Shown: positions 1 through 64,000, counted from the first letter of the stretch. The stretch is DNA of 64,000 bases from an uncultured Planctomycetota bacterium (GCA_963737655.1 CAVTTN010000002.1:7539828-7603827), one strand, 5' to 3'. Numbers and translations: made by a program. Notes: generated from the sequence alone by a model not told the origin.

Positions 1-97
1 ATCATTGAATCGTTCGGGCCGCCGGCGAATTCGACCCTCGGCCCAGGGCTCGCGAACGAACAAACGGATCGAAATCTCCCATTTCGAGGCCCCGCTG

Positions 98-949
98 ATG
101 AGCCGGACCGCGCGATCGTGGACCTCTCTGGCGCTCCTCGCCCTCGTCCCGCCGCTGGCCCTCGCCCAGGCCCCTCCGGCCGAGAAGGCCGCCGATCCCG
201 CCCACAACAAGTGGCTGCCGGTCCTGAAGAAGCAGGCGGAGGAATACTCGATCGTCGTCGATGCGGCCGATGGGCCGAAGACCCGGACGAAAATGGTCGC
301 CGAGCCGTTGATGCGATGGACCCAGCCCGTCCGGGGCGGGGATGACGGCGTCCTCTGCCTCTGGACCGATCGCGGAGTGCCCGTGGTGGCCATGACCGTC
401 TTCACCTTCCGCGCCGACACCGGCGAGCGCTGGGTCGTCCACGAGCATCAATCGCTCTCGCTCCGGCCGATGGAGGCGACCTGGCAGGGCAAGGCGATGT
501 GGCACACCAGCGGCCCGGGGCTGACCTTCGCCCCGGTCCCCGACGCCCCGAGCCCGGCCGGTTCTCCGGCGGGGAGGCTCCGGCAGATGCAAGGCTTCCT
601 CCGGGACGTCTCCGCCAACACGATCGACCGCAAGGGCTCGACCTGGCCGCTCCGCCCGCTCTCGAAGCCGCTCTACCGCTATGAGGGGACCGGCCCCGAG
701 GTCCCCGACGGCGGCGTCTTCGCCCTGGTCCAGGGCAACGACCCCGAAGCGTTCGTGGTGATCGAGGCCCGAGACGGCCAGTGGCGATTCGGCCTCGCCC
801 GCCTCACCGACCTGGAGCTGAAAATCCGGGTCAAGGGCAAGGAGGTCTTCTCCGCCCCCTACACCACCGGCCGGGACGACGGCCCCTATCAGACGGTCGT
901 GGCCGTCTCCAAGAATAGCGAATCCCCCGAGGACTTCACGAAGCCGTAG
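98..949 (+). CDS. Secreted hypothetical protein, paralog 1 of a five-member local family
   Basis: ATG at 98 in ORF 5..949; signal-peptide-like LALLALVPPLALAQ; family motifs RWTQPVRGGDDG, HEHQSL, PVPDAPSPA, RLRQMQ, DGGVFALVQGNDPE. Confidence 0.75.
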   Translation: MSRTARSWTSLALLALVPPLALAQAPPAEKAADPAHNKWLPVLKKQAEEYSIVVDAADGPKTRTKMVAEPLMRWTQPVRGGDDGVLCLWTDRGVPVVAMTVFTFRADTGERWVVHEHQSLSLRPMEATWQGKAMWHTSGPGLTFAPVPDAPSPAGSPAGRLRQMQGFLRDVSANTIDRKGSTWPLRPLSKPLYRYEGTGPEVPDGGVFALVQGNDPEAFVVIEARDGQWRFGLARLTDLELKIRVKGKEVFSAPYTTGRDDGPYQTVVAVSKNSESPEDFTKP

Positions 950-1016
950 GGAGGGCGAACCCTCTTTGCGGGAGGCCAGGGAACCCGTTCCATCGCTTCG
1001 CCAGGGGCGAAAACCG

Positions 1017-1907
1017 ATGACTCTCCCATCCGCACTGGTCCTGCTCCTCGCGATCCCCGCCCAGGCCCCCGCCCGGGACGAGGGCGCGGGAAGCTGGCTG
1101 CCGATCCTCCGCCAGCAAGCCTCGGAGTACGCGATCGTGCCGAGAGATCCGGCCATCCGGCCGCCGAAACCTCGGCCCGACCCGATCCTCCGCTGGACCC
1201 AGCCCGTCCGAGGGGGCGATGACGGCGCCGTCTTCCTCTGGGTCACCGACGACGGCCGCCCCGCCGCCGTGGCCACGATCTTCACCTATCGCGTCCCCGA
1301 CACCAAGAGGACGATCCAGCACGAGGTCCACTCCTTCCTGCCCACGGGACTCGACGCCTCCTGGCGAGGTCGTCCGATGTGGAAGGCCGACGCGCCCGGC
1401 CTGTCCTTCCGGCCCGTCCCCGATGCACCCGAGCCGGCCGGGTCCGCCGCCGCCCGCCTCCGCCAGATGCAGGCCCTCGCCCGCGAGTTCTCCGGCGAAA
1501 ACGTCCACGAAAAGGCCGGCAGGAACGAACTCCGCCTGATGCCCAGACCCCTCTATCGCCAGCCCTCGACCGATGCCGACCCGAAGGACGGGGCCCTGTT
1601 CTGCCTGGCCCACGGCACCGACCCCGAAGTCTTCCTCCTGATCGAGTCGCGGAAGGGATCGGGCGGTGTACTCACATGGCAATACGCCCTCGCCCGCTTC
1701 TCCGACCTCGCGCTCAAGGTCCGCCTGAAGGGCCAGGAGGTCTGGAGCGTCGGGCCCGGCCAGTGGCAGCGCCGCGACGGCATCCACGCCTACTACATCG
1801 CCGAGATGGTCGATGCCGACACGCCCGAGGAGTACCGCAAGGCCGAAAAGACGGACGGAGACGGCCCGGCGCTCCCGGTCCGCCCGGGTTCCGAAGAATT
1901 TCGTTGA
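1017..1907 (+). CDS. Secreted hypothetical protein, paralog 2
   Basis: ATG at 1017; hydrophobic N-terminus; RWTQPVRGGDDGAVFLW, PVPDAPEPA, RLRQMQALA, DGALFCLAHGTDPEVFL, WQYALAR. Confidence 0.75.
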   Translation: MTLPSALVLLLAIPAQAPARDEGAGSWLPILRQQASEYAIVPRDPAIRPPKPRPDPILRWTQPVRGGDDGAVFLWVTDDGRPAAVATIFTYRVPDTKRTIQHEVHSFLPTGLDASWRGRPMWKADAPGLSFRPVPDAPEPAGSAAARLRQMQALAREFSGENVHEKAGRNELRLMPRPLYRQPSTDADPKDGALFCLAHGTDPEVFLLIESRKGSGGVLTWQYALARFSDLALKVRLKGQEVWSVGPGQWQRRDGIHAYYIAEMVDADTPEEYRKAEKTDGDGPALPVRPGSEEFR

Positions 1908-1960
1908 CAACGCCCGGGGCTCGGCGATATTTGTAGTCACACGAGGCATCTCGTCACCCT
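1889..1960 (+). promoter_or_regulatory. Sigma70-type promoter with candidate BlaI-type operator (copy A)
   Basis: TTGACA at 1904-1909; GATATTTGTAGTC at 1926-1938; 21-bp and 20-bp blocks identical to the reverse complement of 25370-25421 upstream of blaI. Confidence 0.7.
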
Positions 1961-1974
1961 CGCGGGAGGTCCCC

Positions 1975-2931
1975 ATGCTCGGCGGAAAAGCCCCGGCGAT
2001 GGCCATCCTCGCCGCCCTGGCCGCCTTCACCCCGCCCGACGATCCGCGGCCCGAGGCCGGGGTCCCGGTCCGCCGGGCCCTGGTCCTCTGCGGCCTCCCG
2101 GGCGACGAGGAACATCGCGAACACTACGGCGCGGCCGTCGAAAAGATCGCCAAGGCGCTCGTCGATCGTTGCGGGTTCGCCTCCGAGAACGTCTGGGTCC
2201 GGTTCGGCGTCGCCGCCAGGGACGGCGACGGCCCGGCGATCCGAACCGGCCGCGGCCTGTCGACTCGCGAGGGGCTCGCGGCCGACGCCGAGGCCCTTCG
2301 CAAGGCGTCCCGGCCGGGGGACGCCCTCTGGGTCATCGTCCTCGGCCACGGGCACTTCGACGGCCGGACCGCGCACCTCAACTTGCCGGGGCCCGACGTC
2401 TCGGCCCTCGAATTCGCGAAGCTGTTCGAGGACATCCCCGCGACGGAACAGGTCTTCTTCCTGACCACCTCGTCGAGCGGGTACTTCCTCAAACCGCTGT
2501 CGAAGAAGGGTCGGGTCGGGATCTCGGCCACCGAGGCCGACCTGGAAGTCAACGAGACCCGATTCGGCGCCGCCCTGGCCGACGTCCTGGCCGAGCCACC
2601 GCCCGAGGCGGATCGCGACCGGGATGGCACGATTTCCGTCTTCGAACTCTACCTCGCGGCCGTCTCCGAGGTCATGAAGCGATTCGCCGACGACGAGCTG
2701 ATCGCCACCGAGCACGCCCAGATCGACGACAACGGCGACGGCCACGGCAGCGAAATCCAGCTCCTCTTCCTCCCGCCGGACCCCGGCGGCGAGAGGCCCG
2801 ATCCGAAGCCCAAGGACCCGGCGAAGACCGTCGCGAAGAAGGCGCCCGCACTCGGCCCGACCGACGACGGGGCCCTGGCCGCGAAGCTCCGGGTCAGCCA
2901 GGCGAAACCCCCGGCCGGAGGCTCCCAATGA
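1975..2931 (+). CDS. Exported hypothetical protein, possible caspase/C13 (clan CD)-like fold
   Basis: GGAGGT RBS at 1965-1970; ALVLCGLPGD, VIVLGHG, TRFG, EF-hand-like DRDRDGTISVFE, TEHAQIDDNGDG. Confidence 0.6.
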   Translation: MLGGKAPAMAILAALAAFTPPDDPRPEAGVPVRRALVLCGLPGDEEHREHYGAAVEKIAKALVDRCGFASENVWVRFGVAARDGDGPAIRTGRGLSTREGLAADAEALRKASRPGDALWVIVLGHGHFDGRTAHLNLPGPDVSALEFAKLFEDIPATEQVFFLTTSSSGYFLKPLSKKGRVGISATEADLEVNETRFGAALADVLAEPPPEADRDRDGTISVFELYLAAVSEVMKRFADDELIATEHAQIDDNGDGHGSEIQLLFLPPDPGGERPDPKPKDPAKTVAKKAPALGPTDDGALAAKLRVSQAKPPAGGSQ

Positions 2932-3725
2932 GGCTCGCCATCGCCCTGATCCTGGCCCTCCCCGCCCTCGACGACGTGGCCGGCGAGCGTCAGACGCCCG
3001 CCGAGCGGCTGGTGTCTCTCAAGAGTACGATGAAGTCTTATGAATTGACGCTCCGTCGGGACGACGCGCCCGGGAGCCTGGGAGTCCAGGAGGAGCCGGC
3101 CTTCCGAGTGGGCCGTCAGCGAGGCAACTTCGTCGATGGCGCGATCTTCCTCTGGCTCGACGACGTCGGCCGGCCCGAGGCCGCGATGGAAGCGTTCCTC
3201 CTCAGCGAGCCGGACGTTCCCAACGGCAAGTGGATTCACGAGTTCACGTCGCTCGCCACCGGGCCGATCGAGGCGACGATCGGCGGCAAGACGCGATGGT
3301 CGCCGACCGTCCCGGGCCTGGAATTCCGGGCCGTCCCCGGGGCGCCGAAGCCCGCGAACACCCCCGCCGCCCGGCTCCGCCAGATGCGCGCGATCGCCGA
3401 CGAGTTCAAGGCGGACGACGATTTCGGGGGCTCGGGCTGGCTCTCCCTGCGGATGCTCACCACGCCGATCGCCCGCTTCGGCAAGACCGGGGCGGAGCCG
3501 GAAGACGGCGCCCTCTTCGCCCTCGTCGATGGGACCGACCCCGAGGTCTTCCTCTTCGTCGAGGCCCGCAAAGGCAAGGAAGGGCCAGAATGGCAATATG
3601 CTCTCGCCTCGATGGGTTGCTGGGCCGTGAAGGTCCGTCGCGACGGCAAGCCCGTCTGGGAGCTTCCGAGGCGCTCCACCGGCGATCCCTCGAAGCCTCT
3701 GTACAACTACCCCTTCTGGCCCTGA
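2928..3725 (+). CDS. Secreted hypothetical protein, paralog 3
   Basis: ATGA overlap with the previous stop, GGAGG RBS; DGAIFLW, WIHEFTSL, RLRQMRAIA, DGALFALVDGTDPEVFLFVEAR, WQYALA. Confidence 0.75.
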   Translation: MRLAIALILALPALDDVAGERQTPAERLVSLKSTMKSYELTLRRDDAPGSLGVQEEPAFRVGRQRGNFVDGAIFLWLDDVGRPEAAMEAFLLSEPDVPNGKWIHEFTSLATGPIEATIGGKTRWSPTVPGLEFRAVPGAPKPANTPAARLRQMRAIADEFKADDDFGGSGWLSLRMLTTPIARFGKTGAEPEDGALFALVDGTDPEVFLFVEARKGKEGPEWQYALASMGCWAVKVRRDGKPVWELPRRSTGDPSKPLYNYPFWP

Positions 3726-3771
3726 ACCGTCGCAACCCGACCCATTTCGGAGGCGGCACCGCCGGACTTCG

Positions 3772-4566
3772 ATGAGCGTCCTGCCCTCGTCCGCGATCCT
3801 GATCGCCGTGCTCGCCCAGGCGGCCCCCTCGCCCCGCGACGAGGCCGCCGAACGCCTGAAATTCATGAAAGATTCGGTGGCCGTCTACGAATTCACGAGA
3901 GAATCCGGCCCGCTGAAGCTCGTCAGCGAGCCGGCGTTCCGCCTCGGCAATCAGGGCAACGGCGTCCTCGAAGGCGCCATCTTCCTCTGGACCGACCCGA
4001 AGACGGACCGACCCGGGGCCGCCGCCCAGGTGTTCCTCCACCGGAATGACCTCCAGCCCGAAGGTCGATGGCTTCACGAGTTCACGTCGCTTTCCACCGA
4101 CCCGTTCGTCGCCGCCCGGGGCCGGTCCGAGCCGTGGAAGCCGGAGGGGCCGGGCGTGGTCTTCAAGCCCGTCCCCGGCGCGCCCGCCCCGGCCGCGACG
4201 CCCGCCGCCCGGCTCCGCCAGATGAGGGCCCTGGCCCAAAGCTTCAAGGCCGTGGACGACTTCGGCAATCACGGCACCTTCGAGCCGCTCCGCCTCCTCA
4301 CCACGCCCGTGGCCCGCTACGGCAAGCCCGGGGTCGTGCCCGAGGACGGCGCCCTCTTCGCCTTCGTCCAGGGGACCGACCCCGAGGTCTTCCTCTTCCT
4401 CGAGCTGCGTAAGGGGAAGGATGGGCTGGAGTGGCAATATGCGTGCGCTCCCATGTCTTGCTGGCCCCTGAAGGTCTCGCGGGACAACGCCGTCGTCTGG
4501 GACGTCCCCTTGAGGTCGTCCGAGGACCCGAGCAAGCCGTTCTTCTGCCTGACCTACGTCCCCTGA
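3772..4566 (+). CDS. Secreted hypothetical protein, paralog 4
   Basis: Signal-like N-terminus; EGAIFLW, WLHEFTSL, RLRQMRALA, DGALFAFVQGTDPEVFL, WQYACA; closest to paralog 3. Confidence 0.75.
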   Translation: MSVLPSSAILIAVLAQAAPSPRDEAAERLKFMKDSVAVYEFTRESGPLKLVSEPAFRLGNQGNGVLEGAIFLWTDPKTDRPGAAAQVFLHRNDLQPEGRWLHEFTSLSTDPFVAARGRSEPWKPEGPGVVFKPVPGAPAPAATPAARLRQMRALAQSFKAVDDFGNHGTFEPLRLLTTPVARYGKPGVVPEDGALFAFVQGTDPEVFLFLELRKGKDGLEWQYACAPMSCWPLKVSRDNAVVWDVPLRSSEDPSKPFFCLTYVP

Positions 4567-4603
4567 TCGCCCCCGATCGTCTCCGCCCGAGCGAGGCCCC
4601 GCG

Positions 4604-5638
<1,035 letters not shown>

Positions 5639-5645
5639 ACCGGCC

Positions 5646-6542
5646 ATGCCGTTCGACGATCGCGAGCTGATCGACCCGGCGTTCTTCTCCCGACTCGACT
5701 CGCTGGAGCTCCGCGCCCGCTCGATCGTCGAGGGGGCGATGCACGGCCTCCACCGCAGCCCGTATCTCGGGATGAGCGTCGAATTCTCCAGCCACCGCGA
5801 GTACGCCCCCGGCGACGACCTCCGCCACCTGAACTGGAAGCTCTACGCCCGCCACGACCGCCTGTACATCAAGGAATATGACGCCGACACGAACCTGAAC
5901 CTCTACTTGATGGTCGATATCAGCGCCTCGATGGGCTGCGCCCACGCCGGGATGAGCAAGCTCCAGTACGCGGCGACCCTCGCGGCGGCCCTCGCCCACC
6001 TCGCCCTCTCGCAGAGGGACGCCGTGGGCCTGACCCTCTTCGCCGATTCCGTCGTCGCCCACCTCGCCCCGAAAGCGAAGGCCCATCAGTTCGACGAGAT
6101 CCTGGCCACGATCGCCTCGGCCCCTCTGCGCCAGGCCACCGGCACCGAAAAGGCGCTCCACCAGGCCGCCGGGCTGGCCAGGCGTCGCGGGCTGGTCGTC
6201 GTCCTCAGCGACCTCTTCGGCGACCCCGAGGCGATCGGCGGCGGGCTGGACCATCTCCGCTACCTGAATCACGAGGTGATCGTCTTCCACGTCCTCGACC
6301 CGATCGAGCGCGGCCTCGCCCTCGACGGCCTGATCCGCTTCCGGGACCTGGAGACCGGCGAGACGATCACCACCCAGGCCGAGGGCGTCCGCGACGCCTA
6401 CCGCAAGGCCGTGGACGACTGGAGCCAGGCCCTCGAGATCGAGTGTCGCAAGAGGGCCATCGAGCGCGTCGAGCTCCTGACCACCGACCCGCCCGACCGG
6501 GCCATCCTCGACTACCTGGCGAAACGCGCGGCGACCCTCTGA
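5646..6542 (+). CDS. DUF58 (vWA-like) MoxR partner
   Basis: GLHRSPYLGMSVEFSSHREYAPGDDLRHLNWK, MVDISASM, VVLSDL; directly after moxR. Confidence 0.92.
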   Translation: MPFDDRELIDPAFFSRLDSLELRARSIVEGAMHGLHRSPYLGMSVEFSSHREYAPGDDLRHLNWKLYARHDRLYIKEYDADTNLNLYLMVDISASMGCAHAGMSKLQYAATLAAALAHLALSQRDAVGLTLFADSVVAHLAPKAKAHQFDEILATIASAPLRQATGTEKALHQAAGLARRRGLVVVLSDLFGDPEAIGGGLDHLRYLNHEVIVFHVLDPIERGLALDGLIRFRDLETGETITTQAEGVRDAYRKAVDDWSQALEIECRKRAIERVELLTTDPPDRAILDYLAKRAATL

Positions 6543-6576
6543 TCGGATCGAGACTCGATATTTCGGAGCGAAACCC

Positions 6577-7406
6577 TTGCGCAAGAGACCGACGATCCGA
6601 TTCGCCCCGCTCCTGCTGCTCGTCCTCTCCGGGGCCGACGATCCGAAGCCGCCGAGGGCGAAGCTCATGCGCGCGATGGCCGGCGAAATCGAAGTCGCGT
6701 CCGCGGACCTCGCGACGAAATATCCGATGATCGGCGAGCCGATCTATCGGTTCGACGACCCGACTCGCAGCTTCTCCGACGGAACCGTCTGGGCCTTCGG
6801 CCCGAAGGACGGCCGACCGGAGGCGCTGCTCACGCTCTCCCTGGAGGGCGAATCGGGCGGCCTCTGGCACTGGATCTACGAGTTCACGTCGCTCTCCTCA
6901 AGCAAGGTCTGCGCGACCGGTCCCGCCGATATCCGCTATTTGCCGTGGGTGCCGGACGAGCCGGGATCCGCCTCAAACCGTTCCCGAAGGCCGATCCTCC
7001 CGCTTCGGACGCGCCGAAACGGCTCCGCCAGATGCGCGAGCTCGCCCGCCGGTTCCGCTCCGACGAGACGTTCGAGCCCAAGCCCGGGCTCAAGCCCGAG
7101 CGCTACGAATTGCGCCTTTTGAGCCAGCCGGTGCTGCGGTATTCCGACCCCAGGAACGGCCTGATCGACGGGGCGATCTTCCTCATGGCCTACGGCCAGA
7201 ACGCCGAGATCGTCCTGGTGATCGAGGCGAGGCGCGAGGGCGAACTCGCGCCGGCCTGGTCGTTCGGGGTCGAGCGGATCTCGGCGGCCGAGTCCCGGGT
7301 CAGGCTCGATGAGGCGGTCGTCGTCGAGTTCCCGAGAATCCGCGATAATGTGATGACGCGAACCTATGCGGGCTTCAGCCGGCCGAGCCCGGCCGGGAAG
7401 GAGTGA
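6577..7406 (+). CDS. Secreted hypothetical protein, paralog 5 (one-base frameshift near 6963)
   Basis: ORF 6577..7122 (DGTVWAFG, GRPEA, WIYEFTSL) continues in ORF 6945..7406 (RLRQMRELA, LRLLSQPVLRY, DGAIF, IEAR); one missing G restores a full-length member. Confidence 0.7.
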
Positions 7407-7412
7407 CGCCCG

Positions 7413-9359
7413 ATGAGCTTCGTCCAGGGGGGGATGCTCGCGGCCCTGGCCGCGCTGGCGATCCCGATCCTGATCCATCTCCTGTTCCGTCGCAAGGCCC
7501 GGCCCGTGGACCTGGGCACCCTCCAGTTCCTCAAGGTCGTCCTCCGCGACACGACCCGGCGCCGGAGGCTCAAGCGGTACGTCCTGCTCGCGATGAGGCT
7601 CGCGGCGGTCGCCCTGATCGCGCTGCTCTTCGCCCGTCCCTACCTGCTCGCCCACGAGCCATCCGAGGGGAGCCGCCTCGTGGTCGTCCTCGTCGATCGA
7701 TCGGCCAGCATGGGGCTGAAGGGCGGCACGTCCCCCTCCGATCGCGCGGCCAGGGAACTCCGCGAGATCGTCGCGAGATCGGGAAAAGGCACGCAACTCG
7801 AACTGGCCGCGTTCGATCGCGCCATCTCGCCGATCGCGAAGCCCTCCGACCCTGCGACGGACGCCCTGAAGCCCGGATCAGCCGGGACCGACTACGCGCC
7901 CGCGATGGCCTGGGCCCGCGACGTGAGCATTCGATCGCGCGCGAAATCCAGGGAGTTGTACATCCTCACGGATTTGCAACGATCGGGCCTCGACCGGGGC
8001 GAATCGGTGGCGATGCCGGGCGACCTGGACGTGCATCTCACCGACTTCGGCCGTCTATACCCGAAGAACCTCGCCGTGGTCGCCGTCTCGCTCTCGTCGC
8101 CGACGATCCGCCCCCGCGACTCGACGACCGTCTCCGCCACCGTCCGCAACGCATCGCCGATGCCCGTCGAGAAGGTCTCCGTGAGGCTCCATCTCGAATG
8201 CCCCGGCAACGAGCCGATCGACCGCGAACGGGCCGTGGACGTGGACGGCAACGGCTCGGCGGTCCTCGCATTCCCGCTCACCGACCTGGACGCGGGTTTG
8301 TGGCGAGGACATGTCGAAATCGGCACGAGCGATGATCTTCCGATCGACGATCGCCGCTATTTCGCCATGCCCGTGTCACGGCCCGCGAGGGTCCTCCTGA
8401 TCGACGGCGACCCCGGCGCCTCGCCCATCGAGTCGGAAACCTTCTTCCTCCGCGCCGCCCTCCGGCTCGCCCCCGAGGGCGAAACGTATGCGAAATCGCC
8501 ATTCTTGACGACAACCATCGCTGCGCAGTCACCGCTGCCCGAACTCGATCCGATCGCCGTCGTGGTCCTCGCGAACGTCGGCGATCTTCCCGCAGATCGT
8601 GCGCGACAACTCGCCGAATTCGTGGCGAGGGGAGGTGGACTCGTCGTCTTCACCGGCGACCGAGTGACGGCCGAATCGGCCCGATCCTGGATCGACGCGG
8701 GCCTCGGCGTCGGACGAGTCCTCGGGGCGGAACACGCGGCCGATCGGCCGTTCCGCCTCGAATCGTGGGATGATTCGCACCCGATCTTCCGGCCGTTCGC
8801 CGACCCCGAATCCGGAGACCTCCGCCGCCCGACGTTCCTGGCGATTACGAAGGTCGACCCCGAGCCATCGAGCCGAGTCCTCGCGCGATTCCGGGGCGGC
8901 GCCCCGGCCCTGATCGAGCGATCGGTCGGGAAAGGGCGCATCGAAATGTTCGCATCGGCCTGCGATCACGCCTGGGGCGATTGGCCCCGAGGGCGGATGT
9001 TCTTGCCCATGGTCCACCAGATCGTCGCGCAGGCGGCCGGACTGGCCGACGGCGGCCCGACTCGCGAGGCGATGGCCGGATCGAAGGAGATTCCCGGGAT
9101 TTTCGAGGAAAACGGCCGCCTGCGCGTCGTGAACGTCGATCCGTCCGAGTCGGAGCTGGCTCGGTGTTCCTCGGCCGAGTTCGCGGCGAAATTCGGGTTG
9201 CGGCTCGCCAACGCGAACCCCAGGGTCGAGGCGCCCAGGGCGGTCCGATCGCGGGCCGACGACCGCCTACGGCCCGACGAGCTCTGGCCGTGGATCGCCC
9301 TGGGACTCATCGGCCTGTTGATGCTCGAAAGCCTGCTCGCCAATCGGACGTCCGCATAA
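7413..9359 (+). CDS. BatA N-terminal domain plus vWA membrane protein
   Basis: IPILIHLLFRRK...LQFL BatA motif; MIDAS-like DRSASM; YILTDLQ; C-terminal TM ELWPWIALGLIGLLMLE. Confidence 0.88.
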   Translation: MSFVQGGMLAALAALAIPILIHLLFRRKARPVDLGTLQFLKVVLRDTTRRRRLKRYVLLAMRLAAVALIALLFARPYLLAHEPSEGSRLVVVLVDRSASMGLKGGTSPSDRAARELREIVARSGKGTQLELAAFDRAISPIAKPSDPATDALKPGSAGTDYAPAMAWARDVSIRSRAKSRELYILTDLQRSGLDRGESVAMPGDLDVHLTDFGRLYPKNLAVVAVSLSSPTIRPRDSTTVSATVRNASPMPVEKVSVRLHLECPGNEPIDRERAVDVDGNGSAVLAFPLTDLDAGLWRGHVEIGTSDDLPIDDRRYFAMPVSRPARVLLIDGDPGASPIESETFFLRAALRLAPEGETYAKSPFLTTTIAAQSPLPELDPIAVVVLANVGDLPADRARQLAEFVARGGGLVVFTGDRVTAESARSWIDAGLGVGRVLGAEHAADRPFRLESWDDSHPIFRPFADPESGDLRRPTFLAITKVDPEPSSRVLARFRGGAPALIERSVGKGRIEMFASACDHAWGDWPRGRMFLPMVHQIVAQAAGLADGGPTREAMAGSKEIPGIFEENGRLRVVNVDPSESELARCSSAEFAAKFGLRLANANPRVEAPRAVRSRADDRLRPDELWPWIALGLIGLLMLESLLANRTSA

Positions 9360-9430
9360 AAGGACATGAGCGAACCGGAACGCCTCTCCGTCGAGGGGCG
9401 CAGACCCACTCCTCCTCGAAAGGACCGCCC

Positions 9431-12400
9431 GTGACCTCCGAACCGAGAATTCTCCGGCGATTCGAGGGAGTCTGGGCCTCGCTTCGGCGTTCTCAAGCGG
9501 CCGTGGGCCTCGGCTTCACGGCCCTGGTGGCCACCCTCGGCGTGGCGTTCCTCGCCGCGAGCGATTTCTACCATGAGATGCCCCGTCGCGATCGTGCCGC
9601 CGGACTCGCCATCCTCGGCCTCGCCGTGGCGGCGGCCCTCTGGCGAGGGTGGATCGCGCCAAGGCGATGGTGGACCAGGCCCAGGACGGCCGTCGAGATC
9701 GAGGGCCGATTCCCTCAGCTCGGCCAGAGGGTCCGCACGGTCGTCGAGTTCGCCGGCATGCCCGACGCCCGACTCGTCTCGGCCGGGGTGAAGCCGAGCC
9801 TCGTCGGCGCGCTGGCCGAGGAGACCGAGGCCCGGTTCGAGCCGTTGCCGATCGCCCGAATCGTCCCGAGGCGGAGGGCGGCCGTCATCGCGTCGCTCGC
9901 CGCGGTCCCCGCCTTGATCCTCGCCATCGCCTGCGCCCGAGGCCCCGAATGGCGAATCGCGACGGCCCGGACCTTCCTGGTTGAGCGGCCTTACACCACC
10001 TTGAAGGTCGTCCCGGGCGATATTCGCATCGACCAGGGTGAAAACGTGACCATCACGGTCGAATCCAGCGGTCGCGCCAGGAAGAAGGTGATCCTGGAGA
10101 CGAGGCCGGCGGCCTCGCCCGGCGCACCGTGGAAGGTCGTGACGCTCGATCCGCCTGAGGGCGGCCCGGCGAACCGTCGCGAAATGACGCTTGAAAACGT
10201 CAAGGATTCGCTGATCTATCGAATCGTCGCCGGCCCGGCCCGGAGTCAAGAGCATGAGGTCTCCGTGATCCGCCCCCTGGAAATCCGGGCGTTTGACGTC
10301 ACTCTGAACCCTCCGGAATATACCGGGCTCGAGCCGTCGAAGGTCCCGGGGGGCGACATCCAGGCGGTCCAGGGCACGTTTGCGAGGTTCCGGATCGCGT
10401 TCGACGCGTCGCCGAGCGAGGCATCGATCGAGCTATTCGACGCGGCGAATCGAAACTCCTCTCTCGTGGTCGTGCCGCTCAAGAACGACGGCTCGGGGTT
10501 CGTGGCCGACCTGAAACTTGAGAAGACTCTTCGATACAAGGTGGTGACGACGCGAGTGGATGGACGCGCATTACCGGAGGCCGAGCACCGGATCGACGTC
10601 CGCGAGGACCGCGCGCCCGGGTCGCGTTCGAGGAGCCCGAGGAGGCGCTGGAGGTCCACCCGATCGCCGAGGTGACCCACCGCGTGAGGGTCGGCGACGA
10701 CTTCGGCCTGACCAGGGCCGGGATCGTGTTCCGGTTCAACGACGGGGAAGAGAAGACGTTGCTCCTGAAGGAGTTCGCCGCCGGGCCCGGCAAGAGGCCG
10801 CAGACCGTCGCGACCATCGAAGAGACGCTCCTGATGGAGACGCTCGCGGCATCGCCCCAGGACAGCGTGACCTATTTCGCCTTCGCGGAGGACAACTTCC
10901 CCGACGCCCCGAGGCGGACCGAGACCGACCTCCGCTATATTGATATCCGTCCATTCAAGCGCGAGTATCAGCTTGCCGATCCGTCGAACGGGCAAGGGGA
11001 GCCCGATGAGTTCGTGGCCCTGGAGGAGCTGATCGGCCGACAGCGATTCAACCTCAACCGGGCCAACCGGCTGGCGAGGCACCGGCCGACCGATCGCGTC
11101 GAGCCGGAGGACCCGCTGAAGATCGCGGGGTTCGAGGAGGCCCTACTGGCGATGGCCCGCGAGTTCACCGAGGGCATCGAAAGGCTGGCCGACGCCCGGG
11201 TCGATTCGATGCATCGGGCGGAGGAGGCGATGGTCGCCGCCGTGGACGCGCTGGACCGGAGCCGGAATGCCGAGGCCCCCGGGGCCATGTCCGAGGCGCT
11301 CAAGAACCTCGTCGCCGCCCGTCGCGAGCTCGTCGAGCTCATCGGCCAGACCCCGGCCGCCGCGATGGCGATGAGGAGCTTTGATCGCAAACAGGCCCAG
11401 AAGATCCGCAATCCGAAGACCAAGGACGAGGAGGCCGAGCAGGTCGCCGAGGAAATCGAGCAGCTCGCGCAGGAAGAGGATTTCGTCTACGCGACCATCG
11501 CGAAACGGGCCGACTCCGACACGCCGGGCAAGGCGAAGGAGCAGAAGGGCTCCGGCGAGCCCCGGGATGCCAAGACGACGGAACCGACGAAGAATCGGCC
11601 CGGGACGAAGGATGGCGACGCCGAGAAGGAGGCCCGGAGCGAGGCGGCGAAGGGGAACGCGAAGGGGTCGAAGGGCCAGGGCTCTCCCGGCAAAGGCAGC
11701 GACCCCGGCGATACTTCGAACGGTCGGGATCGTCGCGAGACCGCCGACAAGCAGGAGGAAATCGCGGACGAGGCCCGCGCCCTGGAAGAGCGGCTGAAGC
11801 GGATCGAGGCCGCGTCCGACCTGGCCAAGGCCCGGATGGGCCAGGCCGCCGAGAAGGCCGAGAAGGCGTCGGGCGCCCTGAACCGGGGCAACACGAGCGA
11901 GGCCGAGAAGGAGGCCAAGGCCGGGGCGGGGATGCTCCACGAGCTGGCCCGGCAGGTCAAGGGCGAGATCGCCCGGGAAGTCGCCGACGAGATCGCGATG
12001 GCCCGCGACCTGGCCCAAGAGCTCGCCGCCCGAGAGGAAGAGCTCGCCCGAATGGCGGAAAACTCGGGGAATCCGGCCGAGGGAAGGGGCGAAGGCAAGG
12101 AACCGGGCCGAGCCTCGTCGCCTGGGACCGGGCCGGGCGGGCGGGGTCGCGGAGGGCTGGGAGACTGGACCAACCTCGACGGCCCCGAGAGGCTCGAACG
12201 GCTCGCCGAGGCCGCGAAGACCCTGGAAGAATGGCTCAAGGGGATCGACCGCAAGGGGGAAGGCAAGGCCGCCGACGTCGTCCGCGACATCCTCCAGCAA
12301 GGCACGATCCATGACGTCGTCGAGAGGACCGGGAGGATGGCCGAAGTCCGCTCCGGGGGGAAGCCCCAGGAAATCGTGCCCGAGGCGAAGGCGATCGCAC

Positions 12401-12858
12401 GATCCCTGGAAGTCCTCGGTCAATCCCTGGAATTGCTCCATCGCGGGATCGTGGCGCCAAGGCTCGCGGCGATGGTCGAGTTCGATCGTCGGGTGGCGGA
12501 GCTCGCCGCGAAGCTCGCCCATCTCCACACCGATGCTCAGATCACCGCATGGCATCGCGAGGCCGCGGCGCTGATTCGGGACCTCGAAAAGGCCGGGATC
12601 GCCGAGGCCGCCGAGCTGGCCGAGGCCCTCAAGGCCGGTGGCTGGAACGGTCGAAATGTCGGCTGGGGCTGGGCCGACGGCATCGACAGCCGAGTGGCCC
12701 CGGGCGGCTACACCAACGCGCTCCGGGCCGTCTCGACCGCGATGAAGGACCAGATCCAGGAGATGATGCTCAAGGACCTCGCCTCCGCTCGCGACGAGGC
12801 CGCGCCGCCCAGGTTCCGAGAAATGATCGATCGCTATTATGAAGTCCTCTCCAAATAG
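9431..12858 (+). CDS. Large membrane-anchored Ig-like/coiled-coil protein (DUF4175-like); frameshift near 10620
   Basis: GTG after AAAGGA; three N-terminal TM segments, PPEYTG, DDFGL, long helical E/A/K-rich region, C-terminal PPRFREMIDRYYEVL; ORFs 8981..10675 and 10672..12858 join with one added base. Confidence 0.75.
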
Positions 12859-12954
12859 GGTGCAGGGAAGGCACCCACCCCCGGATCGGGCCCCGAGCCT
12901 ATCCCCTGGACGATGGCGGACCACCCCGCGAACCCGAGTTGCCCACGCCCCATC

Positions 12955-15424
12955 ATGATCAAAACTTATGTCCAGTGGTCATCGCCGGTCCCCATCGGCC
13001 TGCTCCTGGCCCTGGCCGGTGGGGCGGCGGTCGTCCTGATCCTGCTCGGCCGGATCGCTGGCCGGCCGCTGGCGTCGTCGAGGCGATGGGGCTTGTGGAC
13101 GCTCCGCGCGGCGATCGTGGTCCTGGTCGCCGCAATCCTGGCCAACCCGGTCCGCGTGGAAGAAACGCCCGGCACGGTCGAGCGGCCCCGGGTCGCGTAC
13201 CTGCTGGACACCTCGCAGAGCATGGCCCTGGGCGAGCCCGGACGGACGCGGTGGGACCAGGTCCTCACCACGATCCGCGAGGCCGACCCCTCGCGAGACC
13301 AATCCTCGGGGCCGCGACTGGACCTGTACCGCTTCGGCGATCGACTCTCGGCGATCTCGAATGGGTCCGCCCTGCTCGGGCCGCGAGGGCCGGTCGCCCG
13401 CCCCTCGAGGACGGGGGCGGTGGCCGCGGAGGCCCCGGCCTCCAACGAGCCCCCGCCGGCCCCGACCGACCCCGATACCCGGCTCACCGCGTCGCTCGAA
13501 TCGCTGGCCGACCGCTTCGGCCAGGCTCCGCCCTCGGCCGTCGTCCTCTTCTCGGACGGCCGGGCCCGCGATCCCGCCCGGGCGGAGGCCGTCGCCCGGG
13601 GGTTTGGGCACATGAAAATCCCGATTCATGTCGTCCCCGCCGGAGAGGCGACGAGCGGCGGAGACGTCGCGATCGTCTGCCTCGTGGCGCCCGGCCTGGT
13701 TCGCAAGTCGTCCCGCGTGGGTGTTCAGGTCTTCGTCCGAAGTTTCGGTTACGCGGGCAAGCGCGTGGAATTGAAGCTCTCGGCGATCGGTGCCGACGGC
13801 CGGCCCGGCGCGCCCCTGGCCCCGCCGACCCCCGTGGTCCTCGCCGACGGCCTCTCGCGATATGCGATGACGTTCCCCTCCGGCGAGGAGGACCGCAAGA
13901 TCGTCGCCTGGATCGACCCGCAGCCCGGCGAGGTCGGCCTGGACAACAATCGATTCACGGCCGACGTGGCGATCGATCATACGAAGATCCGCGTCCTCTA
14001 TGTCGAGGGATCGACCGAGCGGATCGTGACGAGGCAGGGCGGGTTCCTCGGGATCGGCGGCCGGGAGGTCGTCAAGGGGGCATATTCGCCCCTTCAAGAG
14101 GCGTTGATGGAAGACCCGGACATCGAATGCACGGCCGTGATCCCCTCGGGCCCCGGTGGCGATTTCTCCGCCTTCCAGAGGAACGACGAGCGTGGCCGGG
14201 GCCTTCCCGAGACTCCGTCCGAGCTGTTCGCCTACGACGCCATCGTCCTCAGCAACGTCCCTCGCGAGGCATTGAGTGACCTGCATTTGCAGTGGATCGA
14301 CGATTGGGTCGCGAAACGAGGTGCAGGGCTGTGCATGATTGGCGGCCCGCTCTCCTTCGGCTCCGGCCGGTGGGCGGAGACGACCGTCGGCCGGATGCTG
14401 CCGATCGACCTTCCCGCGAACGCGCGAGACTGGCGCGAGGCCACGGCGACTCTCAGCCCGGCCGACTCCGGCCCCCTCCACCCGATCTGGCACATCGCGG
14501 CCGACGATTCGGAGAACCGCGCGTCGCGGAAGTCCCTCCCGCCCTTCCTCGGCGCGAATCGGCCGGGTCGCGCGAAGCCCTCGGCCGAGATCCTCGCCAC
14601 CGACGACGGCTCTCCGGCTCTCGCCGTCCAGCCGTTCGGGCGAGGGCGGACGATGGCGATGACGCCGGCCATCACCCGGCGATGGGCCTCCGAATTCCAG
14701 TCCTGGGGGGGCCGACTCCCGATATTACAAGAAGTTCTGGCGCAATGTCGCCTACTGGCTGACCGAGAACTCCTCGATCGGCCGCCGCCGCCTCCTGGCC
14801 GAGACCGACAAGAGGCTCTACCGCCCCGGCGAGCCGATCCGCATCTCGGCCAGGGCCTTCGACGAGAACGCGGCGGCGACGACCGAGTATCGAGTGGCCG
14901 TCTCGGTCGAGCCAAGGACGGCCGCCGACACGGCGTCGGACCTCTCACCGCTGAGGAGGCCGAGGCCCGACCCCGCCTCCGCCTTCCTGCCCTGGGGCGA
15001 GGAGTTCGACCTCTCGAAGCTCTCCCCCGAACGATCGTACGCCGCCGAGCTGACGATCGCCGATTCGAAGGGCCTCCCCCCGGGCGTCTCGCCGTCGGGC
15101 GCGATTCGGATCGAATTGACGGCATATGAAAATCAAACCCAGGTCGACAGCACCGCGCTCGAGGTCCAGGTCCTCGACGACCCGACCGAGCAGCAGGACC
15201 CGACGCCCGACCACGCCCTGTTGCGCAGGATTGCGGACGCCTCCGGCGGCTCGGTCGTGGACGGGCCGAAGGCCCTCGCCCAAATCCTCAACAAGATCCC
15301 GGCCGTCGTCGGCCCGCCCGAGGTCCGCAAGGCCCCCGCCTGGAGCCGACCCGCCCTCCTCGCCCTGCTGATCGGCCTCCTGACCACCGAATGGATCTGG
15401 CGGAGGCGGCTCGGGCTGGCGTGA
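12955..15424 (+). CDS. vWA plus GATase1-like (DUF1355-type) membrane protein; frameshift in the G7 run at 14705-14711
   Basis: LDTSQSM, VVLFSDG, KIRVLYVEG, LFAYDAIVLSNV, GLCMIGGPLSF, then YYKKFWRNVAYWL and C-terminal EWIWRRRLGLA after the shift; alternative start 12913. Confidence 0.8.
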
Positions 15425-16157
15425 AACGATTCGCGGGCGTCTTGGAGAAGACCACCCGAAAAACCACCAAGGATCACCCCGAGGTCACGAAAAGCACGGA
15501 GGAAGACGCAATAGAGGCGGCAGATTTCAGGTATTTTAGCGCCTTTTCTCGTGTTTTTATGGTCGGATGTTGAGCTTGTTGGAGTTCTCATGCGAGCACT
15601 TCATGGCGCCTTCCTCGACGGATCGCTCACGGCCCTTCCTGACCCCCTAGCCGGCGACTCCTGCTTCTCCCAAGCTTGGATGCCAAAACTGTGTACTCCT
15701 AATTGAAATTATTGATCCCGATCCGAATGAGAAGTGCGGATCCTTCCCCCGAACGGAAATGCGTCAGGTTCTATAAATCCGGAAAAATACGAGCAATTCA
15801 GAATTGTTGGAAAGTTGACTACAGTTGACAACACTTTTCCTCCGAAATCGTCGGAATGGGCGGTTTTTCCAGCGAATCGGCCATGCCAGTCACTCGTGCG
15901 CGCCGATGGTTCTACATTCATAAATTCCACGATTCGCGAGAAGCAAGTTCCTGGGGGATTGGGACTTGCGAAACCGTCCCGATCGCGCCTCGGGCCGGTG
16001 GGCGCGTCCGAAAAACTCGACACCGTGCCCGGTCCGGCGAGCATCAACGCATTTGAGCAGGCCGATGGAGGCGCCGCCTCGCCGATTTCGGGCGATCGCT
16101 CGGGGGCCGGGTCCGCGATGATGTTCGGTCCGGTCCGCCGTCGTGGGGGCCGCCGAG

Positions 16158-17888
16158 CTATTTCTTGACGTCCTTCCGGGCGGCCGTCGTCGCGGCCGAG
16201 GCCTCCGTGGCATCAATCAACCCGTCACCGTCCGCGTCGAGCGCCTCGAATTGCGCCTTCGAGCCCAGGAATTCGCGGCTCGAAAGGTCGCCGTCGCGGT
16301 TGCGGTCCATCCGGCGGAACCAGCTCGGGCCATTTCCGACCCCGCCCGCCCTCGGCCCGTCCATCGGCCGGTCGACCACCGGCCCGGCAATATTGCCCAT
16401 CCCCACCAGAGACCCCCGGCCCAGGGTCAGGCCGAAGTGGTGCGGGATCTCGTCCGAGGAGACCTTGCCATCGCCGTTCCGGTCCCACGAGGAGACCCGA
16501 TCGATGGTCCCCCGAAGCTCGCGCAGGCCGAGCCGGCGGTCGCGGTTCAGGTCAAGAATCGCGAAGATGGCCCGGCCCTGGTCGGCCGTGGTCAGAAGCA
16601 GGCGGCTCCTCGCGGCCTCGGTTTGCTTCTCCACAAATCCCGTCAGCTCCTTGAGATACACCTTGCCATCGGCGTCGCGATCGAGGACGTCGAACAGGCC
16701 GGCGAGCGAGGAAGGGTGGTCTTTGTCCTTCATCATCTCGCTCTTTTCGAGATATCCATTATTATCGGAATCGGCCTGGTCGAACGCGGCGACGAACGAG
16801 GCGAGGGCGGCCTCGGCGGCCCGGGCGCCGTCGTCCACGTGCACTTCCAGGCGGACCTCATCGACCGCGATCTCCACGTCTCCGCCGCCGAGTTGCTTGA
16901 CGATCACCTTGGCGGGCAACGTATCTCCCGAGCCCGAAGGCCCCCGGACTGCGACCGTGGCCGCCCCGGCCGCGTCGGCCGAGAGCGCCACGGCGAGCAC
17001 CAGATCGGGCGCGCTGGCGGCGAGGAATCGGCGAAGTTCCTCGATGTCGAGCCGGCCGTCGGCGTCCGCGTCGGCCTTCTGGAACCGCGCCGGTTCGATC
17101 CCGAACTCGCTGCGGGCCAATCGATTATCGCCGGCCACGGCGCCGTCGGAAGCACCTCGATCGTACCGTTTCATCAAGAGCCGGACGGGCCGGAGCGTGG
17201 CATCCTCGCGGTCGATCTCCAGGACCGGAGGCACCGCCGAGAACCGGGCCCGGCGGGTCGAGGGGTCTTCGGCTCCCATCATGGTCGGGTCGGCGAACGG
17301 CTCAAGCTCCGCCTCGTCCACCAACTCGTCGTCATCGAGGTCCAGCTTGAGGAGACCGGCGCCGTCCTTCATTTCCGCCGGGATCAGGACTCCGTCCTTG
17401 TCCCCGTCGAGTTGATCGAACAGGGCGTCCGTCTTGCCTCCCGAGACCTTGCCGACCTCCACGCGGAAGGGACCGAGGGCCGTCCGCAGTGCCTCCGCCA
17501 GCTCGTCGAGCGAGACCTTGCCGTCCTTCGGATGCATGTCGAGCTCGGTCCGGGGCAGGGCGGTGGCGGAGCCGTTGGCGACCCGGACGATGGTGGCGAG
17601 TGCCGACCGATCCGCCTCCTCTTTCGTGACCGTCCCGTCGCCGTCGCGATCGAGATAGGCGTGCAAAGTCTTCACCGAGTCCATCCAGGCCGACCGGAAC
17701 GGACGATCGCCGAGCGTGACCTCCAGCCGGAGGAAGATGGGCCGGTTGTCGCCCAGGAAGATCAGGTCCTGGACCGAATCGCCCGAGGCGGGTCGCGCCA
17801 TCGCGGGCGGGGACTTCGGCGTTGGCTTGTCCGCCGCAAATGCCGGGCAGGTCAGCAGTAGCGTCAGGAATGCGATGCCGCGTTTCAT
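16158..17888 (-). CDS. Secreted multi-EF-hand Ca2+-binding protein
   Basis: Signal peptide MKRGIAFLTLLLTCPAFAA; about 11 DxD/NxDG loops (DRDGDGTVTKEE, DSDNNGYLEKSE, DRNRDGDLSSRE and others); ATGA overlap with the DUF1501 stop. Confidence 0.88.
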   Translation of the reverse strand: MKRGIAFLTLLLTCPAFAADKPTPKSPPAMARPASGDSVQDLIFLGDNRPIFLRLEVTLGDRPFRSAWMDSVKTLHAYLDRDGDGTVTKEEADRSALATIVRVANGSATALPRTELDMHPKDGKVSLDELAEALRTALGPFRVEVGKVSGGKTDALFDQLDGDKDGVLIPAEMKDGAGLLKLDLDDDELVDEAELEPFADPTMMGAEDPSTRRARFSAVPPVLEIDREDATLRPVRLLMKRYDRGASDGAVAGDNRLARSEFGIEPARFQKADADADGRLDIEELRRFLAASAPDLVLAVALSADAAGAATVAVRGPSGSGDTLPAKVIVKQLGGGDVEIAVDEVRLEVHVDDGARAAEAALASFVAAFDQADSDNNGYLEKSEMMKDKDHPSSLAGLFDVLDRDADGKVYLKELTGFVEKQTEAARSRLLLTTADQGRAIFAILDLNRDRRLGLRELRGTIDRVSSWDRNGDGKVSSDEIPHHFGLTLGRGSLVGMGNIAGPVVDRPMDGPRAGGVGNGPSWFRRMDRNRDGDLSSREFLGSKAQFEALDADGDGLIDATEASAATTAARKDVKK

Positions 17889-19225
17889 CCCAGGACCTCC
17901 TGGATCGCCGTGGCCTTGGGATCGACGATGCGGATCGGGCGGCCCACGTCCGAGATGTTCTGCTTGCCCGGGTCGATCCCCAGGACGCGACAGACCGTGG
18001 CCAGGAAGTCGGGTACCGTCACCGGCCGATCCTTGACCGCCATGCCGTCGGGCCCGGTATTGCCGATCGCCTGGCCCCCCCGGATTCCCCCGCCCGCCAG
18101 GACCGTGGACCACGCCGTGGGGAAGTGGTCGCGGCCGGCATCCTTGTTGATCTTCGGGGTCCGCCCGAACTCTCCCATCCACACAATCAGGGTCGAATCG
18201 AGGAGACCTCGCGACCGAAGGTCGCTCATGAGGGTTCCCCAGGCCGGGTCGAGCGTCCCGCACAGGGCCTTCACGGCGTCGAAGTTCTTCTGGTGGGAGT
18301 CCCAGCCGAATACGGTCGAGCCCTGGGCGGCCGAGAGCGTGACCTCGATGAACGGAACGCCTCGCTCGACCAGCCTCCGGGCGAGCAAACACCCCTGACC
18401 AAAAGAGTTGCGTCCGTACGCATCGCGGACCGCCGCCGGTTCCTCCTCCAGCTCGAACGCCTTCGCGGCCGGCGACCTCATCATCTTCACGGCCCGGAGG
18501 TAGGCGTCCTGATGGCTCAAGGGGGCGGCCCCGGGATGGGTCGCGAGGAAGTCTTTTGAGAGCGAAGACATCAGGTTCAGCCGGGAGTCCGCGCGGTTCG
18601 CCGTAACTCCCGGAGGCGGGTTGAGGTCCTCCACCCTCAATGAAAGCTTCGAACCCTCCGAATCTCCCAGGACCCCCCGTTCTCCCACGATCAAGGGCGC
18701 ATATTGCGGACCCAGGAACCCCGAGCTGAACGCAGCCGGGTTGAACGCCCGGAACGGCGAAACGCTGACGAATCCGGGAAGCTCGGCCGATTCGTCGGCA
18801 AACTCCTTCGCCACCAGAGAGCCAAATGTCGGGTAGTGGATCGGTCCGGTCGGCTGATAGCCGGTCCGAAGGTTGAACGTGGCCCGGCCATGGTCACCTT
18901 CCTTCGTGCTCATCGATCGGACGATCGCCAGATCTTTCATCTGGGCCGCCAGTTGCGGCAAGTGTTCCCCGATCGAGATCCCCGGAACCGCCGTGGCCAG
19001 GGGCTGGAATGGCCCATTATGGGCATGGCCCGGCTTGGGGTCGAACGTGTCGATCTGGCTCGGCCCGCCCGACATCCACAGGAGGATGCATGACTTCCGC
19101 CGTTTCGGGTCGGCCGCCGCATGGGCCGCCAGGGTCTCAATCCACCCCGAAGCCGAGGCACCGATCGCCCCGGCCGAGGCCAGTCGCAGCCATTGCCGAC
19201 GAGTCAGGCGGTCCGATCGGTCCAT
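17885..19225 (-). CDS. DUF1501 family protein (Tat-like signal)
   Basis: TRRQWL, ILLWMSGGPSQIDTFDPKP, FGQGCLLARRLVERGV, GEFGRTPKIN, GRDHF. Confidence 0.93.
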   Translation of the reverse strand: MDRSDRLTRRQWLRLASAGAIGASASGWIETLAAHAAADPKRRKSCILLWMSGGPSQIDTFDPKPGHAHNGPFQPLATAVPGISIGEHLPQLAAQMKDLAIVRSMSTKEGDHGRATFNLRTGYQPTGPIHYPTFGSLVAKEFADESAELPGFVSVSPFRAFNPAAFSSGFLGPQYAPLIVGERGVLGDSEGSKLSLRVEDLNPPPGVTANRADSRLNLMSSLSKDFLATHPGAAPLSHQDAYLRAVKMMRSPAAKAFELEEEPAAVRDAYGRNSFGQGCLLARRLVERGVPFIEVTLSAAQGSTVFGWDSHQKNFDAVKALCGTLDPAWGTLMSDLRSRGLLDSTLIVWMGEFGRTPKINKDAGRDHFPTAWSTVLAGGGIRGGQAIGNTGPDGMAVKDRPVTVPDFLATVCRVLGIDPGKQNISDVGRPIRIVDPKATAIQEVLG

Positions 19226-19299
19226 GACAACCTCGTAGAGTGCATGAAGTGCACCGTCTGGGGAAGAGACGTAGAATTCCGGGGGCTCGTTGGAAGTGA

Positions 19300-20910
19300 T
19301 CAATGATTATGCTTAAATTCCGGGCCATTCAGCAGGGCCCAGAACACGTCCGCCAGCGCCGCCGAAAGTTCGGTCGGCGTTCCAGCCTTCTCGACGTACG
19401 CACTCAGGAAACGCAGCTCGTCCGGGGAAGGCCGGCGAGTCAGGGCGGCGAGGTAAAGGGCCTCGATCCGACCTGGCGTGTCAAGATAGGGTGCCTCGGC
19501 GATCGCCGCGAGCGTGTCGCCCGTCTCCGGGTTAGTCGCCCCGGCGACGATCTGCCCGTTCATGAGCGTAAGGGCCTGGAGAATCGACGTTTGCGCCTCG
19601 GTTGGCTTCTCGTCGCGGTTGGCGAAGAGTTCCAGGAATCGCCCCCTGGCATCGCCTCCATAGCTCATCCCGCCCTCGCCGCTTCGATAGCCCGTGGCCT
19701 GGGCCAGACTCTCGAAAAGCTGGCCGGGCGAGAGGCCCCGGACGGTCATGGCCGAGAACAGGGCCGGGGGAGATGGGTCGGGCCGATCAACCCGGCTGGT
19801 CAGGCCGTAGGCGCGGGTTGCGGTGATGGCGCGGATCAGGTATTTCAGGTCATAATCATGGGCGACGAACTGGCGAGCCAGGGAATCCAGAAGCTCCGGG
19901 TGGGCGGCCTCGTTATCGGCGCCCATGTCATCGACGGGATCGACCAGACCCACGCCGAAAAACCTGGCCCAGACTCGGTTTACGGCGGCTCGGGCGAAAT
20001 ACGGATTGGTCGGCGACGTGATCCACTCGGCCAGAACGTCCCGCCCCTCCACCCGCGGCCGCCATAGGGGCTCGATGCCATCAAGATGGGTGGCCTGCAC
20101 AATTCGCGTGGTTCCAGGGATCGTCAATTCTTTCCGACCGGAGACCTCGCGAATCGCGCCGGGATTGTCGTCGGTCCCTTGCCTCTGAACCCCCGCGAAA
20201 AACGCCGCAAACCCCCAGAACTCCTCACGTTTCCACTTCGCGAACGGATGGTCGTGGCATTGGGCGCACTCGAGGCGGATGCCGAGGAAGACGCGCGAGG
20301 CCCCGGCGGCGAGGTTCTCCGGCTTCCCTTCCTTGGCGGTGTAGAACGCGACGGGAGTCGCCTCGATCCGGCGATCAGTTCCGGAAGTTATTCGCCCACC
20401 GAGTTTTGCGGTCAGGACTTCCTTGACGATGTCGTCGTAACCGGCCTCCTCGATCACCTTCTTTCGCAACCAGGCTTCGAACGGCCACGAGGCGAAGCGA
20501 GCCTGGCCATCGGTGTCGGCCTCGGGCAAGAGCAACTGCCGCCAGAGTTCGACCGCGCGAGCCGAGTAGGCCGGACTCGCGAGGAGCCGCTCGACGAGGA
20601 TCCGCCGCTTATCGGGGCTGGGGTCGTCGAGGAAATCGCGGGCCTGGGCCGCCGTGGGGATCTTGCCCACGAGATCCAGGCTCACGCGTCGGAGATACTC
20701 CGCATCATCGGCCGGGCCAACCGGCCTGAGCTTGGATTCCGCCCATTTTGCCGAGAGCATGCGGTCAATCAGGGCCGTGAGTTCGGCCGAGTCGCGGGAC
20801 GTTCGGGCCGGGTCGACGCCCTTCTTCCGGGCATCGGCCGACCGGGCCGGTTTCGGGGCGATCAAGACGGCCAGGATGGCGGCAACGAGCCCGAGGCGAC
20901 GTGTTCGCAT
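19300..20910 (-). CDS. DUF1549/DUF1553 planctomycete cytochrome-like protein
   Basis: YLRRVSLDLVGKIPT, FLGIRLECAQCHDHPF (CxxCH), NPYFARAAVNRVW, QALTLMNG, WALLNGPEF. Confidence 0.93.
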   Translation of the reverse strand: MRTRRLGLVAAILAVLIAPKPARSADARKKGVDPARTSRDSAELTALIDRMLSAKWAESKLRPVGPADDAEYLRRVSLDLVGKIPTAAQARDFLDDPSPDKRRILVERLLASPAYSARAVELWRQLLLPEADTDGQARFASWPFEAWLRKKVIEEAGYDDIVKEVLTAKLGGRITSGTDRRIEATPVAFYTAKEGKPENLAAGASRVFLGIRLECAQCHDHPFAKWKREEFWGFAAFFAGVQRQGTDDNPGAIREVSGRKELTIPGTTRIVQATHLDGIEPLWRPRVEGRDVLAEWITSPTNPYFARAAVNRVWARFFGVGLVDPVDDMGADNEAAHPELLDSLARQFVAHDYDLKYLIRAITATRAYGLTSRVDRPDPSPPALFSAMTVRGLSPGQLFESLAQATGYRSGEGGMSYGGDARGRFLELFANRDEKPTEAQTSILQALTLMNGQIVAGATNPETGDTLAAIAEAPYLDTPGRIEALYLAALTRRPSPDELRFLSAYVEKAGTPTELSAALADVFWALLNGPEFKHNH

Positions 20911-20937
20911 GACCGCTTTCCTCCCTCGAAAATCCTG

Positions 20938-23900
20938 TCACCGTAACGATTTCCGACCTGAGATTCCCCCCAGGCCGGGCACGTCCCAGAGCTTGGCCGT
21001 GCCGTCGAGCGACCCGGTCGCGATCGTCCATCCATCCGATGAACAGGCCAATCCGAAGACCGCGCGTGAATGACCCACCAATCTTGCCCGTTCCCCGCCG
21101 GTTTCCAGGTCGAACAAGGTAACGCAACCATCCCCACGGCCCGCCACCGCCAGGATTCTCCCATCTGCCGCAATTCCCAGGGCCCGGACCGCGGCCGGAA
21201 AGCCGCCGAGGGTCAGCTTCGCTCGCCCCTCAGCCAGGTTCCAGAGCCGGGCCGTCGCATCGTGCCCTCCGCTGGCCAGGATGCGTCCGTCCGGCGAGAA
21301 GGCGAGCGTCAGGACCGAACCCGCATGACCCACGAGATCCGCAACCTCAGTCCTGGAATCGACTTCGAAAACCTTAATTTCACCAAAGGCATCCTTGCGT
21401 CCATCCCGGCCCCCGCCACCGGTTGCTATCAGCCGCCCATCAGGGCTAAAAGCCACAGCATGGAGCGAACCGCGAAACTGGTGGAGATGGGCGATTTCGG
21501 TTCGCTGGGCAATCTTCCAGAGCGACAGGACCCGATCTTCGCCGGCCGAGGCGAGGAGAGTCCCATCGGGCGAAAAAGCAAGGCTCGTCGCCCCTTCGGT
21601 CGCCGCAAGTTCCCCGTCGGGAGCGCCATCGGCGACTTTCCAGAGCCGGATCGTTCGATCCCAACTGCCAGAAGCCAAAGACTTTCCGTCGGGTGAAAAG
21701 ACGAGCGAGGAGACCCCCCGCGCGTGCCCAACGAGCGTGGCGCGGACTTTTCGGGTCGCCAGGTCCCACAGGACGATGTCGCCCGGGGCGTCATAGGCCA
21801 CGGCCCCGACGGCAAGAATGGTGCCATCCGGCGAAAATGCGGTTGGGCCGAGGCATCCGAGGTCGCCCTTGAGGCTCGCCCGAGGGGATTCCCGCCGAGC
21901 ACCCAGGTTCCAGAGCCGAACCGTTCCATCGCGACTCGCCGAGGCGAGGGTCCGGCCATCCGGGGCGAACGCCACCGAGGCCACGAGGTCGCCGTGCCCC
22001 TTGAGGGTGGCGAGCTTCCGGCCCGAAGCCACCTCCCAGAGAAGCAAATCGCCGCAAGCCTGTCCTGCGACAAGGAATCGGCCGTTTGGACTGTATGCCG
22101 AGCACGTTGCGTCGGCCGCTTTCCACCCGTTCTTCTCAACGAATGTCCCAGGGTCCCATAGATGGATATGTCCGTCCCCGCCGCATGAGGCGATCGACCG
22201 GCCGTCGGGCGAGTAGGAGACGCTGGCGATGGCTCCGGCCCGGCTTACGAACGAACCGAGCCGCTCGCCGGTCTGGAGCCGGTAGAGTACCACGGAACCT
22301 GCCTCGTTCTCCGGCCGATCTCCTGTGGCAATCGCCAGTTGCGTCGAGTCTGGTGAAAATGCGACGGCGGCGACGGTCGTGGATTGCCGGAAAGATTCTC
22401 GCGGTCGACCAGGCGTCGTCCAGTCCCAGACGAACACCTCGCCATCTGCCCCGCCCGAAGCGAGCAGGCGCCCATCCGAACTGAATGCGAGTGATCGGAC
22501 TGAACCCCTGTGTCGTTCAAGGTTTGCAACGACCTGTCCATCATCCGACCGGACGAGCCGCACCGTCCCGCTTTCGCCTCCGACGGCCAGGGTCGAGCCG
22601 TCGGGAGAAACCGCCATGACCGGCCCTCCCACGGCGAGCGGCTTGCCGAGGACCAGGCCGGTCGATGGATCGTAAATCGTGATGGAATCGCACTTTCCGG
22701 CGACGAAGACGCGGCGACCGTCCGACGAGAAGGCGACCGAACGGGCCTCGTTGGGAAAGTTCAGGATCGAGGCGGCCGAGAGGATCGGCGAGGCCGGCTC
22801 CCAGAGCCGGACTGTCCCATCATAACCTGCGGATGCAAGTTGGCGTGCCCCGGCGCGAAGCTCAGCGACGCAACACCTTCGCCGTGGCCGGTTAACGTGG
22901 TTCGTTCGCGGCCGGTCCGTACGTCCCAGAGCTTGATCGACGCGTCCAGGCTCCCGCTGGCCAGGGTCTCGCCGCCCGGGGAGAAGGCAAGAGACAGAAC
23001 CATATCCTGATGACCCGTGAGAGCCACCCGTTCTCGTCCCGTCCTGAGGTCCCAGAGACGGACCTCGCCGTCCTCGCCGGCCGAGGCCAGGGTCCGGCCG
23101 TCCGGGGCGAAGCGGACCGCTCGAATGGTGCCCGAGTGTCCCTGGAACCTGATCTTCTCACAGGACTTACGCCAATCCCATAGGATCACCGCTCGGTCGG
23201 CGCCGGCGGAGGCCACGGTTGATCCGTCCGGCCCGAACGCGACCGAGCGGACGGCCGAGGTATGGCCGGTGAGGATCGACAGCGGCGTCCCCGTGGCGGA
23301 GTCCCAGAGGCGGATCGTCCGGTCCGAGCCGGCCGAGGCGATCGTCTTGCCGTCCTGACTCACGGCCACGGCGAACACCCAGTTCGAATGGCCCTCCAGC
23401 GTGCGGACGGGTCGGCCGTCGAGGCTGCTCCAGATTCGGATGGAGCGATCGTAACCTCCAGAGACAACATGATTTCCGTCGGGAAGAAAAGCCAGGGACG
23501 TGATGGTGTCCTCGCCCGGGATGCGGACCTGGAGAGTCCCGGTCCTGGCGTCCCGAATGATGATGGAATGATCCTCGCCGGCCGTCGCCAGGAGGCGGCC
23601 ATCGGGCGAATAGGCGACCGCCAGGACGGGCATGCGGGCGAAGCCGGCCGAGGCGACCCGGTCGTCGTGAAGGAACGTGGAACCGGCCGAGAAGAGGCGA
23701 GGCTCGTCTTCCGTGGTAAGTCCAATCGGAGCGGGGGTTTGAGACTCGGCGACGGCCTTGCGAGGGCGTCCGTACGGCAGGACGATCAGTGCGAGGATGA
23801 GCAGGCCCGCCAGCGCCCGGCCCGAGAGTCGATCGTGGATCGTCCGACGGTTGTCCAGGATGCGGAGAAGCCGCCGACGGATCAGCATTCGTGATTCGAA

Positions 23901-24914
23901 TAATCCCAGGGCCGCGGCCGCCGAGGGGATGGCCGAATCGACCGTCCGGCCCACGACGGTCAGGAACCCCTCGCCGCAATCGTGTCGAGGGACATGACTT
24001 GCGGCCAGGGCCATGTCGTCGCACGCGAACTCGCGCAGTTCATCCAGGATCCAGTTGGCCAGGAGCGCGGCCGGGTGGAAGAAGAACACGGCGCCGACGA
24101 GCCTCTGGAACGTGAGCACCCACAGATCCCCTCGACGGACGTGCGCCAGCTCGTGGAGGAGGACCCAGCTCATTTGCTTCGGCGTGAGGTCGTCTTCCAG
24201 GTCGGGCGGGATCACGACGGTGGGCCGGATCAAACCGCCGACGGCCGGGGAGGTGATCCTGGGGCTAACCGCCCAACGGATGCAACCCTTGACGCCAGAA
24301 GCCTTTCGAAGGGCTTCGAGGTCGATCGCGAGGCATTCGGAGGCGTCTTCCAGGGGGATGGCCTCGCGAAGCAGACGGCGGAGCGCGAGGACCGATCTCG
24401 CGAATCGACCGATCAGCAGCGAACAAACGGCCGCCCATCCGATCATGAAGAGGGCCGGCAGTTGGATACCAGGCGCCGGAGTTTGGGCCAGGTCGGGCCG
24501 AGGCGAGGGATCGCCTCCAGGCTCTGCGGGCCGAATGGCCTCGACGGGCACGGCCGTGGCGGCCACGATCGGCTCGGGTTCGGGCACGGCGATCACCACC
24601 GGGTCCTCGGAGGGGAGGACTTCGGGGACGGTCTCGACCGGGGGAGCGGGCCGGCTCCATTTCGAGGCCCGGACCGCGGCCGATCGAATCGAGGCGGACG
24701 TGATCGTGTTCCAGGGGACGGGGATCGGCAGGGCCAGCTTCAGCAACACCAGAAGGAACAGCCCGTACGCGAGTTGCGCCGACATTCTCCGACGCAAAGG
24801 GAGCCAGATCGCCAGGACGACCGCCAGCACGAGCGACGCTTCGACCAGCGATCGCAGGACCAGCGAGGCCCAGACCGCTCCCCACGCGTTGAGCGTCTCG
24901 ACGAGGGCGGTCAT
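20938..24914 (-). CDS. BlaR1-type M56 metallopeptidase fused to about 21 WD40 repeats; frameshift near 22850
   Basis: N-terminal TMs, SPAVGGLIRP, HELAH zinc motif, REFACD; then GH...WD repeats; adding one base at the C4 run 22848-22851 gives FAPGARQLASAGYDGTVRLW and joins ORFs 22761..24914 and 20938..22632. Confidence 0.88.
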
Positions 24915-25333
24915 GGCGCCTCCTCACCCTCCGGCCCTGGCTCCTCGTCCTCGCCCCGGGCGTGCTGGTCCAGGACTTCGCGGAGCTGGGTCAGGTCCTC
25001 GGGAGAAAGTTTGCTCTTCTTCATCATGTAAAGAAGCAGCTTTCCGTCCATGCCTTCCAGGGTGTTATTCAGGAGGGTGTCGGCGGCTCCGGCGACCGAC
25101 TGCCAGGCGGGGCGGGCGGGTTTGTACAGGTAGCTCGTGCCCACGGGCGTGGCGGTGAGGTGCCCCTTGTCCACGAGCCGGCGCAGGAGGGTCTTCGTCG
25201 TGGTCGGGGTCCAGCCGTGGACCCGCCCGGCCTCCTCGTACACGTCCCGGGCGGCGCAGCTCTTGTGCCGCCAGACGATCTTCATGACTTTCCATTCGGC
25301 GGCCGTCAGCGGCCGGGGGGCCTCGCGAGCCAT
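24911..25333 (-). CDS. blaI: BlaI/MecI/CopY family repressor
   Basis: LTAAEWKVMKIVW, WTPTTTKTLLRRLVDKG, LSPEDLTQLREVL; ATGA-coupled to the M56 gene. Confidence 0.93.
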   Translation of the reverse strand: MAREAPRPLTAAEWKVMKIVWRHKSCAARDVYEEAGRVHGWTPTTTKTLLRRLVDKGHLTATPVGTSYLYKPARPAWQSVAGAADTLLNNTLEGMDGKLLLYMMKKSKLSPEDLTQLREVLDQHARGEDEEPGPEGEEAP

Positions 25334-25350
25334 TCTTCGGGCGTCCCGGA

Positions 25351-25421
25351 GTGTGACGAAATCAGTCGGGTGACTACAAATATCGCCGATCGGCCGGAGG
25401 TGTCAACGAAATTCTTCGGAA
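25351..25421 (-). promoter_or_regulatory. blaI promoter with candidate operator (copy B)
   Basis: Reverse complement reads TTCCGAAGAATTTCGTTGACA-N11-TCGGCGATATTTGTAGTCAC, matching 1889-1940; TGTA half-site as in TACAnnTGTA BlaI/CopY boxes. Confidence 0.72.
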
Positions 25422-25496
25422 AACGGCGCGGGGCAGCACGCTTCGGACCAAAGTCCCTGGCTGAAACGAGTTTGCGGCTTGTGGAAAAGCGCCCAA

Positions 25497-26918
25497 TCAG
25501 CCGATCAAGGCCGCGATTGGAGTCCCCGTTGTGACCGAGAACGGACGATCCAGCGGGTCGCGGATCAAGGTCTCGGGCCCGATCCCCATCAAGCCGTAGA
25601 TCGTCGCCGCCACGTCCTGCGGGGTCACCGGATCGCGGGCAGGATAGGCGGCGAATCGGTCGCTCGCACCGAACACGACGCCTCCTGGAACGCCGCCGCC
25701 CGCCAGGAGGATCGAGTAGCAGTGCGGCCAGTGGTCGCGCCCCCCCTTGTCGGCCCCCGCGCTACTTGTGATTTGTCCCACTTTGGGAGTTCGCCCAAAT
25801 TCTCCCATCGCCGCGACCAGGGTTTCTTTCAAGAGGCCGCGCCGGTCGAGGTCTTCGAGGAGGGCCGAGAATCCCCGGTCGAACATGGGCAAGATGGAGC
25901 GTTTGAGCAAGGGGAAATGGTCGCGGTGGGTGTCCCAACTTTGGTCGTAGCGGGCCCCGGTGCAGACCGTCACGACGCGAACCCCGGCCTCGATCAGCCT
26001 GCGGGCCAGGAGGAGACATTGGCCCAGGTGAGGCAGGCCACCGAACTGCCGGGCCTCCTTGGTCCGGGGGTTCCTGGGGTCGAGGCCGTACCGTTCGCGG
26101 ACCTCGTCCGGCTCCTTGGAGAGGTCGAACGCCTTGCGGGCCTCGGGGCTTTCGATGAGCGTAAATGCCTTGCGATAATGGTTTTCCAGCCGATCGACGG
26201 CGGGTCCTGCCGCGTCCAGGGCGTGGTCAATCCGGCCGAGCAAGCCTCGGCGTTCGTCGATCCGTTGAAGGGTCAGGCCCGGCGGCAAGTCGAGCCCGGG
26301 GATTCGGTAATCCGGGCGGCTGGGGTCGCCCGCGAGGAATGGGTCGAACCTGGCTCCGAGGAACCCGCCGTCCTGGCCGGGGAGAAATGCTCCGTTGTTG
26401 CTCATCCAGTCCGGGGCGTGGACGAAGTCGGGAAGGGGGCGGCCCGTCGGCCGGAGCTTGGCGACGACCGAGCCGATCGAGGGGAAATTGTCGGGCGCGG
26501 GGGCGGTGATCAATCGGCCGCTGGCCAGCGGCTCCCGGCCGGTGAAGGCGAAGTAATAGCCGGCGTTGTGGTCGCCGATGGTATGGTGGACCGATCGGAC
26601 GATGGCCAGGTGATGGGCCTGCCTGGCGAGCATCGGCAGGTGCTCGCAGAAGTCCAGGCCGGGGACGGACGTGGCGATCGGCCGGAACTCGCCCCGGACG
26701 TTCTCGGGGGCGTCGGGCTTGAGGTCCCAGAGGTCCTGGTGGGCCGGTCCGCCTTCCAGGGCGAACAGGATCAGCGATTTCGCCTTCGCCCGAACCCCTG
26801 CCGCCTTCAGGACATCGGCCAGGCCGAGGCCGATCAGCGAGGCCGAGCCGACGCGGAGGAACTCGCGACGGGTCGGGCCCTGGCAGAGGCGACGCGCTCC
26901 GGCCGACAGGCTCAGCAT
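25497..26918 (-). CDS. DUF1501 family protein
   Basis: TRREFLRVG, GGPAHQDLWDLKPDAP, GQCLLLARRLIEAGV, GEFGRTP, GRDHWP. Confidence 0.93.
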   Translation of the reverse strand: MLSLSAGARRLCQGPTRREFLRVGSASLIGLGLADVLKAAGVRAKAKSLILFALEGGPAHQDLWDLKPDAPENVRGEFRPIATSVPGLDFCEHLPMLARQAHHLAIVRSVHHTIGDHNAGYYFAFTGREPLASGRLITAPAPDNFPSIGSVVAKLRPTGRPLPDFVHAPDWMSNNGAFLPGQDGGFLGARFDPFLAGDPSRPDYRIPGLDLPPGLTLQRIDERRGLLGRIDHALDAAGPAVDRLENHYRKAFTLIESPEARKAFDLSKEPDEVRERYGLDPRNPRTKEARQFGGLPHLGQCLLLARRLIEAGVRVVTVCTGARYDQSWDTHRDHFPLLKRSILPMFDRGFSALLEDLDRRGLLKETLVAAMGEFGRTPKVGQITSSAGADKGGRDHWPHCYSILLAGGGVPGGVVFGASDRFAAYPARDPVTPQDVAATIYGLMGIGPETLIRDPLDRPFSVTTGTPIAALIG

Positions 26919-26994
26919 GAGGACGACCCCCCGGGACGAGGGAGAGCGGGCAGGGGCCTTCATTATGATCGGCCCGAGGCCCGCCGGGAACCCC

Positions 26995-28251
26995 TCAATC
27001 GTCGCCTTCGAGCCGATGGAGGACCTCTCCGGCGCGATCGACGACGAGGATCCCCTCTTCCTCCCGGTCGCGGTAGGCGGCGAGATCGATCGATTGAGGA
27101 TCGAGATAGCCCAGATTGATCCTCCGGCAGCGGTCCTCCGGGATTGCCGAGGCGAGGATCACATCCACATCGGGAGTCTCGATCCCGTTTTCATACGTAC
27201 CCGACCCCTTGACGTGGGTGGAATGGGCGAGGACGCCCCAGGGAACATGTTGAAACTTATCGAATTGCTCGGTGAAATACGGCAACACGTGATAGCCGAT
27301 CTCCTCGATCCACCGGCCGTGGGTCCGGGAGACCTCGGCCAGGTGGGGGGCGACGATGATCAGCCGGCCGCCCTTCGCGACGATGGGTTCGAGCTTGTAC
27401 ATGCATTTGCCCGCCGTCCAGAGCTCGGGGTACATCGGCGGGCAGATCGACAGGACGGTGTGGAACGGGCGGGGCATGCGCCTCACGTTCACCGAGGCCG
27501 AGATGCGGGCGGCGCGGTCGTAGGCGTCCTCCGGTCGGCCGAATTCGAGGCCGTGGAGGCCGGACTTGCTGACCACGAACGAGAGACAATGCTTGGAAAC
27601 GTCGATCATGGCGGCGCAGTGGTCCACGATCCCGCGGACCGGCGTGTAATGCGTGCCGATCACCCTGCGGTTGGTGATCAGCGCGCCCAGCCAGTGGAAG
27701 ACCGCGATGATCTCCGGCCCCGCGACGCCCGGGAAGAAGTACTTGTTCCCGCCCGAGAAGCCGACGACCTCGTGGGGGAACGTCGGGCCAACGATGACAA
27801 CTTCATCATATTCGCAGATCATTTTGTTGATCTTCACCTCGATCCGTTCGGCCAGGAGGCCGCCGGAGAGGTCGGCGAGGGTCTCGGGGTCGATCGTGCC
27901 GATGGTCCGGAGCTGGGACGGGTCGTCCCATGCGTGGTTGAAGAATTGCGTCTTCGGCAATTCGCTCGCGTGGATCGCCGCATCGATCCCCAGATGTGCA
28001 TAGATTTGTTCCATCGGCATCGGGCGATGGGTGCCGAGCGCGATGAGGACGTCGAGCGAGCGGACGGCGGGGCCGAAGACCTCGCCGAGGGTGCGGACCA
28101 TCAGGCCGATGGGGCCGGAGCGGGTGTCGTCGGGGACGATCAGGAGGACTCGCTTGCCGATCAGGTCGAGCGAATCGGCGGCCCGCTCGACGATCTCGCG
28201 GACGTCGGAGGCGTCGAGGAGCTTCGGAGGGGCGTCGAGGATCGCGGTCAT
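26995..28251 (-). CDS. LarA-superfamily (nickel-pincer) 2-hydroxyacid racemase/epimerase
   Basis: VPDDTRS, IALGTHRPM, FNHAWDD, PHEVVGFSGGNKYFFPG, IAVFHW, LWTAGK. Confidence 0.88.
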   Translation of the reverse strand: MTAILDAPPKLLDASDVREIVERAADSLDLIGKRVLLIVPDDTRSGPIGLMVRTLGEVFGPAVRSLDVLIALGTHRPMPMEQIYAHLGIDAAIHASELPKTQFFNHAWDDPSQLRTIGTIDPETLADLSGGLLAERIEVKINKMICEYDEVVIVGPTFPHEVVGFSGGNKYFFPGVAGPEIIAVFHWLGALITNRRVIGTHYTPVRGIVDHCAAMIDVSKHCLSFVVSKSGLHGLEFGRPEDAYDRAARISASVNVRRMPRPFHTVLSICPPMYPELWTAGKCMYKLEPIVAKGGRLIIVAPHLAEVSRTHGRWIEEIGYHVLPYFTEQFDKFQHVPWGVLAHSTHVKGSGTYENGIETPDVDVILASAIPEDRCRRINLGYLDPQSIDLAAYRDREEEGILVVDRAGEVLHRLEGDD

Positions 28252-29132
28252 GATCGGGGTTCCGGGCTCTCGATGAGGTCGAACGGGAGGCCGTAGAACG
28301 CGGCGGCCGTCCCCCCGAAGATCCGTTCGGTTTCGCCTCCGCCCAGGGGTCCGAGCGCGCCGACGGCCGCCTCGAAGACGTCTTCATACGACGCCGCGAG
28401 CTCGCAGACGGGCCAGTCCGAGCCGAACATCAACCGATTCGGGCCGAAGCATTCCAGGGCGGTCTGCACATAAGGGCGCAGGTCCTGGACGGTCCATTCC
28501 GCCCAGTCCGCCTCGGTGACCATCCCCGAGATCTTGCACCAGACGTTCGGGAAGCTGGACGCGAGGCGGAAGCCCGGGAGCCAGTCGTCGAGGGCGTGCT
28601 CGCGAATCCTCGGCTTGGCCAGGTGGTCGATGACCATGGGCAGTTCCGGCAGCGCCCTCGCCAGCGTCGGGACGTGCCGGAGGTGCTTGACATGCAGGAG
28701 GAGGTCGAAGGGGACGCGATGGCGTTCCAGGATCTTCAGGCCTCGAAGGACGTCGGGCCGGACGATCCAATCGTCGTCGGGCTCGTCCTGGACGACGTGG
28801 CGGACCCCGACGAACTTCGGATGATCCCGGAATTCGAGCAATTGCTCCTCGCACGACGGCGACGCCAGGTCGACCCAGCCGACGACCCCGGCGATCCAGT
28901 CGTGCGCCTCGGCCAGGCCGAGCACCCAGCGGTTTTCCTCGACGTTGTGCTGGGTCTGGACGAACACCGTCCGATCGACCCCGACGAGCTTGATCTCCGG
29001 TTCGAGGTCTCCGGGCAGGAAATCGCGGCGGATCGGCGCATGGGGCGGGGCGTCGAGCCACCGGTAATCGAACGGGCGGGCCAACTGCCAGAAGTGCTGG
29101 TGGGCGTCGATCACGGGTCGATGCGTGGGCAT
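28248..29132 (-). CDS. Amidohydrolase-fold sugar lactonase (L-fucono/L-galactono-lactonase family)
   Basis: IDAHQHFW, GVVGWVDL, GVRHVVQDEPD, VIDHLAKP, CKISGMVTEA, MFGSDWPVC. Confidence 0.9.
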   Translation of the reverse strand: MPTHRPVIDAHQHFWQLARPFDYRWLDAPPHAPIRRDFLPGDLEPEIKLVGVDRTVFVQTQHNVEENRWVLGLAEAHDWIAGVVGWVDLASPSCEEQLLEFRDHPKFVGVRHVVQDEPDDDWIVRPDVLRGLKILERHRVPFDLLLHVKHLRHVPTLARALPELPMVIDHLAKPRIREHALDDWLPGFRLASSFPNVWCKISGMVTEADWAEWTVQDLRPYVQTALECFGPNRLMFGSDWPVCELAASYEDVFEAAVGALGPLGGGETERIFGGTAAAFYGLPFDLIESPEPRS

Positions 29133-29138
29133 GTCGAT

Positions 29139-29585
29139 TCAATCCATCCGGACGCCGAGGGTGAGCATCACGTTGGCGAAGCGCTGCTGGTCGGCGGTCT
29201 GGATCGTCAGGACGTGGTCGGGGGTGGCCACGGCGTCGTAGAAGGCCCATTTTTCGATCGGTTCGAGCGACAGGTCAAGCCCCGACTGGCGGATGGTCCG
29301 GCGGTATTCGTCCCAGACCTCGGGGTCCTCGTCGAGGGCATACGGGCCGGTGGTCTCATACATCATCGTATGAACGGCCTCGATCGGGACCGCCGAGAGC
29401 AGGGCCTCCAGGACCTGGGTGCACGAGACGACGCCCGGCATCAGGTTCAGGCTCACGACCTCGGCATTCGGGCCCTTCTTGGACGACGCCGGGTAGTTGC
29501 CGTCGGCGATCAGGATCTTGGCGTGATGCCCCGCCCGGCCGACGATGGCGTTGATCTCGGGATGGATCAGTCGATGCTTGAGCAT
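29139..29585 (-). CDS. RbsD/FucU family mutarotase
   Basis: MLKHRLIHPEI, AGHHAKILIADGNYP, FYDAV, IQTADQQRFANVML; ATG at 29585 (the upstream ORF extension runs into a repeat). Confidence 0.88.
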   Translation of the reverse strand: MLKHRLIHPEINAIVGRAGHHAKILIADGNYPASSKKGPNAEVVSLNLMPGVVSCTQVLEALLSAVPIEAVHTMMYETTGPYALDEDPEVWDEYRRTIRQSGLDLSLEPIEKWAFYDAVATPDHVLTIQTADQQRFANVMLTLGVRMD

Positions 29586-29604
29586 TCGGGGTTTCTCCGG
29601 GAGC

Positions 29605-29862
29605 GGACTAACCGCCAAGACGCCAGGAACGCCAAGGGAAGAGGGGAGGAAAGTTTGAAGAGAATCGGGAGAGTTTGGATGAGGGTAAGCTTGAAGACTT
29701 GTAAAGTTTAAATTATTAAAATAATAATGATAACACAATGTGATAGAATATTGATATTTGTGCAGGAATTCGCTTCATTCACGTACTCTTATGTTCTTCA
29801 CTCATCCCCTCGCTCCTCCTTTCGCTTCCCCTTGGCGTTCCTGGCGTCTTGGCGGTTAGTCC
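29605..29862. repeat. Perfect 34-bp inverted repeat enclosing a ~190-bp AT-rich core
   Basis: GGACTAACCGCCAAGACGCCAGGAACGCCAAGGG at 29605-29638 and its exact reverse complement at 29829-29862. Confidence 0.9.
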
Positions 29863-30686
29863 TCCCTCCCGGCAAAAAGCGAGCGAAACGAGGAGATGGT
29901 CTGGAGGGCGGCGGAGTCGGAGTCGGGCCGGGGGAGGGCCTCGGCGGAGGCGAAGCCGTCGAAGTGGATGTCGCGGAGGGCCTGGGCGATCGGCTCGAAA
30001 TCGAGGTGGCCGAAGCCGGCCGCCTGGCGGTTCGAATCGACGAAGTGGACGTGGCCGACGTGCCGGCCGCCGAGGCGGAGCGCCCCGGCGATATCGACTT
30101 CCTCGATGTTCATGTGGAACAGGTCGTTCAGGAGTTTCACGTTCCCGGATGAGAGACGTTCCAGGAGCGTCACGCCGTCGGCCACGAGGTTGATCAGGTC
30201 GGTTTCGTAACGATTCAGGGGCTCGTAGAGCAGGGGGACGGCGAAGCGCGAGGCGTGTTCGCCGAGCGTGTCGAGCGCGTCCTTGAGGAAGCCGAGCGCC
30301 GACGCGCGATCGAGGCCGTCGCCCGATCGGCCCTGCATCGAGCCGATGATCGCCGGCGCGCCGAACGGGCCTCCCAGGTCGATGATCGACTTGACGAAGT
30401 CGAGGGCCCCGGCCCGGATCGAGGCGTCGGGGCTGGTCAAGGTCAGGCGATGCTTGACCCAGCCGGCACCGGTGCCGACGGCGGCCAGCCCCAGGCCGAG
30501 GTCATTCAGGAGCCGGCCCAGGTCGTTCGCGTCCACGTCCGAGGCCGACGGCGGGAAGACCTCGACGGCGTCGAACCCGAGCGCCCTGGCCTTCTCGCAG
30601 CCGGCTTCGAGGCCGTCCCAGAACACGAACGGGCCGCCCCGGGCCTCGGGGACGAGGCTGATCGTCACGCAAGATCGGATCGGCAT
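29856..30686 (-). CDS. TIM-barrel sugar isomerase/epimerase, IolO (5-keto-L-gluconate epimerase)-like
   Basis: AVGTG, IIGSMQG, EPLNRYETDLIN, DLFHMNIEE, HVHFVDSNR, GHLDF. Confidence 0.8.
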   Translation of the reverse strand: MPIRSCVTISLVPEARGGPFVFWDGLEAGCEKARALGFDAVEVFPPSASDVDANDLGRLLNDLGLGLAAVGTGAGWVKHRLTLTSPDASIRAGALDFVKSIIDLGGPFGAPAIIGSMQGRSGDGLDRASALGFLKDALDTLGEHASRFAVPLLYEPLNRYETDLINLVADGVTLLERLSSGNVKLLNDLFHMNIEEVDIAGALRLGGRHVGHVHFVDSNRQAAGFGHLDFEPIAQALRDIHFDGFASAEALPRPDSDSAALQTISSFRSLFAGRED

Positions 30687-30719
30687 GGGCGGATTGGTCC
30701 CCTTCGGATCGAGGCCGGC

Positions 30720-31502
30720 TCAGAACCGCATCGCGGTGAAGCCGCCGTCCACGTAGTAGGTGGCGCCGGTCATGAAGCTCCCGGCCGTTCTGGAGAGCAA
30801 CAACAGGGTGGCGCCGACGAGTTCGTGGGGCTCGCCGAACCGGGCCATCGGCGTGTTCTTCATGATGTTTTCGACCCGGGCGGCGTCGAGGATCTTGCGG
30901 TTCTGCTCGGCCGGGAAGAAGCCGGGGCAGAGGGCGTTGACCCTCACGTTCGACGGGGCGAGCTCGCGGGCCACGTTCTGGGTGAGGTTCACCACGGCCG
31001 CCTTCGAGGCCGAATAGGCGAAGACGCGAGACAGCGGCAGGTGGGCCGAGACGCTCGCCACGTTCAGGATTGCGCCTCCGCCGTGGTCGGCCATGAACCG
31101 CCCGAAGACCTGGCAGCCCCAGTGGACGGCGGTCAGGTTGCTCTGGATCACGCGGTCCCAGTCCTCGTCCTTCGCCTCGAAATAGGGGCTGGCGCTGTTC
31201 ACTCCGGCGCCGTTGATGAGCATGTCCGCGCGTCCGAACGTGTCGATCGTGGTTTGCAGCAGTCGTTCGATCGAGGCCCGTTGCGTGACGTCCACGGCGC
31301 CGAAAGCCGCCTTGCCGCCGCCGCTTTCGATGCTCCAAACGCGTTCGGCCCCCTTCTCGGGGCTGCGACCGGCGACGACCACGGTCGCTCCGGCCAGGGC
31401 CAATCCTTCGGCCAGGGCACCGCAGAGGACCCCGGTCCCGCCGATCACGACGGCGACCTGTCCTTCGAGTCCGAACAGGCGATCCAGGTAGCCGGCCGTC
31501 AT
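30720..31502 (-). CDS. SDR oxidoreductase, D-mannonate oxidoreductase/fructuronate reductase-like
   Basis: GGTGVLCG, INGAG, PLSRVFAYSASK (YxxxK), PGFFPAEQNR; adjacent to uxaE. Confidence 0.8.
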   Translation of the reverse strand: MTAGYLDRLFGLEGQVAVVIGGTGVLCGALAEGLALAGATVVVAGRSPEKGAERVWSIESGGGKAAFGAVDVTQRASIERLLQTTIDTFGRADMLINGAGVNSASPYFEAKDEDWDRVIQSNLTAVHWGCQVFGRFMADHGGGAILNVASVSAHLPLSRVFAYSASKAAVVNLTQNVARELAPSNVRVNALCPGFFPAEQNRKILDAARVENIMKNTPMARFGEPHELVGATLLLLSRTAGSFMTGATYYVDGGFTAMRF

Positions 31503-31527
31503 CGGTTAGAGTTCTCCTTCGATCGGA

Positions 31528-32817
31528 TCAAAGCCCCTGGCGGAGCGCGTCCAGGTGGCGGGCGAAGTGGTCGGCGAGGACCTCGGTATACGTGGCGGGG
31601 TTCGCTTCGAGGACGCCCCGGACGGCGGGCCCGAGGGTCGGGTCGGTCAGGACCGAGCCGAACGTGCAGTGGAGGATCTGGCGGCCGGGGGCGGTGAAGC
31701 CCTTGCCCTCGGGCACGTCTTCCCATTTTTCGAGATAATGCCGTTCCAGCTCCGCGATAGTCTCCACGGACGCCTCCGGAGGGGCCGATTTCAGGGTCGC
31801 CGAGACGTGATACGTGGCCTTGTCCCGGTCGTATCGAGAGCGGGCGAAGTCGACGATTCGGCGGAACAAGGGCTCGTCGTGCCGGGCGACCACGCGGAGG
31901 GCTTCGAGGTAGCTCGTCCCGGCCGTCTTCACGTGGAATCGGCCCTTCGTGGCCCGAGCCAACGCCGGGTACATTGAGAGCTTGTCCGAGCCGGAATGCA
32001 GGCTCAGCTTGTAGGGGCCGAGGATCTCGGCGATGGCGGCGTGATCGTTCAACGAGCGTTCGAGGGCCGCCACATCGCCCTTGTAATCGACGCCCTTCTC
32101 GAAGTCGCCGACGTAGCGAGGGGCGAGGCTCACGAGCTTCATCCCCCGGCCCAGGCACTGGTCGGCGATGATGTAATGCTCGCCCAGGGTCGTCGGCTGC
32201 TCGGTCTCATCCACGCTGAGCTCGATCTCGTAGTCGCGCCCGCATTGCTGATGGACGTTCTCGATATGCTCGGCCAGCGAGAGCGCGTGGTTCAGGGCCC
32301 GGCCGTACTTCACGGCCGCCCGGAGGCAGGCGTCCTCGTCGAGGGCGATGGTCGTCCCGGTCGGCAGGGTGATCGACTCGCCCTTGTAGCGGTCGATCCA
32401 GTCGACTTCCTCGGCGATCTCGGCGAATCGACGGCGGAGCGTGTCGCGATCGTAACCGTCGGCGTGGGCATCGACGTGGTCCGACGGGTCGATCGTGAAG
32501 AACGTGAACCCGACGGCGGCGGTTGCATCCACGTCGGCGGGCGTCTTCAGGTGATCGGCGTCCGCGCCGGTCGGCCCGGTCCATCCGGCGAGCTTCATCC
32601 AGCAAATCGCGTCGTCCATGACCTTCGCCGGAGAGCGTCCGGTCCGGGCCATTTCTCGGATCGATTGCTGGGGGAAAATCGGGTCGATCCCGCCTCCCGA
32701 CCGCCTCATGGCCTCGACGTGCCCCGGAGTGGCCAGGCCGATCCGGTCGCCGAAGCCGAAGCTGGGGTTCAGGCCGAGCGTGGAGCAGGGGGACGGGCCG
32801 GAAGGGGATTCGGGCAT
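31528..32817 (-). CDS. uxaE: Tagaturonate/fructuronate epimerase
   Basis: SFGFGDRIGLATPGH, QQSIREMART, ADADHLK, TIDPSDHV, ELSVDET, GDFEKGVDY, KLSLHSGSDK, HVKTAGTSYLEALR. Confidence 0.93.
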   Translation of the reverse strand: MPESPSGPSPCSTLGLNPSFGFGDRIGLATPGHVEAMRRSGGGIDPIFPQQSIREMARTGRSPAKVMDDAICWMKLAGWTGPTGADADHLKTPADVDATAAVGFTFFTIDPSDHVDAHADGYDRDTLRRRFAEIAEEVDWIDRYKGESITLPTGTTIALDEDACLRAAVKYGRALNHALSLAEHIENVHQQCGRDYEIELSVDETEQPTTLGEHYIIADQCLGRGMKLVSLAPRYVGDFEKGVDYKGDVAALERSLNDHAAIAEILGPYKLSLHSGSDKLSMYPALARATKGRFHVKTAGTSYLEALRVVARHDEPLFRRIVDFARSRYDRDKATYHVSATLKSAPPEASVETIAELERHYLEKWEDVPEGKGFTAPGRQILHCTFGSVLTDPTLGPAVRGVLEANPATYTEVLADHFARHLDALRQGL

Positions 32818-32836
32818 GAGACTGGTGCTCCACTCA

Positions 32837-32893
32837 GTAGGGCAGGCCTCGGCCTGCCGACCCGCGAAGACGGCAGGCCGAGGCCTGCCCTAC
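32837..32893. repeat. GTAG-family REP doublet (23-bp inverted pair)
   Basis: GTAGGGCAGGCCTCGGCCTGCCG at 32837-32859 and exact reverse complement at 32871-32893; each unit has an internal 8-bp hairpin. Confidence 0.85.
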
Positions 32894-32958
32894 GATGGAC
32901 CGTCCTGCGGCGCCGGGACGTGAACCGCGGAAAGTCTTCCGATTTCCATGTCGTCCTG

Positions 32959-33978
32959 TCAATCCAGCTCCACGATCGCCTTGATCACGCCGGTTTCGGG
33001 TTTCGTGTAGGAAGGGAACAGGGCGGGGAGGTCGTCGAACGGGGCCCGGTGGGTGATCCAGGGCTTGGTGTCGATTCGTCCGTTTTCGATCAGGCCGATA
33101 ATCCGGGTGAAGTCGCCGGGCAGGGCGTTTCTCGAGGCGAGGAGCGTGCCCTCGGGCCTGTGGAGGACCGCCGGGCGGAACTTGACCTCCTCGGAGGTGA
33201 GGCCGACATAGACCAATCGGCCGCCGGGGGCGAGGTAGGAGAAGGCCAGTCCCATCGACGTGCTGTTGCCCGTGGCGTCGATCACCACGTCGGGCAGGTG
33301 GCCGTCGGTCAGGGCGCGGAGGTCGGTTTCGAGCGAATCCGAGGGCTGCAAGGTGAATTCGAGGCCCATGACCGACCGGCAGAACTCCAGGCGGGCGGCG
33401 TTGGTGTCCAGCATGATGGTCTTCGCGCCGGAGAGCGTCACGAATTCGAGGACTGCCAGGCCGATCGGCCCGGCGCCGATGATCAGGCACGATTCGTCCG
33501 ACTGGAGGGCGCCGCGATTGACGGCGTGGCAGCCGATCGCCAGGGTCTCCACCAGCGCAAGCTGATCGAGCGAGAGCTTTGTCGAGGGATGAAGCTTGCG
33601 GGCGGGCAGGAGGAATTCGGGCCTCAAGCCGCCGTCGCGATGGACCCCGAGCACTTCCAGCCGTTCGCAGCAGTTGGGATGCCCCTTGCGGCTGGCGTAG
33701 CTCGTCGGGTCGTTGATGTAGGGCTCGACCGAGCAGCGGTCGCCGGGTTTGACGTTGGACACGCCCTCGCCGACGGCCACGACCTCGACCCCGAGCTCGT
33801 GGCCGGGGATTCTCGGGTAGCTGAAAAACGGCATCTTGCCGAGATAGCCGCTGATGTCACTTCCGCAGATGCCCACGCGATGGACCTTCACCAGGGCCTC
33901 GCCCGGGCCGGGCGCGCCCGGCGGGTCGATCTCGACCTTCTTGAAGTCCTTCGGGGCCTCCAGGAGCAGGGCCTTCAT
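32959..33978 (-). CDS. Zn-dependent dehydrogenase, L-galactonate 5-dehydrogenase (LgoD/YjjN)-like
   Basis: GICGSD, FFSYPRIPGHELG, NCCERLEVLGVHRDGG, GAGPIG, DATGN, ASRNA; ATG at 33978. Confidence 0.82.
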   Translation of the reverse strand: MKALLLEAPKDFKKVEIDPPGAPGPGEALVKVHRVGICGSDISGYLGKMPFFSYPRIPGHELGVEVVAVGEGVSNVKPGDRCSVEPYINDPTSYASRKGHPNCCERLEVLGVHRDGGLRPEFLLPARKLHPSTKLSLDQLALVETLAIGCHAVNRGALQSDESCLIIGAGPIGLAVLEFVTLSGAKTIMLDTNAARLEFCRSVMGLEFTLQPSDSLETDLRALTDGHLPDVVIDATGNSTSMGLAFSYLAPGGRLVYVGLTSEEVKFRPAVLHRPEGTLLASRNALPGDFTRIIGLIENGRIDTKPWITHRAPFDDLPALFPSYTKPETGVIKAIVELD

Positions 33979-34943
33979 GAGCGCGTCCCTTCGGCGAACC
34001 TCGCCGGGATCGGGTCGTTGTTCTCGGGGCGACCCTCGATGTAGAACCAGTCGTGAATCGGTTCGAGGATCGCCAGGACCTCGGCCAGCAAGGTCGGGTC
34101 GATCGGCTGGTCGGCCCATTCGACCCATTTTCGGACGTTCTTCGGGTTCGCCGACCCGACGATGCACGTGGCCATGTCCTCGTTGGCGACCGAGTATTGC
34201 AAGGCGAGCTGGGCGATGTCCACGCCCTTCGATTCGCAGTGCTCGGCCGCCTTCTTGCAGATCGCACGGACCTGGGGCGTGGCCTTGTGCCACGGGGGAA
34301 GCTCGGTGTTCGTCAGCAGCCTCGCCGAGAACGGCGCCGCGTTCATGATCCCCACGTTCTTGGCTTTGAGGAACGGCACGAGGTCGGCGAACATGGTGTT
34401 TTGCAAGGTGTAATGGTTGTACGACAGGACGACGTCCAGGTCGGCTCGATCGAGGACGTAGCGAAAGATGTTCATCGGGTAGCCGCTGATCCCGATGAAG
34501 CGCACCTTCCCCTCGGCCTGGACCTTGCGGAGCGCCGGCAGCGTCTCCTCGACGATCTGGGACATCTCCACGAACTCGATGTCGTGGCAGAGCATGACAT
34601 CGAGATGGTCGGTCTTCATCCGTTCGAGGCTGATATCGACGCTCTCGACGACCCGTTTGGCCGAGAAGTCGAAATGGCTGCCGCTGTAGCGGCCGAGCTT
34701 CGAGCCGAGGTAATACCGATCGCGAGGGATTCCCTTCAACGCGACCCCGAGGAGACATTCGCTCATCCCCCGGCCGTAGAACGGCGAGGTGTCGATGAAG
34801 TTCATCCCCAGGTCCAGCGCCTCGTGGACCGAGTGGATCGCCTCGCCGAGGTCGATCGAGCGGAACTCCTGGCCGAGCGACGAGGCGCCGAAGCTCAACC
34901 ACGACAGTTCCAGGCCCGTCCGGCCGAGTGGTCGGAATTTCAT
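33975..34943 (-). CDS. Aldo/keto reductase, L-galactose dehydrogenase-like
   Basis: LSFGASSLG, IDTSPFYG, SKLGRY, FDFSAKRV, CHDIEF, IGISGYP, LSYNHY; ATG at 34943. Confidence 0.85.
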   Translation of the reverse strand: MKFRPLGRTGLELSWLSFGASSLGQEFRSIDLGEAIHSVHEALDLGMNFIDTSPFYGRGMSECLLGVALKGIPRDRYYLGSKLGRYSGSHFDFSAKRVVESVDISLERMKTDHLDVMLCHDIEFVEMSQIVEETLPALRKVQAEGKVRFIGISGYPMNIFRYVLDRADLDVVLSYNHYTLQNTMFADLVPFLKAKNVGIMNAAPFSARLLTNTELPPWHKATPQVRAICKKAAEHCESKGVDIAQLALQYSVANEDMATCIVGSANPKNVRKWVEWADQPIDPTLLAEVLAILEPIHDWFYIEGRPENNDPIPARFAEGTRS

Positions 34944-35066
34944 GAAGAAGGCTCCAGAGCGGACCGGCGGAGTCGAGGCTGCCGGGAACGTCCCGAATCC
35001 TACCATCGACGGCCCGCCAGGGCACCGGGGCAGGGGGGATTCTCAGGGAGCCGAAATTCGAGTGTG

Positions 35067-35146
35067 GAAACGCGGATTACGCAGATTGCTCAGATTGCAT
35101 AAATGAAATCCAATTCAATCTGCGTAATCTGCGTAATCTGCGTTTC
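35067..35146. repeat. Inverted repeat made of three tandem 9-mers (ACGCAGATT) per arm
   Basis: 35067-35097 versus 35116-35146, 28/31 complementary, 18-nt AT-rich loop, in a divergent intergenic region. Confidence 0.85.
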
Positions 35147-35258
35147 AGGATCCGTTCCCGCATCGTCCGGAGAGAGCGAGGCGGGGGTTGCGATCGGGGG
35201 AAGGGCCGATTACCTTCGGCGGGTCTCGGGCGAGTGGATCGGTTCGGGAGGTCGTCCC

Positions 35259-36386
35259 ATGAGCGCGCTGGATCGGCCGAGTCGTCGCGAGTTCGGGGGG
35301 ATCGTCCTGGGCCTGGCGGCCGGGGCGCTGGGGGCGGCGGCTCCGCGTGCAAAGGCTGTCAAAAAACGGCTTTACGTCGCCACTCCGGGGATTCGCGACT
35401 ACCTGGAATACGGCGGCCACGGCCTGATCGTGTTCGACATCGACGACGGCCACAAGTTCGTGAAACGCATCCCGACCGGCGGCACCGACCCAGCGGGCAA
35501 GCCCCGGAACGTCAAGGGAGTCGCCGCGAATGCCGACACCCACAAGATTTACGTCGCGACGACTCATACCCTGACCTGCCTCGACCTGCTCAGCGAGTCG
35601 ATCCTCTGGGAGAAGGAGTATGAGGGCGGCTGCGACCGGATGGCCATCGCCCCGGACGGCTCCAACCTGTATCTCCCTTCGTTCGAGAAGGACCACTGGA
35701 ACGTCGTGGACGGGGCCTCGGGCGCGGTGATCGCCAAGATTACGCCCAAATCCGGGTCGCACAACACGGTTTATGGCCTCGACGGCAAGCACGTCTACCT
35801 CGCCGGCCTCCGCTCGCCGTTGCTGACCGTGGCCGAGACCCGGGGGCACACCGCCGAGAGGACCGTCGGCCCGTTCGCCGACAGCATCCGGCCGTTCACG
35901 GTCAATGGCCGGCAGTCGTTGGTGTTCGTGAACGTTAATGGCTTGCTGGGTTTCGAAATCGGCGACCTGAAGACGGGAAAGAAGATCCATCGGGTCGAGG
36001 TGAAGGGGTTCAAGACGGGCCCGGTGAAGCGTCATGGATGCCCGAGTCACGGGATTGGCCTCACTCCGGATGAGACCGAGATCTGGGTCTCGGACGCCAC
36101 GAACCGGCGGATCCACGTCTTCGACAACACCGTCATGCCCCCGAAACCGATGGTCAGCCTGGAGTTGCGGGACGAGCCGGGCTGGGTCACGTTCGGCCTC
36201 GACGGCAAGCTTGCCTATCCCTCGACGGGCGAGGTCTTCGACGTGGCGACCAAGAAGATCGTGGCGACCCTGACCGACGAGACCGGGCGGGCGGTCCAGA
36301 GCGAGAAGCTCCTGGAACTGACCTTCGACGGCGACCGGCCCGTCAAGGCGGCCGATCAATTCGGCCTGGGGAGGGTCCGGGATTGA
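35259..36386 (+). CDS. Tat-exported YncE/YVTN-like beta-propeller protein
   Basis: GGAGGT RBS; SRREFGG twin-arginine signal; blades such as MAIAPDGSNLYL, IGLTPDETEIWV, TFGLDGKLAY. Confidence 0.8.
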   Translation: MSALDRPSRREFGGIVLGLAAGALGAAAPRAKAVKKRLYVATPGIRDYLEYGGHGLIVFDIDDGHKFVKRIPTGGTDPAGKPRNVKGVAANADTHKIYVATTHTLTCLDLLSESILWEKEYEGGCDRMAIAPDGSNLYLPSFEKDHWNVVDGASGAVIAKITPKSGSHNTVYGLDGKHVYLAGLRSPLLTVAETRGHTAERTVGPFADSIRPFTVNGRQSLVFVNVNGLLGFEIGDLKTGKKIHRVEVKGFKTGPVKRHGCPSHGIGLTPDETEIWVSDATNRRIHVFDNTVMPPKPMVSLELRDEPGWVTFGLDGKLAYPSTGEVFDVATKKIVATLTDETGRAVQSEKLLELTFDGDRPVKAADQFGLGRVRD

Positions 36387-37531
36387 TCCGCGCGGCCCTT
36401 GGGCTTGGCGGGACCCTGATCATCGCCTTCGTCCTGCTCGACGGGTTCGAGGCGATGCTTTTGCCTCGGCGGATCTCCCGGTCGATCCGATTCGCCCGTT
36501 ATTATTACCAGACAAGTTGGCGAATCTGGGTCGTTCTTTCGGGCCCGATGCCCTCGCCGAAGCGGAAGGGGGGCTTCCTGAGCCTCTATGGGCCGCTTTC
36601 GATCCTCGTCCTCTTCGCCATCTGGGCCGTGGCCCTGATCGCCGCATTCGCCATGTTGCAGCAGGCGGCGGGATCGAGGCTGAATCCGGCCCGCGAGGTG
36701 GGGACGTTTGGTGATCTGATCTATTTAAGCGGGGTGACGTTCTTTACGCTCGGGTTTGGCGACCTCACGCCGATCGACCCGGTCGGTCGGGGCCTGTGCG
36801 TTGCAGAAGCAGGGCTGGGGTTCGCGTTCCTGGCCGTGGTCATCAGCTACTTGCCGGTGCTGTATCAGGCGTTCTCGAAACGAGAAGCGACGATTTCGCT
36901 GATGGATGCCCGCGCCGGGTCGCCGCCGTCGGCCGACCAGCTCCTGATCCGCCTCGGCCCGAGCCGGTCGGCGGACCCCCTCGATCGGCTCTTCTCGGAA
37001 TGGGAGCGATGGGCGGCCGAGCTTCTCGAAAGTCACATTTCGTTCCCACTGCTCAGTTTTTATCGATCGCAGCACGACAATCAGTCCTGGCTGGCGTCTC
37101 TGGCGATGATCCTCGACGCCTCGTCGATCGCGGTCGCGGAATTCTCGGGCGTGGACACCTATCAGGCCCGGCTCACGTTCGCGATGGCCCGGCACGCCGC
37201 CGTGGACCTGGCTCAAATCTTCCAGGTGCCGCCCCAGGAACCCAATCCGCCTCGGCTTGATCCGTCTCGGGCGGCGATCTTGCGGGCCGAGCTCGAAAAA
37301 TCCGGCTGGGAAGTTCGCGGCGACCCGGCGGCCTGTGCCAAGCTGGAGGAGCTGCGAAGCACGTATGAACCCTTCCTCGAAGCGCTCGGCCGGTACTTCC
37401 GCCTGAACGTCCCGCCGATCGTCCGGGACACCCCGCCGGTGGACAACTGGCAGACGAGCGCGTGGATGAGGCGGACCAGCGGCCTCGCCGGCCTGGCCAC
37501 GGCCCCGGGAGCGGATGACCACGACGATTGA
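36383..37531 (+). CDS. Potassium-channel-family (Ion_trans_2) membrane protein
   Basis: Pore motif YLSGVTFFTLGFGD between TM helices; TTG start overlapping the upstream stop. Confidence 0.8.
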   Translation: MIRAALGLGGTLIIAFVLLDGFEAMLLPRRISRSIRFARYYYQTSWRIWVVLSGPMPSPKRKGGFLSLYGPLSILVLFAIWAVALIAAFAMLQQAAGSRLNPAREVGTFGDLIYLSGVTFFTLGFGDLTPIDPVGRGLCVAEAGLGFAFLAVVISYLPVLYQAFSKREATISLMDARAGSPPSADQLLIRLGPSRSADPLDRLFSEWERWAAELLESHISFPLLSFYRSQHDNQSWLASLAMILDASSIAVAEFSGVDTYQARLTFAMARHAAVDLAQIFQVPPQEPNPPRLDPSRAAILRAELEKSGWEVRGDPAACAKLEELRSTYEPFLEALGRYFRLNVPPIVRDTPPVDNWQTSAWMRRTSGLAGLATAPGADDHDD

Positions 37532-37568
37532 GGCGACTGAGCCGGGCAGCCCTCGACGAGGAAGACCC

Positions 37569-37982
37569 ATGCTTCGAGGTCTGGAAACGCCGATCGCGGA
37601 GAGCGGGATCGGCGGGCGAGACCGCCGGTTCCGGGTTGCCGGCAGGTGCGTCCTCGCGGCAGTGTCCATCGCGATGACTTGTCTGATCCCGTGGCTCCTG
37701 GTGTTCCAGGAAGTCCGGGCGGGGGTGACTCGGGGCCGGGCCGGCGAGTCGCCGTCCGCGATCGGACCGGATCGGACGTTCGAGATGCGATACGTCGTCC
37801 GCGGGACGATTTACACGGCAAGAGCGGACGCCCTGCTCCCCGACGGCGTCCGGCTCCGGGTCGATGACGATGGAACCGTCGGTTCGACGCTGAGGATCTT
37901 CGTGAACGACCGATTCCCGGTCTGGTGGGAATGGGTCGATTTGAACCCCAGGGCCTCCACCTCGAAGCGTTGCTCGGGATGA
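37569..37982 (+). CDS. Small single-TM hypothetical protein
   Basis: One hydrophobic segment; supported by an adjacent paralog sharing LAAxS, PxLLVF and IFVNxxFPxWW. Confidence 0.55.
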   Translation: MLRGLETPIAESGIGGRDRRFRVAGRCVLAAVSIAMTCLIPWLLVFQEVRAGVTRGRAGESPSAIGPDRTFEMRYVVRGTIYTARADALLPDGVRLRVDDDGTVGSTLRIFVNDRFPVWWEWVDLNPRASTSKRCSG

Positions 37983-38223
37983 GCGTCGTCTTTCTCCTCC
38001 TGGCGGCCCGGGACGCGCTCCGTCCGAGAAAAACGAAGCCCTCCGCGATCTAGAGCGGGTCACGCTCGGGTCGCCCACGCCTCGGGCTGGTGATCGAGCA
38101 ACGTACCCCGAATCCGGATCGAATTCGGCCTTGTGGCGGTCCTGGAGAATGTGAGGCGGCCCGGTCGCCTCGAGTCGCCGAACGCCAGTTCGTGAGGCGG
38201 ATTTGGGGAAGGGGGCGAGTTCG

Positions 38224-38655
38224 ATGTACCGACGCCGTCGGATCGCCGTCTAGCTCCTGCTCGCCGCGATCTCGCTCTCGCTCCTCGGGTTCCTGCCGAA
38301 GCTTCTCGTCTTCGAACCCATCGAGGCAAGTTTCTCCCGGAGGACGGGCCGCCTTTTCCAGGGCCGGTATCGCGTCCAGGAGGCGGCTTACGCGACGCTC
38401 TACGAACCGGAGGAAGGGGACCGGAGCGAGATCCTGGAAGCGACTACCTCGGCCGGCTCCCGAATGACGATCTTCGTGAATCGCGCGTTCCCCTCCTGGT
38501 GGCGGCGGGAGGATTTCCCGAAGAAATCGGTTCCGCACGAATCGCTTCGCGGTCTCGCCTTCCTGTTCGCGAGCATGGCGGCGCTGGAGGGCGTTCGGAC
38601 GAAGGGGCGAAATCGCCCCGGCGCCGGTCGGTGCGAACCGGAGGCCCCCCCTTGA
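38224..38655 (+). pseudogene. Tandem paralog of 37569..37982 with an in-frame TAG at 38251-38253
   Basis: MYRRRRIAV*LLLAAISLSLLGFLPKLLVFE...MTIFVNRAFPSWW in a single frame. Confidence 0.55.
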
Positions 38656-38984
38656 TCGCGACGGGTCCGGGGCCTTCGCTGTTTTGAGGCCCCGTCGGAT
38701 CGACCGGCGTTCCGGTCGGGGCCGTTTCCTTCTCGGCGGGAGATTCTTCCGAAGGGTCTTATGGGGCACGGGTTCCGTCTTTGGGACCCGATTCACGCAA
38801 GCTGCGTCCGGGCGAAAGCTCCCGGAAACGGAAACGGCCCTGGAGGTCTCGTCGGAGTATGATCCTTTCTTGTCGGTCTTCGGGTAGACTCAAGGACCCG
38901 GGAACCGCTTCGGAACAAGCGGGGTCGGGTTGATGCCGCAAGGGTCTCTCAGGACCTGGCGCGGTTCTTGCTGAGGATTGGTAC

Positions 38985-41900
38985 ATGGAAGCCTGGGTCG
39001 AGGACTTCGAAGTCCCTCCCGGCGATCCCTCGGAGCCGAGCGGACCCAGAATGGACCCGACCGAACGTAGGTCTCCGATCCCCGACCCCCTCGCGTCCCT
39101 CGCCGAAGGAGGCGAGATGGGCGGTCGCACGCGGGCGTTCGACTGGTCCGCGACGCCCCTCGGGCCGATCGATGGCTGGCCTCGGGCGTTGCGGACGGTG
39201 GTCCGCGTGATGCTGGACTCGCGATACGCCATGTGGTTGGGCTGGGGCCCGGACCTGATCTTCTTCTACAACGACGCCTACGCCCGGATGACCCTCGGGC
39301 CCAAGCACCCCTGGGCCCTGGGCCGACCGGCCCGCGAGGTCTGGTCGGAGATCTGGGACGACATCGGGCCCCGGGCCGATCAGGTCGTCCGGACCGGCCA
39401 GGCCACGTGGGACGAGGGGCTGCTCCTGTTCCTGGAGAGGCAGGGGTTCCGCGAGGAGACTTACCACACCTTCTCGTACAGCCCCGTGCCCGACGATGCC
39501 GGAGGGGTCGGCGGGTTGCTATGCGTGGTGACCGAGGACACCGAGAGGACCGTCGGCGAGCGTCGCCTGAGGACACTCCGCGAGCTGGCGGCCCGGACGA
39601 GCGACGAGACGAGTTCGGCCGTCGAAGCGTGCCGGACGGCGGCCAGGACCCTCGCCGCGAATCCTCAGGACGTGGCGTTCACCTTATTCTACCTGCTCGA
39701 TGCCGAGGGCCGGCGGGCGACCCTGGCCGGTTCGGCCGGGGTGGAGGCGGGGTCGCCGATGAGTCCGACGGTCGTGGACCTGGACGACGACACCGCGCCG
39801 TGGCCGTTCGGCCGGGTCGTGGCGACGGGTCGGTCGGCGGACGTCGAAGGGTCGGCCGAGCGGTTCGGCCCGTGGCCTGGCGGGGTCTGGCCCGAGCCGT
39901 CCCGGCGGGCGGTTCTCCTGCCGATGGCCCGGCCGGGTCAATCGCAGCTCGCCGGGTTCGTCGTGGTGGGCGTGAGTCCGCGCCGCCCCCTGGACGACGG
40001 CTATCGAGGCTTCCTGGACCTCCTGGCCGGCCAGATCGCCAACACCGTGGCCAACGCCCGCGCCTATGCCGAGGAACGGCGGAGGGCCGAGGAACTCGCC
40101 GAGCTCGACCGGGCCAAGACGGCGTTCTTCTCCAACGTCAGCCACGAGTTCCGCACGCCCTTGACCCTGCTCCTGGGACCCGTCGAGGACATCCTGGCCA
40201 AGCCGCCGGGCGAGGTCCTCGCCGCCAACCGGGACCTCCTGGAGGTCGTCCACCGCAACGCGCTCCGGCTCCAGAAGCTGGTCAATAGCTTGCTGGATTT
40301 CTCCAGGATCGAGGCCGGGCGAGTCCGGGCCCAGTTCGAGCCGACGGACCTGGCGGGTTTCACCGCCGAGCCTCGCCAGCAACTTCCACTCGGCCTGCGA
40401 CCGGGCCGGCCTGGCCCTGGTCGTCGATTGCCCGCCGGCGGCCGAGCCGGCGTTCGTGGATCGGGACATGTGGGAGAAGATCGTCCTGAACCTCGTCTCC
40501 AACGCCTTCAAATACACCCTGGAAGGCCGGATCGAGGTGAGTCTCCGCCAGGAAGGCGACCGGTCCGAGCTGGAGGTGAAGGATACCGGGGTGGGCATCC
40601 CGGCCGAGGAGATGCCCAAGCTGTTCGAGAGGTTCCACCGGGTCGAGGCCTCTCGGGGCCGGACCCAGGAAGGCTCGGGGATCGGCCTGGCGCTGGTCAA
40701 GGAGCTCGCCCGGTTCCACGGAGGCGACGTCCGGGCCGAGAGCCGCCCCGGCCAGGGATCGACGTTCACCGTGTCGATCCCCCTGGGTTCGTCCCACCTG
40801 CCGGCCGACCGGGTCGGCGCCCGGCGGGAGGGGCCGTCGACGGCCCTGGGCGCGGCGTCCTTCGTGGAAGAGGCGCAGCGATGGCTGCCCGGGGCGTGGG
40901 CGGCGGCCCCTCCGGCGATCGTGCCGAGCGGCGACCGGCCGCCCGGGGCGTCGTCGCCGCCCCCCGGCTCCCGGCCCCGCGTCCTCCTGGCGGATGATAA
41001 TGCGGACATGCGTGAGTATGTCCGCCGATTGCTGGCGACTCGCTTCGCCGTGGAGGCGGTCGGCGACGGCGTCTCGGCCCTGGCCTCGGCCCGGTCGCTC
41101 CGGCCCGACCTGGTCCTCTCCGACGTGATGATGCCGGGCCTGGACGGCTTCGGCCTCCTCCGCGAGCTCCGGGCCGACCCGGGCACGCGAGACGTGCCGG
41201 TCCTGCTCCTCTCGGCCCGGGCCGGGGAGGAGGTCGAGGGCCTGGAAGCCGGGGCCGACGACTACCTGACCAAGCCGTTCCACGCTCGCGAGCTCCTCGC
41301 CCGGGTCGCCTCGCAAATCGACCTGGCCGCTCTCCGGCGTCAGGCGGAGACGGAGCGCAGGCTGGGCGAGGAGCGAAGCCGGGCGATCCTGGAAAGCATC
41401 ACCGACGCCTTCTTCGCCGTCGATCGCGCCTGGAAGTTCACCTATGTGAATCGCCAGGCCGAGCAGGTCCTCGACCGCCGCGCCGGCGAGCTCCTCGGCC
41501 GGACCCTCTGGGAAGTCTTCCCCGGCCTGGTCGGCAGCGAATTCGAGCCGTCGTACCTCCGGGCGATGGACCAGGGGGAGTCGAGCTCGCTGACCTCCTA
41601 TTATCTCGACCACGACCGCTGGTACGAGGTCCACACCTACCCCGCCGCCGAGGGCGTCTCGATCTACTTCCGCGACGTGACCGAGAAGGTCCGCGCCGAG
41701 GAGCGAGAGCGGGCACTCCTGTCGGAGGCGGCCTCGGCCAACCTGAGATTCCGAGCGTTCTTCGAGCAAGGCGCCCTGTTCGCCGGGATCATGGCCGTCG
41801 ACGGAACGATCCTCGAGCCCAACCGGCTTTCTCTGGAGGCGTGCGGGTTCACCCGAGAGCAGGTCATCGGCCGGAAGTTCTGGGAATGTCCGTGGTGGAG

Positions 41901-43716
41901 CCCGTCGCCGGACGTCTCCCGGACGATCCGCGAGGCGTCGGCCCTGGCGGCCCTCGGTCACACCTTTCGCGCCGAGATGCCGTACTTCGTCGCCGACGGC
42001 GGCCAGGGCGTCCTGGACCTGATCCTCCTGCCCATCAAGGACGATGAGGGGCGGGTCCTCTTCCTCGCGCCCACCGGCACGGACGTCACCGAGAGGAAAC
42101 GGGCCGAGGCCGCCCTGATCCGCCTGACCCTGGAGTCCGAGCAACAGCGGAGGGTCTACGAGACGGCCCTCTCCAACACCGCCGACTTCAATTACGTCTT
42201 CGACCTGGACGGCCGGTTCAGCTATGTCAACGACGCCCTCCTCAGCCTCTGGCGAAAGACGCTGCCGGAAGCGATCGGGAAGAACTTCTTCGAGCTGGAC
42301 TATCCGCAGGAGCTGGCCCAACAGCTCCAGGACGAGATTCGCCAGGTGATCCGCACGAAGTCGCGGGTCCGGGGAGAGACCCCCTACACCGGTCCCGACG
42401 GCGAGCGGCAATACGAGTACATCTTCGTGCCCGTTCTCAAGGACGACGGCTCGGTCGGTGCCGTCGCGGGCTCGACCCGGGACATCACCGAGAGGAAGGA
42501 ATGGGAGGAGGGCCTGAGGAGGCTGGCGGCCGACCTCTCCGAGGCCGATCGCCGCAAGGATGAGTTCCTCGCCACGCTCGCCCACGAGCTCCGCAACCCC
42601 CTGGCGCCGATCCGCAACGGATTGCAGATCCTCCGCCTCGCCGGCGACGATCGCTCGGCCGCCGAGGAGGCGCGGATGCTCATGGAACGCCAGGTGGCCC
42701 ACATGGTCCGCCTGATCGACGACTTGCTGGACGTTTCGCGGATCACCCGGGGCAAGCTGGAGCTCCGGAGGGAGCGGGTCGAGCTCGCGGCGGTCGTCCA
42801 GGTCGCCGTCGAGACCAGTCGGCCGCTGGTGGAGTCCGCCGGCCACGAGCTTTCCGTGACCATGCCGGCTCGCCCGATCGTCCTGGACGCCGACCCGACC
42901 CGCCTGGCCCAGGTGATCTCCAACCTCCTGAACAACGCGGCCAAGTACACCGAGCCCGGCGGCCAGATCGCCCTGGTCGTCGAGCGTCGGGGCGGCGAGG
43001 CCGTCGTGACGATCCGCGACAACGGCGTGGGCATCCCGGCCGAGATGCTTCCCCGAGTGTTCGACATGTTCGCGCAGGTCGACCAATCGTTGGAGAAGTC
43101 GCAGGGAGGGCTGGGGATCGGCCTGACCCTGGTCCAGAGGCTCACGCAGATGCACGGGGGGTCGGTCGAAGCCAGGAGCGACGGCCGCCCCGGCCTCGGC
43201 AGCGAATTCCAGGTTCGGCTGCCGATCGAAGCCGAGGCGACCGCCCGCCCGGCGGCTCGTCCGGCCTCGCCGCTGCCCCTCGGACCCAGCCCGAGCCTTC
43301 GCATCCTCATCGTCGATGACAACCTGGACTCCGCCCGGACCCTCGCCCGGCTTCTCCGCCTCCTCGGGCATCGCACCTTCACCGCCCACGACGGCGGTGA
43401 GGCTCTGGAGGTGGCCGAGGAGGAACGGCCAGACGTGGTCCTCCTGGACATCGGCTTGCCCGTGCTCAACGGCTACGACGTGGCCCGGCAGATCCGCCAG
43501 CGCCCCTGGGGCCGGGACATCCAGATCATCGCCCTGACCGGCTGGGGCCAGGAGTCCGACCGCCAGCGGTCGAAGGAGTCGGGATTTGACCACCACCTGG
43601 TCAAGCCGATCGACCCGGACGCCTTGCGGGGCCTCTTGCTCGGGCCCACCACCAACGGAGGGCCCGCCCCGAGCCCGTCCGCCACCGTGACGACGGCCCC
43701 TCCTCACGGCTCATGA
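38985..43716 (+). CDS. Hybrid double histidine kinase (PAS-GAF-HisKA-HATPase-REC-3xPAS-HisKA-HATPase-REC); extra base near 40370
   Basis: H-boxes VSHEFRTPL and LAHELRNPL; G-boxes GSGIGL and GLGIGL; REC motifs SDVMMP and LDIGLP; start 38985 or 39051. Confidence 0.9.
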
Positions 43717-43750
43717 CGCTCGACGCCGATCCCGGTCGTCTCGCCGAAGT

Positions 43751-44500
43751 CTACTCCGATGGCCTTGAACCGTCTTCCAGGAGCCGCTTGAGAGTGGAGA
43801 GAAGCGTGGGGATGTCGAACGGCTTGAAGTGGACCGCGTCGGCATCCTCGTGGAACGGGCGATCGGGCCTGGGGTCGGCCTCGGGCCGGTGCCCGGTGAT
43901 CAGGACGGTCCGGGCCTCGGGATTCTGGGCCCGGACTCTTCGGACCAACTCGGCCCCGTCGCCGTCGGGGAGTTTCAGGTCGATCAGAACGACGCGGAAC
44001 GAGCGGTTCCCCAGGCTCCGGGCCGCGCCGGCCTCGTCGTGGGCGAGGCACACGCGGTAACCCTGGCCGTGAAGGACGTCCCAGAGGCTCGCGCACAGGT
44101 CGCGATCGTCGTCCACGACGAGCAGCAAGGGTTGCTCCAGGGCGAGATCGATCTGCCGTTTCAGGCGGGGCAGATCGACCGGCTTGGAGAGCACCTCGAT
44201 CAGCCCGAGGCCTCGCGCTTGCTCCCGGGCGAGTCCCGAGGCGAAGGCGGTCACGAGGATCGCCGCCGCGCCGGGTTGGACCTTCTTGGCCTCGCGATAG
44301 AGCGTCAGCCCGTCCATGCCCGGCATCCGCAGGTCGAGCAGGATCACGTCGAACGGCCGACGTCCCAGGGACGCCAGGGCGGCCGGGCCATCCCCGGCCG
44401 TCGTCACGTCGTAACCGAGCTCGCCGAGGATGTCGGACATGTTTGCCCGAATGTCCTCGTCGTCATCGACGATCAGGATCGTCGGATGGGAAAGCAACAT
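43751..44500 (-). CDS. Response regulator with two tandem REC domains
   Basis: ILIVDDD...LDLRMPGMDG...KPVD then LLVVDDD...IDLKLPDGDG...KPFD; no output domain. Confidence 0.9.
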   Translation of the reverse strand: MLLSHPTILIVDDDEDIRANMSDILGELGYDVTTAGDGPAALASLGRRPFDVILLDLRMPGMDGLTLYREAKKVQPGAAAILVTAFASGLAREQARGLGLIEVLSKPVDLPRLKRQIDLALEQPLLLVVDDDRDLCASLWDVLHGQGYRVCLAHDEAGAARSLGNRSFRVVLIDLKLPDGDGAELVRRVRAQNPEARTVLITGHRPEADPRPDRPFHEDADAVHFKPFDIPTLLSTLKRLLEDGSRPSE

Positions 44501-44657
44501 CGTCCACCGGATTCAAGGGACGGGCCCGAGTTCGGTCCATGTCTGAGCATCCTAGCCTCGCTCGTGGAGCGTCGGGAAGGCGAAAGCCGGCTTTCTGGGC
44601 CGTCCAACGAACCGGCAAGGCTCCCGTCTAGAGGATTTGCCAATTGTCTTGGGCTAT

Positions 44658-45599
44658 TCACTTCGAGACCGAGGCCGACGGGCCCGGGAGCGATCGCAGG
44701 AGAGGCCGGATGGCCGTCCAGAGTTGCTGCTTGATGCGGACGGCGATGGGATTCTTGAGCCGGGTGGGGCGACGATCCCTGGATGCTCCGGCCACGAGCA
44801 GGCCGACGGTCAACTCGCCGTCGGTGTCGTAGCGATCCCCGCCGCCATTGCGGCCGAGAAGGGTCGCGCCCACGCCGGTGACCTGGTAGAGTTCCGTCAG
44901 CCGCCCGGCCTGGCGGAGGTCGGCCATCAGGCCGTCCCTCTCGGCGTCGATGTCCGGGCCGATGTGGTGGGTGATCTGCCCGGTTCGATGGCTCAGCCCC
45001 ACGCTCTCGTCGTAGGTCACGGCGCCAATCCAGAGAGGTTGGCCGTCCTCCCCGAGGTCGTCCGACTTCCAGAACCGGACGTGGTGGCGGTGACGGGCGC
45101 TCCGCCCGTCCGGCTTCTCGAAAGCGAGGTCTTGCTTCCTGCCGAAGAGAAAGAGGTTGCTGACCGGGGCGTCCACATACGGCCGATTCAGGAGCACGCT
45201 GCTGGCAATTCGAGCGCTGCTCCGGAGCGTGATCGGGTCGGCCGGGGACCAACCCGCATCGAGCATCGCGCTGACGATCTGCTCCTCGGAGCCGATCAGG
45301 CCGACGTTCAACGGGTCGCCCGGGATGCCCTGGGCGGTCAGGGTCGTCCGGGGGGCCATTTCCATCGACGGGTGGTGCTCGAAATGCCTCCAGAGGGCGG
45401 GTAAAACGACATAGGCGGCCAGGAGCCACAGGGCGAGGACGACGATCGTGGCCTTCGCCGCCCGGATCAGCCGCCGTCGCTTCCGGCGGATTGGCTCCTC
45501 GGCGAGCGTGGGCCTCACGGACCTCCGAGCCCACAAAAAAAGCCGCCGACCGCCCTCAGGCCCCGTCGCGGCCGGGTCGGTCCCTGTCGATTTACTCAT
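44658..45599 (-). CDS. LssY C-terminal domain protein
   Basis: GDPLNVGLIG, PVSNLFLFGRKQDLAFE, RHHVRFW, WIGAVTYD, ITHHIGPDIDAERD. Confidence 0.88.
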   Translation of the reverse strand: MSKSTGTDPAATGPEGGRRLFLWARRSVRPTLAEEPIRRKRRRLIRAAKATIVVLALWLLAAYVVLPALWRHFEHHPSMEMAPRTTLTAQGIPGDPLNVGLIGSEEQIVSAMLDAGWSPADPITLRSSARIASSVLLNRPYVDAPVSNLFLFGRKQDLAFEKPDGRSARHRHHVRFWKSDDLGEDGQPLWIGAVTYDESVGLSHRTGQITHHIGPDIDAERDGLMADLRQAGRLTELYQVTGVGATLLGRNGGGDRYDTDGELTVGLLVAGASRDRRPTRLKNPIAVRIKQQLWTAIRPLLRSLPGPSASVSK

Positions 45600-45758
45600 G
45601 ATCCCGCCTTATTTCGAATGCTCTTCGGCGCATCCCGTGCAACCACGATCGCCGGGCCGTAATCGCCCGTCAAGCGATTCCAGACCGACCGCGGCGGATT
45701 CGTCGCGGAGATGTTACTGGAGTCGGTTGGATCGAGTCTCCTGGAATGTCCCGAGATC

Positions 45759-46313
45759 ATGACGAGGAATCCTCTGTTGAGTCTCCACGATCCCGGGAAC
45801 GGCCGCTCTTACCCCGATCGCCTCCTTCCGCTCCTGAACCGGGTCGCCTGGTTGATGGACCGGGCCTTCCGCGTGCCCGGGACCAACGCCCGGTTTGGGC
45901 TCGACGGCCTGCTCGGGCTGCTCCCGCTGGGCGGAGACGTGGCCACGGGACTGGTTCAGGCGGGGTTGGTCCTGATCGCCTTGAGGCATTACCGGGTGCC
46001 GCCTTCGGTGGCGGCCCGGATGGTGGCGAACGTCCTGATCGACGTGGGAATCGGCGCCATCCCCGTGCTGGGCGACCTGTTCGACTTCGCCTTCAAGGCC
46101 AACACGAGGAACCTCGCCCTCCTGGAACCGTTCCTGGCCGAAGGCAGACGCGACGTGCCGACGGCGACTTCCGCGGCGGTGCCAATGCTCGTCCCCGTCC
46201 CGCCTGCGTTCTCCTGGGGATGCCTGCTGGCCGTCGCGGTTCCTCTTCTGGGAGCCTTGCTTCTGGTTCTCATCGGGTTCGTCGCCGTGATCCGCTGGCT
46301 TCTCCACAATTGA
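45759..46313 (+). CDS. DUF4112 membrane protein
   Basis: LMDRAFRVPGT, FGLDGLLGLLPLGGD, GAIPVLGDLFDFAFKANTRN. Confidence 0.9.
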   Translation: MTRNPLLSLHDPGNGRSYPDRLLPLLNRVAWLMDRAFRVPGTNARFGLDGLLGLLPLGGDVATGLVQAGLVLIALRHYRVPPSVAARMVANVLIDVGIGAIPVLGDLFDFAFKANTRNLALLEPFLAEGRRDVPTATSAAVPMLVPVPPAFSWGCLLAVAVPLLGALLLVLIGFVAVIRWLLHN

Positions 46314-46438
46314 GCCTTCGGAGGAACGCGCGAATGGCCCCGGAACTGCCGAAGAATAATGAAGGCGTCTCGATTCGCGAGGGGCGATCGTCGGCTCGCC
46401 TCGCCCCAACGCCGATCTGTCTCGGGAAAGGTGTGACG

Positions 46439-46924
46439 ATGAGGCGTTTGATTCGGGCCTGCTTGCCGGCGATGCTCGTCTTCGCGGCAAACCTGGTTTC
46501 CAGCCCCAGCTCGGCGAGAGCCCAGGGGGACGGGCTCGGCGGATTCGGGGCGATGGCCGGAAGCGGAGGATCGAACATGGCTCCGGGGACGATGGCCCCG
46601 TTTTCCGGCCGGTTCGGCGCCGCGATGCCCTCGGGAATGGGAGGGGCCGGGGCGGTTTCCTTCTCCGAGCGTTCGTCGGCGTCCATGGCCGGCGGGCGGA
46701 CGCCCTTCACCCTCCGCCCCATGAGCGGGTCGATGGTCACTGGCTCCTCAAGGCGGCCGTTTGGACCCCCGAATCTCGGCGCCTCGGGCTTCGGGGGCGG
46801 TCTCAGTCGGCCCATGCCGTCGACGACGGGGATGGGTGTCATGCCGCCGAACTTCGGCTCGCCGTTCCGCCCGCCGACGAACCTTGGTGCTCCGGGAGTC
46901 GTCGGATCAGGCATGTCCATGTGA
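46439..46924 (+). CDS. Secreted low-complexity Gly/Met/Pro/Ser-rich protein
   Basis: AAGGTG RBS, signal peptide ending ARA-Q, 13 Met in the mature part, ends GMSM. Confidence 0.65.
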   Translation: MRRLIRACLPAMLVFAANLVSSPSSARAQGDGLGGFGAMAGSGGSNMAPGTMAPFSGRFGAAMPSGMGGAGAVSFSERSSASMAGGRTPFTLRPMSGSMVTGSSRRPFGPPNLGASGFGGGLSRPMPSTTGMGVMPPNFGSPFRPPTNLGAPGVVGSGMSM

Positions 46925-46969
46925 GGGACGGGTGAGGTGAGCCGTCCCCGGGGCCTTGGAGAGACTCGA

Positions 46970-48463
46970 TCACCCCGGAGCGGGTCGGAAGGGGCCGGGG
47001 CCTGGCGGTTTCGGCGGAAGTGGGGACGGATTGGCCGTCGCGGGAGTCTCCGGGGCCGGCGGGTGCTCGTTGATCCGACAGCCGACGGCCCTCTCCAGAG
47101 ACGCCAGCGCCTTGCCCAGCTCCGCCTCGACCTGCGTGACCTGGAGCTCGACCTGGAGGACCTCGCGCATAGCCGAGATCAGGGCCGCGAAATCCACGTT
47201 CCCCTGGCTGTAGTCGCCCCCGGCGTTCTCCAGGGTCTGACGCGCCCGGGGGAGGATCTGATCGCGGAGCAGGCCCAGGACGTTCTGCTGGACCCGGGCC
47301 TGGGTCATGAAGTCGGCGATCGTGCTCCGGGTCTCGTCGCGCTGGGCCTCGTACAGCCTGGCATCGGCCAGGGCCCTCTCGGTGGCCTCACAGACCCCCG
47401 CTTGATACTTGGCGCGATAGACCGGCAGGTTGAACGCGACGAACAGGCCGACGTTCGGGGCCCCGCTGGCGGTGGCGGGCGTCGCGGCGTTGGTCTTTTC
47501 CATGTCCATGTAGGTCAATCCCAGGGTCAGGCTGGGATAGAACCGCTTCCGGGCCAGCTCGATGGCCTTCTCGTCTCGGGCGACGGCCGCGAGACGCCCC
47601 TTGAGCTCGGGACGCGCGGCGATCGCCAGGGTCTGGAGCCGCTCGATCTCCGCCGGGACGGCGTCGAGCGAGAGTTCGGGCAAAGTTTGCAGGTCGGCTT
47701 CCGGGTCGGCGTGGACCTGGCGGGCGAGGGCGGCCCGGGCCGAGGCGATCCCCTGCTGATTCGAGGCGCGCTCGCGGTCGAGCTCGCTGAGCAACAACTC
47801 GGCCCGGAGCACGTCTTGAGGAGAGCCGCCGGTTTCCTGGCGTCGTCGCGCGACCGTCCTGAAGTCTTCCAGGAGCTTGCGGTTCTCGACCAGGAACTCC
47901 TCGGTCCTCTGGCTCGCGAACAGGTCGAAATACGCCCGCTTCACCGCGGCGACCGCATCCAACTGGGCGGCGGCCAGCTCGGCCAGGGCCACCTGGACGT
48001 CGCGTTCGGCCACTTCGCCGCGGAGCCGGAGCGTCCCGAACCAGGGGAATTGCTGGGCCAGCGTGAGGTTGTACGGGTTGTAACCCATCAATGAATACTG
48101 CGGGGCCACGCTCGGGATCGGGAACACGGTGTTCGAGGCGATCGGGTCGTCGAGCGCGGTGACTTGCGGGACGCGATACCGGAGCGACTGGACGTTATGG
48201 AACGCGGCCTGGACCGTGCGATTCTCGGCCAGGGCCCGGCGGATGAACGCATCCACCGGCTGAGGCCCGGACAGTTCCGGGGCCGACGCGGCCGAGCCGG
48301 GGCCGATCGCCAGGGCCATCGAGCCCTCCGGCGGCTGGGGACGGAACGCGGCGGCCACGACGGTCGGGTCGATCGCGATCGAATCGGTCCGAGGAGGCGC
48401 CTGCGCGCATCCGGCGATCCCGCTCAGGACGACCAGCGGCGAGGCGAGGCACCATCGTCGCAT
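46970..48463 (-). CDS. TolC/CusC-family outer-membrane efflux lipoprotein
   Basis: GAGGAGGTG RBS, lipobox IAGC, QQFPWFG, VKRAYFDL, ARPEL, ASLERAVG. Confidence 0.9.
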   Translation of the reverse strand: MRRWCLASPLVVLSGIAGCAQAPPRTDSIAIDPTVVAAAFRPQPPEGSMALAIGPGSAASAPELSGPQPVDAFIRRALAENRTVQAAFHNVQSLRYRVPQVTALDDPIASNTVFPIPSVAPQYSLMGYNPYNLTLAQQFPWFGTLRLRGEVAERDVQVALAELAAAQLDAVAAVKRAYFDLFASQRTEEFLVENRKLLEDFRTVARRRQETGGSPQDVLRAELLLSELDRERASNQQGIASARAALARQVHADPEADLQTLPELSLDAVPAEIERLQTLAIAARPELKGRLAAVARDEKAIELARKRFYPSLTLGLTYMDMEKTNAATPATASGAPNVGLFVAFNLPVYRAKYQAGVCEATERALADARLYEAQRDETRSTIADFMTQARVQQNVLGLLRDQILPRARQTLENAGGDYSQGNVDFAALISAMREVLQVELQVTQVEAELGKALASLERAVGCRINEHPPAPETPATANPSPLPPKPPGPGPFRPAPG

Positions 48464-48648
48464 CCTGGTTCACCTCCTCGCGACCGGCGCCGGATTGCTT
48501 CGACCAGGAAGGAATATCGGCCTCGGCGAAGGGCCGGCTTCCGCAAAACCGTCCGTTTGCGGCGAATTGGCCGATTCTGAGGGTTGCGCCCGGCCCCAGG
48601 GTGCGACCGAGGCACGCTGGACGAAGACGTGAGCATTCCACGTAGGTC

Positions 48649-48676
48649 TTGTCCGTCCACGGCAACCGTCTATAAT
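48649..48676 (+). promoter_or_regulatory. Putative sigma70 promoter of the Cys-rich ORF-cusB-cusA unit
   Basis: TTGTCC-N16-TATAAT. Confidence 0.5.
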
Positions 48677-48731
48677 CCGGAGCAGCTTCACGGCGGACGG
48701 GCCCGCCAGCGTTTGAACCGGGGCCAAGCTC

Positions 48732-49193
48732 ATGACTCCTCGCGTCCCTCACCTTCGACGACTCGGGATCGCCCTGGCGGCGATCGTCGTGGCGTTGTGG
48801 TTGGGGGGCGAGTCGTCGGCGTGCTCGAATCCGGACGCGTCTGCGGATGCCCCGTCGTGCTGCTCGAATCGACCCGAAGCGGGCGAGTGCGACGGATGCT
48901 GCGGGCCTTCGGCGGCACTCGCCACCACGCCCGACGCGACCCTGGCCGTCGCCCCGGTCGCGGGACTGTCGGTCCCGGTGCGGACCTGTGAATGCCGGTC
49001 GCGCGGCCTCGCCGAACCGGCCTCGAAGCCCGAATCCCGCCCGTCACCCACCCGAAGCGATCGCCAGCCGGCCCGAATGGTCGCCTCGGAACCCGAGAAC
49101 CGCCCCGCCGCCTCGGTCGCGCACCGATCTCCTCGCCTCGACGACCCGTCGACGATCCCCGTCTATCTCCTCACCTCTCGCCTGCTTAGATAA
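48732..49193 (+). CDS. Small exported Cys-rich protein upstream of cusB
   Basis: Signal-like N-terminus; SCCS, CDGCCG, CEC; Pro-rich tail ending PVYLLTSRLLR. Confidence 0.6.
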   Translation: MTPRVPHLRRLGIALAAIVVALWLGGESSACSNPDASADAPSCCSNRPEAGECDGCCGPSAALATTPDATLAVAPVAGLSVPVRTCECRSRGLAEPASKPESRPSPTRSDRQPARMVASEPENRPAASVAHRSPRLDDPSTIPVYLLTSRLLR

Positions 49194-49361
49194 GCGTATC
49201 GACACGTCGGGACGTTGTTGTCCCCTCGGCGTCCGTGCCTCGAGCGCCTCGGGGCGCGGGTCGGTCGCCGAACCGTCGTGTTCGATCCGTTATTGGCACG
49301 TTCGGAGCTTCGGAGATCAAGCTGTCCGGGCATGGCCCGCGGCGGTTTGGGGAGTTTACTC

Positions 49362-51026
49362 ATGTCTTCGAATGGAACCGCGGGTCCGCCGATGGCCGAA
49401 GGGCCGCCCCGGACTCGCTGGCAGAAGGTCCGGCTGGTCGTGAAGGTGGTCGAGCTCCGGCTCCGGTTCGTCGCGTTGATGGCGATCACCGGGCTCGCGT
49501 TTGCTTACTGGGATACGATCTGGAACCGCTATGACAAGTGGATGAGGCCCGCCCCCGATCGCCCGATCGCGGCTTCGGGCCTCGAATTCTTCTGCCCGAT
49601 GCATCCGTCGGTCGTTCAGGAGGAGCCGGGCAAGTGCCCGATCTGCGGGATGCCCCTGGCCCGGAGGAAACACGGCGAGAAGGCGACGTTGCCAAAGGGG
49701 GTCACGGCCCGCGTCCAGATCGCCCCGTCCCGAGTCGCCCAGGCCGGCATCCGCACCGCCGAAGTAAGCTATTCCCCGCTCGCTCAGACGCTCACGACCG
49801 TCGGCTACGTAGCGTACGACGAGAGGAGGTTGGCGAACGTCGTGTCGAAGGTCCCGGGCAAGTCGCGGGTCGAGGCGCTCTTCGCCAACTTCACCGGCAT
49901 GGACATCGAGGCCGGCCAGCCTCTGGCCGAGCTTTACAGCCCCGAACTTTCGCAGGCCATCGCCGAGCTGAGGACGGCCGACCGTGCCTCTCGGGAATCC
50001 GCGGGTTTGCAGACGTCGGCCGCGAAGTCGATCCTGGGCGATCGCCGCGACATGGTCCGGCGGTCGAAGGAGAAGCTTCTCCGATGGGGGATGACCCCGG
50101 CCCAGCTTGACGCGGTCCTCCGCCAGGATCGCGACGATTTCCGCGTCCCGATCCTCTCGCCGATCGGCGGCCACCTCGTCAAGAAGAACGTGGTCGAGGG
50201 CCAGGAGGTCCGCGAAGGCGACCCGATGTTCGAGATCGCCGATTTGCATCACGTCTGGGTACTCGCCCAGGTCTATGAACATCAAATCGGCCTGGTCCGC
50301 GAAGGGCAGTCGGTGGAGGCGACCGTCGAGGGGCTTCCCGGCCGCGCGTTCCCCGGCAAGGTCGAGTTCGTCCAGCCTCATCTGGACCCGGAAACGAGGA
50401 CCGTGGAGGTCCGGTTCGGCCTGGACAATCCCGGCCATCGGCTCCGGCCGGGCATGTTCGCCACGGTCACCCTCAAGACCCCGGTGGCCGAGACCCCCGC
50501 GTTCCGCGACCGCCTCGCCTCGGCCGCGAGCCGGTCGGCGACGTTGCGGCCCGTCGGGATGACTGCCAAGGACCAGAAGACCTGCCCTGTCACGGGCATG
50601 GAACTGGGTTCGATGGGCGAGCCCGTCGCAATGGAGGTCCAGGGGCGGAAGGTCTGGACGTGCTGCGACGCCTGCCCGCCGAGGATCGAGGCCGAGACCG
50701 CCAAATATCTGGCCAGGCTCGCCCCCGTCCCCAGGGACGAGGTGCTCAGCGTGCCAGAATCGGCGGTGATCGACACCGGGAGCCGCAAGATCGTCTATGT
50801 CGAGGCCGAGCCGGGCGTTTTCGAAGGTCGCGTGGTGGTCCTCGGCTCCAGGATCGGCGATCGCTTCCCCGTCCTCGAGGGTCTCTCGCCCGGCGACAGG
50901 GTGGCGGCGGCCGGCGCGTTCCTGATTGACGCCGAGAGCCGTTTGAACCCGGCGGAAACACCGGAAAAGTCGGGCGTGGTCCCGGCACGGTCCTCATCCT
51001 CGTCCTCGGGCGCCCCTCAACCTTGA
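49362..51026 (+). CDS. cusB: CusB-type RND periplasmic adaptor with extra metal-binding domains
   Basis: CPMHP...CPICGM; ELYSPEL; RLRPGMFA; inserted CPVTG...CCDAC; VPESAVIDTG; FLIDAESRL. Confidence 0.88.
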   Translation: MSSNGTAGPPMAEGPPRTRWQKVRLVVKVVELRLRFVALMAITGLAFAYWDTIWNRYDKWMRPAPDRPIAASGLEFFCPMHPSVVQEEPGKCPICGMPLARRKHGEKATLPKGVTARVQIAPSRVAQAGIRTAEVSYSPLAQTLTTVGYVAYDERRLANVVSKVPGKSRVEALFANFTGMDIEAGQPLAELYSPELSQAIAELRTADRASRESAGLQTSAAKSILGDRRDMVRRSKEKLLRWGMTPAQLDAVLRQDRDDFRVPILSPIGGHLVKKNVVEGQEVREGDPMFEIADLHHVWVLAQVYEHQIGLVREGQSVEATVEGLPGRAFPGKVEFVQPHLDPETRTVEVRFGLDNPGHRLRPGMFATVTLKTPVAETPAFRDRLASAASRSATLRPVGMTAKDQKTCPVTGMELGSMGEPVAMEVQGRKVWTCCDACPPRIEAETAKYLARLAPVPRDEVLSVPESAVIDTGSRKIVYVEAEPGVFEGRVVVLGSRIGDRFPVLEGLSPGDRVAAAGAFLIDAESRLNPAETPEKSGVVPARSSSSSSGAPQP

Positions 51027-51045
51027 ATCGGAGGGAGGCCGCGCC

Positions 51046-54000
51046 GTGATCGAGTCCATCATTGAATGGTCGATCCGCAATCGATACCTCGTCATCCTCG
51101 CCTCGCTGGCCCTGGGCTTGGCGGGCGTCCGCGCCATGTTGACGACCCCGGTCGACGCGATCCCCGACCTCTCCGAGAACCAGGTGATCGTCTTCACCGA
51201 CTGGATGGGCCGCAGCCCCCAGGAGATCGAGGACCAGATCACCTATCCGATGTCGGTGAACCTCCAGGGGCTGGCCGGGGTGAAGGTGGTGCGGTCGTCC
51301 AGCGAGTTCAATTTCTCGATGATCACGATCATCTTCGATGATGCCACCGATTACTACTTCGCCCGGGAACGCGTCCTGGAAAAGCTTTCCATCGCCTCCA
51401 CGTTCCTACCCCAGGGAGTCACTCCGTACCTCGCGCCCGACGCCACGGCGGTCGGGCAGATCTTCTGGTACACGGTCGAAGGGGACGGCAAGGACCTCGG
51501 CGAGCTGCGGTCGATCCAGGATTGGTACGTCCGCTACCAGCTCAACAGCGTCCCGGGAGTGGCCGAGGTCGCATCCGTCGGCGGCGCCCCGAAGGAGTAT
51601 CAAATCGACCTGGACCCGAACAAGCTCCGGGCGTTCGGCGTGAGCCTGGGCGAGGTGGATCGGGCCGTCGCGCGCTCGAATTCCTCGGTCGGAGGCCGGG
51701 TGATTCACCAGGGGAACGCCGAGTTTCTGATCCGCTCGGTCGGCTGGATCGAAAACCTCGACGACATCCGCGACACGGTCATCGCCTCGAGAAAGAACGG
51801 AACGCCGGTCCGCGTCGGCGATCTGGGCACCGTCCAGATCGGCCCCGGGTTCCGGAGGAGCGTCCTGGAGAAGGACGGGAAGGAGGCCGTCGGCGGGGTG
51901 GTCCTCATGCGATATGGCGAGAACCCTCTGGAGGTCACCCGGAAGATCAAGGAGAAGATCACGGCCCTGGAAGTCAGCCTGAACGCCCAGGGCGTGCGGA
52001 TCGTCCCGTTCTACGATCGGACCCCCTTGATCCACAAGGCGCTGGAGACCGTCGGCGGGACGGTCAAGGAGGAGCTGATCGTCTGCACGATCGCGATCCT
52101 TCTGGTCATGGGGCACGTGGGCAATGCGTTCGTGGTCGCCGTCACCCTGCCGATGGCCATCCTGTTCAGCTTCCTGATGATGAAGCTGTTCGGGATGTCG
52201 TCGAACATCATGAGCCTGGCGGGGATCTCGATCAGCGTGGGCATCCTGATCGATCAGGCGGTCGTCATGGGGGAGAACGCGGCCCACCATTTGACCCGCC
52301 ATTTCGGCCGCAATCGCGTGACGGGCGACACGACCGAGATCGTCATCAAGGCGTGCCGGACGGTGGGGCGGCCGATCTTCTTCTCGGTCCTGATCACGAT
52401 CCTCTCGTTCCTGCCGGTCTTCGCCCTCACGGGCCGGGAGGGGAAAATGTTCCACCCTCTGGCGTTCACGAAGACCTTCGCGCTGGTCGGCGTCGCGTTG
52501 CTCTCGATCACCCTCGTGCCCGCGCTGATCCCCATCTTCCTGAGAGGGCGGATCAAGTCGGAGGAGGAGAACTGGCTGGTCCGCACGATGATCGAGATCT
52601 TCAAGCCGATGCTGTCGTGGCTGATGGACCGGACCACGCTGGTCTGCTGGCTGTTCGCGATCATCCTCGGCCTCGGCTACGTCGCCTCGACGAGACTGGG
52701 CCGAGAGTTCATGCCCGACCTGAACGAAGGGTCGATCATGGACATGCCGACGACCGTCCCTCGCGCCTCGCTGGCCCAGGCGGGCGATGATTTGAAGGTG
52801 CGCGATGGCGTCCTCCGCGACTTTCCCGAGGTCTGGCAGGTCGTCGGCAAGGCGGGCCGCGCCGAGACGCCGACGGACCCCTCGCCCCTGGACATGATCG
52901 AGACCATCGTGAATCTCCGAGACCAGGAGGTCTGGCCGAGACGGAAGCTCCGATTCGAGGATGCGGTAGGCCAGACACAACACGTCCTGGCCGCCCTGGA
53001 ATCGAATGGATTCCTCCGCCGACCGGCCGCCGGTGAAGATCGAGCGGGCCTGGTGGACGAGGCCGCGATGACTGTGGCCGAGACCGTCGATCGCACGCTC
53101 CGCGACCTTGCCGTGCTTCGTTTGAAGGAGTTTCGCCCCGAGCTTGGCCGAGCCCTGGTCGGTGACGCGGTCGATGACCTCCTGTCGCGAGTCGCACCCT
53201 CGGCCGTCGTTCGCAAGCCCTCGGCCGACGAGCGCCGGGCGGTGATCGACGCTCTGGTAACGACTGTTGGCGAGCGGTTGGCGGTAGAGGTCTCCGCCGA
53301 CGACTCGGCCGATCTGGCCCGCGACGCCTCCCGCCGCCTCGTCGCCCTGGGAGTCCTGCGCAATCGCGCCGACCTGCTTTCGCCTCCGCCGTCCGCCCTG
53401 GAACGAGTGAGCGAGGCCGCCGGCGATGTCCTGGGGTTCGCGAGGCCATCGCTGTTTTCGAGGGTCCATGACGGGCTCGTCGCGTCTCATGCCCGAAGAC
53501 TCGGAGAGCGAGTCCGAACGCTCCAATGGGAACTCTTCGACCGAGCGGTCGGCACCGCGACGTGGACGGCGCTGGTGGAATTGTCGCGGCTCGGCCGGGA
53601 ACGGAAGCTCGTCAGGAGAGAGCCGACGCCCGAGGCGTTGAGGGCCTTGGCCCCGAGCCTGGAGGCACCGTTCGCCGGCCGTTTGTTGCTCTGGAAGAAG
53701 ACGAAGCAGGACCTCGTGGAGGAGATGGAGACGGCGCTTCAGATGCCCGGCTGGGGCAACAGTTTCACCCAACCCATCGCCAACCGGATCGAGATGCTTT
53801 CCACGGGCGTCCGGCTGCCGGTGGCGGCGAAGGTGTTCGGGCCGGACCTGGCGGAGGTCCAGCGGGTCAGTCAGGAAGTGGCCGCGGTCCTCCGAGGGGT
53901 CCGCGGGTCGGCCAACGTGTTCGCCGACCAGATTACAGGCAAACCGTACGTGGAGATCCACATCGACCGCAAGAAGGCGTCGCGCTACGGGATCAACGTG

Positions 54001-55080
54001 GGCGACATTCAAGACGTTGTCGAGGTCGCGATGGGAGGCCGCCCGCTCACGCAGACGGTCGAGGGCCGCGAACGCTACCCCGTCCGCGTCCGCTATGCCC
54101 GCGACTACCGAGACGACCTCGAAGCCCTCAGGAATATCCTCGTCTCGACCCGCGGGATGGCCGCCGACACCGGGCCAGCCGGCGCGACGGGAGGAGGGAT
54201 GGGCTCGATGACCTCGCCGTCGCCAGAACCGTCGAAAACCGGCCCGGTCCCGCTCTCGGCGGTCGCCGAGGTGCGGGTGGTCGAGGGGCCGTCGATGATC
54301 AAGAGCGAGAATGGCCTGCTTCGCGCCTACGTTCAGTGCCGGGTTCAGAATCGCGACGAGGTCGGCTTCGTCGAGGAGGCGAGGAGGGCCGTGGCCGAGA
54401 AGGTGATGCTGCCCATCGGGATGTACATCGAGTGGTCCGGCACGTTTGAGCATCAGGTTCGGGCGAACAAGACGCTGAGGATCGTCTTCCCGGCCGTGAT
54501 CGCGGTCATTGCGTTGATTCTCTATTTGACTCACAAGAGCTGGACCGACGCCGCCCTGATGATGACGAGCGTACTCGGGGCACTGGCCGGCGGGGCGATT
54601 TTCCAGTGGCTGTTCGGCTTCCACTTCAGCGTGGCCGTGCAAGTCGGCTACATCGCCTGCTTCGGGATGGCGGTCGAGACCGGAGTGGTGATGCTCGTCT
54701 ACCTCCGCGAGGCGATCGACGAGCGAGGCGGGCTCGATGGGATCGGCTCGATTGCCGAGCTGCGTCAAGCGATCCTCGAAGGGGCCATCCACCGGCTCCG
54801 TCCCAAGCTCCTGACCGAAGGGGCCGCGATCGTCTCGATCGCGCCGATGCTCTGGGCCTCCGGAGTGGGCGCGGAGGTAATCCGTCCGATGGCCGCGCCG
54901 GTGCTGGGAGGCCTCCTGATCGCCGATGAAGTGATCGACGTGTTCTTGCCCGTCCTGTACTTCGCCGTCCAGAAACGGCTATGGGCGAAGGCCCATCGCA
55001 CGGATCTGTGGGGACGATTGGCCTCGACGGTCGAGCCCTCTCCGCCGATCACGCCGTCGTCCCTGGAGTCTACCAAGTGA
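51046..55080 (+). CDS. cusA: CusA-type Cu(I)/Ag(I) RND efflux permease with a large periplasmic insertion
   Basis: DAIPDLSENQVIV, PDATAVGQIFWY, FHPLAFTKT; Met-triad equivalents DMPTT, PLDMIET, NRIEMLSTG; HRLRPKLLT. Confidence 0.93.
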   Translation: MIESIIEWSIRNRYLVILASLALGLAGVRAMLTTPVDAIPDLSENQVIVFTDWMGRSPQEIEDQITYPMSVNLQGLAGVKVVRSSSEFNFSMITIIFDDATDYYFARERVLEKLSIASTFLPQGVTPYLAPDATAVGQIFWYTVEGDGKDLGELRSIQDWYVRYQLNSVPGVAEVASVGGAPKEYQIDLDPNKLRAFGVSLGEVDRAVARSNSSVGGRVIHQGNAEFLIRSVGWIENLDDIRDTVIASRKNGTPVRVGDLGTVQIGPGFRRSVLEKDGKEAVGGVVLMRYGENPLEVTRKIKEKITALEVSLNAQGVRIVPFYDRTPLIHKALETVGGTVKEELIVCTIAILLVMGHVGNAFVVAVTLPMAILFSFLMMKLFGMSSNIMSLAGISISVGILIDQAVVMGENAAHHLTRHFGRNRVTGDTTEIVIKACRTVGRPIFFSVLITILSFLPVFALTGREGKMFHPLAFTKTFALVGVALLSITLVPALIPIFLRGRIKSEEENWLVRTMIEIFKPMLSWLMDRTTLVCWLFAIILGLGYVASTRLGREFMPDLNEGSIMDMPTTVPRASLAQAGDDLKVRDGVLRDFPEVWQVVGKAGRAETPTDPSPLDMIETIVNLRDQEVWPRRKLRFEDAVGQTQHVLAALESNGFLRRPAAGEDRAGLVDEAAMTVAETVDRTLRDLAVLRLKEFRPELGRALVGDAVDDLLSRVAPSAVVRKPSADERRAVIDALVTTVGERLAVEVSADDSADLARDASRRLVALGVLRNRADLLSPPPSALERVSEAAGDVLGFARPSLFSRVHDGLVASHARRLGERVRTLQWELFDRAVGTATWTALVELSRLGRERKLVRREPTPEALRALAPSLEAPFAGRLLLWKKTKQDLVEEMETALQMPGWGNSFTQPIANRIEMLSTGVRLPVAAKVFGPDLAEVQRVSQEVAAVLRGVRGSANVFADQITGKPYVEIHIDRKKASRYGINVGDIQDVVEVAMGGRPLTQTVEGRERYPVRVRYARDYRDDLEALRNILVSTRGMAADTGPAGATGGGMGSMTSPSPEPSKTGPVPLSAVAEVRVVEGPSMIKSENGLLRAYVQCRVQNRDEVGFVEEARRAVAEKVMLPIGMYIEWSGTFEHQVRANKTLRIVFPAVIAVIALILYLTHKSWTDAALMMTSVLGALAGGAIFQWLFGFHFSVAVQVGYIACFGMAVETGVVMLVYLREAIDERGGLDGIGSIAELRQAILEGAIHRLRPKLLTEGAAIVSIAPMLWASGVGAEVIRPMAAPVLGGLLIADEVIDVFLPVLYFAVQKRLWAKAHRTDLWGRLASTVEPSPPITPSSLESTK

Positions 55081-55090
55081 AGGGCCGACT

Positions 55091-55925
55091 TCATTGGATT
55101 GGCGCTCTGGAATTGCCTACCATCGCCCAGCCCAACGGGTAGTGCGGGTCCGCGGAGGGCCACCCGCGTCGCCGAGCTTCTTGAGCATCTCCTCGACAGT
55201 CTCCGGGAAGTGGTGCCGGTAGCGGTCGGTGTTCAGCGTGCCGTTCTGCAGCCCTTCTTGAGACGCCCCGTTTTCCGAAACGAGAACGATGAGCGTATTT
55301 TCGCGGATGCCCATTTCTTCGAGCACGGCGAAGATGCGGCCGGAGTGGTGGTCGGCCTGATCGACGAAGCCGGCGAAGAGTTCCTGGAGCCGGCACTAGA
55401 CCGGCTTCTGGCCGGCAGCCGGCGCGTTCCACGGCTGGACGCCGGGGTGGGGCGGTGGCATGACTGCGTCCTGCGCTAGCGACCACTGCTCGAAAGGCCC
55501 GGCCGCCGTGTCGTCGGTGTACGGGGCGAGGTGCCACTTGCCGAGGGCCATCGTGTTGTAGCCGTTCTGCTTCAGGGTCACGGCGATTCTCCCCGTGCGC
55601 GCTCCTCGGAATCGACCCGATGTTGCCCGGGAACCCGGTGGCGGCCTCGGTGATTTCCGCGAGGCCGATGGTGTGGTGATCGCGGCCTGTGAGCAAGGCC
55701 CCGCGAGACGGCGAGCCGAGCGCCTTGGTGTGGAAGTTGTTGTACCTCAGCCCGCTTGCCGCGAGTCGGTCGATGTTCGGTGTCGCAATCGGCCCAATCT
55801 AGCAGCCGAGATGTCCGAACCCGACATCGTCGAGGACGACAACGAGGACATTGGGAGCTCCCCTCAGAGCACTCACAGGCAAAGCGGGCGTGAACTCCTT
55901 GTAACTCGGACCGATCTTCCCCAGT
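55091..55925 (-). pseudogene. Decayed arylsulfatase
   Basis: PNVLVVVLDDVGFGHLGC*, TPNIDRLA, ALGSPSRGALLTGR (catalytic Cys replaced by Gly), GKWHL, SENGASQEG, HYPLGWAM; stops, frameshifts and a large internal deletion. Confidence 0.88.
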
Positions 55926-56155
55926 AGTCCGCACGATCTCGGCACGGTTTGATTGACGTGTTATGCCGAATCCGGTCCTCTTGCCTGGAATCTCGGCCCG
56001 TCTTCATCCAGGGCTCGGAACCCAACCGAGGGACGAAAACCATTGCCCCATTCATTGCACGACACGTGAACTGGTGTCCGTTCCGCGAGGTGCATCTCTA
56101 ATCTCGCCGCGTGCCCCCGTCAAGCTTGTGCCGTCGCAAGATCCAGGGGGGCGCG

Positions 56156-56900
56156 ATGGCCAAGACGCAGCGAGATCCGACGTCGGCTGGCCGAGCTGAT
56201 CCGGGCCCTCGAGGCGACGGAGGTGATGGCGTGATCGCCTCCAACCCCAGCACCGAGGGCATGCGGGCGTGGGTCGCCACGCCGCCGGTCGACATGCCGA
56301 AATGGCGCGACGGCCCGGCCGAGGTGGTGAGGACGTCCCTGGGGCACGACCCGCTCTCGGCCGGCCTGCTCGTCTCCCGCGACCGCTCGGCGCAGCGGGT
56401 GAAGGTCCTCCGGTGCGACCGCGACTGGCTGGCGATCTATTGCAAGAGGCTCGAACGCGGCAAGTCCCGCATCCCCGGCGGCGGCGACGAGGTGATGGCG
56501 ATCGACAGCGGCCAGCTCCCGCGGCCGCTCTCGGGGACGACGGCGGTGGCGACGCGGACTCCTGGAGGGGGGAGATTCGCACGCTTTCCGAGGGATTCGC
56601 CCGGCGCGATTCCGGGTGGCTCGGTACCGAGGGTGGCATGGCCCGTGTCGCCGAGCCGCCTGACGACCCGGCCCCGCTCGAGCGGCTGCTCGCCGAGCGC
56701 AAGGCGCGGATCGAGCGCATCGAGGCGGAGTCCGCCGAGCGGCTCGAAGCCCGGCGTCCGCGGCTGGAGGCCGGGAAGGAGGCCGAGATCGACGCCCTCC
56801 TCCGCCGGTTCTACGTCCCCGAGTCGGAGCGGTTCGATCCGCGGCGGTTGCTCAGGTTCGGCATCCGGGTCGACACGATGCCGCGATGTACTCGCCGCCG
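56156..56900 (+). mobile_element. IS66-family remnant (tnpA stub, degenerate tnpB, 5' end of tnpC)
   Basis: TnpB-like VATPPVDM...GHDPLS...RVKVL...AIYCKRLERG from 56231; TnpC-like PDDP...LLRRFY..SERFDP from 56638; no DDE domain. Confidence 0.8.
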
Positions 56901-57408
56901 TCGATCGTGGCCCGCCCCGCCGCGACCTCGGGGAAGAAATGCTCGGCCGAGCAGAAGGCGATGGTGGCCGCCCAGATCATGGCGTCGTTCCGCTGCAGGC
57001 GCATCCAGGACCGGACGGCGGCCTGTCACACGGACAGGCCGTTAAGTCTCAACGACAAGCGCGGGCGGGTGCGTTCTCTCATGCAGGGCTCCGTCGGGCT
57101 CGGGCATTCCCTTTTCTCGGATCTGATCATCGGCCGTCCGGGCCATCCCTGCCACCCTCCGGCGGGGATGCGGCGAGAATCCCGGTTAGGTCGCCTGCCC
57201 CGAGGGTTCCCATGCCGCCGGATCGAGAGATCGGGTGGGTCATTGCGAGGCCCTCCCCGACGTCGGGTAGCGCACGGCCCGCCGGTCCGTAGTAACATGG
57301 GGTCAGCCCCGAAGGGCCGCCTCGGACGCCCGCGAAGCCGGGCGGAGGCTCCTCCTCCGGCCGGTCGACTCCCGCGACGGCAGTCGGGGCGCCAACGAGG
57401 AGGGTTCC

Positions 57409-60028
57409 GTGACGCGAGAACCGCTGGTCGAGGACATCCAGGACTACGCCCAGAACATCGTGGACACGGTGCGCGAGCCCCTGCTGATCCTCGACGCCAC
57501 TCTCCGCGTCCAGTCAGCCAACCGCGCCTTCTACCAGACGTTCCACGTCACGCCCGCGGAGACGGAGGGCCGCTTGATCTACGAACTGGGCAACGGCCAG
57601 TGGGACATCCCCGACCTCCGGACGCTGCTCGAGGACATCGTCCCCACGAGCCTCGGTGTTCGACGACTTCGAGCTGGAGCACACCTTCCCGGCCATCGGC
57701 CGCCGGGTGATGCTGCTCAACGCCCGCAAGCTCAAGGCGGGCCACCACGGCGAGCTGCTCGTCCTGGCCATGGAGGACGTCACGGCGCGCAAGCGGGCCG
57801 AGGAATCGCTCCTTGAAGCCGGGGCGCTGCAGAGCGCGATCTTCAACAGCGCCAACTTCTCGAGCATCGCCACCGACGAGAAGGGCGTCATCCAGATCTT
57901 CAACGTCGGCGCCGAGCGCATGCTGGGCTACACCGCCGCCGAAGTGATGAACAAGAACACCCCGGCCGACATCTCCGACCCGCAGGAGGTCATCGCGCGC
58001 GCCAAGGCCCTGAGCGCCGAGCTCGGGACAGCGATCACGCCGGGCTTCGAGGCCCTGGTGTTCAAGGCCTCGCGCGGGATCGAGGACATCTACGAGCTGA
58101 CCTACATCCGCAAGGACGGCAGCCGCTTCCCGGCCATCGTGTCGGTCACGGCGCTGCGCGACGCCCAGGGGAAGATCATCGGCTACCTGCTGATCGGCAC
58201 CGACAACACCGCGCGCAAGCAGGTGGAGGCCGAGCGGATGCTGCTGGACCAGCGCGTGCGCGACCAGCAGTTCTACACCCGGTCGCTCATCGAATCGAAC
58301 ATTGACGCCCTGATCGCCACCGACCCGCGCGGCATCATCACCGACGTGAACAAGCAGATGGAGGCGCTCACCGGTTGCACGCGCGACGAGCTGATCGGCG
58401 CGCCGTTCAAGGGCTACTTCACCGACCCCGATCGGGCCGAGGCCGGCATCAAGCTGGTGCTTGGCGAGGGCAAGGTCACCGACTACGAGCTCACCGCGCG
58501 CGCCCGGAACGGCGAGGAGACCGTGGTCTCTTACAACGCGACGACCTTCCACGACCGCGACCGGAAGCTGCAGGGGGTGTTCGCCGCCGCCCGCGACGTC
58601 ACGGAACGCAAGCGATACGAGCAGTCGTTGCAGCAGGCCAACCGCGCCAAGAGCGTCTTCCTGGCCAACATGTCGCACGAGATCCGCACCCCGATGAACG
58701 CCATCCTCGGGTTCTCCCAGCTGATGCTCCGGGACCAGGACCTCACCCCGCGACAATCCCAGTACCTGGGGACCATCAATCGCAGCGGCGAGCACCTCCT
58801 GGCCCTGATCAACGACATCCTGGAGATGTCCAAGATCGAGGCGGGGCGCACCACCCTGAACCCCTCCACGATCGACCTGCCCGTCCTGCTCACGGACCTG
58901 GAGATGATGTTCCGCATCCGCACCGACGAGAAGAAGCTGTCGTTGTCCGTGGAGACGATAGGCGACGTCCCCCGGTTCATCGTAACGGACATCAACAAGT
59001 TGCGGCAGGTGTTCATCAACGTCATCGGCAACGCCGTCAAGTTCACCGAGGAGGGCGGCATCGCCCTGCGCGTGCACGCGGACCGCGACGCCGCGACGGG
59101 GCCTTGCCTCCGGGTCGAGGTCGAGGATTCCGGCCCGGGCATCTCGCCGGACGACCAGGACAAGCTGTTCCGGCATTTCGAGCAGACCAAGTCCGGCCAG
59201 CAGACGGGGACCGGCACCGGGCTGGGCCTGGCCATCAGCCGGGAGTTCGTCCGCCTGATGGGGGGAGACATCACGGTCAGCAGCCAGGTCGGCAGGGGCA
59301 GCATCTTCGCGGTCCACCTGCCACTGACGGAAGGCGAGGCCCAGGCAGTCCAGGCGAGGGACAACCCCCGGCATGTCATGGGGCTGCGGCCCGGCCAGGC
59401 GGCGTGCCGGGTGCTGATCGCCGACGACATCGAGGACAACCGCCAGCTGCTGGCTCAGCTCCTCACCCCGGTCGGCTTCGAGGTCCGGTTGGCGGTCAAC
59501 GGCGCGGAAGCCGTCCGCGAGTTCGAGCGGTGGCGCCCCCACCTGATCCTGATGGATTTCCGCATGCCGGTGATGGACGGCCACGAGGCGATCCGCCGGA
59601 TCCGGGACATGCCCGGCGGCGAGGCCACCAGGATCATCGCCGTGACGGCCAGCGCGATGGACGACAACCGCCAGGAGCTGATGGAGGTCGGCGCCGACGA
59701 TTTCATCGGTAAGCCGTTCCGTGAGTCCGAGTTATTCCAGAAGATGCGCGCGCACGTGGGGGTGGAGTACCAGTACGCCGAGGAGACCGGGAGCCCGGAG
59801 CAGGAGGGCGCCGACGCGCTCACGAGCGAGTCGCTCGCGGGCTGGCCGCGAGACCTGATCGACCCGATGCGCGAGGCCGTCATCACGGCGGATCTGGACC
59901 AGCTGCTCGCAAGGATCCATGAGCAGGAAGCCCGCGACCCCCGAGTAGCTCAGGGGCTCTGCCGCCTGGCCGAGGGCTTCGAGTACCAGAAACTCCTCGA
60001 CCTCTTCGGCACGGAGGCCCCCCTTTGA
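57409..60028 (+). CDS. Hybrid histidine kinase (3 PAS-HisKA-HATPase-REC); extra base near 57650
   Basis: GGAGG RBS and GTG; VREPLLILD PAS; ANMSHEIRTPMN; GTGLGL; LMDFRMP. Confidence 0.9.
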
Positions 60029-61255
60029 ATCCGGAAAAGCCCATGAGCGGCCCCGGCCAGCCCGCCAGCATCCTGGCGGTGGACGACACCGCGGCCAATC
60101 TCCAGGTGCTGGCCGGCATGCTCAAGGACCGCGGGTATCGGGTCCGCCCGGTCCCCGGCGGCAAGCTGCGCGCTGCTGGCGGCGCGGCGCGACCCGCCGG
60201 ACCTGATCCTGCTCGACATCAACATGCCCGAGATGAACGGCTACGAGGTGTGCGAGCACCTCAAGGCCGACCCCCAGCTCCGCGGGATCCCCGTCATCTT
60301 CATCAGTGCCCTGGACGATCAAATGGACAAGGTGAGGGCCTTCGCCACCGGGGGGGTTGATTACATCACCAAGCCATTCCACATGGAGGAATTGCACGCG
60401 CGCGTCGAGACGCACCTCAAGCTCCGCCGCCTGCAGATCGAGCTGGAGGAGAGCAACACTCGACTGGCCAAGGCCAACACCCGGATGTCCCGCGACCTGA
60501 AGGCGGCGGCGAAGATCCAGGAGACGTTCCTCCCCCGCTCGGTGCCGCGTGGCCCGGGCGCCGACTTTGCCTGGGTCTACCGTCCCTGCGAAGAGCTGGC
60601 CGGCGACGGCCTGAACATCATCCCGATCGGCGAAGGCATGGTCGCCCTCTACATCCTGGATGTCAGCGGTCATGGTGTCGCGTCGGCCCTCCTGTCGGTG
60701 ACGCTGGGCCGTCTCCTCTCGCCGCCGACGGAGCCGTCCTCGATCCTGACGCGGGACGGAGGGGCTCGGGGGCGGCTCGACATCACGCCGCCGGCCGAGG
60801 TCGCCGCCGAGCTAAACCGGCTCTTCCCGTTCGACACGGCGACCGAGCAGTTCGCGACGATGGTGTACGGGATCCTGGATCTTACGAACGGGGAGTTCCG
60901 CTACGTCTCCGCCGGGCATCCCGGCCCGGTGCACCTGCCCTCCGGCGCCGATCCGGTGATCCTGGAGAGTGCGGGGTCCCCGATCGGCCTCGCCGATAAC
61001 GCCTACGAGGAGCGGTCGATCCGCCTTGGGGCGGGAGATCGCCTCTACCTCTACTCCGACGGCGTCCCCGAGGCCATGGACCCCGCCGGGAGTCAGTTCG
61101 GCGACTCCAGGCTCCTGGAATCGATCGCCCGTGTGCGGTCCGAGACGCTCCAGGAGGGTATCGCTGCGCTCCTGTCGGGGATCGCGCGATGGCTCGGTTC
61201 CGAGAGACCTCGAGACGATATCTCGATCCTGGCGGTCGAGGTCTCTCCCGTTTGA
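60025..61255 (+). CDS. REC plus PP2C/SpoIIE (RsbU-like) phosphatase; extra base near 60168
   Basis: ILAVDD, LLDINMPEMNG, ELAGD, LDVSGHG, SAGHP, YSDGVPEA, DDISIL. Confidence 0.9.
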
Positions 61256-61502
61256 ATGTCCTGTCCTCCGGACCGATGCGAACCGTCCTGGTACCGCCTA
61301 CGAGGATGCGTTGCCCGCACGGAAAGGGTGCCGAGACAGGGATCATCGGGTGGCTCCTCGTCACAGCCCCGACCCGGTCTCCGCGAGCGACTACCGGAGG
61401 CCGTCGTGCACGACGGACTTGACGAGGTAGGGGGCCGAGTTGGTGCGGTGAGAAAGCGCTCGACGAGTTAGACTGTCACCGATTAAGCGGCGGCACAACT
61501 GT

Positions 61503-61800
61503 TCAGATTGTGTACGGAGGCGGGCGCCTCGGCGGGAAGGCGCCGGTCGCCCTCCACCACTTGTAGATCAGCGCCGCCTCCTTCCGCCAGAGCTCGCGGA
61601 CGACGACCTCCGAGATCCGCGCCGGGCTCGCCGCCGGCGACTGCAACAGCCGCGTGAAGATCTCACGCACCTGCGAAACCGTCGCCGCCGGGGTTTTCCC
61701 CCCTACCCGCAGCCGCTCCAGGACCAGGAACCTGAGCGCCAGGAGCGACAGCGTCACGTGGTGGTGCCCGCCCACCGAGCTCCGCTTCTCGGGAGGGAGG
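61503..61800 (-). mobile_element. IS701-family transposase 3' remnant
   Basis: RSSVGGHHHVTLSLLALRFL resembles the RSWxGWHHHxTL motif, followed by GGKTPAATVSQVREIF. Confidence 0.7.
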
Positions 61801-62075
61801 TGAAGCAGTGTTCGAGATGCGGCGAGCCGAAGTCGTTTGACGAGTCCTCGCCTTACCTTCGCAACGGAGTGACCAAGCAGTTCGGAACCCGCAACGCTTG
61901 TTGCAACCGCATGAAGCCAGAATGGAACCCGGAGCGGACACAAGCGGCCTGGGATCGAAGTCACGAAAAGAAAACGGCGAAGGGCGCCTTACAAGACGCA
62001 TTACGCCGCCGATTGATGGCGATCCGCTCGGTGAACGGCGAGACGACGGTTCAAGCACCACGAGCGGGTGCTTGA
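61800..62075 (+). CDS. Small zinc-ribbon-like ORF, probably a phage/endonuclease fragment
   Basis: GGAGG RBS, GTG start, KQCSRCGEPKSFDE...ACC. Confidence 0.35.
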   Translation: MKQCSRCGEPKSFDESSPYLRNGVTKQFGTRNACCNRMKPEWNPERTQAAWDRSHEKKTAKGALQDALRRRLMAIRSVNGETTVQAPRAGA

Positions 62076-62398
62076 GACTCAGGAACGTCACGATCGCGAG
62101 GACAAGCACGATCACATTCAACGGAACGCGAGAGGGAAGGCGTTCTTAGACCAGAGAACGCGACAAAGGCTGGATCATAGACAGATTGCGTGGATGCATT
62201 CATTCTGAGCTAGCATTGTTGGGTCACCACGTCGATCACATCGTCCCGCTCAGAGGGCACCGTGTCTCCGAGCGACGCGTCCCCTGGAACCTTCAGAGCC
62301 CTGACGGTAACGTCATTCGACGGAAGGATAACGATCGCTTCGCTGTCTGACGACCCCTCCAGCAGCAGCGGACCCTTGCTGAAAATTTGCTGAAAACG

Positions 62399-62428
62399 TT
62401 GCCCGCGCGATCCCAATTCAGGTACAAT
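62399..62428 (+). promoter_or_regulatory. Putative tRNA promoter
   Basis: TTGCCC-N18-TACAAT about 80 bp upstream of the tRNA. Confidence 0.5.
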
Positions 62429-62507
62429 GGCCACGTTGCGTCCGAGAGGGTCGCGAGACGACGGAATTTCGGAGTTTCAGCACCTTTTCAACACGACCGA
62501 TGCCCAA

Positions 62508-62594
62508 GCCGAAGTGGCGGAATTGGCAGACGCGCTAGGTTCAGGTCCTAGTGGGCTAACCATGCCCGTGGAGGTTCAAGTCCTCTCTTCGGCA
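62508..62594 (+). tRNA. tRNA-Leu(CAG)
   Basis: Acceptor GCCGAAG/CTTCGGC-A, D-arm TGGCGGAATTGGCAGACGC, anticodon arm CTAGG-TTCAGGT-CCTAG, long variable arm, T-arm GGTTCAAGTCC; CCA not encoded. Confidence 0.97.
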
Positions 62595-62601
62595 CTGAAG
62601 C

Positions 62602-62640
62602 GAAAGGGGTTACGTCGAGTAGGCGTAACCCCTTTCCTTT
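62602..62640 (+). terminator. Hairpin directly after the tRNA
   Basis: GAAAGGGGTTACG (62602-62614) / CGTAACCCCTTTC (62624-62636), then CTTT. Confidence 0.7.
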
Positions 62641-62715
62641 GCGCATAGCATTCACCGGGGGCAAAACGGGGGCACCGCTGCGGTTGGACGGCACTCGCAT
62701 TGAGGGGCGAGTCGC

Positions 62716-63977
62716 ATGGCCTGGCTCGAGGAAGACCCGAAGTACGGCACGTTCAAGGTCGGCTTCCGCTTCGGCGGCAGGCGCTACAAGCGGCGGCTCG
62801 ACACCCGCGACCGGGCGGAGGCCGACCGGATCGCCGCACGCCTCGAGGAGAATATCAAGCTCGTCGAGCGGGGCCGGCTCGCGTTGCCTGAGGGCGCCGA
62901 CGTGCCGACCTTCTTCCTCTCGGACGGGAAGCTCGCGGCGCCGCCGAAGGCCCCGGAGGTCGTCACCCTGGACGACCTCGTCGCGGGCTACCGGCGGGCC
63001 CACGGCGAGGCCCACGAGGACACGACGCTCGACACCTTCGAGACGCACGCGAAGCACCTGGTCGGCACCTTCGGGGGCGGGTTCGCCGTCGGGGCGCTCC
63101 ACGCCGCCGACCTCCAGGCGCACATCGACCGCCGGGCCAGGGCCAAGGGCCGCCGCGGGCGGAAACTCAGCCCGGCGACCGTGAAGAAGGAGCTCGGCAC
63201 CTTCTCGGGGATCTGGTCGTGGGCGGCCCGGATGGGGCTCGTCTCGGGGCCCTTCCCGAGCAAGGGCCTGGTCTACCCCAAGTCGGCCCAGAAGCCGCCG
63301 TTCCAGACCCGGGAGGAGATCGAGCGGAAGATCGCCCGGGGGGGCTCAAGCCCGACGAGGAGGCCGAGCTCTGGGACGCCCTGTTCCTCACCCTCGCGGA
63401 GGTCGACGAGGTGCTCCGGCACGTCGAGGCGGCGGCCAGGCACCCCTTCATCCACCCGATGTTCGTCTTCGCCGCGCACACCGGGGCCCGCCGCAGCGAG
63501 CTGCTCCGCTCGCGGGTCGAGGACCTCGACTTCGCCGCCCGCGTCGTCACGGTGCGGGAGAAGAAGCGGGTCAAGGGCCGCACGACCTTCCGCCGCGTCC
63601 CCATGTCGCCGCTCTTCGAGAAGGTCATGCGTGCCTGGCTCGACGGGCACCCGGGCGGGGCCTTCACGATCACGAAGGGCGAGAGCACCTCGCAGGGCCG
63701 TCCCGGCCGGGGGGCCGCCGGCCCGCTGACCGTCGACGAGGCGAACGACCACTTCCACAGGGCCCTCGGAGGGAGCCGGTGGACCGTCATCCGCGGCTTC
63801 CACGTCTTCCGCCACTCGTTCGCCAGCAACTGCGCGGCCCGCAGCGTCGACCAGCGGCTCATCAACGCCTGGCTCGGCCACCAGACCGCCGAGATGGTCG
63901 AGCGCTACCGCCACCTCATCCCCTCGCACTCGGCGTCCGCCCTCGAGCAGGTCTTCGGGGGGACCGAGACCCGGTAG
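62716..63977 (+). CDS. Tyrosine recombinase/integrase; frameshift in the G7 run at 63338-63344
   Basis: TGARRSEL, EKKR, FHVFRHSFAS, WLGHQ, RYRH catalytic set; SAM-like LSPATVKKEL. Confidence 0.92.
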
Positions 63978-64000
63978 CGACACCGCACGGCAACCCCCCG

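Follow-up and report, generated by a model that had tools for sequence, protein, structure and literature searches.

BlaI/BlaR1 is the textbook route of beta-lactam sensing in Gram-positive bacteria, and MoxR-DUF58-VWA ('Bat-like') clusters are familiar from the aerotolerance operon of Bacteroides; to our knowledge, the function of the MoxR/DUF58/BatA cluster is poorly understood in all organisms. In the 64,000-nt stretch of DNA from an uncultured planctomycete that was analysed here (the window), an operon of each kind is preceded by what appears to be the same promoter, and the question that this locus raises is whether a single BlaI-type repressor controls both. Factors of the BlaI family often act on inverted repeats to repress the operon that encodes them, in some cases as four protomers (PMC8457756); BlaI and MecI lose their activity through proteolytic cleavage (PMC1935004), and proteolytic derepression is described for systems of the BlaI/BlaR1-MecI/MecR1 type in PMC1935004 and PMC9834060. 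In titles and abstract openings of the literature, we found neither a link of BlaI/BlaR1 to MoxR/Bat clusters nor a paper on a planctomycete M56-WD40 fusion.

Two copies of one module in the window

The whole matches to model R1 in the window are as follows.

1889..1969, plus strand, copy A (67.4 bits, E 2.8e-19)
25344..25422, minus strand, copy B (68.5 bits, E 1.3e-19)

The two copies align without gaps, as the sequence-only reading of this DNA had reported: the first shared stretch, TTCCGAAGAATTTCGTTGACA, is identical at 21/21 positions, the following 11-nt spacer at only 5/11, and the second shared stretch past the spacer, TCGGCGATATTTGTAGTCAC, at 20/20; then come 10 nt with 5/10 identical positions and TCGTCAC (7/7), and outside the module edges the identity is at the background level. 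The longest inverted repeat of the window is formed by these regions (arms 1884-1961 and 25349-25426, 78 nt, 82% complementary), and a 41-nt pattern, when 3 mismatches are allowed, is matched twice in the window versus never in 100 dinucleotide-preserving shuffles. Copies A and B are the sole module copies in the source genome (7,630,435 bases in 3 contigs), which rules out the concern that the element could be a high-copy genomic repeat unrelated to blaI loci; with E up to 10, model R1 gave one extra match in that genome (25 nt, E 1.3).

The distance from the end of the module to the next ATG is 5 nt for copy A (ATG at 1975) and 10 nt for copy B (ATG of blaI, 25333). The two operons are convergent: the plus-strand genes extend to 15424, and those of the minus strand to 16158.

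Genes behind the two copies

The unit behind copy A consists of the following genes.

1975..2931, plus strand, g3, the first gene behind copy A, secreted, no Pfam family
2928..4566, plus strand, two P-family genes (2928-3725 and 3772-4566), with repeats D2, D3, D9 and D11
4604-5638, plus strand, MoxR AAA+ ATPase (AAA_3, 204 bits)
5646-6542, plus strand, DUF58/VWA protein (DUF58, 165 bits)
6577..7406, plus strand, fifth P-family gene, in two frames (6577-7122 and 6945-7406)
7413-9359, plus strand, BatA_N/VWA protein (BatA 58 bits, with VWA_2)
~9431-10675 and 10672-12858, plus strand, two proteins without clear family
12913-15424, plus strand, VWA/GATase1-like protein in two frames, last of the unit (GATase1_like, 51 bits)

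The presence of an AAA_3 MoxR, a DUF58 and a BatA_N/VWA protein in one string, together with the GATase1-like protein, places this unit among the Bat-like clusters, from which it differs by the interleaved P-family genes and C13-like protein and by the BlaI-type module in front. The C13-like peptidase assignment of g3 comes from Atlas alone (0.91-0.95), and is taken as a lead only. The secreted P family (979 homologs) had no match in Pfam and NCBIfam, and hit only unnamed planctomycete clusters in Atlas. Its AlphaFold model is confident (pLDDT 93.3); a Foldseek search of the PDB with this model returned nothing at E 0.001 or better, and the best Z in a wide VIA-align search, 6.9, lies inside the stated noise. 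The P genes 5' of copy A (98-949 and 1017-1907) have merely a degenerate promoter of the module kind, which counts against shared control.

Behind copy B lie the following genes.

24911..25333, minus strand, blaI, Penicillinase_R winged-helix repressor of 140 aa (PF03965, 99 bits)
22761..24914, minus strand, BlaR1-like M56 membrane zinc protease (HELAH) with a C-terminal WD40 propeller (Peptidase_M56 112 bits, WD40 225 bits)
20938-22632, minus strand, WD40 protein
19300-20910, minus strand, PSCyt2/PSD1 protein
17885-19303, minus strand, DUF1501 protein
16158 to ~17870, minus strand, EF-hand protein, last of the unit

The PF03965 match covers residues 9-123 of BlaI, above the cut-off of 22.6 bits, while the narrow NCBIfam models score below their cut-offs, CopY_TcrY best (83/122 bits) and the BlaI and MecI models at 37-52 of 180-250. 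blaI and the BlaR1-like gene overlap by 4 nt (24911-24914). The C-terminal 300 residues of the BlaR1-like protein are WD40 repeats, which replace the penicillin-binding sensor, and blaR1_generic of NCBIfam matches the protease part alone (77/400 bits); since WD40 repeats occupy the sensor position, we consider the protein a BlaR1-like signalling protease rather than a beta-lactam sensor.

Anatomy of the module and its promoter

The module is composed of an upstream block, TTGACA, a free spacer, GATATT, and ~40 conserved bases spanning the predicted start site, with the following elements.

1889..1903, plus strand, copy A upstream block TTCCGAAGAATTTCG, at about -50 to -36, conserved family-wide (columns 3-17)
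1904..1909, plus strand, copy A -35 hexamer TTGACA (58-65 of 65 copies per column)
1910..1925, plus strand, copy A 16-nt spacer, first 11-13 nt unconstrained (columns 24-39, <0.45 bit each)
1926..1931, plus strand, copy A -10 hexamer GATATT (columns 44-49)
1932..1957, plus strand, copy A post-promoter conserved block, predicted operator (columns 50-80)
1936-1945, plus strand, copy A dyad GTCA-CA-CGAG (4-2-4), inside the post-promoter block
~1938-1940, plus strand, copy A predicted start site, from hexamer positions alone
1941-1954, plus strand, copy A second dyad ACGAG-GCAT-CTCGT, inside the same block
1951-1957, plus strand, copy A TCGTCAC, inside the same block, which also holds TGTAGTC
25421-25407, minus strand, copy B upstream block
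25406-25401, minus strand, copy B -35 hexamer
25384-25379, minus strand, copy B -10 hexamer
25374-25365, minus strand, copy B dyad GTCA-CC-CGAC
~25372-25370, minus strand, copy B predicted start site, from hexamer positions alone
25359-25353, minus strand, copy B TCGTCAC

At both copies the promoter that the sequence-only reading had proposed is called as sigma-70-type (TTGACA-16-GATATT, 10/12, with 0 expected in shuffles); the hexamer spacing fits the sigma-70 range (16-18 nt), and both hexamers hardly vary among 66 distinct copies. The upstream block of copy A overlaps the final codons of the preceding P gene, the TGA of ORF 966-1907 lying inside TTGACA. This block may be an UP-like element or the site of a second factor, and its strong conservation suggests a second factor besides BlaI. 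We rejected the block as a general feature of promoters in the source genome, TTCG before TTGACA being found 7 times versus 2.9 expected among the 480 TTGACA sites of that genome, with copies A and B accounting for two of the seven.

The 64 distinct copies of other genomes keep the same blocks and leave the same spacer free, and among columns with a conservation of 80% or more in those copies, A and B agree in 38 of 41, versus 8 of 15 among columns below 60%. The earlier argument that divergence confined to the spacer indicates selection is thus borne out. The same columns bear on a disfavoured reading, namely that the similarity is a leftover of recent duplication, gene conversion or a small mobile repeat and has no regulatory meaning. 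Copies A and B do share two derived C's (in GTCAC and TCGTCAC) in place of the T and A seen in the family, and they are more alike than chance in the free columns, but their mismatches fall exactly in the columns that are free in other genomes, the similarity stops at the module edges with just two copies in the source genome, and the positions before orthologous genes are maintained over at least 12 genera; we regard this reading as hardly credible.

Spread across the family

Scanning the genome and its relatives with the motif had been put forward as a check, and besides the two copies here it gave strong module copies in 16 of the 121 genomes of the family set (Isosphaeraceae according to record titles), with 2-14 copies per genome. 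A 15-mer with at most 1 mismatch matched in 14/121 genomes, with reversed controls near zero, and model R1 gave 86 hits in 19/121 genomes, 16 of these strongly. Over 185,579 species, the exact 22-base pattern occurs at 36 loci, all of which are titled as Isosphaeraceae, Isosphaerales, Singulisphaera or Planctomycetota MAGs. Alignments A2 and A3 exclude four 15-mer hits without module context (L004, L011, L014 and L015) and the duplicates L012 and L025 of L001 and L002; the copy at L038 is represented in A3 by L006.

Orthologs of BlaI (at least 73% identity) are found in 15 genomes, and in all 15 an R1 hit lies 6-11 nt upstream of blaI on the same strand, in agreement with the link between module and BlaI drawn earlier. 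Genomes whose best BlaI homolog is at most 66% identical carry no strong module copy; of these, G109 (48%) alone has a hit, a weak partial one (E 0.005). The P family is present in 16/121 genomes, which are the 15 with a BlaI ortholog plus G026, a 60% complete genome in which the module is present.

Target genes were surveyed for 65 of the 84 non-own R1 hits, the 19 left out having E values of 1.4e-5 to 0.009. These 65 copies precede 37 P genes, 14 blaI operons, 3 WD40 genes, 2 C13-like-MoxR strings, 1 BatA gene and 1 PSCyt/DUF1501 unit, and 7 have nothing recognised nearby; hence six recognised kinds of gene account for 58/65 copies, and the orientation of copy to gene never varies. That the module is family-wide and multi-copy, with P genes as its commonest target, had been missed by the sequence-only reading. 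A dispersed repeat or miniature mobile element was also considered and rejected, given two copies here, 2-14 in relatives, gene-kind specificity and fixed orientation. In 11 genomes both loci lie on one contig, 12-34 kb apart, facing in 9 (22-34 kb apart) and in tandem in 2. The M56 gene is paired with blaI in the 13 relatives' loci that extend past blaI, and the gene order behind blaI is the same as in the window.

Because the same promoter and block stand at both copies, and because this arrangement recurs in relatives, one BlaI-type repressor is predicted for both operons. We put the probability at about 0.7 that one BlaI binds the block at both copies, so that the facing operons would be co-repressed, and co-released upon the predicted inactivation by the BlaR1-like protein; a BlaI regulon is well supported by the comparison of these genomes.

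A different regulator, or none, might instead act on the module promoter, the blocks then serving promoter strength (as UP-like element, discriminator or initial transcribed sequence) or binding a factor encoded elsewhere, and BlaI being just one of the genes expressed. The upstream block matches the downstream block in conservation, lacks a BlaI-like dyad, and is the one of the two that survives in the degenerate promoter ahead of the first P gene; a canonical BlaI box is absent. Moreover, BlaI, module and P family may occur together just because an island is inherited as a unit, and the related genomes are not independent. Against this stand the ~30 conserved bases with dyad symmetry past the -10, where repressors act, the confinement of the module to genomes of this BlaI orthogroup with a copy directly before each ortholog, and the fact that the genes following the 65 copies include no recognised DNA-binding protein other than BlaI. 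A paralogous BlaI/M56 pair whose promoter carries a related dyad in the corresponding place (see below) points the same way, and we judge control by another regulator, or by none, to be unlikely.

The candidate operator

For the operator itself, the sequence-only reading had relied on a 16-nt near-palindrome over the -10, matched at 13/16 positions. This match is mostly trivial: by column counts the 16-mer is complementary at 4/8 Watson-Crick pairs, and the 85% pairing figure obtained for it counts G-T as paired. The 16-mer was rejected as a dyad and retained merely as a possible degenerate 10-mer box over the -10, GATATTTGTA, which agrees with TACAnnTGTA at 6/8 positions; the TGTA half is invariant, and the left half is confounded with the -10 hexamer. 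An exact or canonical TACAnnTGTA dyad is absent from the module.

The conserved block reaches ~30 nt further downstream than had been noticed, and holds a better 4-2-4 dyad there. Compared with the 16-mer, a putative GTCr-NN-CGAC dyad at the predicted start site is the better fit. In blaI-type copies its GTCG/CGAC arms are fully complementary in 10/15, while both window copies have a weak form of it, with complementary arm pairs at 2/4 (copy A) and 3/4 (copy B), and three overlapping dyads in the block fit about equally. A 62%-identical BlaI paralog at C2:5278787, followed by an M56 gene of its own, carries GACG-TT-CGAC as far from the -10 of its promoter as the module dyad lies from the module -10, and a distant paralog has two occurrences of GACA-NN-TGTC at its promoter. 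A genome scan for the paralog's dyad with up to 2 mismatches gave 75 matches, which are uninformative because the genome is GC-rich. Since the recognition helix of the paralog at C2:5278787 is nearly identical to that of the window BlaI, cross-talk, or binding of the module by the paralog, may be possible.

The bases past the -10 might also have their role at the RNA level, as a hairpin in the 5' leader (UACGA...UCGUA) that stabilises or regulates the transcripts. The block does lie where both mRNAs are predicted to begin, pairing is possible in 85% of cells if G-U is allowed, and copy A forms ACGAG/CUCGU. The stem, however, has just 4-5 pairs, two of the five pairs are each broken in 17/63 copies, and among 66 distinct copies no pair is changed on both sides, without excess over shuffles. 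Rfam gave no meaningful score at either locus (HgcC, E 0.46, lies elsewhere in L002). A cis-regulatory leader RNA was rejected on these grounds, and we hold a role of the block as RNA to be very improbable.

Comparison with known systems

As in BlaI/BlaR1 and MecI/MecR1 of S. aureus and B. licheniformis, a Penicillinase_R gene is followed by an overlapping M56 gene with HEXXH, a candidate operator lies at the promoter of the regulator and of a second operon, and proteolytic derepression would be expected. The differences are a WD40 sensor in place of the penicillin-binding domain, no TACAnnTGTA dyad, 2-14 sites per genome, and a predicted regulon that contains the secreted P family and the MoxR/DUF58/BatA cluster but no beta-lactamase or PBP.

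With the copper repressors CopY/CopR, whose cop box is given as TACANNTGTA in PMC7253601, the window BlaI shares its best NCBIfam score, under the cut-off as stated above; GATATTTGTA agrees with this box at 6/8 positions, and GTCr-NN-CGAC has the same 4-2-4 geometry. Unlike CopY/CopR, it has an M56 partner and, in place of their C-terminal Cys motif, an acidic tail; copper export genes are absent here. According to PMC8457756, BlaI_0696 and BlaI_1845 of C. thermocellum have small self-regulated regulons of BlaR1 genes and hypothetical proteins (DAP-seq), and bind ordered sites with up to 4 protomers through the half-sites GTCTAT and GACTAT rather than TACA. GACTAT resembles the complement of the invariant GTAGTC of the module; those sites are known by DAP-seq and EMSA whereas ours are read from DNA sequence, and half-site spacing, targets and phylum differ. 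Control beyond beta-lactam resistance is reported for the atypical BlaIR (PvmSR) of P. aeruginosa (bioRxiv 10.64898/2026.08.03.742534) and for BlaI (Rv1846c) of M. tuberculosis (PMC12565901); both are precedents in unrelated organisms, with sensor domains and regulons that bear no relation to those of the window.

Proposed mechanism and implications

In the mechanism that we propose, the BlaI encoded behind copy B would bind the block at both sites. Its core site would be GTCr-NN-CGAC (4-2-4), centred 9-10 nt past the -10 and with the geometry of TACA-NN-TGTA boxes, flanked by TTGTA and TyCGTAAC as putative half-sites, and BlaI bound there would block RNA polymerase. The WD40 domain of the BlaR1-like protein would sense a signal other than a beta-lactam, upon which the M56 domain would cleave BlaI and both operons would be derepressed together, while the upstream block would contribute promoter strength or bind a second factor.

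More tentatively, and at clearly less than even odds, the two operons and the module could form a self-contained accessory island of 23-35 kb, patchy in Isosphaeraceae, in which a protein or envelope signal passes from WD40-BlaR1 to BlaI and on to a MoxR/VWA envelope machine and an expanding secreted P family without recognised fold, each new P gene being recruited through its own cassette.

The two-protein logic of BlaI/BlaR1 would thus be used here in planctomycetes with a WD40 sensor and an inferred regulon free of resistance genes. Should BlaI bind the module, a site of 40 nt would mark out an entire regulon in 16 genomes and provide direct experimental access to the signals that these clusters answer, and the family would offer a clean example of the growth of a regulon through the spread of a complete promoter-operator cassette.

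The two copies of the module in the window

Direct read-out and alignment of the window recover, without gaps, the two similar stretches that the sequence-only reading had described as one promoter/operator present twice, 23 kb apart:

1889-1969, plus strand: copy A, ahead of gene 1975-2931 and the MoxR cluster
25344-25422, minus strand: copy B, ahead of blaI

The copies are identical at 21/21 bases through TTGACA, at 5 of the 11 nt of the spacer that follows, at 20/20 bases after the spacer (TCGGCGATATTTGTAGTCAC) and at 5 of the next 10 nt, after which both read TCGTCAC; beyond 1884-1961 and 25349-25426 their identity is at background. A repeat search of the whole window ranks the pair first in length among inverted repeats (78 nt, 82% complementary), and when up to 3 mismatches are allowed a 41-nt pattern matches at A and B alone, with no match in 100 shuffles. 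They are also the sole copies in the genome (7.63 Mb, 3 contigs), as searched with the pattern, with a fuzzy search for each half and with a profile at E up to 10. The element is thus not a high-copy genomic repeat, the outcome that had been named as speaking against a shared operator, and a meaningless duplication or repeat is disfavoured as a highly improbable explanation.

Two bases typical of the family are replaced by C in both copies: a T (GTCAT to GTCAC; 1939-1940 and 25371-25370) and an A (TCGTAAC to TCGTCAC; 1955 and 25355). The same-genus genome G080 keeps the family bases at both positions. These shared derived bases may reflect concerted change within one genome, or conversion between the sites. 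The window also holds a perfect 34-nt inverted repeat (29605-29638 and 29829-29862, arms 190 nt apart) and, at 35067-35146, a hairpin-like 34-nt repeat built from AATCTGCGTAATCTGCG units. Elsewhere on the same contig, 5520740-5520840 (+) and 4922180-4922280 (-) resemble each other over about 90 nt of AT-richer sequence ending in CGGCGAAATnTGTAGTCAACTTCC; they form a different two-copy element that has only TGTAGTCA in common with the module.

Conservation of the module

The 15-mer GATATTTGTAGTCAC, with up to one mismatch, occurs in 14 of 121 same-family genomes, with reversed controls near zero; four matches (fetched loci L004, L011, L014 and L015) show no further likeness, and every other match has the whole architecture. 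R1, a profile model built from the sequence of 26 module copies, yields 86 matches in 19/121 genomes, of which 16 have strong matches (2-14 each) and three (G063, G108 and G109) weak partial ones only; the carriers are mostly metagenome-assembled genomes (MAGs), 54-99% complete, and related genomes are non-independent. One carrier, G089 (99% complete, 3 contigs), may come from a cultured strain. An exact 22-base pattern searched in one genome per species (185,579 species) found 36 loci, all of which are titled as Isosphaeraceae, Isosphaerales, Singulisphaera or unclassified Planctomycetota MAGs.

The profile of 66 distinct copies reads ttCCGAagaAttTCGTTGACA, 13-14 free bases, CGgCGATAtTTGTAGTCrtrCGACk, and then tgaTyCGTAAcCt. 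With the 64 other copies as reference, A and B agree in 38 of 41 columns whose conservation is 80% or more, in 17/22 intermediate columns and in 8/15 free columns. According to this profile, constraint across all copies falls on the very blocks that A and B share base for base, and the spacer in which they diverge is unconstrained throughout; this bears out the earlier proposal that their block-wise divergence reflects constraint.

Genes and operons behind the two copies

22761-24914, minus strand: M56 BlaR1-like protease gene with a HELAH motif, overlapping blaI by 4 nt
24911-25333, minus strand: blaI (Penicillinase_R, 99 bits), starting 10 nt past the end of copy B
1975-2931, plus strand: gene starting 5 nt past the end of copy A, assigned to no family by the family search
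98-949, 1017-1907, 2928-3725, 3772-4566 and 6577-7406: genes of an unnamed secreted protein family, provisionally P

The C-terminal part of the BlaR1-like protease is a WD40 propeller and not a penicillin-binding domain, and its gene is followed on the minus strand by genes for a WD40 protein, PSCyt2/PSD1, DUF1501 and an EF-hand protein, in that order. Gene 1975-2931 is followed by two P genes, MoxR (AAA_3), DUF58, the fifth P gene, BatA_N/VWA, two unassigned proteins and a VWA/GATase1-like gene. In neither string does an intergenic gap exceed 128 nt; the strings meet at 15424 and 16158 and so converge as had been claimed. The -35 element of copy A includes the stop codon of the upstream P gene (966-1907 as called here). 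The fifth P gene lies in two frames (6577-7122 and 6945-7406), with a single-frame counterpart in G080 (L052), and the GATase1-like gene (12913-15424) switches frame near 14900-15129; these splits are frameshifts or assembly errors.

By Atlas features only, and as a lead, the product of gene 1975-2931 is peptidase C13/caspase-like. It has a conserved GH.H.DG and, where C13/caspase-like enzymes place the cysteine, T-x-A-S-G, a position kept as Ser or Ala in its orthologs; judged by these residues, the protein is possibly inactive or one that does not use a cysteine. The P proteins are secreted, about 270 aa long and without a Pfam or NCBIfam match; none of their 979 homologs (E 1e-5 or better) has a name, and in some related genomes the family reaches at least 21 copies. 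The predicted P structure is confident (pLDDT 93.3) and has two helix-plus-sheet halves, for which Foldseek gave no match at E 0.001 or better and VIA no clear relative (best Z 6.9).

Promoter and candidate operator

As had been proposed, both copies are called as promoters (TTGACA-16-GATATT), with start sites predicted near 1938-1940 in A and 25372-25370 in B. The 16-mer GGCGATATTTGTAGTC over the -10, which had been matched to a near-palindrome, is indeed conserved, but as a dyad it forms only 4 of 8 Watson-Crick pairs, and its 85% pairing figure includes G-T as paired. The 10-mer GATATTTGTA matches TACAnnTGTA at 6/8 positions; its TGTA half hardly varies (60-66 of 65-66 copies), and conservation of the GATA half is uninformative on an operator because it coincides with the -10.

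Two elements further downstream appear to be better dyads than the 16-mer. GTCr-NN-CGAC, centred 9-10 nt past the -10, shares its 4-2-4 geometry with the classical box, and 10 of the 15 blaI-type copies have arms that pair completely; the second is TACGA-N6-TCGTA. Covariation is absent from both dyads, which fits protein-binding sites and speaks against an RNA hairpin; we regard a leader RNA as very unlikely. Since GTCr-NN-CGAC is degenerate in the window (GTCA-CA-CGAG, 2/4 pairs, in A; GTCA-CC-CGAC, 3/4, in B) and both copies bear the two derived C bases, any exact contacts in it are putative.

Two BlaI paralogs of the same genome lend support to GTCr-NN-CGAC as the putative operator. At the 62%-identical paralog, which is paired with an M56 gene of its own, GACG-TT-CGAC stands equally far from the promoter (TTGACT-17-TAATCT), and the 27%-identical paralog has GACA-NN-TGTC twice. 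The latter dyads, GACAATTGTC and GACAGTTGTC (contig position 6421440-6421510), are of classical geometry and flank and sit inside a TTGACG-17-TAGGAT promoter. Before the promoter of the 62%-identical paralog, and abutting its -35, is a long inverted repeat (5278520-5278790; about 200 nt overall) whose arms start with ACGTAGGGTGCATGAAATGCACCAGG and finish with CCTGGTGCATTTCATGCACCCTACGT.

Association with BlaI

A BlaI at least 73% identical to that of the window is found in 15/121 genomes (the match being partial in G030 and split in G025), with a nearly invariant winged-helix part across orthologs, and each of the 15 has a same-strand R1 match 6-11 nt ahead of its blaI match. No strong copy exists in genomes whose best BlaI homolog is at most 66% identical; among these only G109 (48%) has an R1 match, a single weak and partial one (E 0.005).

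We fetched 65 of the 84 R1 matches outside the window genome, the remaining 19 being weak, and classed each by the first recognisable downstream gene using tblastn with the window proteins. Fourteen of the 65 precede blaI-M56-WD40-PSCyt2/PSD1-DUF1501, the gene order of the window, and 37 precede a P gene, often leading the string P, P, C13-like (orthologs of gene 1975-2931), P, P, MoxR, DUF58, P, BatA. Two stand directly before C13-like-MoxR, like copy A, three before WD40 genes (one at 0.8 kb), one before BatA and one before PSCyt/DUF1501; seven have no gene nearby that this search recognised.

The P family occurs in 16/121 genomes, namely the 15 with a BlaI ortholog and G026 (60% complete), which has both module and P family. 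BlaI ortholog, module and P family are all absent from the same-genus genomes G081 (96% complete) and G082, so that the set behaves as an accessory island. In 11 genomes a blaI copy and a P or P/MoxR cluster copy share one contig, 12-34 kb apart, facing each other in nine (the window genome G000, and G030, G033, G036, G037, G044, G047, G056 and G089) and in tandem in two (G080 and G025). Within the window genome, neither the five P genes nor the C13-like gene occur outside this locus.

A degenerate relative of the module, without an R1 match, precedes the first P gene at about 7539690-7539770 of the contig, 60-140 nt upstream of window position 1, in the order CTTCGAAAGATTTCGTTGATC, 18 nt, TACAAT, CGTCGTCATGATCC; its upstream block is kept, its downstream conserved block is not.

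Discussion

The observed anatomy, conservation, co-occurrence and linkage of the module are most likely to be read as an autoregulated BlaI regulon, to which we assign a probability of roughly 0.7. By analogy with BlaI/MecI (PMC1935004, PMC9834060) and with the self-regulated BlaI regulons mapped by DAP-seq (PMC8457756), we infer the identity of the binder as BlaI, along with where it binds, in which direction it controls the promoters and what signal it answers to. The main rival, that a factor other than BlaI or none acts here, draws on the upstream block being as conserved as the downstream one, and on the degenerate promoter just before the window retaining the former and not the latter; we hold it to be unlikely.

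Like BlaI/BlaR1 systems, this one combines a Penicillinase_R repressor with a neighbouring M56 HEXXH protease and has a candidate site at the promoter of the pair itself, but it has no penicillin-binding sensor and no exact canonical operator box. BlaI systems outside resistance are known from P. aeruginosa (the BlaI/BlaR pair PvmSR; bioRxiv 10.64898/2026.08.03.742534) and M. tuberculosis (BlaI; PMC12565901). A literature search over titles and the starts of abstracts turned up neither a BlaR1 with a WD40 sensor nor a MoxR/DUF58/BatA cluster under BlaI control.

In such an autoregulated regulon, BlaI would sit on the conserved block across the start site at both promoters, and BlaI would be cleaved once the M56 protease takes up a signal through its WD40 domain, upon which both facing operons would be transcribed together. 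The same would apply to each P gene that carries a cassette of its own in other genomes.

Follow-up and report, generated by a model that had tools for sequence, protein, structure and literature searches.

To our knowledge, the breakdown of L-glucose has been elucidated in just two bacteria. The sugar is considered close to absent from natural environments, and the reason for such a pathway to exist is hence puzzling. Luteolibacter sp. LG18 uses a dual L-glucose/L-galactose pathway composed of LguA, LguD, and LguG, followed by LguC, LguB, LguH, and LguE (Yachida et al. 2025, PMC12632266). In the L-glucose pathway of Paracoccus laeviglucosivorans 43P, as summarized in the same paper, an unrelated first enzyme starts the conversion of L-glucose to L-gluconate and 5-keto-L-gluconate, and the route continues through D-idonate and KDGal. 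The L-galactose pathway of Phocaeicola (Bacteroides) vulgatus (Hobbs et al. 2014, as cited in PMC12632266 and PMC13661200) consists of an aldo-keto reductase (AKR) dehydrogenase, a lactonase, and an L-galactonate dehydrogenase leading to D-tagaturonate. Two further papers describe the Thermotoga maritima operon gnd-uxaE-uxaD-gntE-gntK (PMC3750489) and a GntE2 activity of this organism (PMC7583248).

The locus described here lies in a stretch of 64,000 nucleotides (the window), from whose first letter all coordinates are counted. G000 denotes the planctomycete genome carrying it. An eight-gene cluster spans 26995..34943 on the minus strand (Table 1). The predicted set of genes and their order were borne out: all eight ORFs are intact, each with an ATG and a single terminal stop, and in transcription order they match Aldo_ket_red, ADH_N/ADH_zinc_N, UxaE, adh_short, AP_endonuc_2, RbsD_FucU, Amidohydro_2, and Lar_N above the Pfam cut-offs. 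The intergenic gaps are, in the same order, -4, 141, 25, 33, 270, 6, and -4 nt, the last being an overlap of larA with the lactonase stop. The two long gaps contain dispersed repeat elements. The REP-like palindrome occurs at about 103 genomic places and the inverted-repeat arm at about 66, while the 190-nt core is single-copy. The cluster contains no dehydratase, kinase, aldolase, transporter, or regulator, and a promoter scan returned no site upstream of the AKR gene. A DUF1501 gene follows after 31 nt, yet this neighbor is not conserved in three related loci (L173, L174, and L180) and was rejected as a member.

Table 1. Features of the cluster, in transcription order.
Feature	Position	Strand	Evidence or location
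AKR, L-galactose/L-glucose 1-dehydrogenase-like (LguA-like), 322 aa	33975..34943	-	PF00248
Zn-dependent dehydrogenase, L-galactonate/L-gluconate 5-dehydrogenase-like (LgoD/LguD-like), 339 aa	32959..33978	-	E. coli LgoD match
REP-like palindrome, 23-nt perfect arms	32837..32893	.	between Zn-dehydrogenase and uxaE
UxaE tagaturonate/fructuronate epimerase, 429 aa	31528..32817	-	PF16257, 382 bits
SDR, likely fructuronate reductase (D-mannonate oxidoreductase), 260 aa	30720..31502	-	PRK08277 top model
TIM-barrel epimerase, IolO/LguG-like (5-keto-L-gluconate to D-tagaturonate, predicted), 276 aa	29856..30686	-	IolO top model
34-nt perfect inverted repeat with 190-nt AT-rich (37% GC) core	29605..29862	.	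between TIM and fucU
RbsD/FucU-family protein, likely sugar mutarotase, 148 aa	29139..29585	-	PF05025, 104 bits
Amidohydrolase-family sugar lactonase, 294 aa	28248..29132	-	PF04909
LarA-family nickel-pincer epimerase, GntE (D-mannonate/D-gluconate 2-epimerase) type, 418 aa	26995..28251	-	4NAR match

With moderate confidence, the cluster is predicted to encode a route that oxidizes L-galactose, and probably L-glucose, and passes the carbon on as D-gluconate. Anomer exchange would be sped by the RbsD/FucU protein, the AKR would oxidize the L-hexose to a lactone, and the amidohydrolase would open this lactone. The Zn-dehydrogenase would oxidize C5, turning L-galactonate into D-tagaturonate and L-gluconate into 5-keto-L-gluconate; the TIM-barrel epimerase likely converts the latter to D-tagaturonate, thereby admitting L-glucose. 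UxaE would then form D-fructuronate, the SDR would reduce it to D-mannonate, and the nickel-pincer LarA would invert C2 to give D-gluconate. With L-glucose as the input, the net product would be the mirror-image acid, a full L-to-D inversion of gluconate via four epimerization steps. The support for this pathway consists of homology, residues, and gene context, all in agreement with the original prediction of L-hexose in and D-gluconate out. The closest characterized relative of each cluster protein performs the predicted step. The route would be a third one for catabolism of mirror-image glucose, with a third exit for such pathways. It also suggests functions for a number of planctomycete gene families that lack names, and its enzymes would form a compact set for the use of synthetic sugars in racemic form.

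The combination likely links the opening steps of one published pathway with the closing steps of a second, and none like it was found in the literature searched, which consisted mostly of papers available without subscription. The two halves had been attributed to Bacteroides and Thermotoga. The lower half indeed corresponds to the Thermotoga route, but the upper half appears better matched by the Lgu pathway, since the best solved relative of the AKR is LguA. The LG18 precedent also explains the TIM-barrel gene, which had been left without a role. Likened by enzyme type, LG18 and the window share an AKR dehydrogenase, a Zn-type L-aldonate 5-dehydrogenase, convergence on D-tagaturonate, and an IolO-like C4 epimerase with an rbsD-like neighbor; in LG18 an 'rbsD' gene adjoins lguG (PMC12632266, Fig. 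3 legend). However, lguG lies outside the main LG18 cluster, the description of LG18 mentions neither a lactonase nor UxaE, SDR, or LarA, and carbon leaves via altronate and KDG. UxaE, a mannonate-oxidoreductase-like SDR, and a GntE-signature LarA would replace that exit in the window. The P. vulgatus steps to D-tagaturonate recur in the window, whereas C4 epimerase, UxaE, and LarA steps are absent from the citing papers' accounts. The 43P pathway, as summarized, shares the steps from L-glucose to 5-keto-L-gluconate. T. maritima has UxaE, an SDR fructuronate reductase, and a nickel-pincer mannonate/gluconate 2-epimerase in series as in the window, but the series is fed by pectin-derived galacturonate, gntK and gnd lie inside the operon, and L-hexose entry genes are lacking.

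The AKR is most similar among solved structures to 9W6Y/9W7A (E 2.7e-96), 9W7A being Luteolibacter LguA (PMC13661200). LguA-type AKRs possess a catalytic tetrad of Asp51, Tyr56, Lys82, and His122 and the binding residues Ser21, Asp123, and Trp223 (PMC13661200), all of which are kept in the window AKR (D51, Y56, K82, H120, S21, D121, and W218). Met212 over the sugar C4 underlies the L-galactose preference of this type and, by the citing papers' accounts, is kept in the P. vulgatus dehydrogenase. The window AKR instead has Ala at the site (Ala207), as do 99 of 99 homologue rows, some of them duplicated, and the motif around the site also differs in planctomycete AKRs. This substitution counts against the proposed route, in which the window enzyme would likely oxidize L-galactose, and probably L-glucose. 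Modeling the AKR structure from its sequence alone reached a pLDDT of 47.9, too poor for use.

The Zn-dehydrogenase shares only 36% identity with E. coli LgoD; it matches LgoD (E 1e-76) more closely than the E. coli aldonate dehydrogenases RspB (6e-46) and IdnD (2e-18) and is the top match of LgoD in G000. The lactonase aligns with the solved 4DLF (E 2e-47), and its top NCBIfam model is L-fucono-1,5-lactonase (243 bits, cut-off 400). The RbsD/FucU protein scores weakly against both the RbsD and FucU equivalogs. For the TIM-barrel protein, the best model is IolO (227 bits, curated cut-off 300); a psicose epimerase model scores 110 bits. Its best solved relative is TM_0416 (E 1.2e-44), ahead of tagatose/psicose 3-epimerases, and the active-site motifs are kept; we take TM_0416 to be IolO and likewise assume the positions of its metal-binding residues. 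A homologue search with this protein gave 120 matches, all generically named. None of the TIM-barrel protein, lactonase, SDR, and LarA reaches the curated cut-off of its top NCBIfam model, a point against the proposed route.

The same route could serve a different natural entry sugar (L-gulose, L-fucose, D-arabinose, or an O-methylated form of L-galactose), and L-galactose and L-glucose would then be side substrates only. This reading would fit the invariant Ala with its altered surroundings and the fucose-type models among the best for lactonase and mutarotase; L-gulonate would also, on stereochemical grounds, yield fructuronate directly. We regard it as unlikely. UxaE and the TIM-barrel gene would be required only for the galactose and glucose series, LguA is inactive on L-fucose and D-arabinose (PMC12632266), and a 6-deoxy sugar would give a 6-deoxy acid unable to become 6-phosphogluconate or KDPG. 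In addition, fucose-isomerase-like and rhamnulokinase-like genes are located elsewhere in G000, away from the cluster.

In the lower half, UxaE exceeds the PF16257 cut-off, matches solved UxaE structures over its full length (E 1.6e-88 and 5e-75), and is encoded by a single-copy gene with no paralogue. The best of 225 models for the SDR is PRK08277, D-mannonate oxidoreductase, at 238 bits against a curated cut-off of 281. No PDB entry matched the SDR at E 1e-38. The best solved relative of LarA is 4NAR, which is T. maritima GntE2 (E 4.3e-61; next LarA 1.8e-7). The GntE signature of groups 18-20, consisting of E, V, A, and H at four specificity positions (PMC11770544), is complete in the window protein (E161, V162, A342, and H343). 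The catalytic and cofactor-binding residues are also complete: D41, R44, H75, H160, K170, H186, and K282, placed by alignment to 4NAR, are equivalent to D72, R75, H108, H174, K184, H200, and K298. Among 80 metagenomic LarA orthologues, the signature and the catalytic and cofactor residues are kept in all 78 full-length matches. As for the cofactor genes, larC and larE are present in G000, both frameshifted, and larB was not found in this indel-rich assembly. With the assembly 87.7% complete, frameshifts splitting 13 of 77 orthologous loci, and the block around larB missing as well, a fault of the assembly is the probable reason for not finding larB, which 59 of 60 genomes of the family possess. 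A probable second role of the UxaE-SDR-LarA half is the breakdown of uronates, because G000 contains a UxaC-like gene while UxaB and UxuA were not found in it.

The eight genes are associated more often than expected by chance. Within 10 kb of the 80 closest AKR loci, many on short contigs, are found the Zn-dehydrogenase (57), TIM (37), FucU (37), UxaE (25), lactonase (17), SDR (8), and LarA (2); looser thresholds give UxaE 27 and SDR 7. The identical eight-gene order recurs in two genomes, G154 and G155. Locus L180, whose LarA is 72% identical, has the same order minus fucU, and a gluconokinase remnant of 73 aa lies between its lactonase and larA genes. Class-wide, UxaE is present in 43 of 52 close-AKR genomes, 36 of these 43 also having the SDR and a hexonate-type LarA, and the SDR in 63 of 69 genomes with such a LarA. 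Among 80 LarA-orthologue loci, a related SDR occurs in 40, gnd in 12, and gluconokinase in 3. All of these co-occurrence counts are confounded by kinship. SDR and LarA are loose partners, usually located elsewhere in the genome and joined to the operon in few genomes only. In 37 of 80 related loci, spread over Planctomycetota, the predicted L-glucose-specific epimerase has stayed next to the dehydrogenase, which suggests that the substrate is a common one in nature.

The predicted lack of a mannonate or altronate dehydratase, kinase, and aldolase holds for the cluster but not for the genome, which elsewhere encodes a UxaA-family dehydratase, a KDG-kinase-like protein, and Eda. Of the genes expected elsewhere, gnd is present in two copies, whereas neither UxuA nor a gluconokinase (TIGR01313, FGGY typing, and E. 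coli IdnK query) was found in the 87.7% complete assembly, nor was a PFK-like gluconokinase substitute. A thermoresistant gluconokinase match at C2:3664576 proved to be an adenylyl-sulfate kinase, and the FGGY kinases were typed as xylulokinase, glycerol kinase, and rhamnulokinase-like. Of the kinase that follows GntE in T. maritima, a fragment is present in the relative L180. With gnd twice but the kinase not found, D-gluconate may leave either through a kinase as 6-phosphogluconate or through Eda, a KDG kinase, and a dehydratase of YagF/YjhG type, whose genes lie outside the cluster. A regular-expression look, an uninformative method for this purpose, gave no microcompartment shell genes.

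These genes also permit a different exit, in which the cluster is a funnel to D-tagaturonate and D-altronate. Gluconate, mannonate, fructuronate, and 5-keto-L-gluconate would enter by way of LarA, UxaE, and TIM; altronate would be produced by the SDR or a different reductase and processed, as in LG18, by the UxaA-family dehydratase, KDG kinase, and Eda. Every epimerase step is reversible, gluconokinase was not found, and UxaA-like genes occur in 133 of 141 class genomes, adjoining the AKR in 4 of 80 loci. An altronate exit would also account for three genomes (G080, G100, and G112) that have UxaE and SDR but neither hexonate-type LarA nor UxuA. It is nonetheless improbable. The UxaB-type reductase, counterpart of LguC, was not found in G000 (PF08125). 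The SDR scores best against PRK08277, the D-mannonate oxidoreductase model, whose cut-off is passed by a related protein encoded next to larA and gntK (L199). SDR orthologues adjoin larA or gnd, the latter in 7 of 12 loci inspected outside the family (L138-L144), and the gluconokinase remnant of L180 points to a gluconate exit. In support of the gluconate route, UxaE (27) and UxaB (11) never occur together among the 80 AKR loci. A close AKR is present in 12 of 34 sampled genomes of the family; six have the UxaB-type reductase, an altronate gene, beside it, six have UxaE and SDR, and none has both.

A broader version of the gluconate route, rather doubtful in our judgment, is a general funnel leading up to all eight L-aldohexoses to D-gluconate. 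Ala in place of Met212 would let the dehydrogenase take L-glucose and other L-aldohexoses, C2 inversion by LarA would extend to L-aldonates (L-mannonate to L-gluconate, L-talonate to L-galactonate, and L-idonate to L-gulonate), and the four 5-keto acids would all be brought together by the pair of keto-acid epimerases. The narrow substrate range reported for known GntE enzymes counts against it. If it were true, L-glucose-type sugars would be a regular food in nature, judging from how widely the operon is conserved in Planctomycetota.

LarA could, finally, be a recent passenger serving another need, with the conserved unit stopping at D-mannonate, which an unrecognized dehydratase or kinase would use. 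The two LarA occurrences beside 80 AKR loci fit such a view. Counting against the main reading, this LarA type was seen in just 4 of 120 further genomes of the family, standing alone in 2, and in none of 3 from the same genus. LarA is not the sole possible sequel, because G080, G100, and G112, half of the six genomes in the family that combine UxaE and SDR, lack both a hexonate-type LarA and UxuA. For Lactobacillus suebicus, a mannonate kinase route is reported (PMC6978723), and G000 contains an uncharacterized enolase-superfamily gene. The passenger reading is nevertheless very unlikely, given the 4-nt overlap with the lactonase, the recurrence of the larA link in G154, G155, and L180, and the class-wide company of SDR and hexonate-type LarA; no ManD-type enzyme was recognized among the three PF02746 matches in G000, of which two were typed (as other enzymes) and the third is split. 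A fucose-only pathway was rejected, as its 6-deoxy acid would have no exit via this gene set. In a quick tree, six close family-level LarAs group together.

The eight genes of the cluster (Table below) are separated, in order, by −4, 141, 25, 33, 270, 6, and −4 nt. Each ORF scores above the Pfam cut-off of the family to which the original prediction had assigned it. The 141-nt gap between the Zn-dehydrogenase and UxaE genes holds a REP-like palindrome (32837–32893), of which the genome has about 103 copies. The 270-nt gap between the TIM barrel and FucU genes holds an inverted repeat, an arm of which occurs at about 66 places. This repeat (29605–29862), which thus lies within the operon, is a perfect one with 34-nt arms flanking a 190-nt AT-rich single-copy core, and is akin to the repeats that border small mobile cassettes of planctomycetes. 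Together with the palindrome, a second inverted-repeat family (35067–35146, about 31 places) flanks or interrupts the cluster.

Genes of the cluster in transcription order
Gene	Position	Strand	State
AKR	34943-33975	minus	intact ORF
Zn-dehydrogenase	33978-32959	minus	intact ORF
UxaE	32817-31528	minus	intact ORF
SDR	31502-30720	minus	intact ORF
TIM barrel	30686-29856	minus	intact ORF
RbsD/FucU	29585-29139	minus	intact ORF
amidohydrolase	29132-28248	minus	intact ORF
LarA	28251-26995	minus	intact ORF

The cluster probably converts L-galactose or L-glucose to D-gluconate by a full route, every step of which is predicted from homology and gene context. Either sugar would yield a lactone and then the L-aldonate, which would become D-tagaturonate directly or via 5-keto-L-gluconate and the TIM epimerase. 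D-Tagaturonate would in turn be converted to D-fructuronate, D-mannonate, and D-gluconate.

The five best solved relatives of the AKR are all L-galactose dehydrogenases. The top one (9W6Y/9W7A, E = 2.7e-96) is Luteolibacter LguA (excerpt of PMC13661200). Entry of another natural sugar is unlikely. The AKR retains the catalytic tetrad and three substrate residues named in that excerpt. Met212 of LguA, which is shown there to govern the preference between L-galactose and L-glucose, is replaced by Ala207. Ala also occupies this site in 99 of 99 homolog rows, a set that includes duplicates. Of three E. coli proteins compared, the Zn-dehydrogenase most resembles LgoD, the L-galactonate oxidoreductase (36%, E = 1e-76), ahead of RspB (6e-46) and IdnD (2e-18). 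The top model of the TIM protein is the 5-keto-L-gluconate epimerase IolO (227 bits, below the cut-off of 300) and its top structure match is TM_0416. The amidohydrolase best fits L-fucono-1,5-lactonase (243 bits, below the cut-off of 400). In all, four cluster proteins fall below the curated cut-off of their own best model, which counts against the proposed route.

The UxaE protein aligns along its full length with solved structures of this family. For the SDR, D-mannonate oxidoreductase is the best among 225 models (238 bits, below the cut-off of 281). The top structure for LarA is T. maritima GntE2 (4NAR, E = 4.3e-61), with the next LarA structure at 1.8e-7; GntE2 activity has been demonstrated (excerpt of PMC7583248). 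All seven catalytic and cofactor residues are kept. Four further positions carry E, V, A, and H, the gluconate 2-epimerase signature (excerpt of PMC11770544), which is also kept in 78 of the 78 full matches among 80 metagenomic LarA orthologs.

Conservation was surveyed around the 80 closest AKRs of at least 585 relatives in the genome collection. Nearby genes encode the Zn-dehydrogenase (57), TIM protein (37), FucU (37), UxaE (25), lactonase (17), SDR (8), and LarA (2), in shuffled orders, and a six-gene core is present in 13 of these 80 loci. All eight genes in the window's order occur in genomes G154 and G155; locus L011 lies on the same contig as that of G155 and is not an extra case. In a class sample of 140 genomes, 34 belong to Isosphaeraceae, the probable family of the planctomycete host, and 12 of these 34 contain a close AKR. 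A UxaB-type reductase lies within 3 kb of the AKR in six of the 12, whereas six have UxaE and the window-type SDR instead. Class-wide, including the window's own genome (G000), 52 genomes have a close AKR: 43 contain UxaE (close or divergent type), 10 UxaB, two both, and one neither. AKR, UxaE, SDR, and a hexonate-type LarA occur anywhere in the genome in 36 class genomes; these co-occurrence sets were copied manually from tables, and related genomes are not independent. Set against the few complete loci, the scattered-gene counts indicate a pathway common as dispersed genes and rare as a single operon. It is improbable that the cluster funnels to altronate, an exit favored by a near-universal UxaA-family gene (133 of 141 class genomes); UxaB was not found in G000, an assembly of three contigs at 87.7% completeness. 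A UxaC-like gene is present in G000.

That LarA is a passenger is very unlikely. The 80 metagenomic orthologs have a related SDR (40), gnd (12), or gluconokinase (3) nearby. Its distribution counts against the proposed route: among 120 other genomes of the family, four have this LarA type, which stands alone in two of them (G092 and G199), and the three congeners of the host lack it. So does the finding that genomes G080, G100, and G112 contain UxaE and SDR but yielded neither a hexonate-type LarA nor UxuA. Group-18 or GntE2-like hexonate LarA genes, one listed match each, occur in 69 of 141 Planctomycetia genomes, as if the two types replaced each other. Locus L231 (4417–11266) is arranged differently: an AKR, a sugar ABC transporter, a lactonase, and a GntE-type LarA are encoded in a single run, with isomerase- and kinase-like genes after it; this LarA might act at pathway entry.

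The predicted gluconate exit has parallels in gene context. The SDR ortholog adjoins gnd in seven of 12 loci outside the family (L138–L144), often with a PFK-like and a HAD gene; four lack such a context, and L137 was covered in part. L180, the closest LarA-ortholog locus, encodes AKR, Zn-dehydrogenase, UxaE, SDR, TIM protein, lactonase, a 73-residue gluconokinase fragment, and LarA. The fragment suggests that the ancestral operon ended with gluconate phosphorylation. In L158 (4380–13066, G125), HAD and PFK-like genes directly follow the L-hexose cluster. L149 (5969–7375) encodes an uncharacterized 468-residue enolase-superfamily protein, a candidate sugar-acid dehydratase, with a homolog near the SDR–gnd cluster in L144. 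Among the genes that the original prediction proposed to look for elsewhere in the genome, gnd is present in two copies, and neither gluconokinase nor UxuA was found in this 87.7% complete assembly. A PFK-like gene, a possible gluconokinase substitute, was likewise not found in G000; the HAD gene is present. A YagF/YjhG dehydratase above cut-off, a KDG-kinase-like gene, and Eda offer G000 an alternative gluconate exit. This dehydratase occurs in 108 of 141 class genomes; the evidence that E. coli YagF/YjhG dehydrate gluconate is indirect, with data not shown (excerpt of PMC13279387). In L121 (4605–6955; G000 contig C2, 6200604–6202954), the KDG-kinase-like gene directly follows a glucose 1-dehydrogenase-like gene, hinting, with the dehydratase, at a semi-phosphorylative Entner-Doudoroff route.

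The Luteolibacter Lgu pathway (LG18) continues via altronate, whereas the window cluster carries a UxaE–SDR–LarA half instead. In T. maritima, gnd, uxaE, uxaD, and gntE, together with gntK, serve galacturonate (excerpt of PMC3750489). As originally predicted, the operon appears to unite two pathway halves. These are best matched by an LG18-type and a T. maritima-type set, to which a lactonase is added. The claim that this combination in one operon is undescribed also held: in the literature searched, both halves were found separately, and no paper described them together. The available part of a paper on planctomycete sugar metabolism (PMC5673643) makes no mention of L-galactose. The cluster is a variant built of known modules. 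New here are a putatively complete path to gluconate within a single operon, the mutually exclusive pattern of UxaE and UxaB in the family, the remnant of a gluconokinase gene, and the replacement of Met by Ala in the AKR.

Of the nickel-pincer cofactor genes, larB was not found in G000, whereas 59 of 60 genomes of the family carry it; a frameshift interrupts both larC and larE. Also missing are the genes that adjoin larB in relatives, which we take to be argB, argJ, and one resembling carbohydrate kinases, and 13 of 77 orthologous loci of G000 are split across frames. Assembly faults are thus the likely cause of the missing larB and broken larC and larE, and weaken every negative result for G000. 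In the window, a BlaR1/WD40 gene (20938–24914) and a sensor kinase gene (38985–43716) each appear broken into two frames that overlap, a pattern that fits indel errors of the assembly. Contig C2 of G000 contains five more LarA-family genes (L098–L102), two of which, one split, score above the cut-off of the group 22 model.
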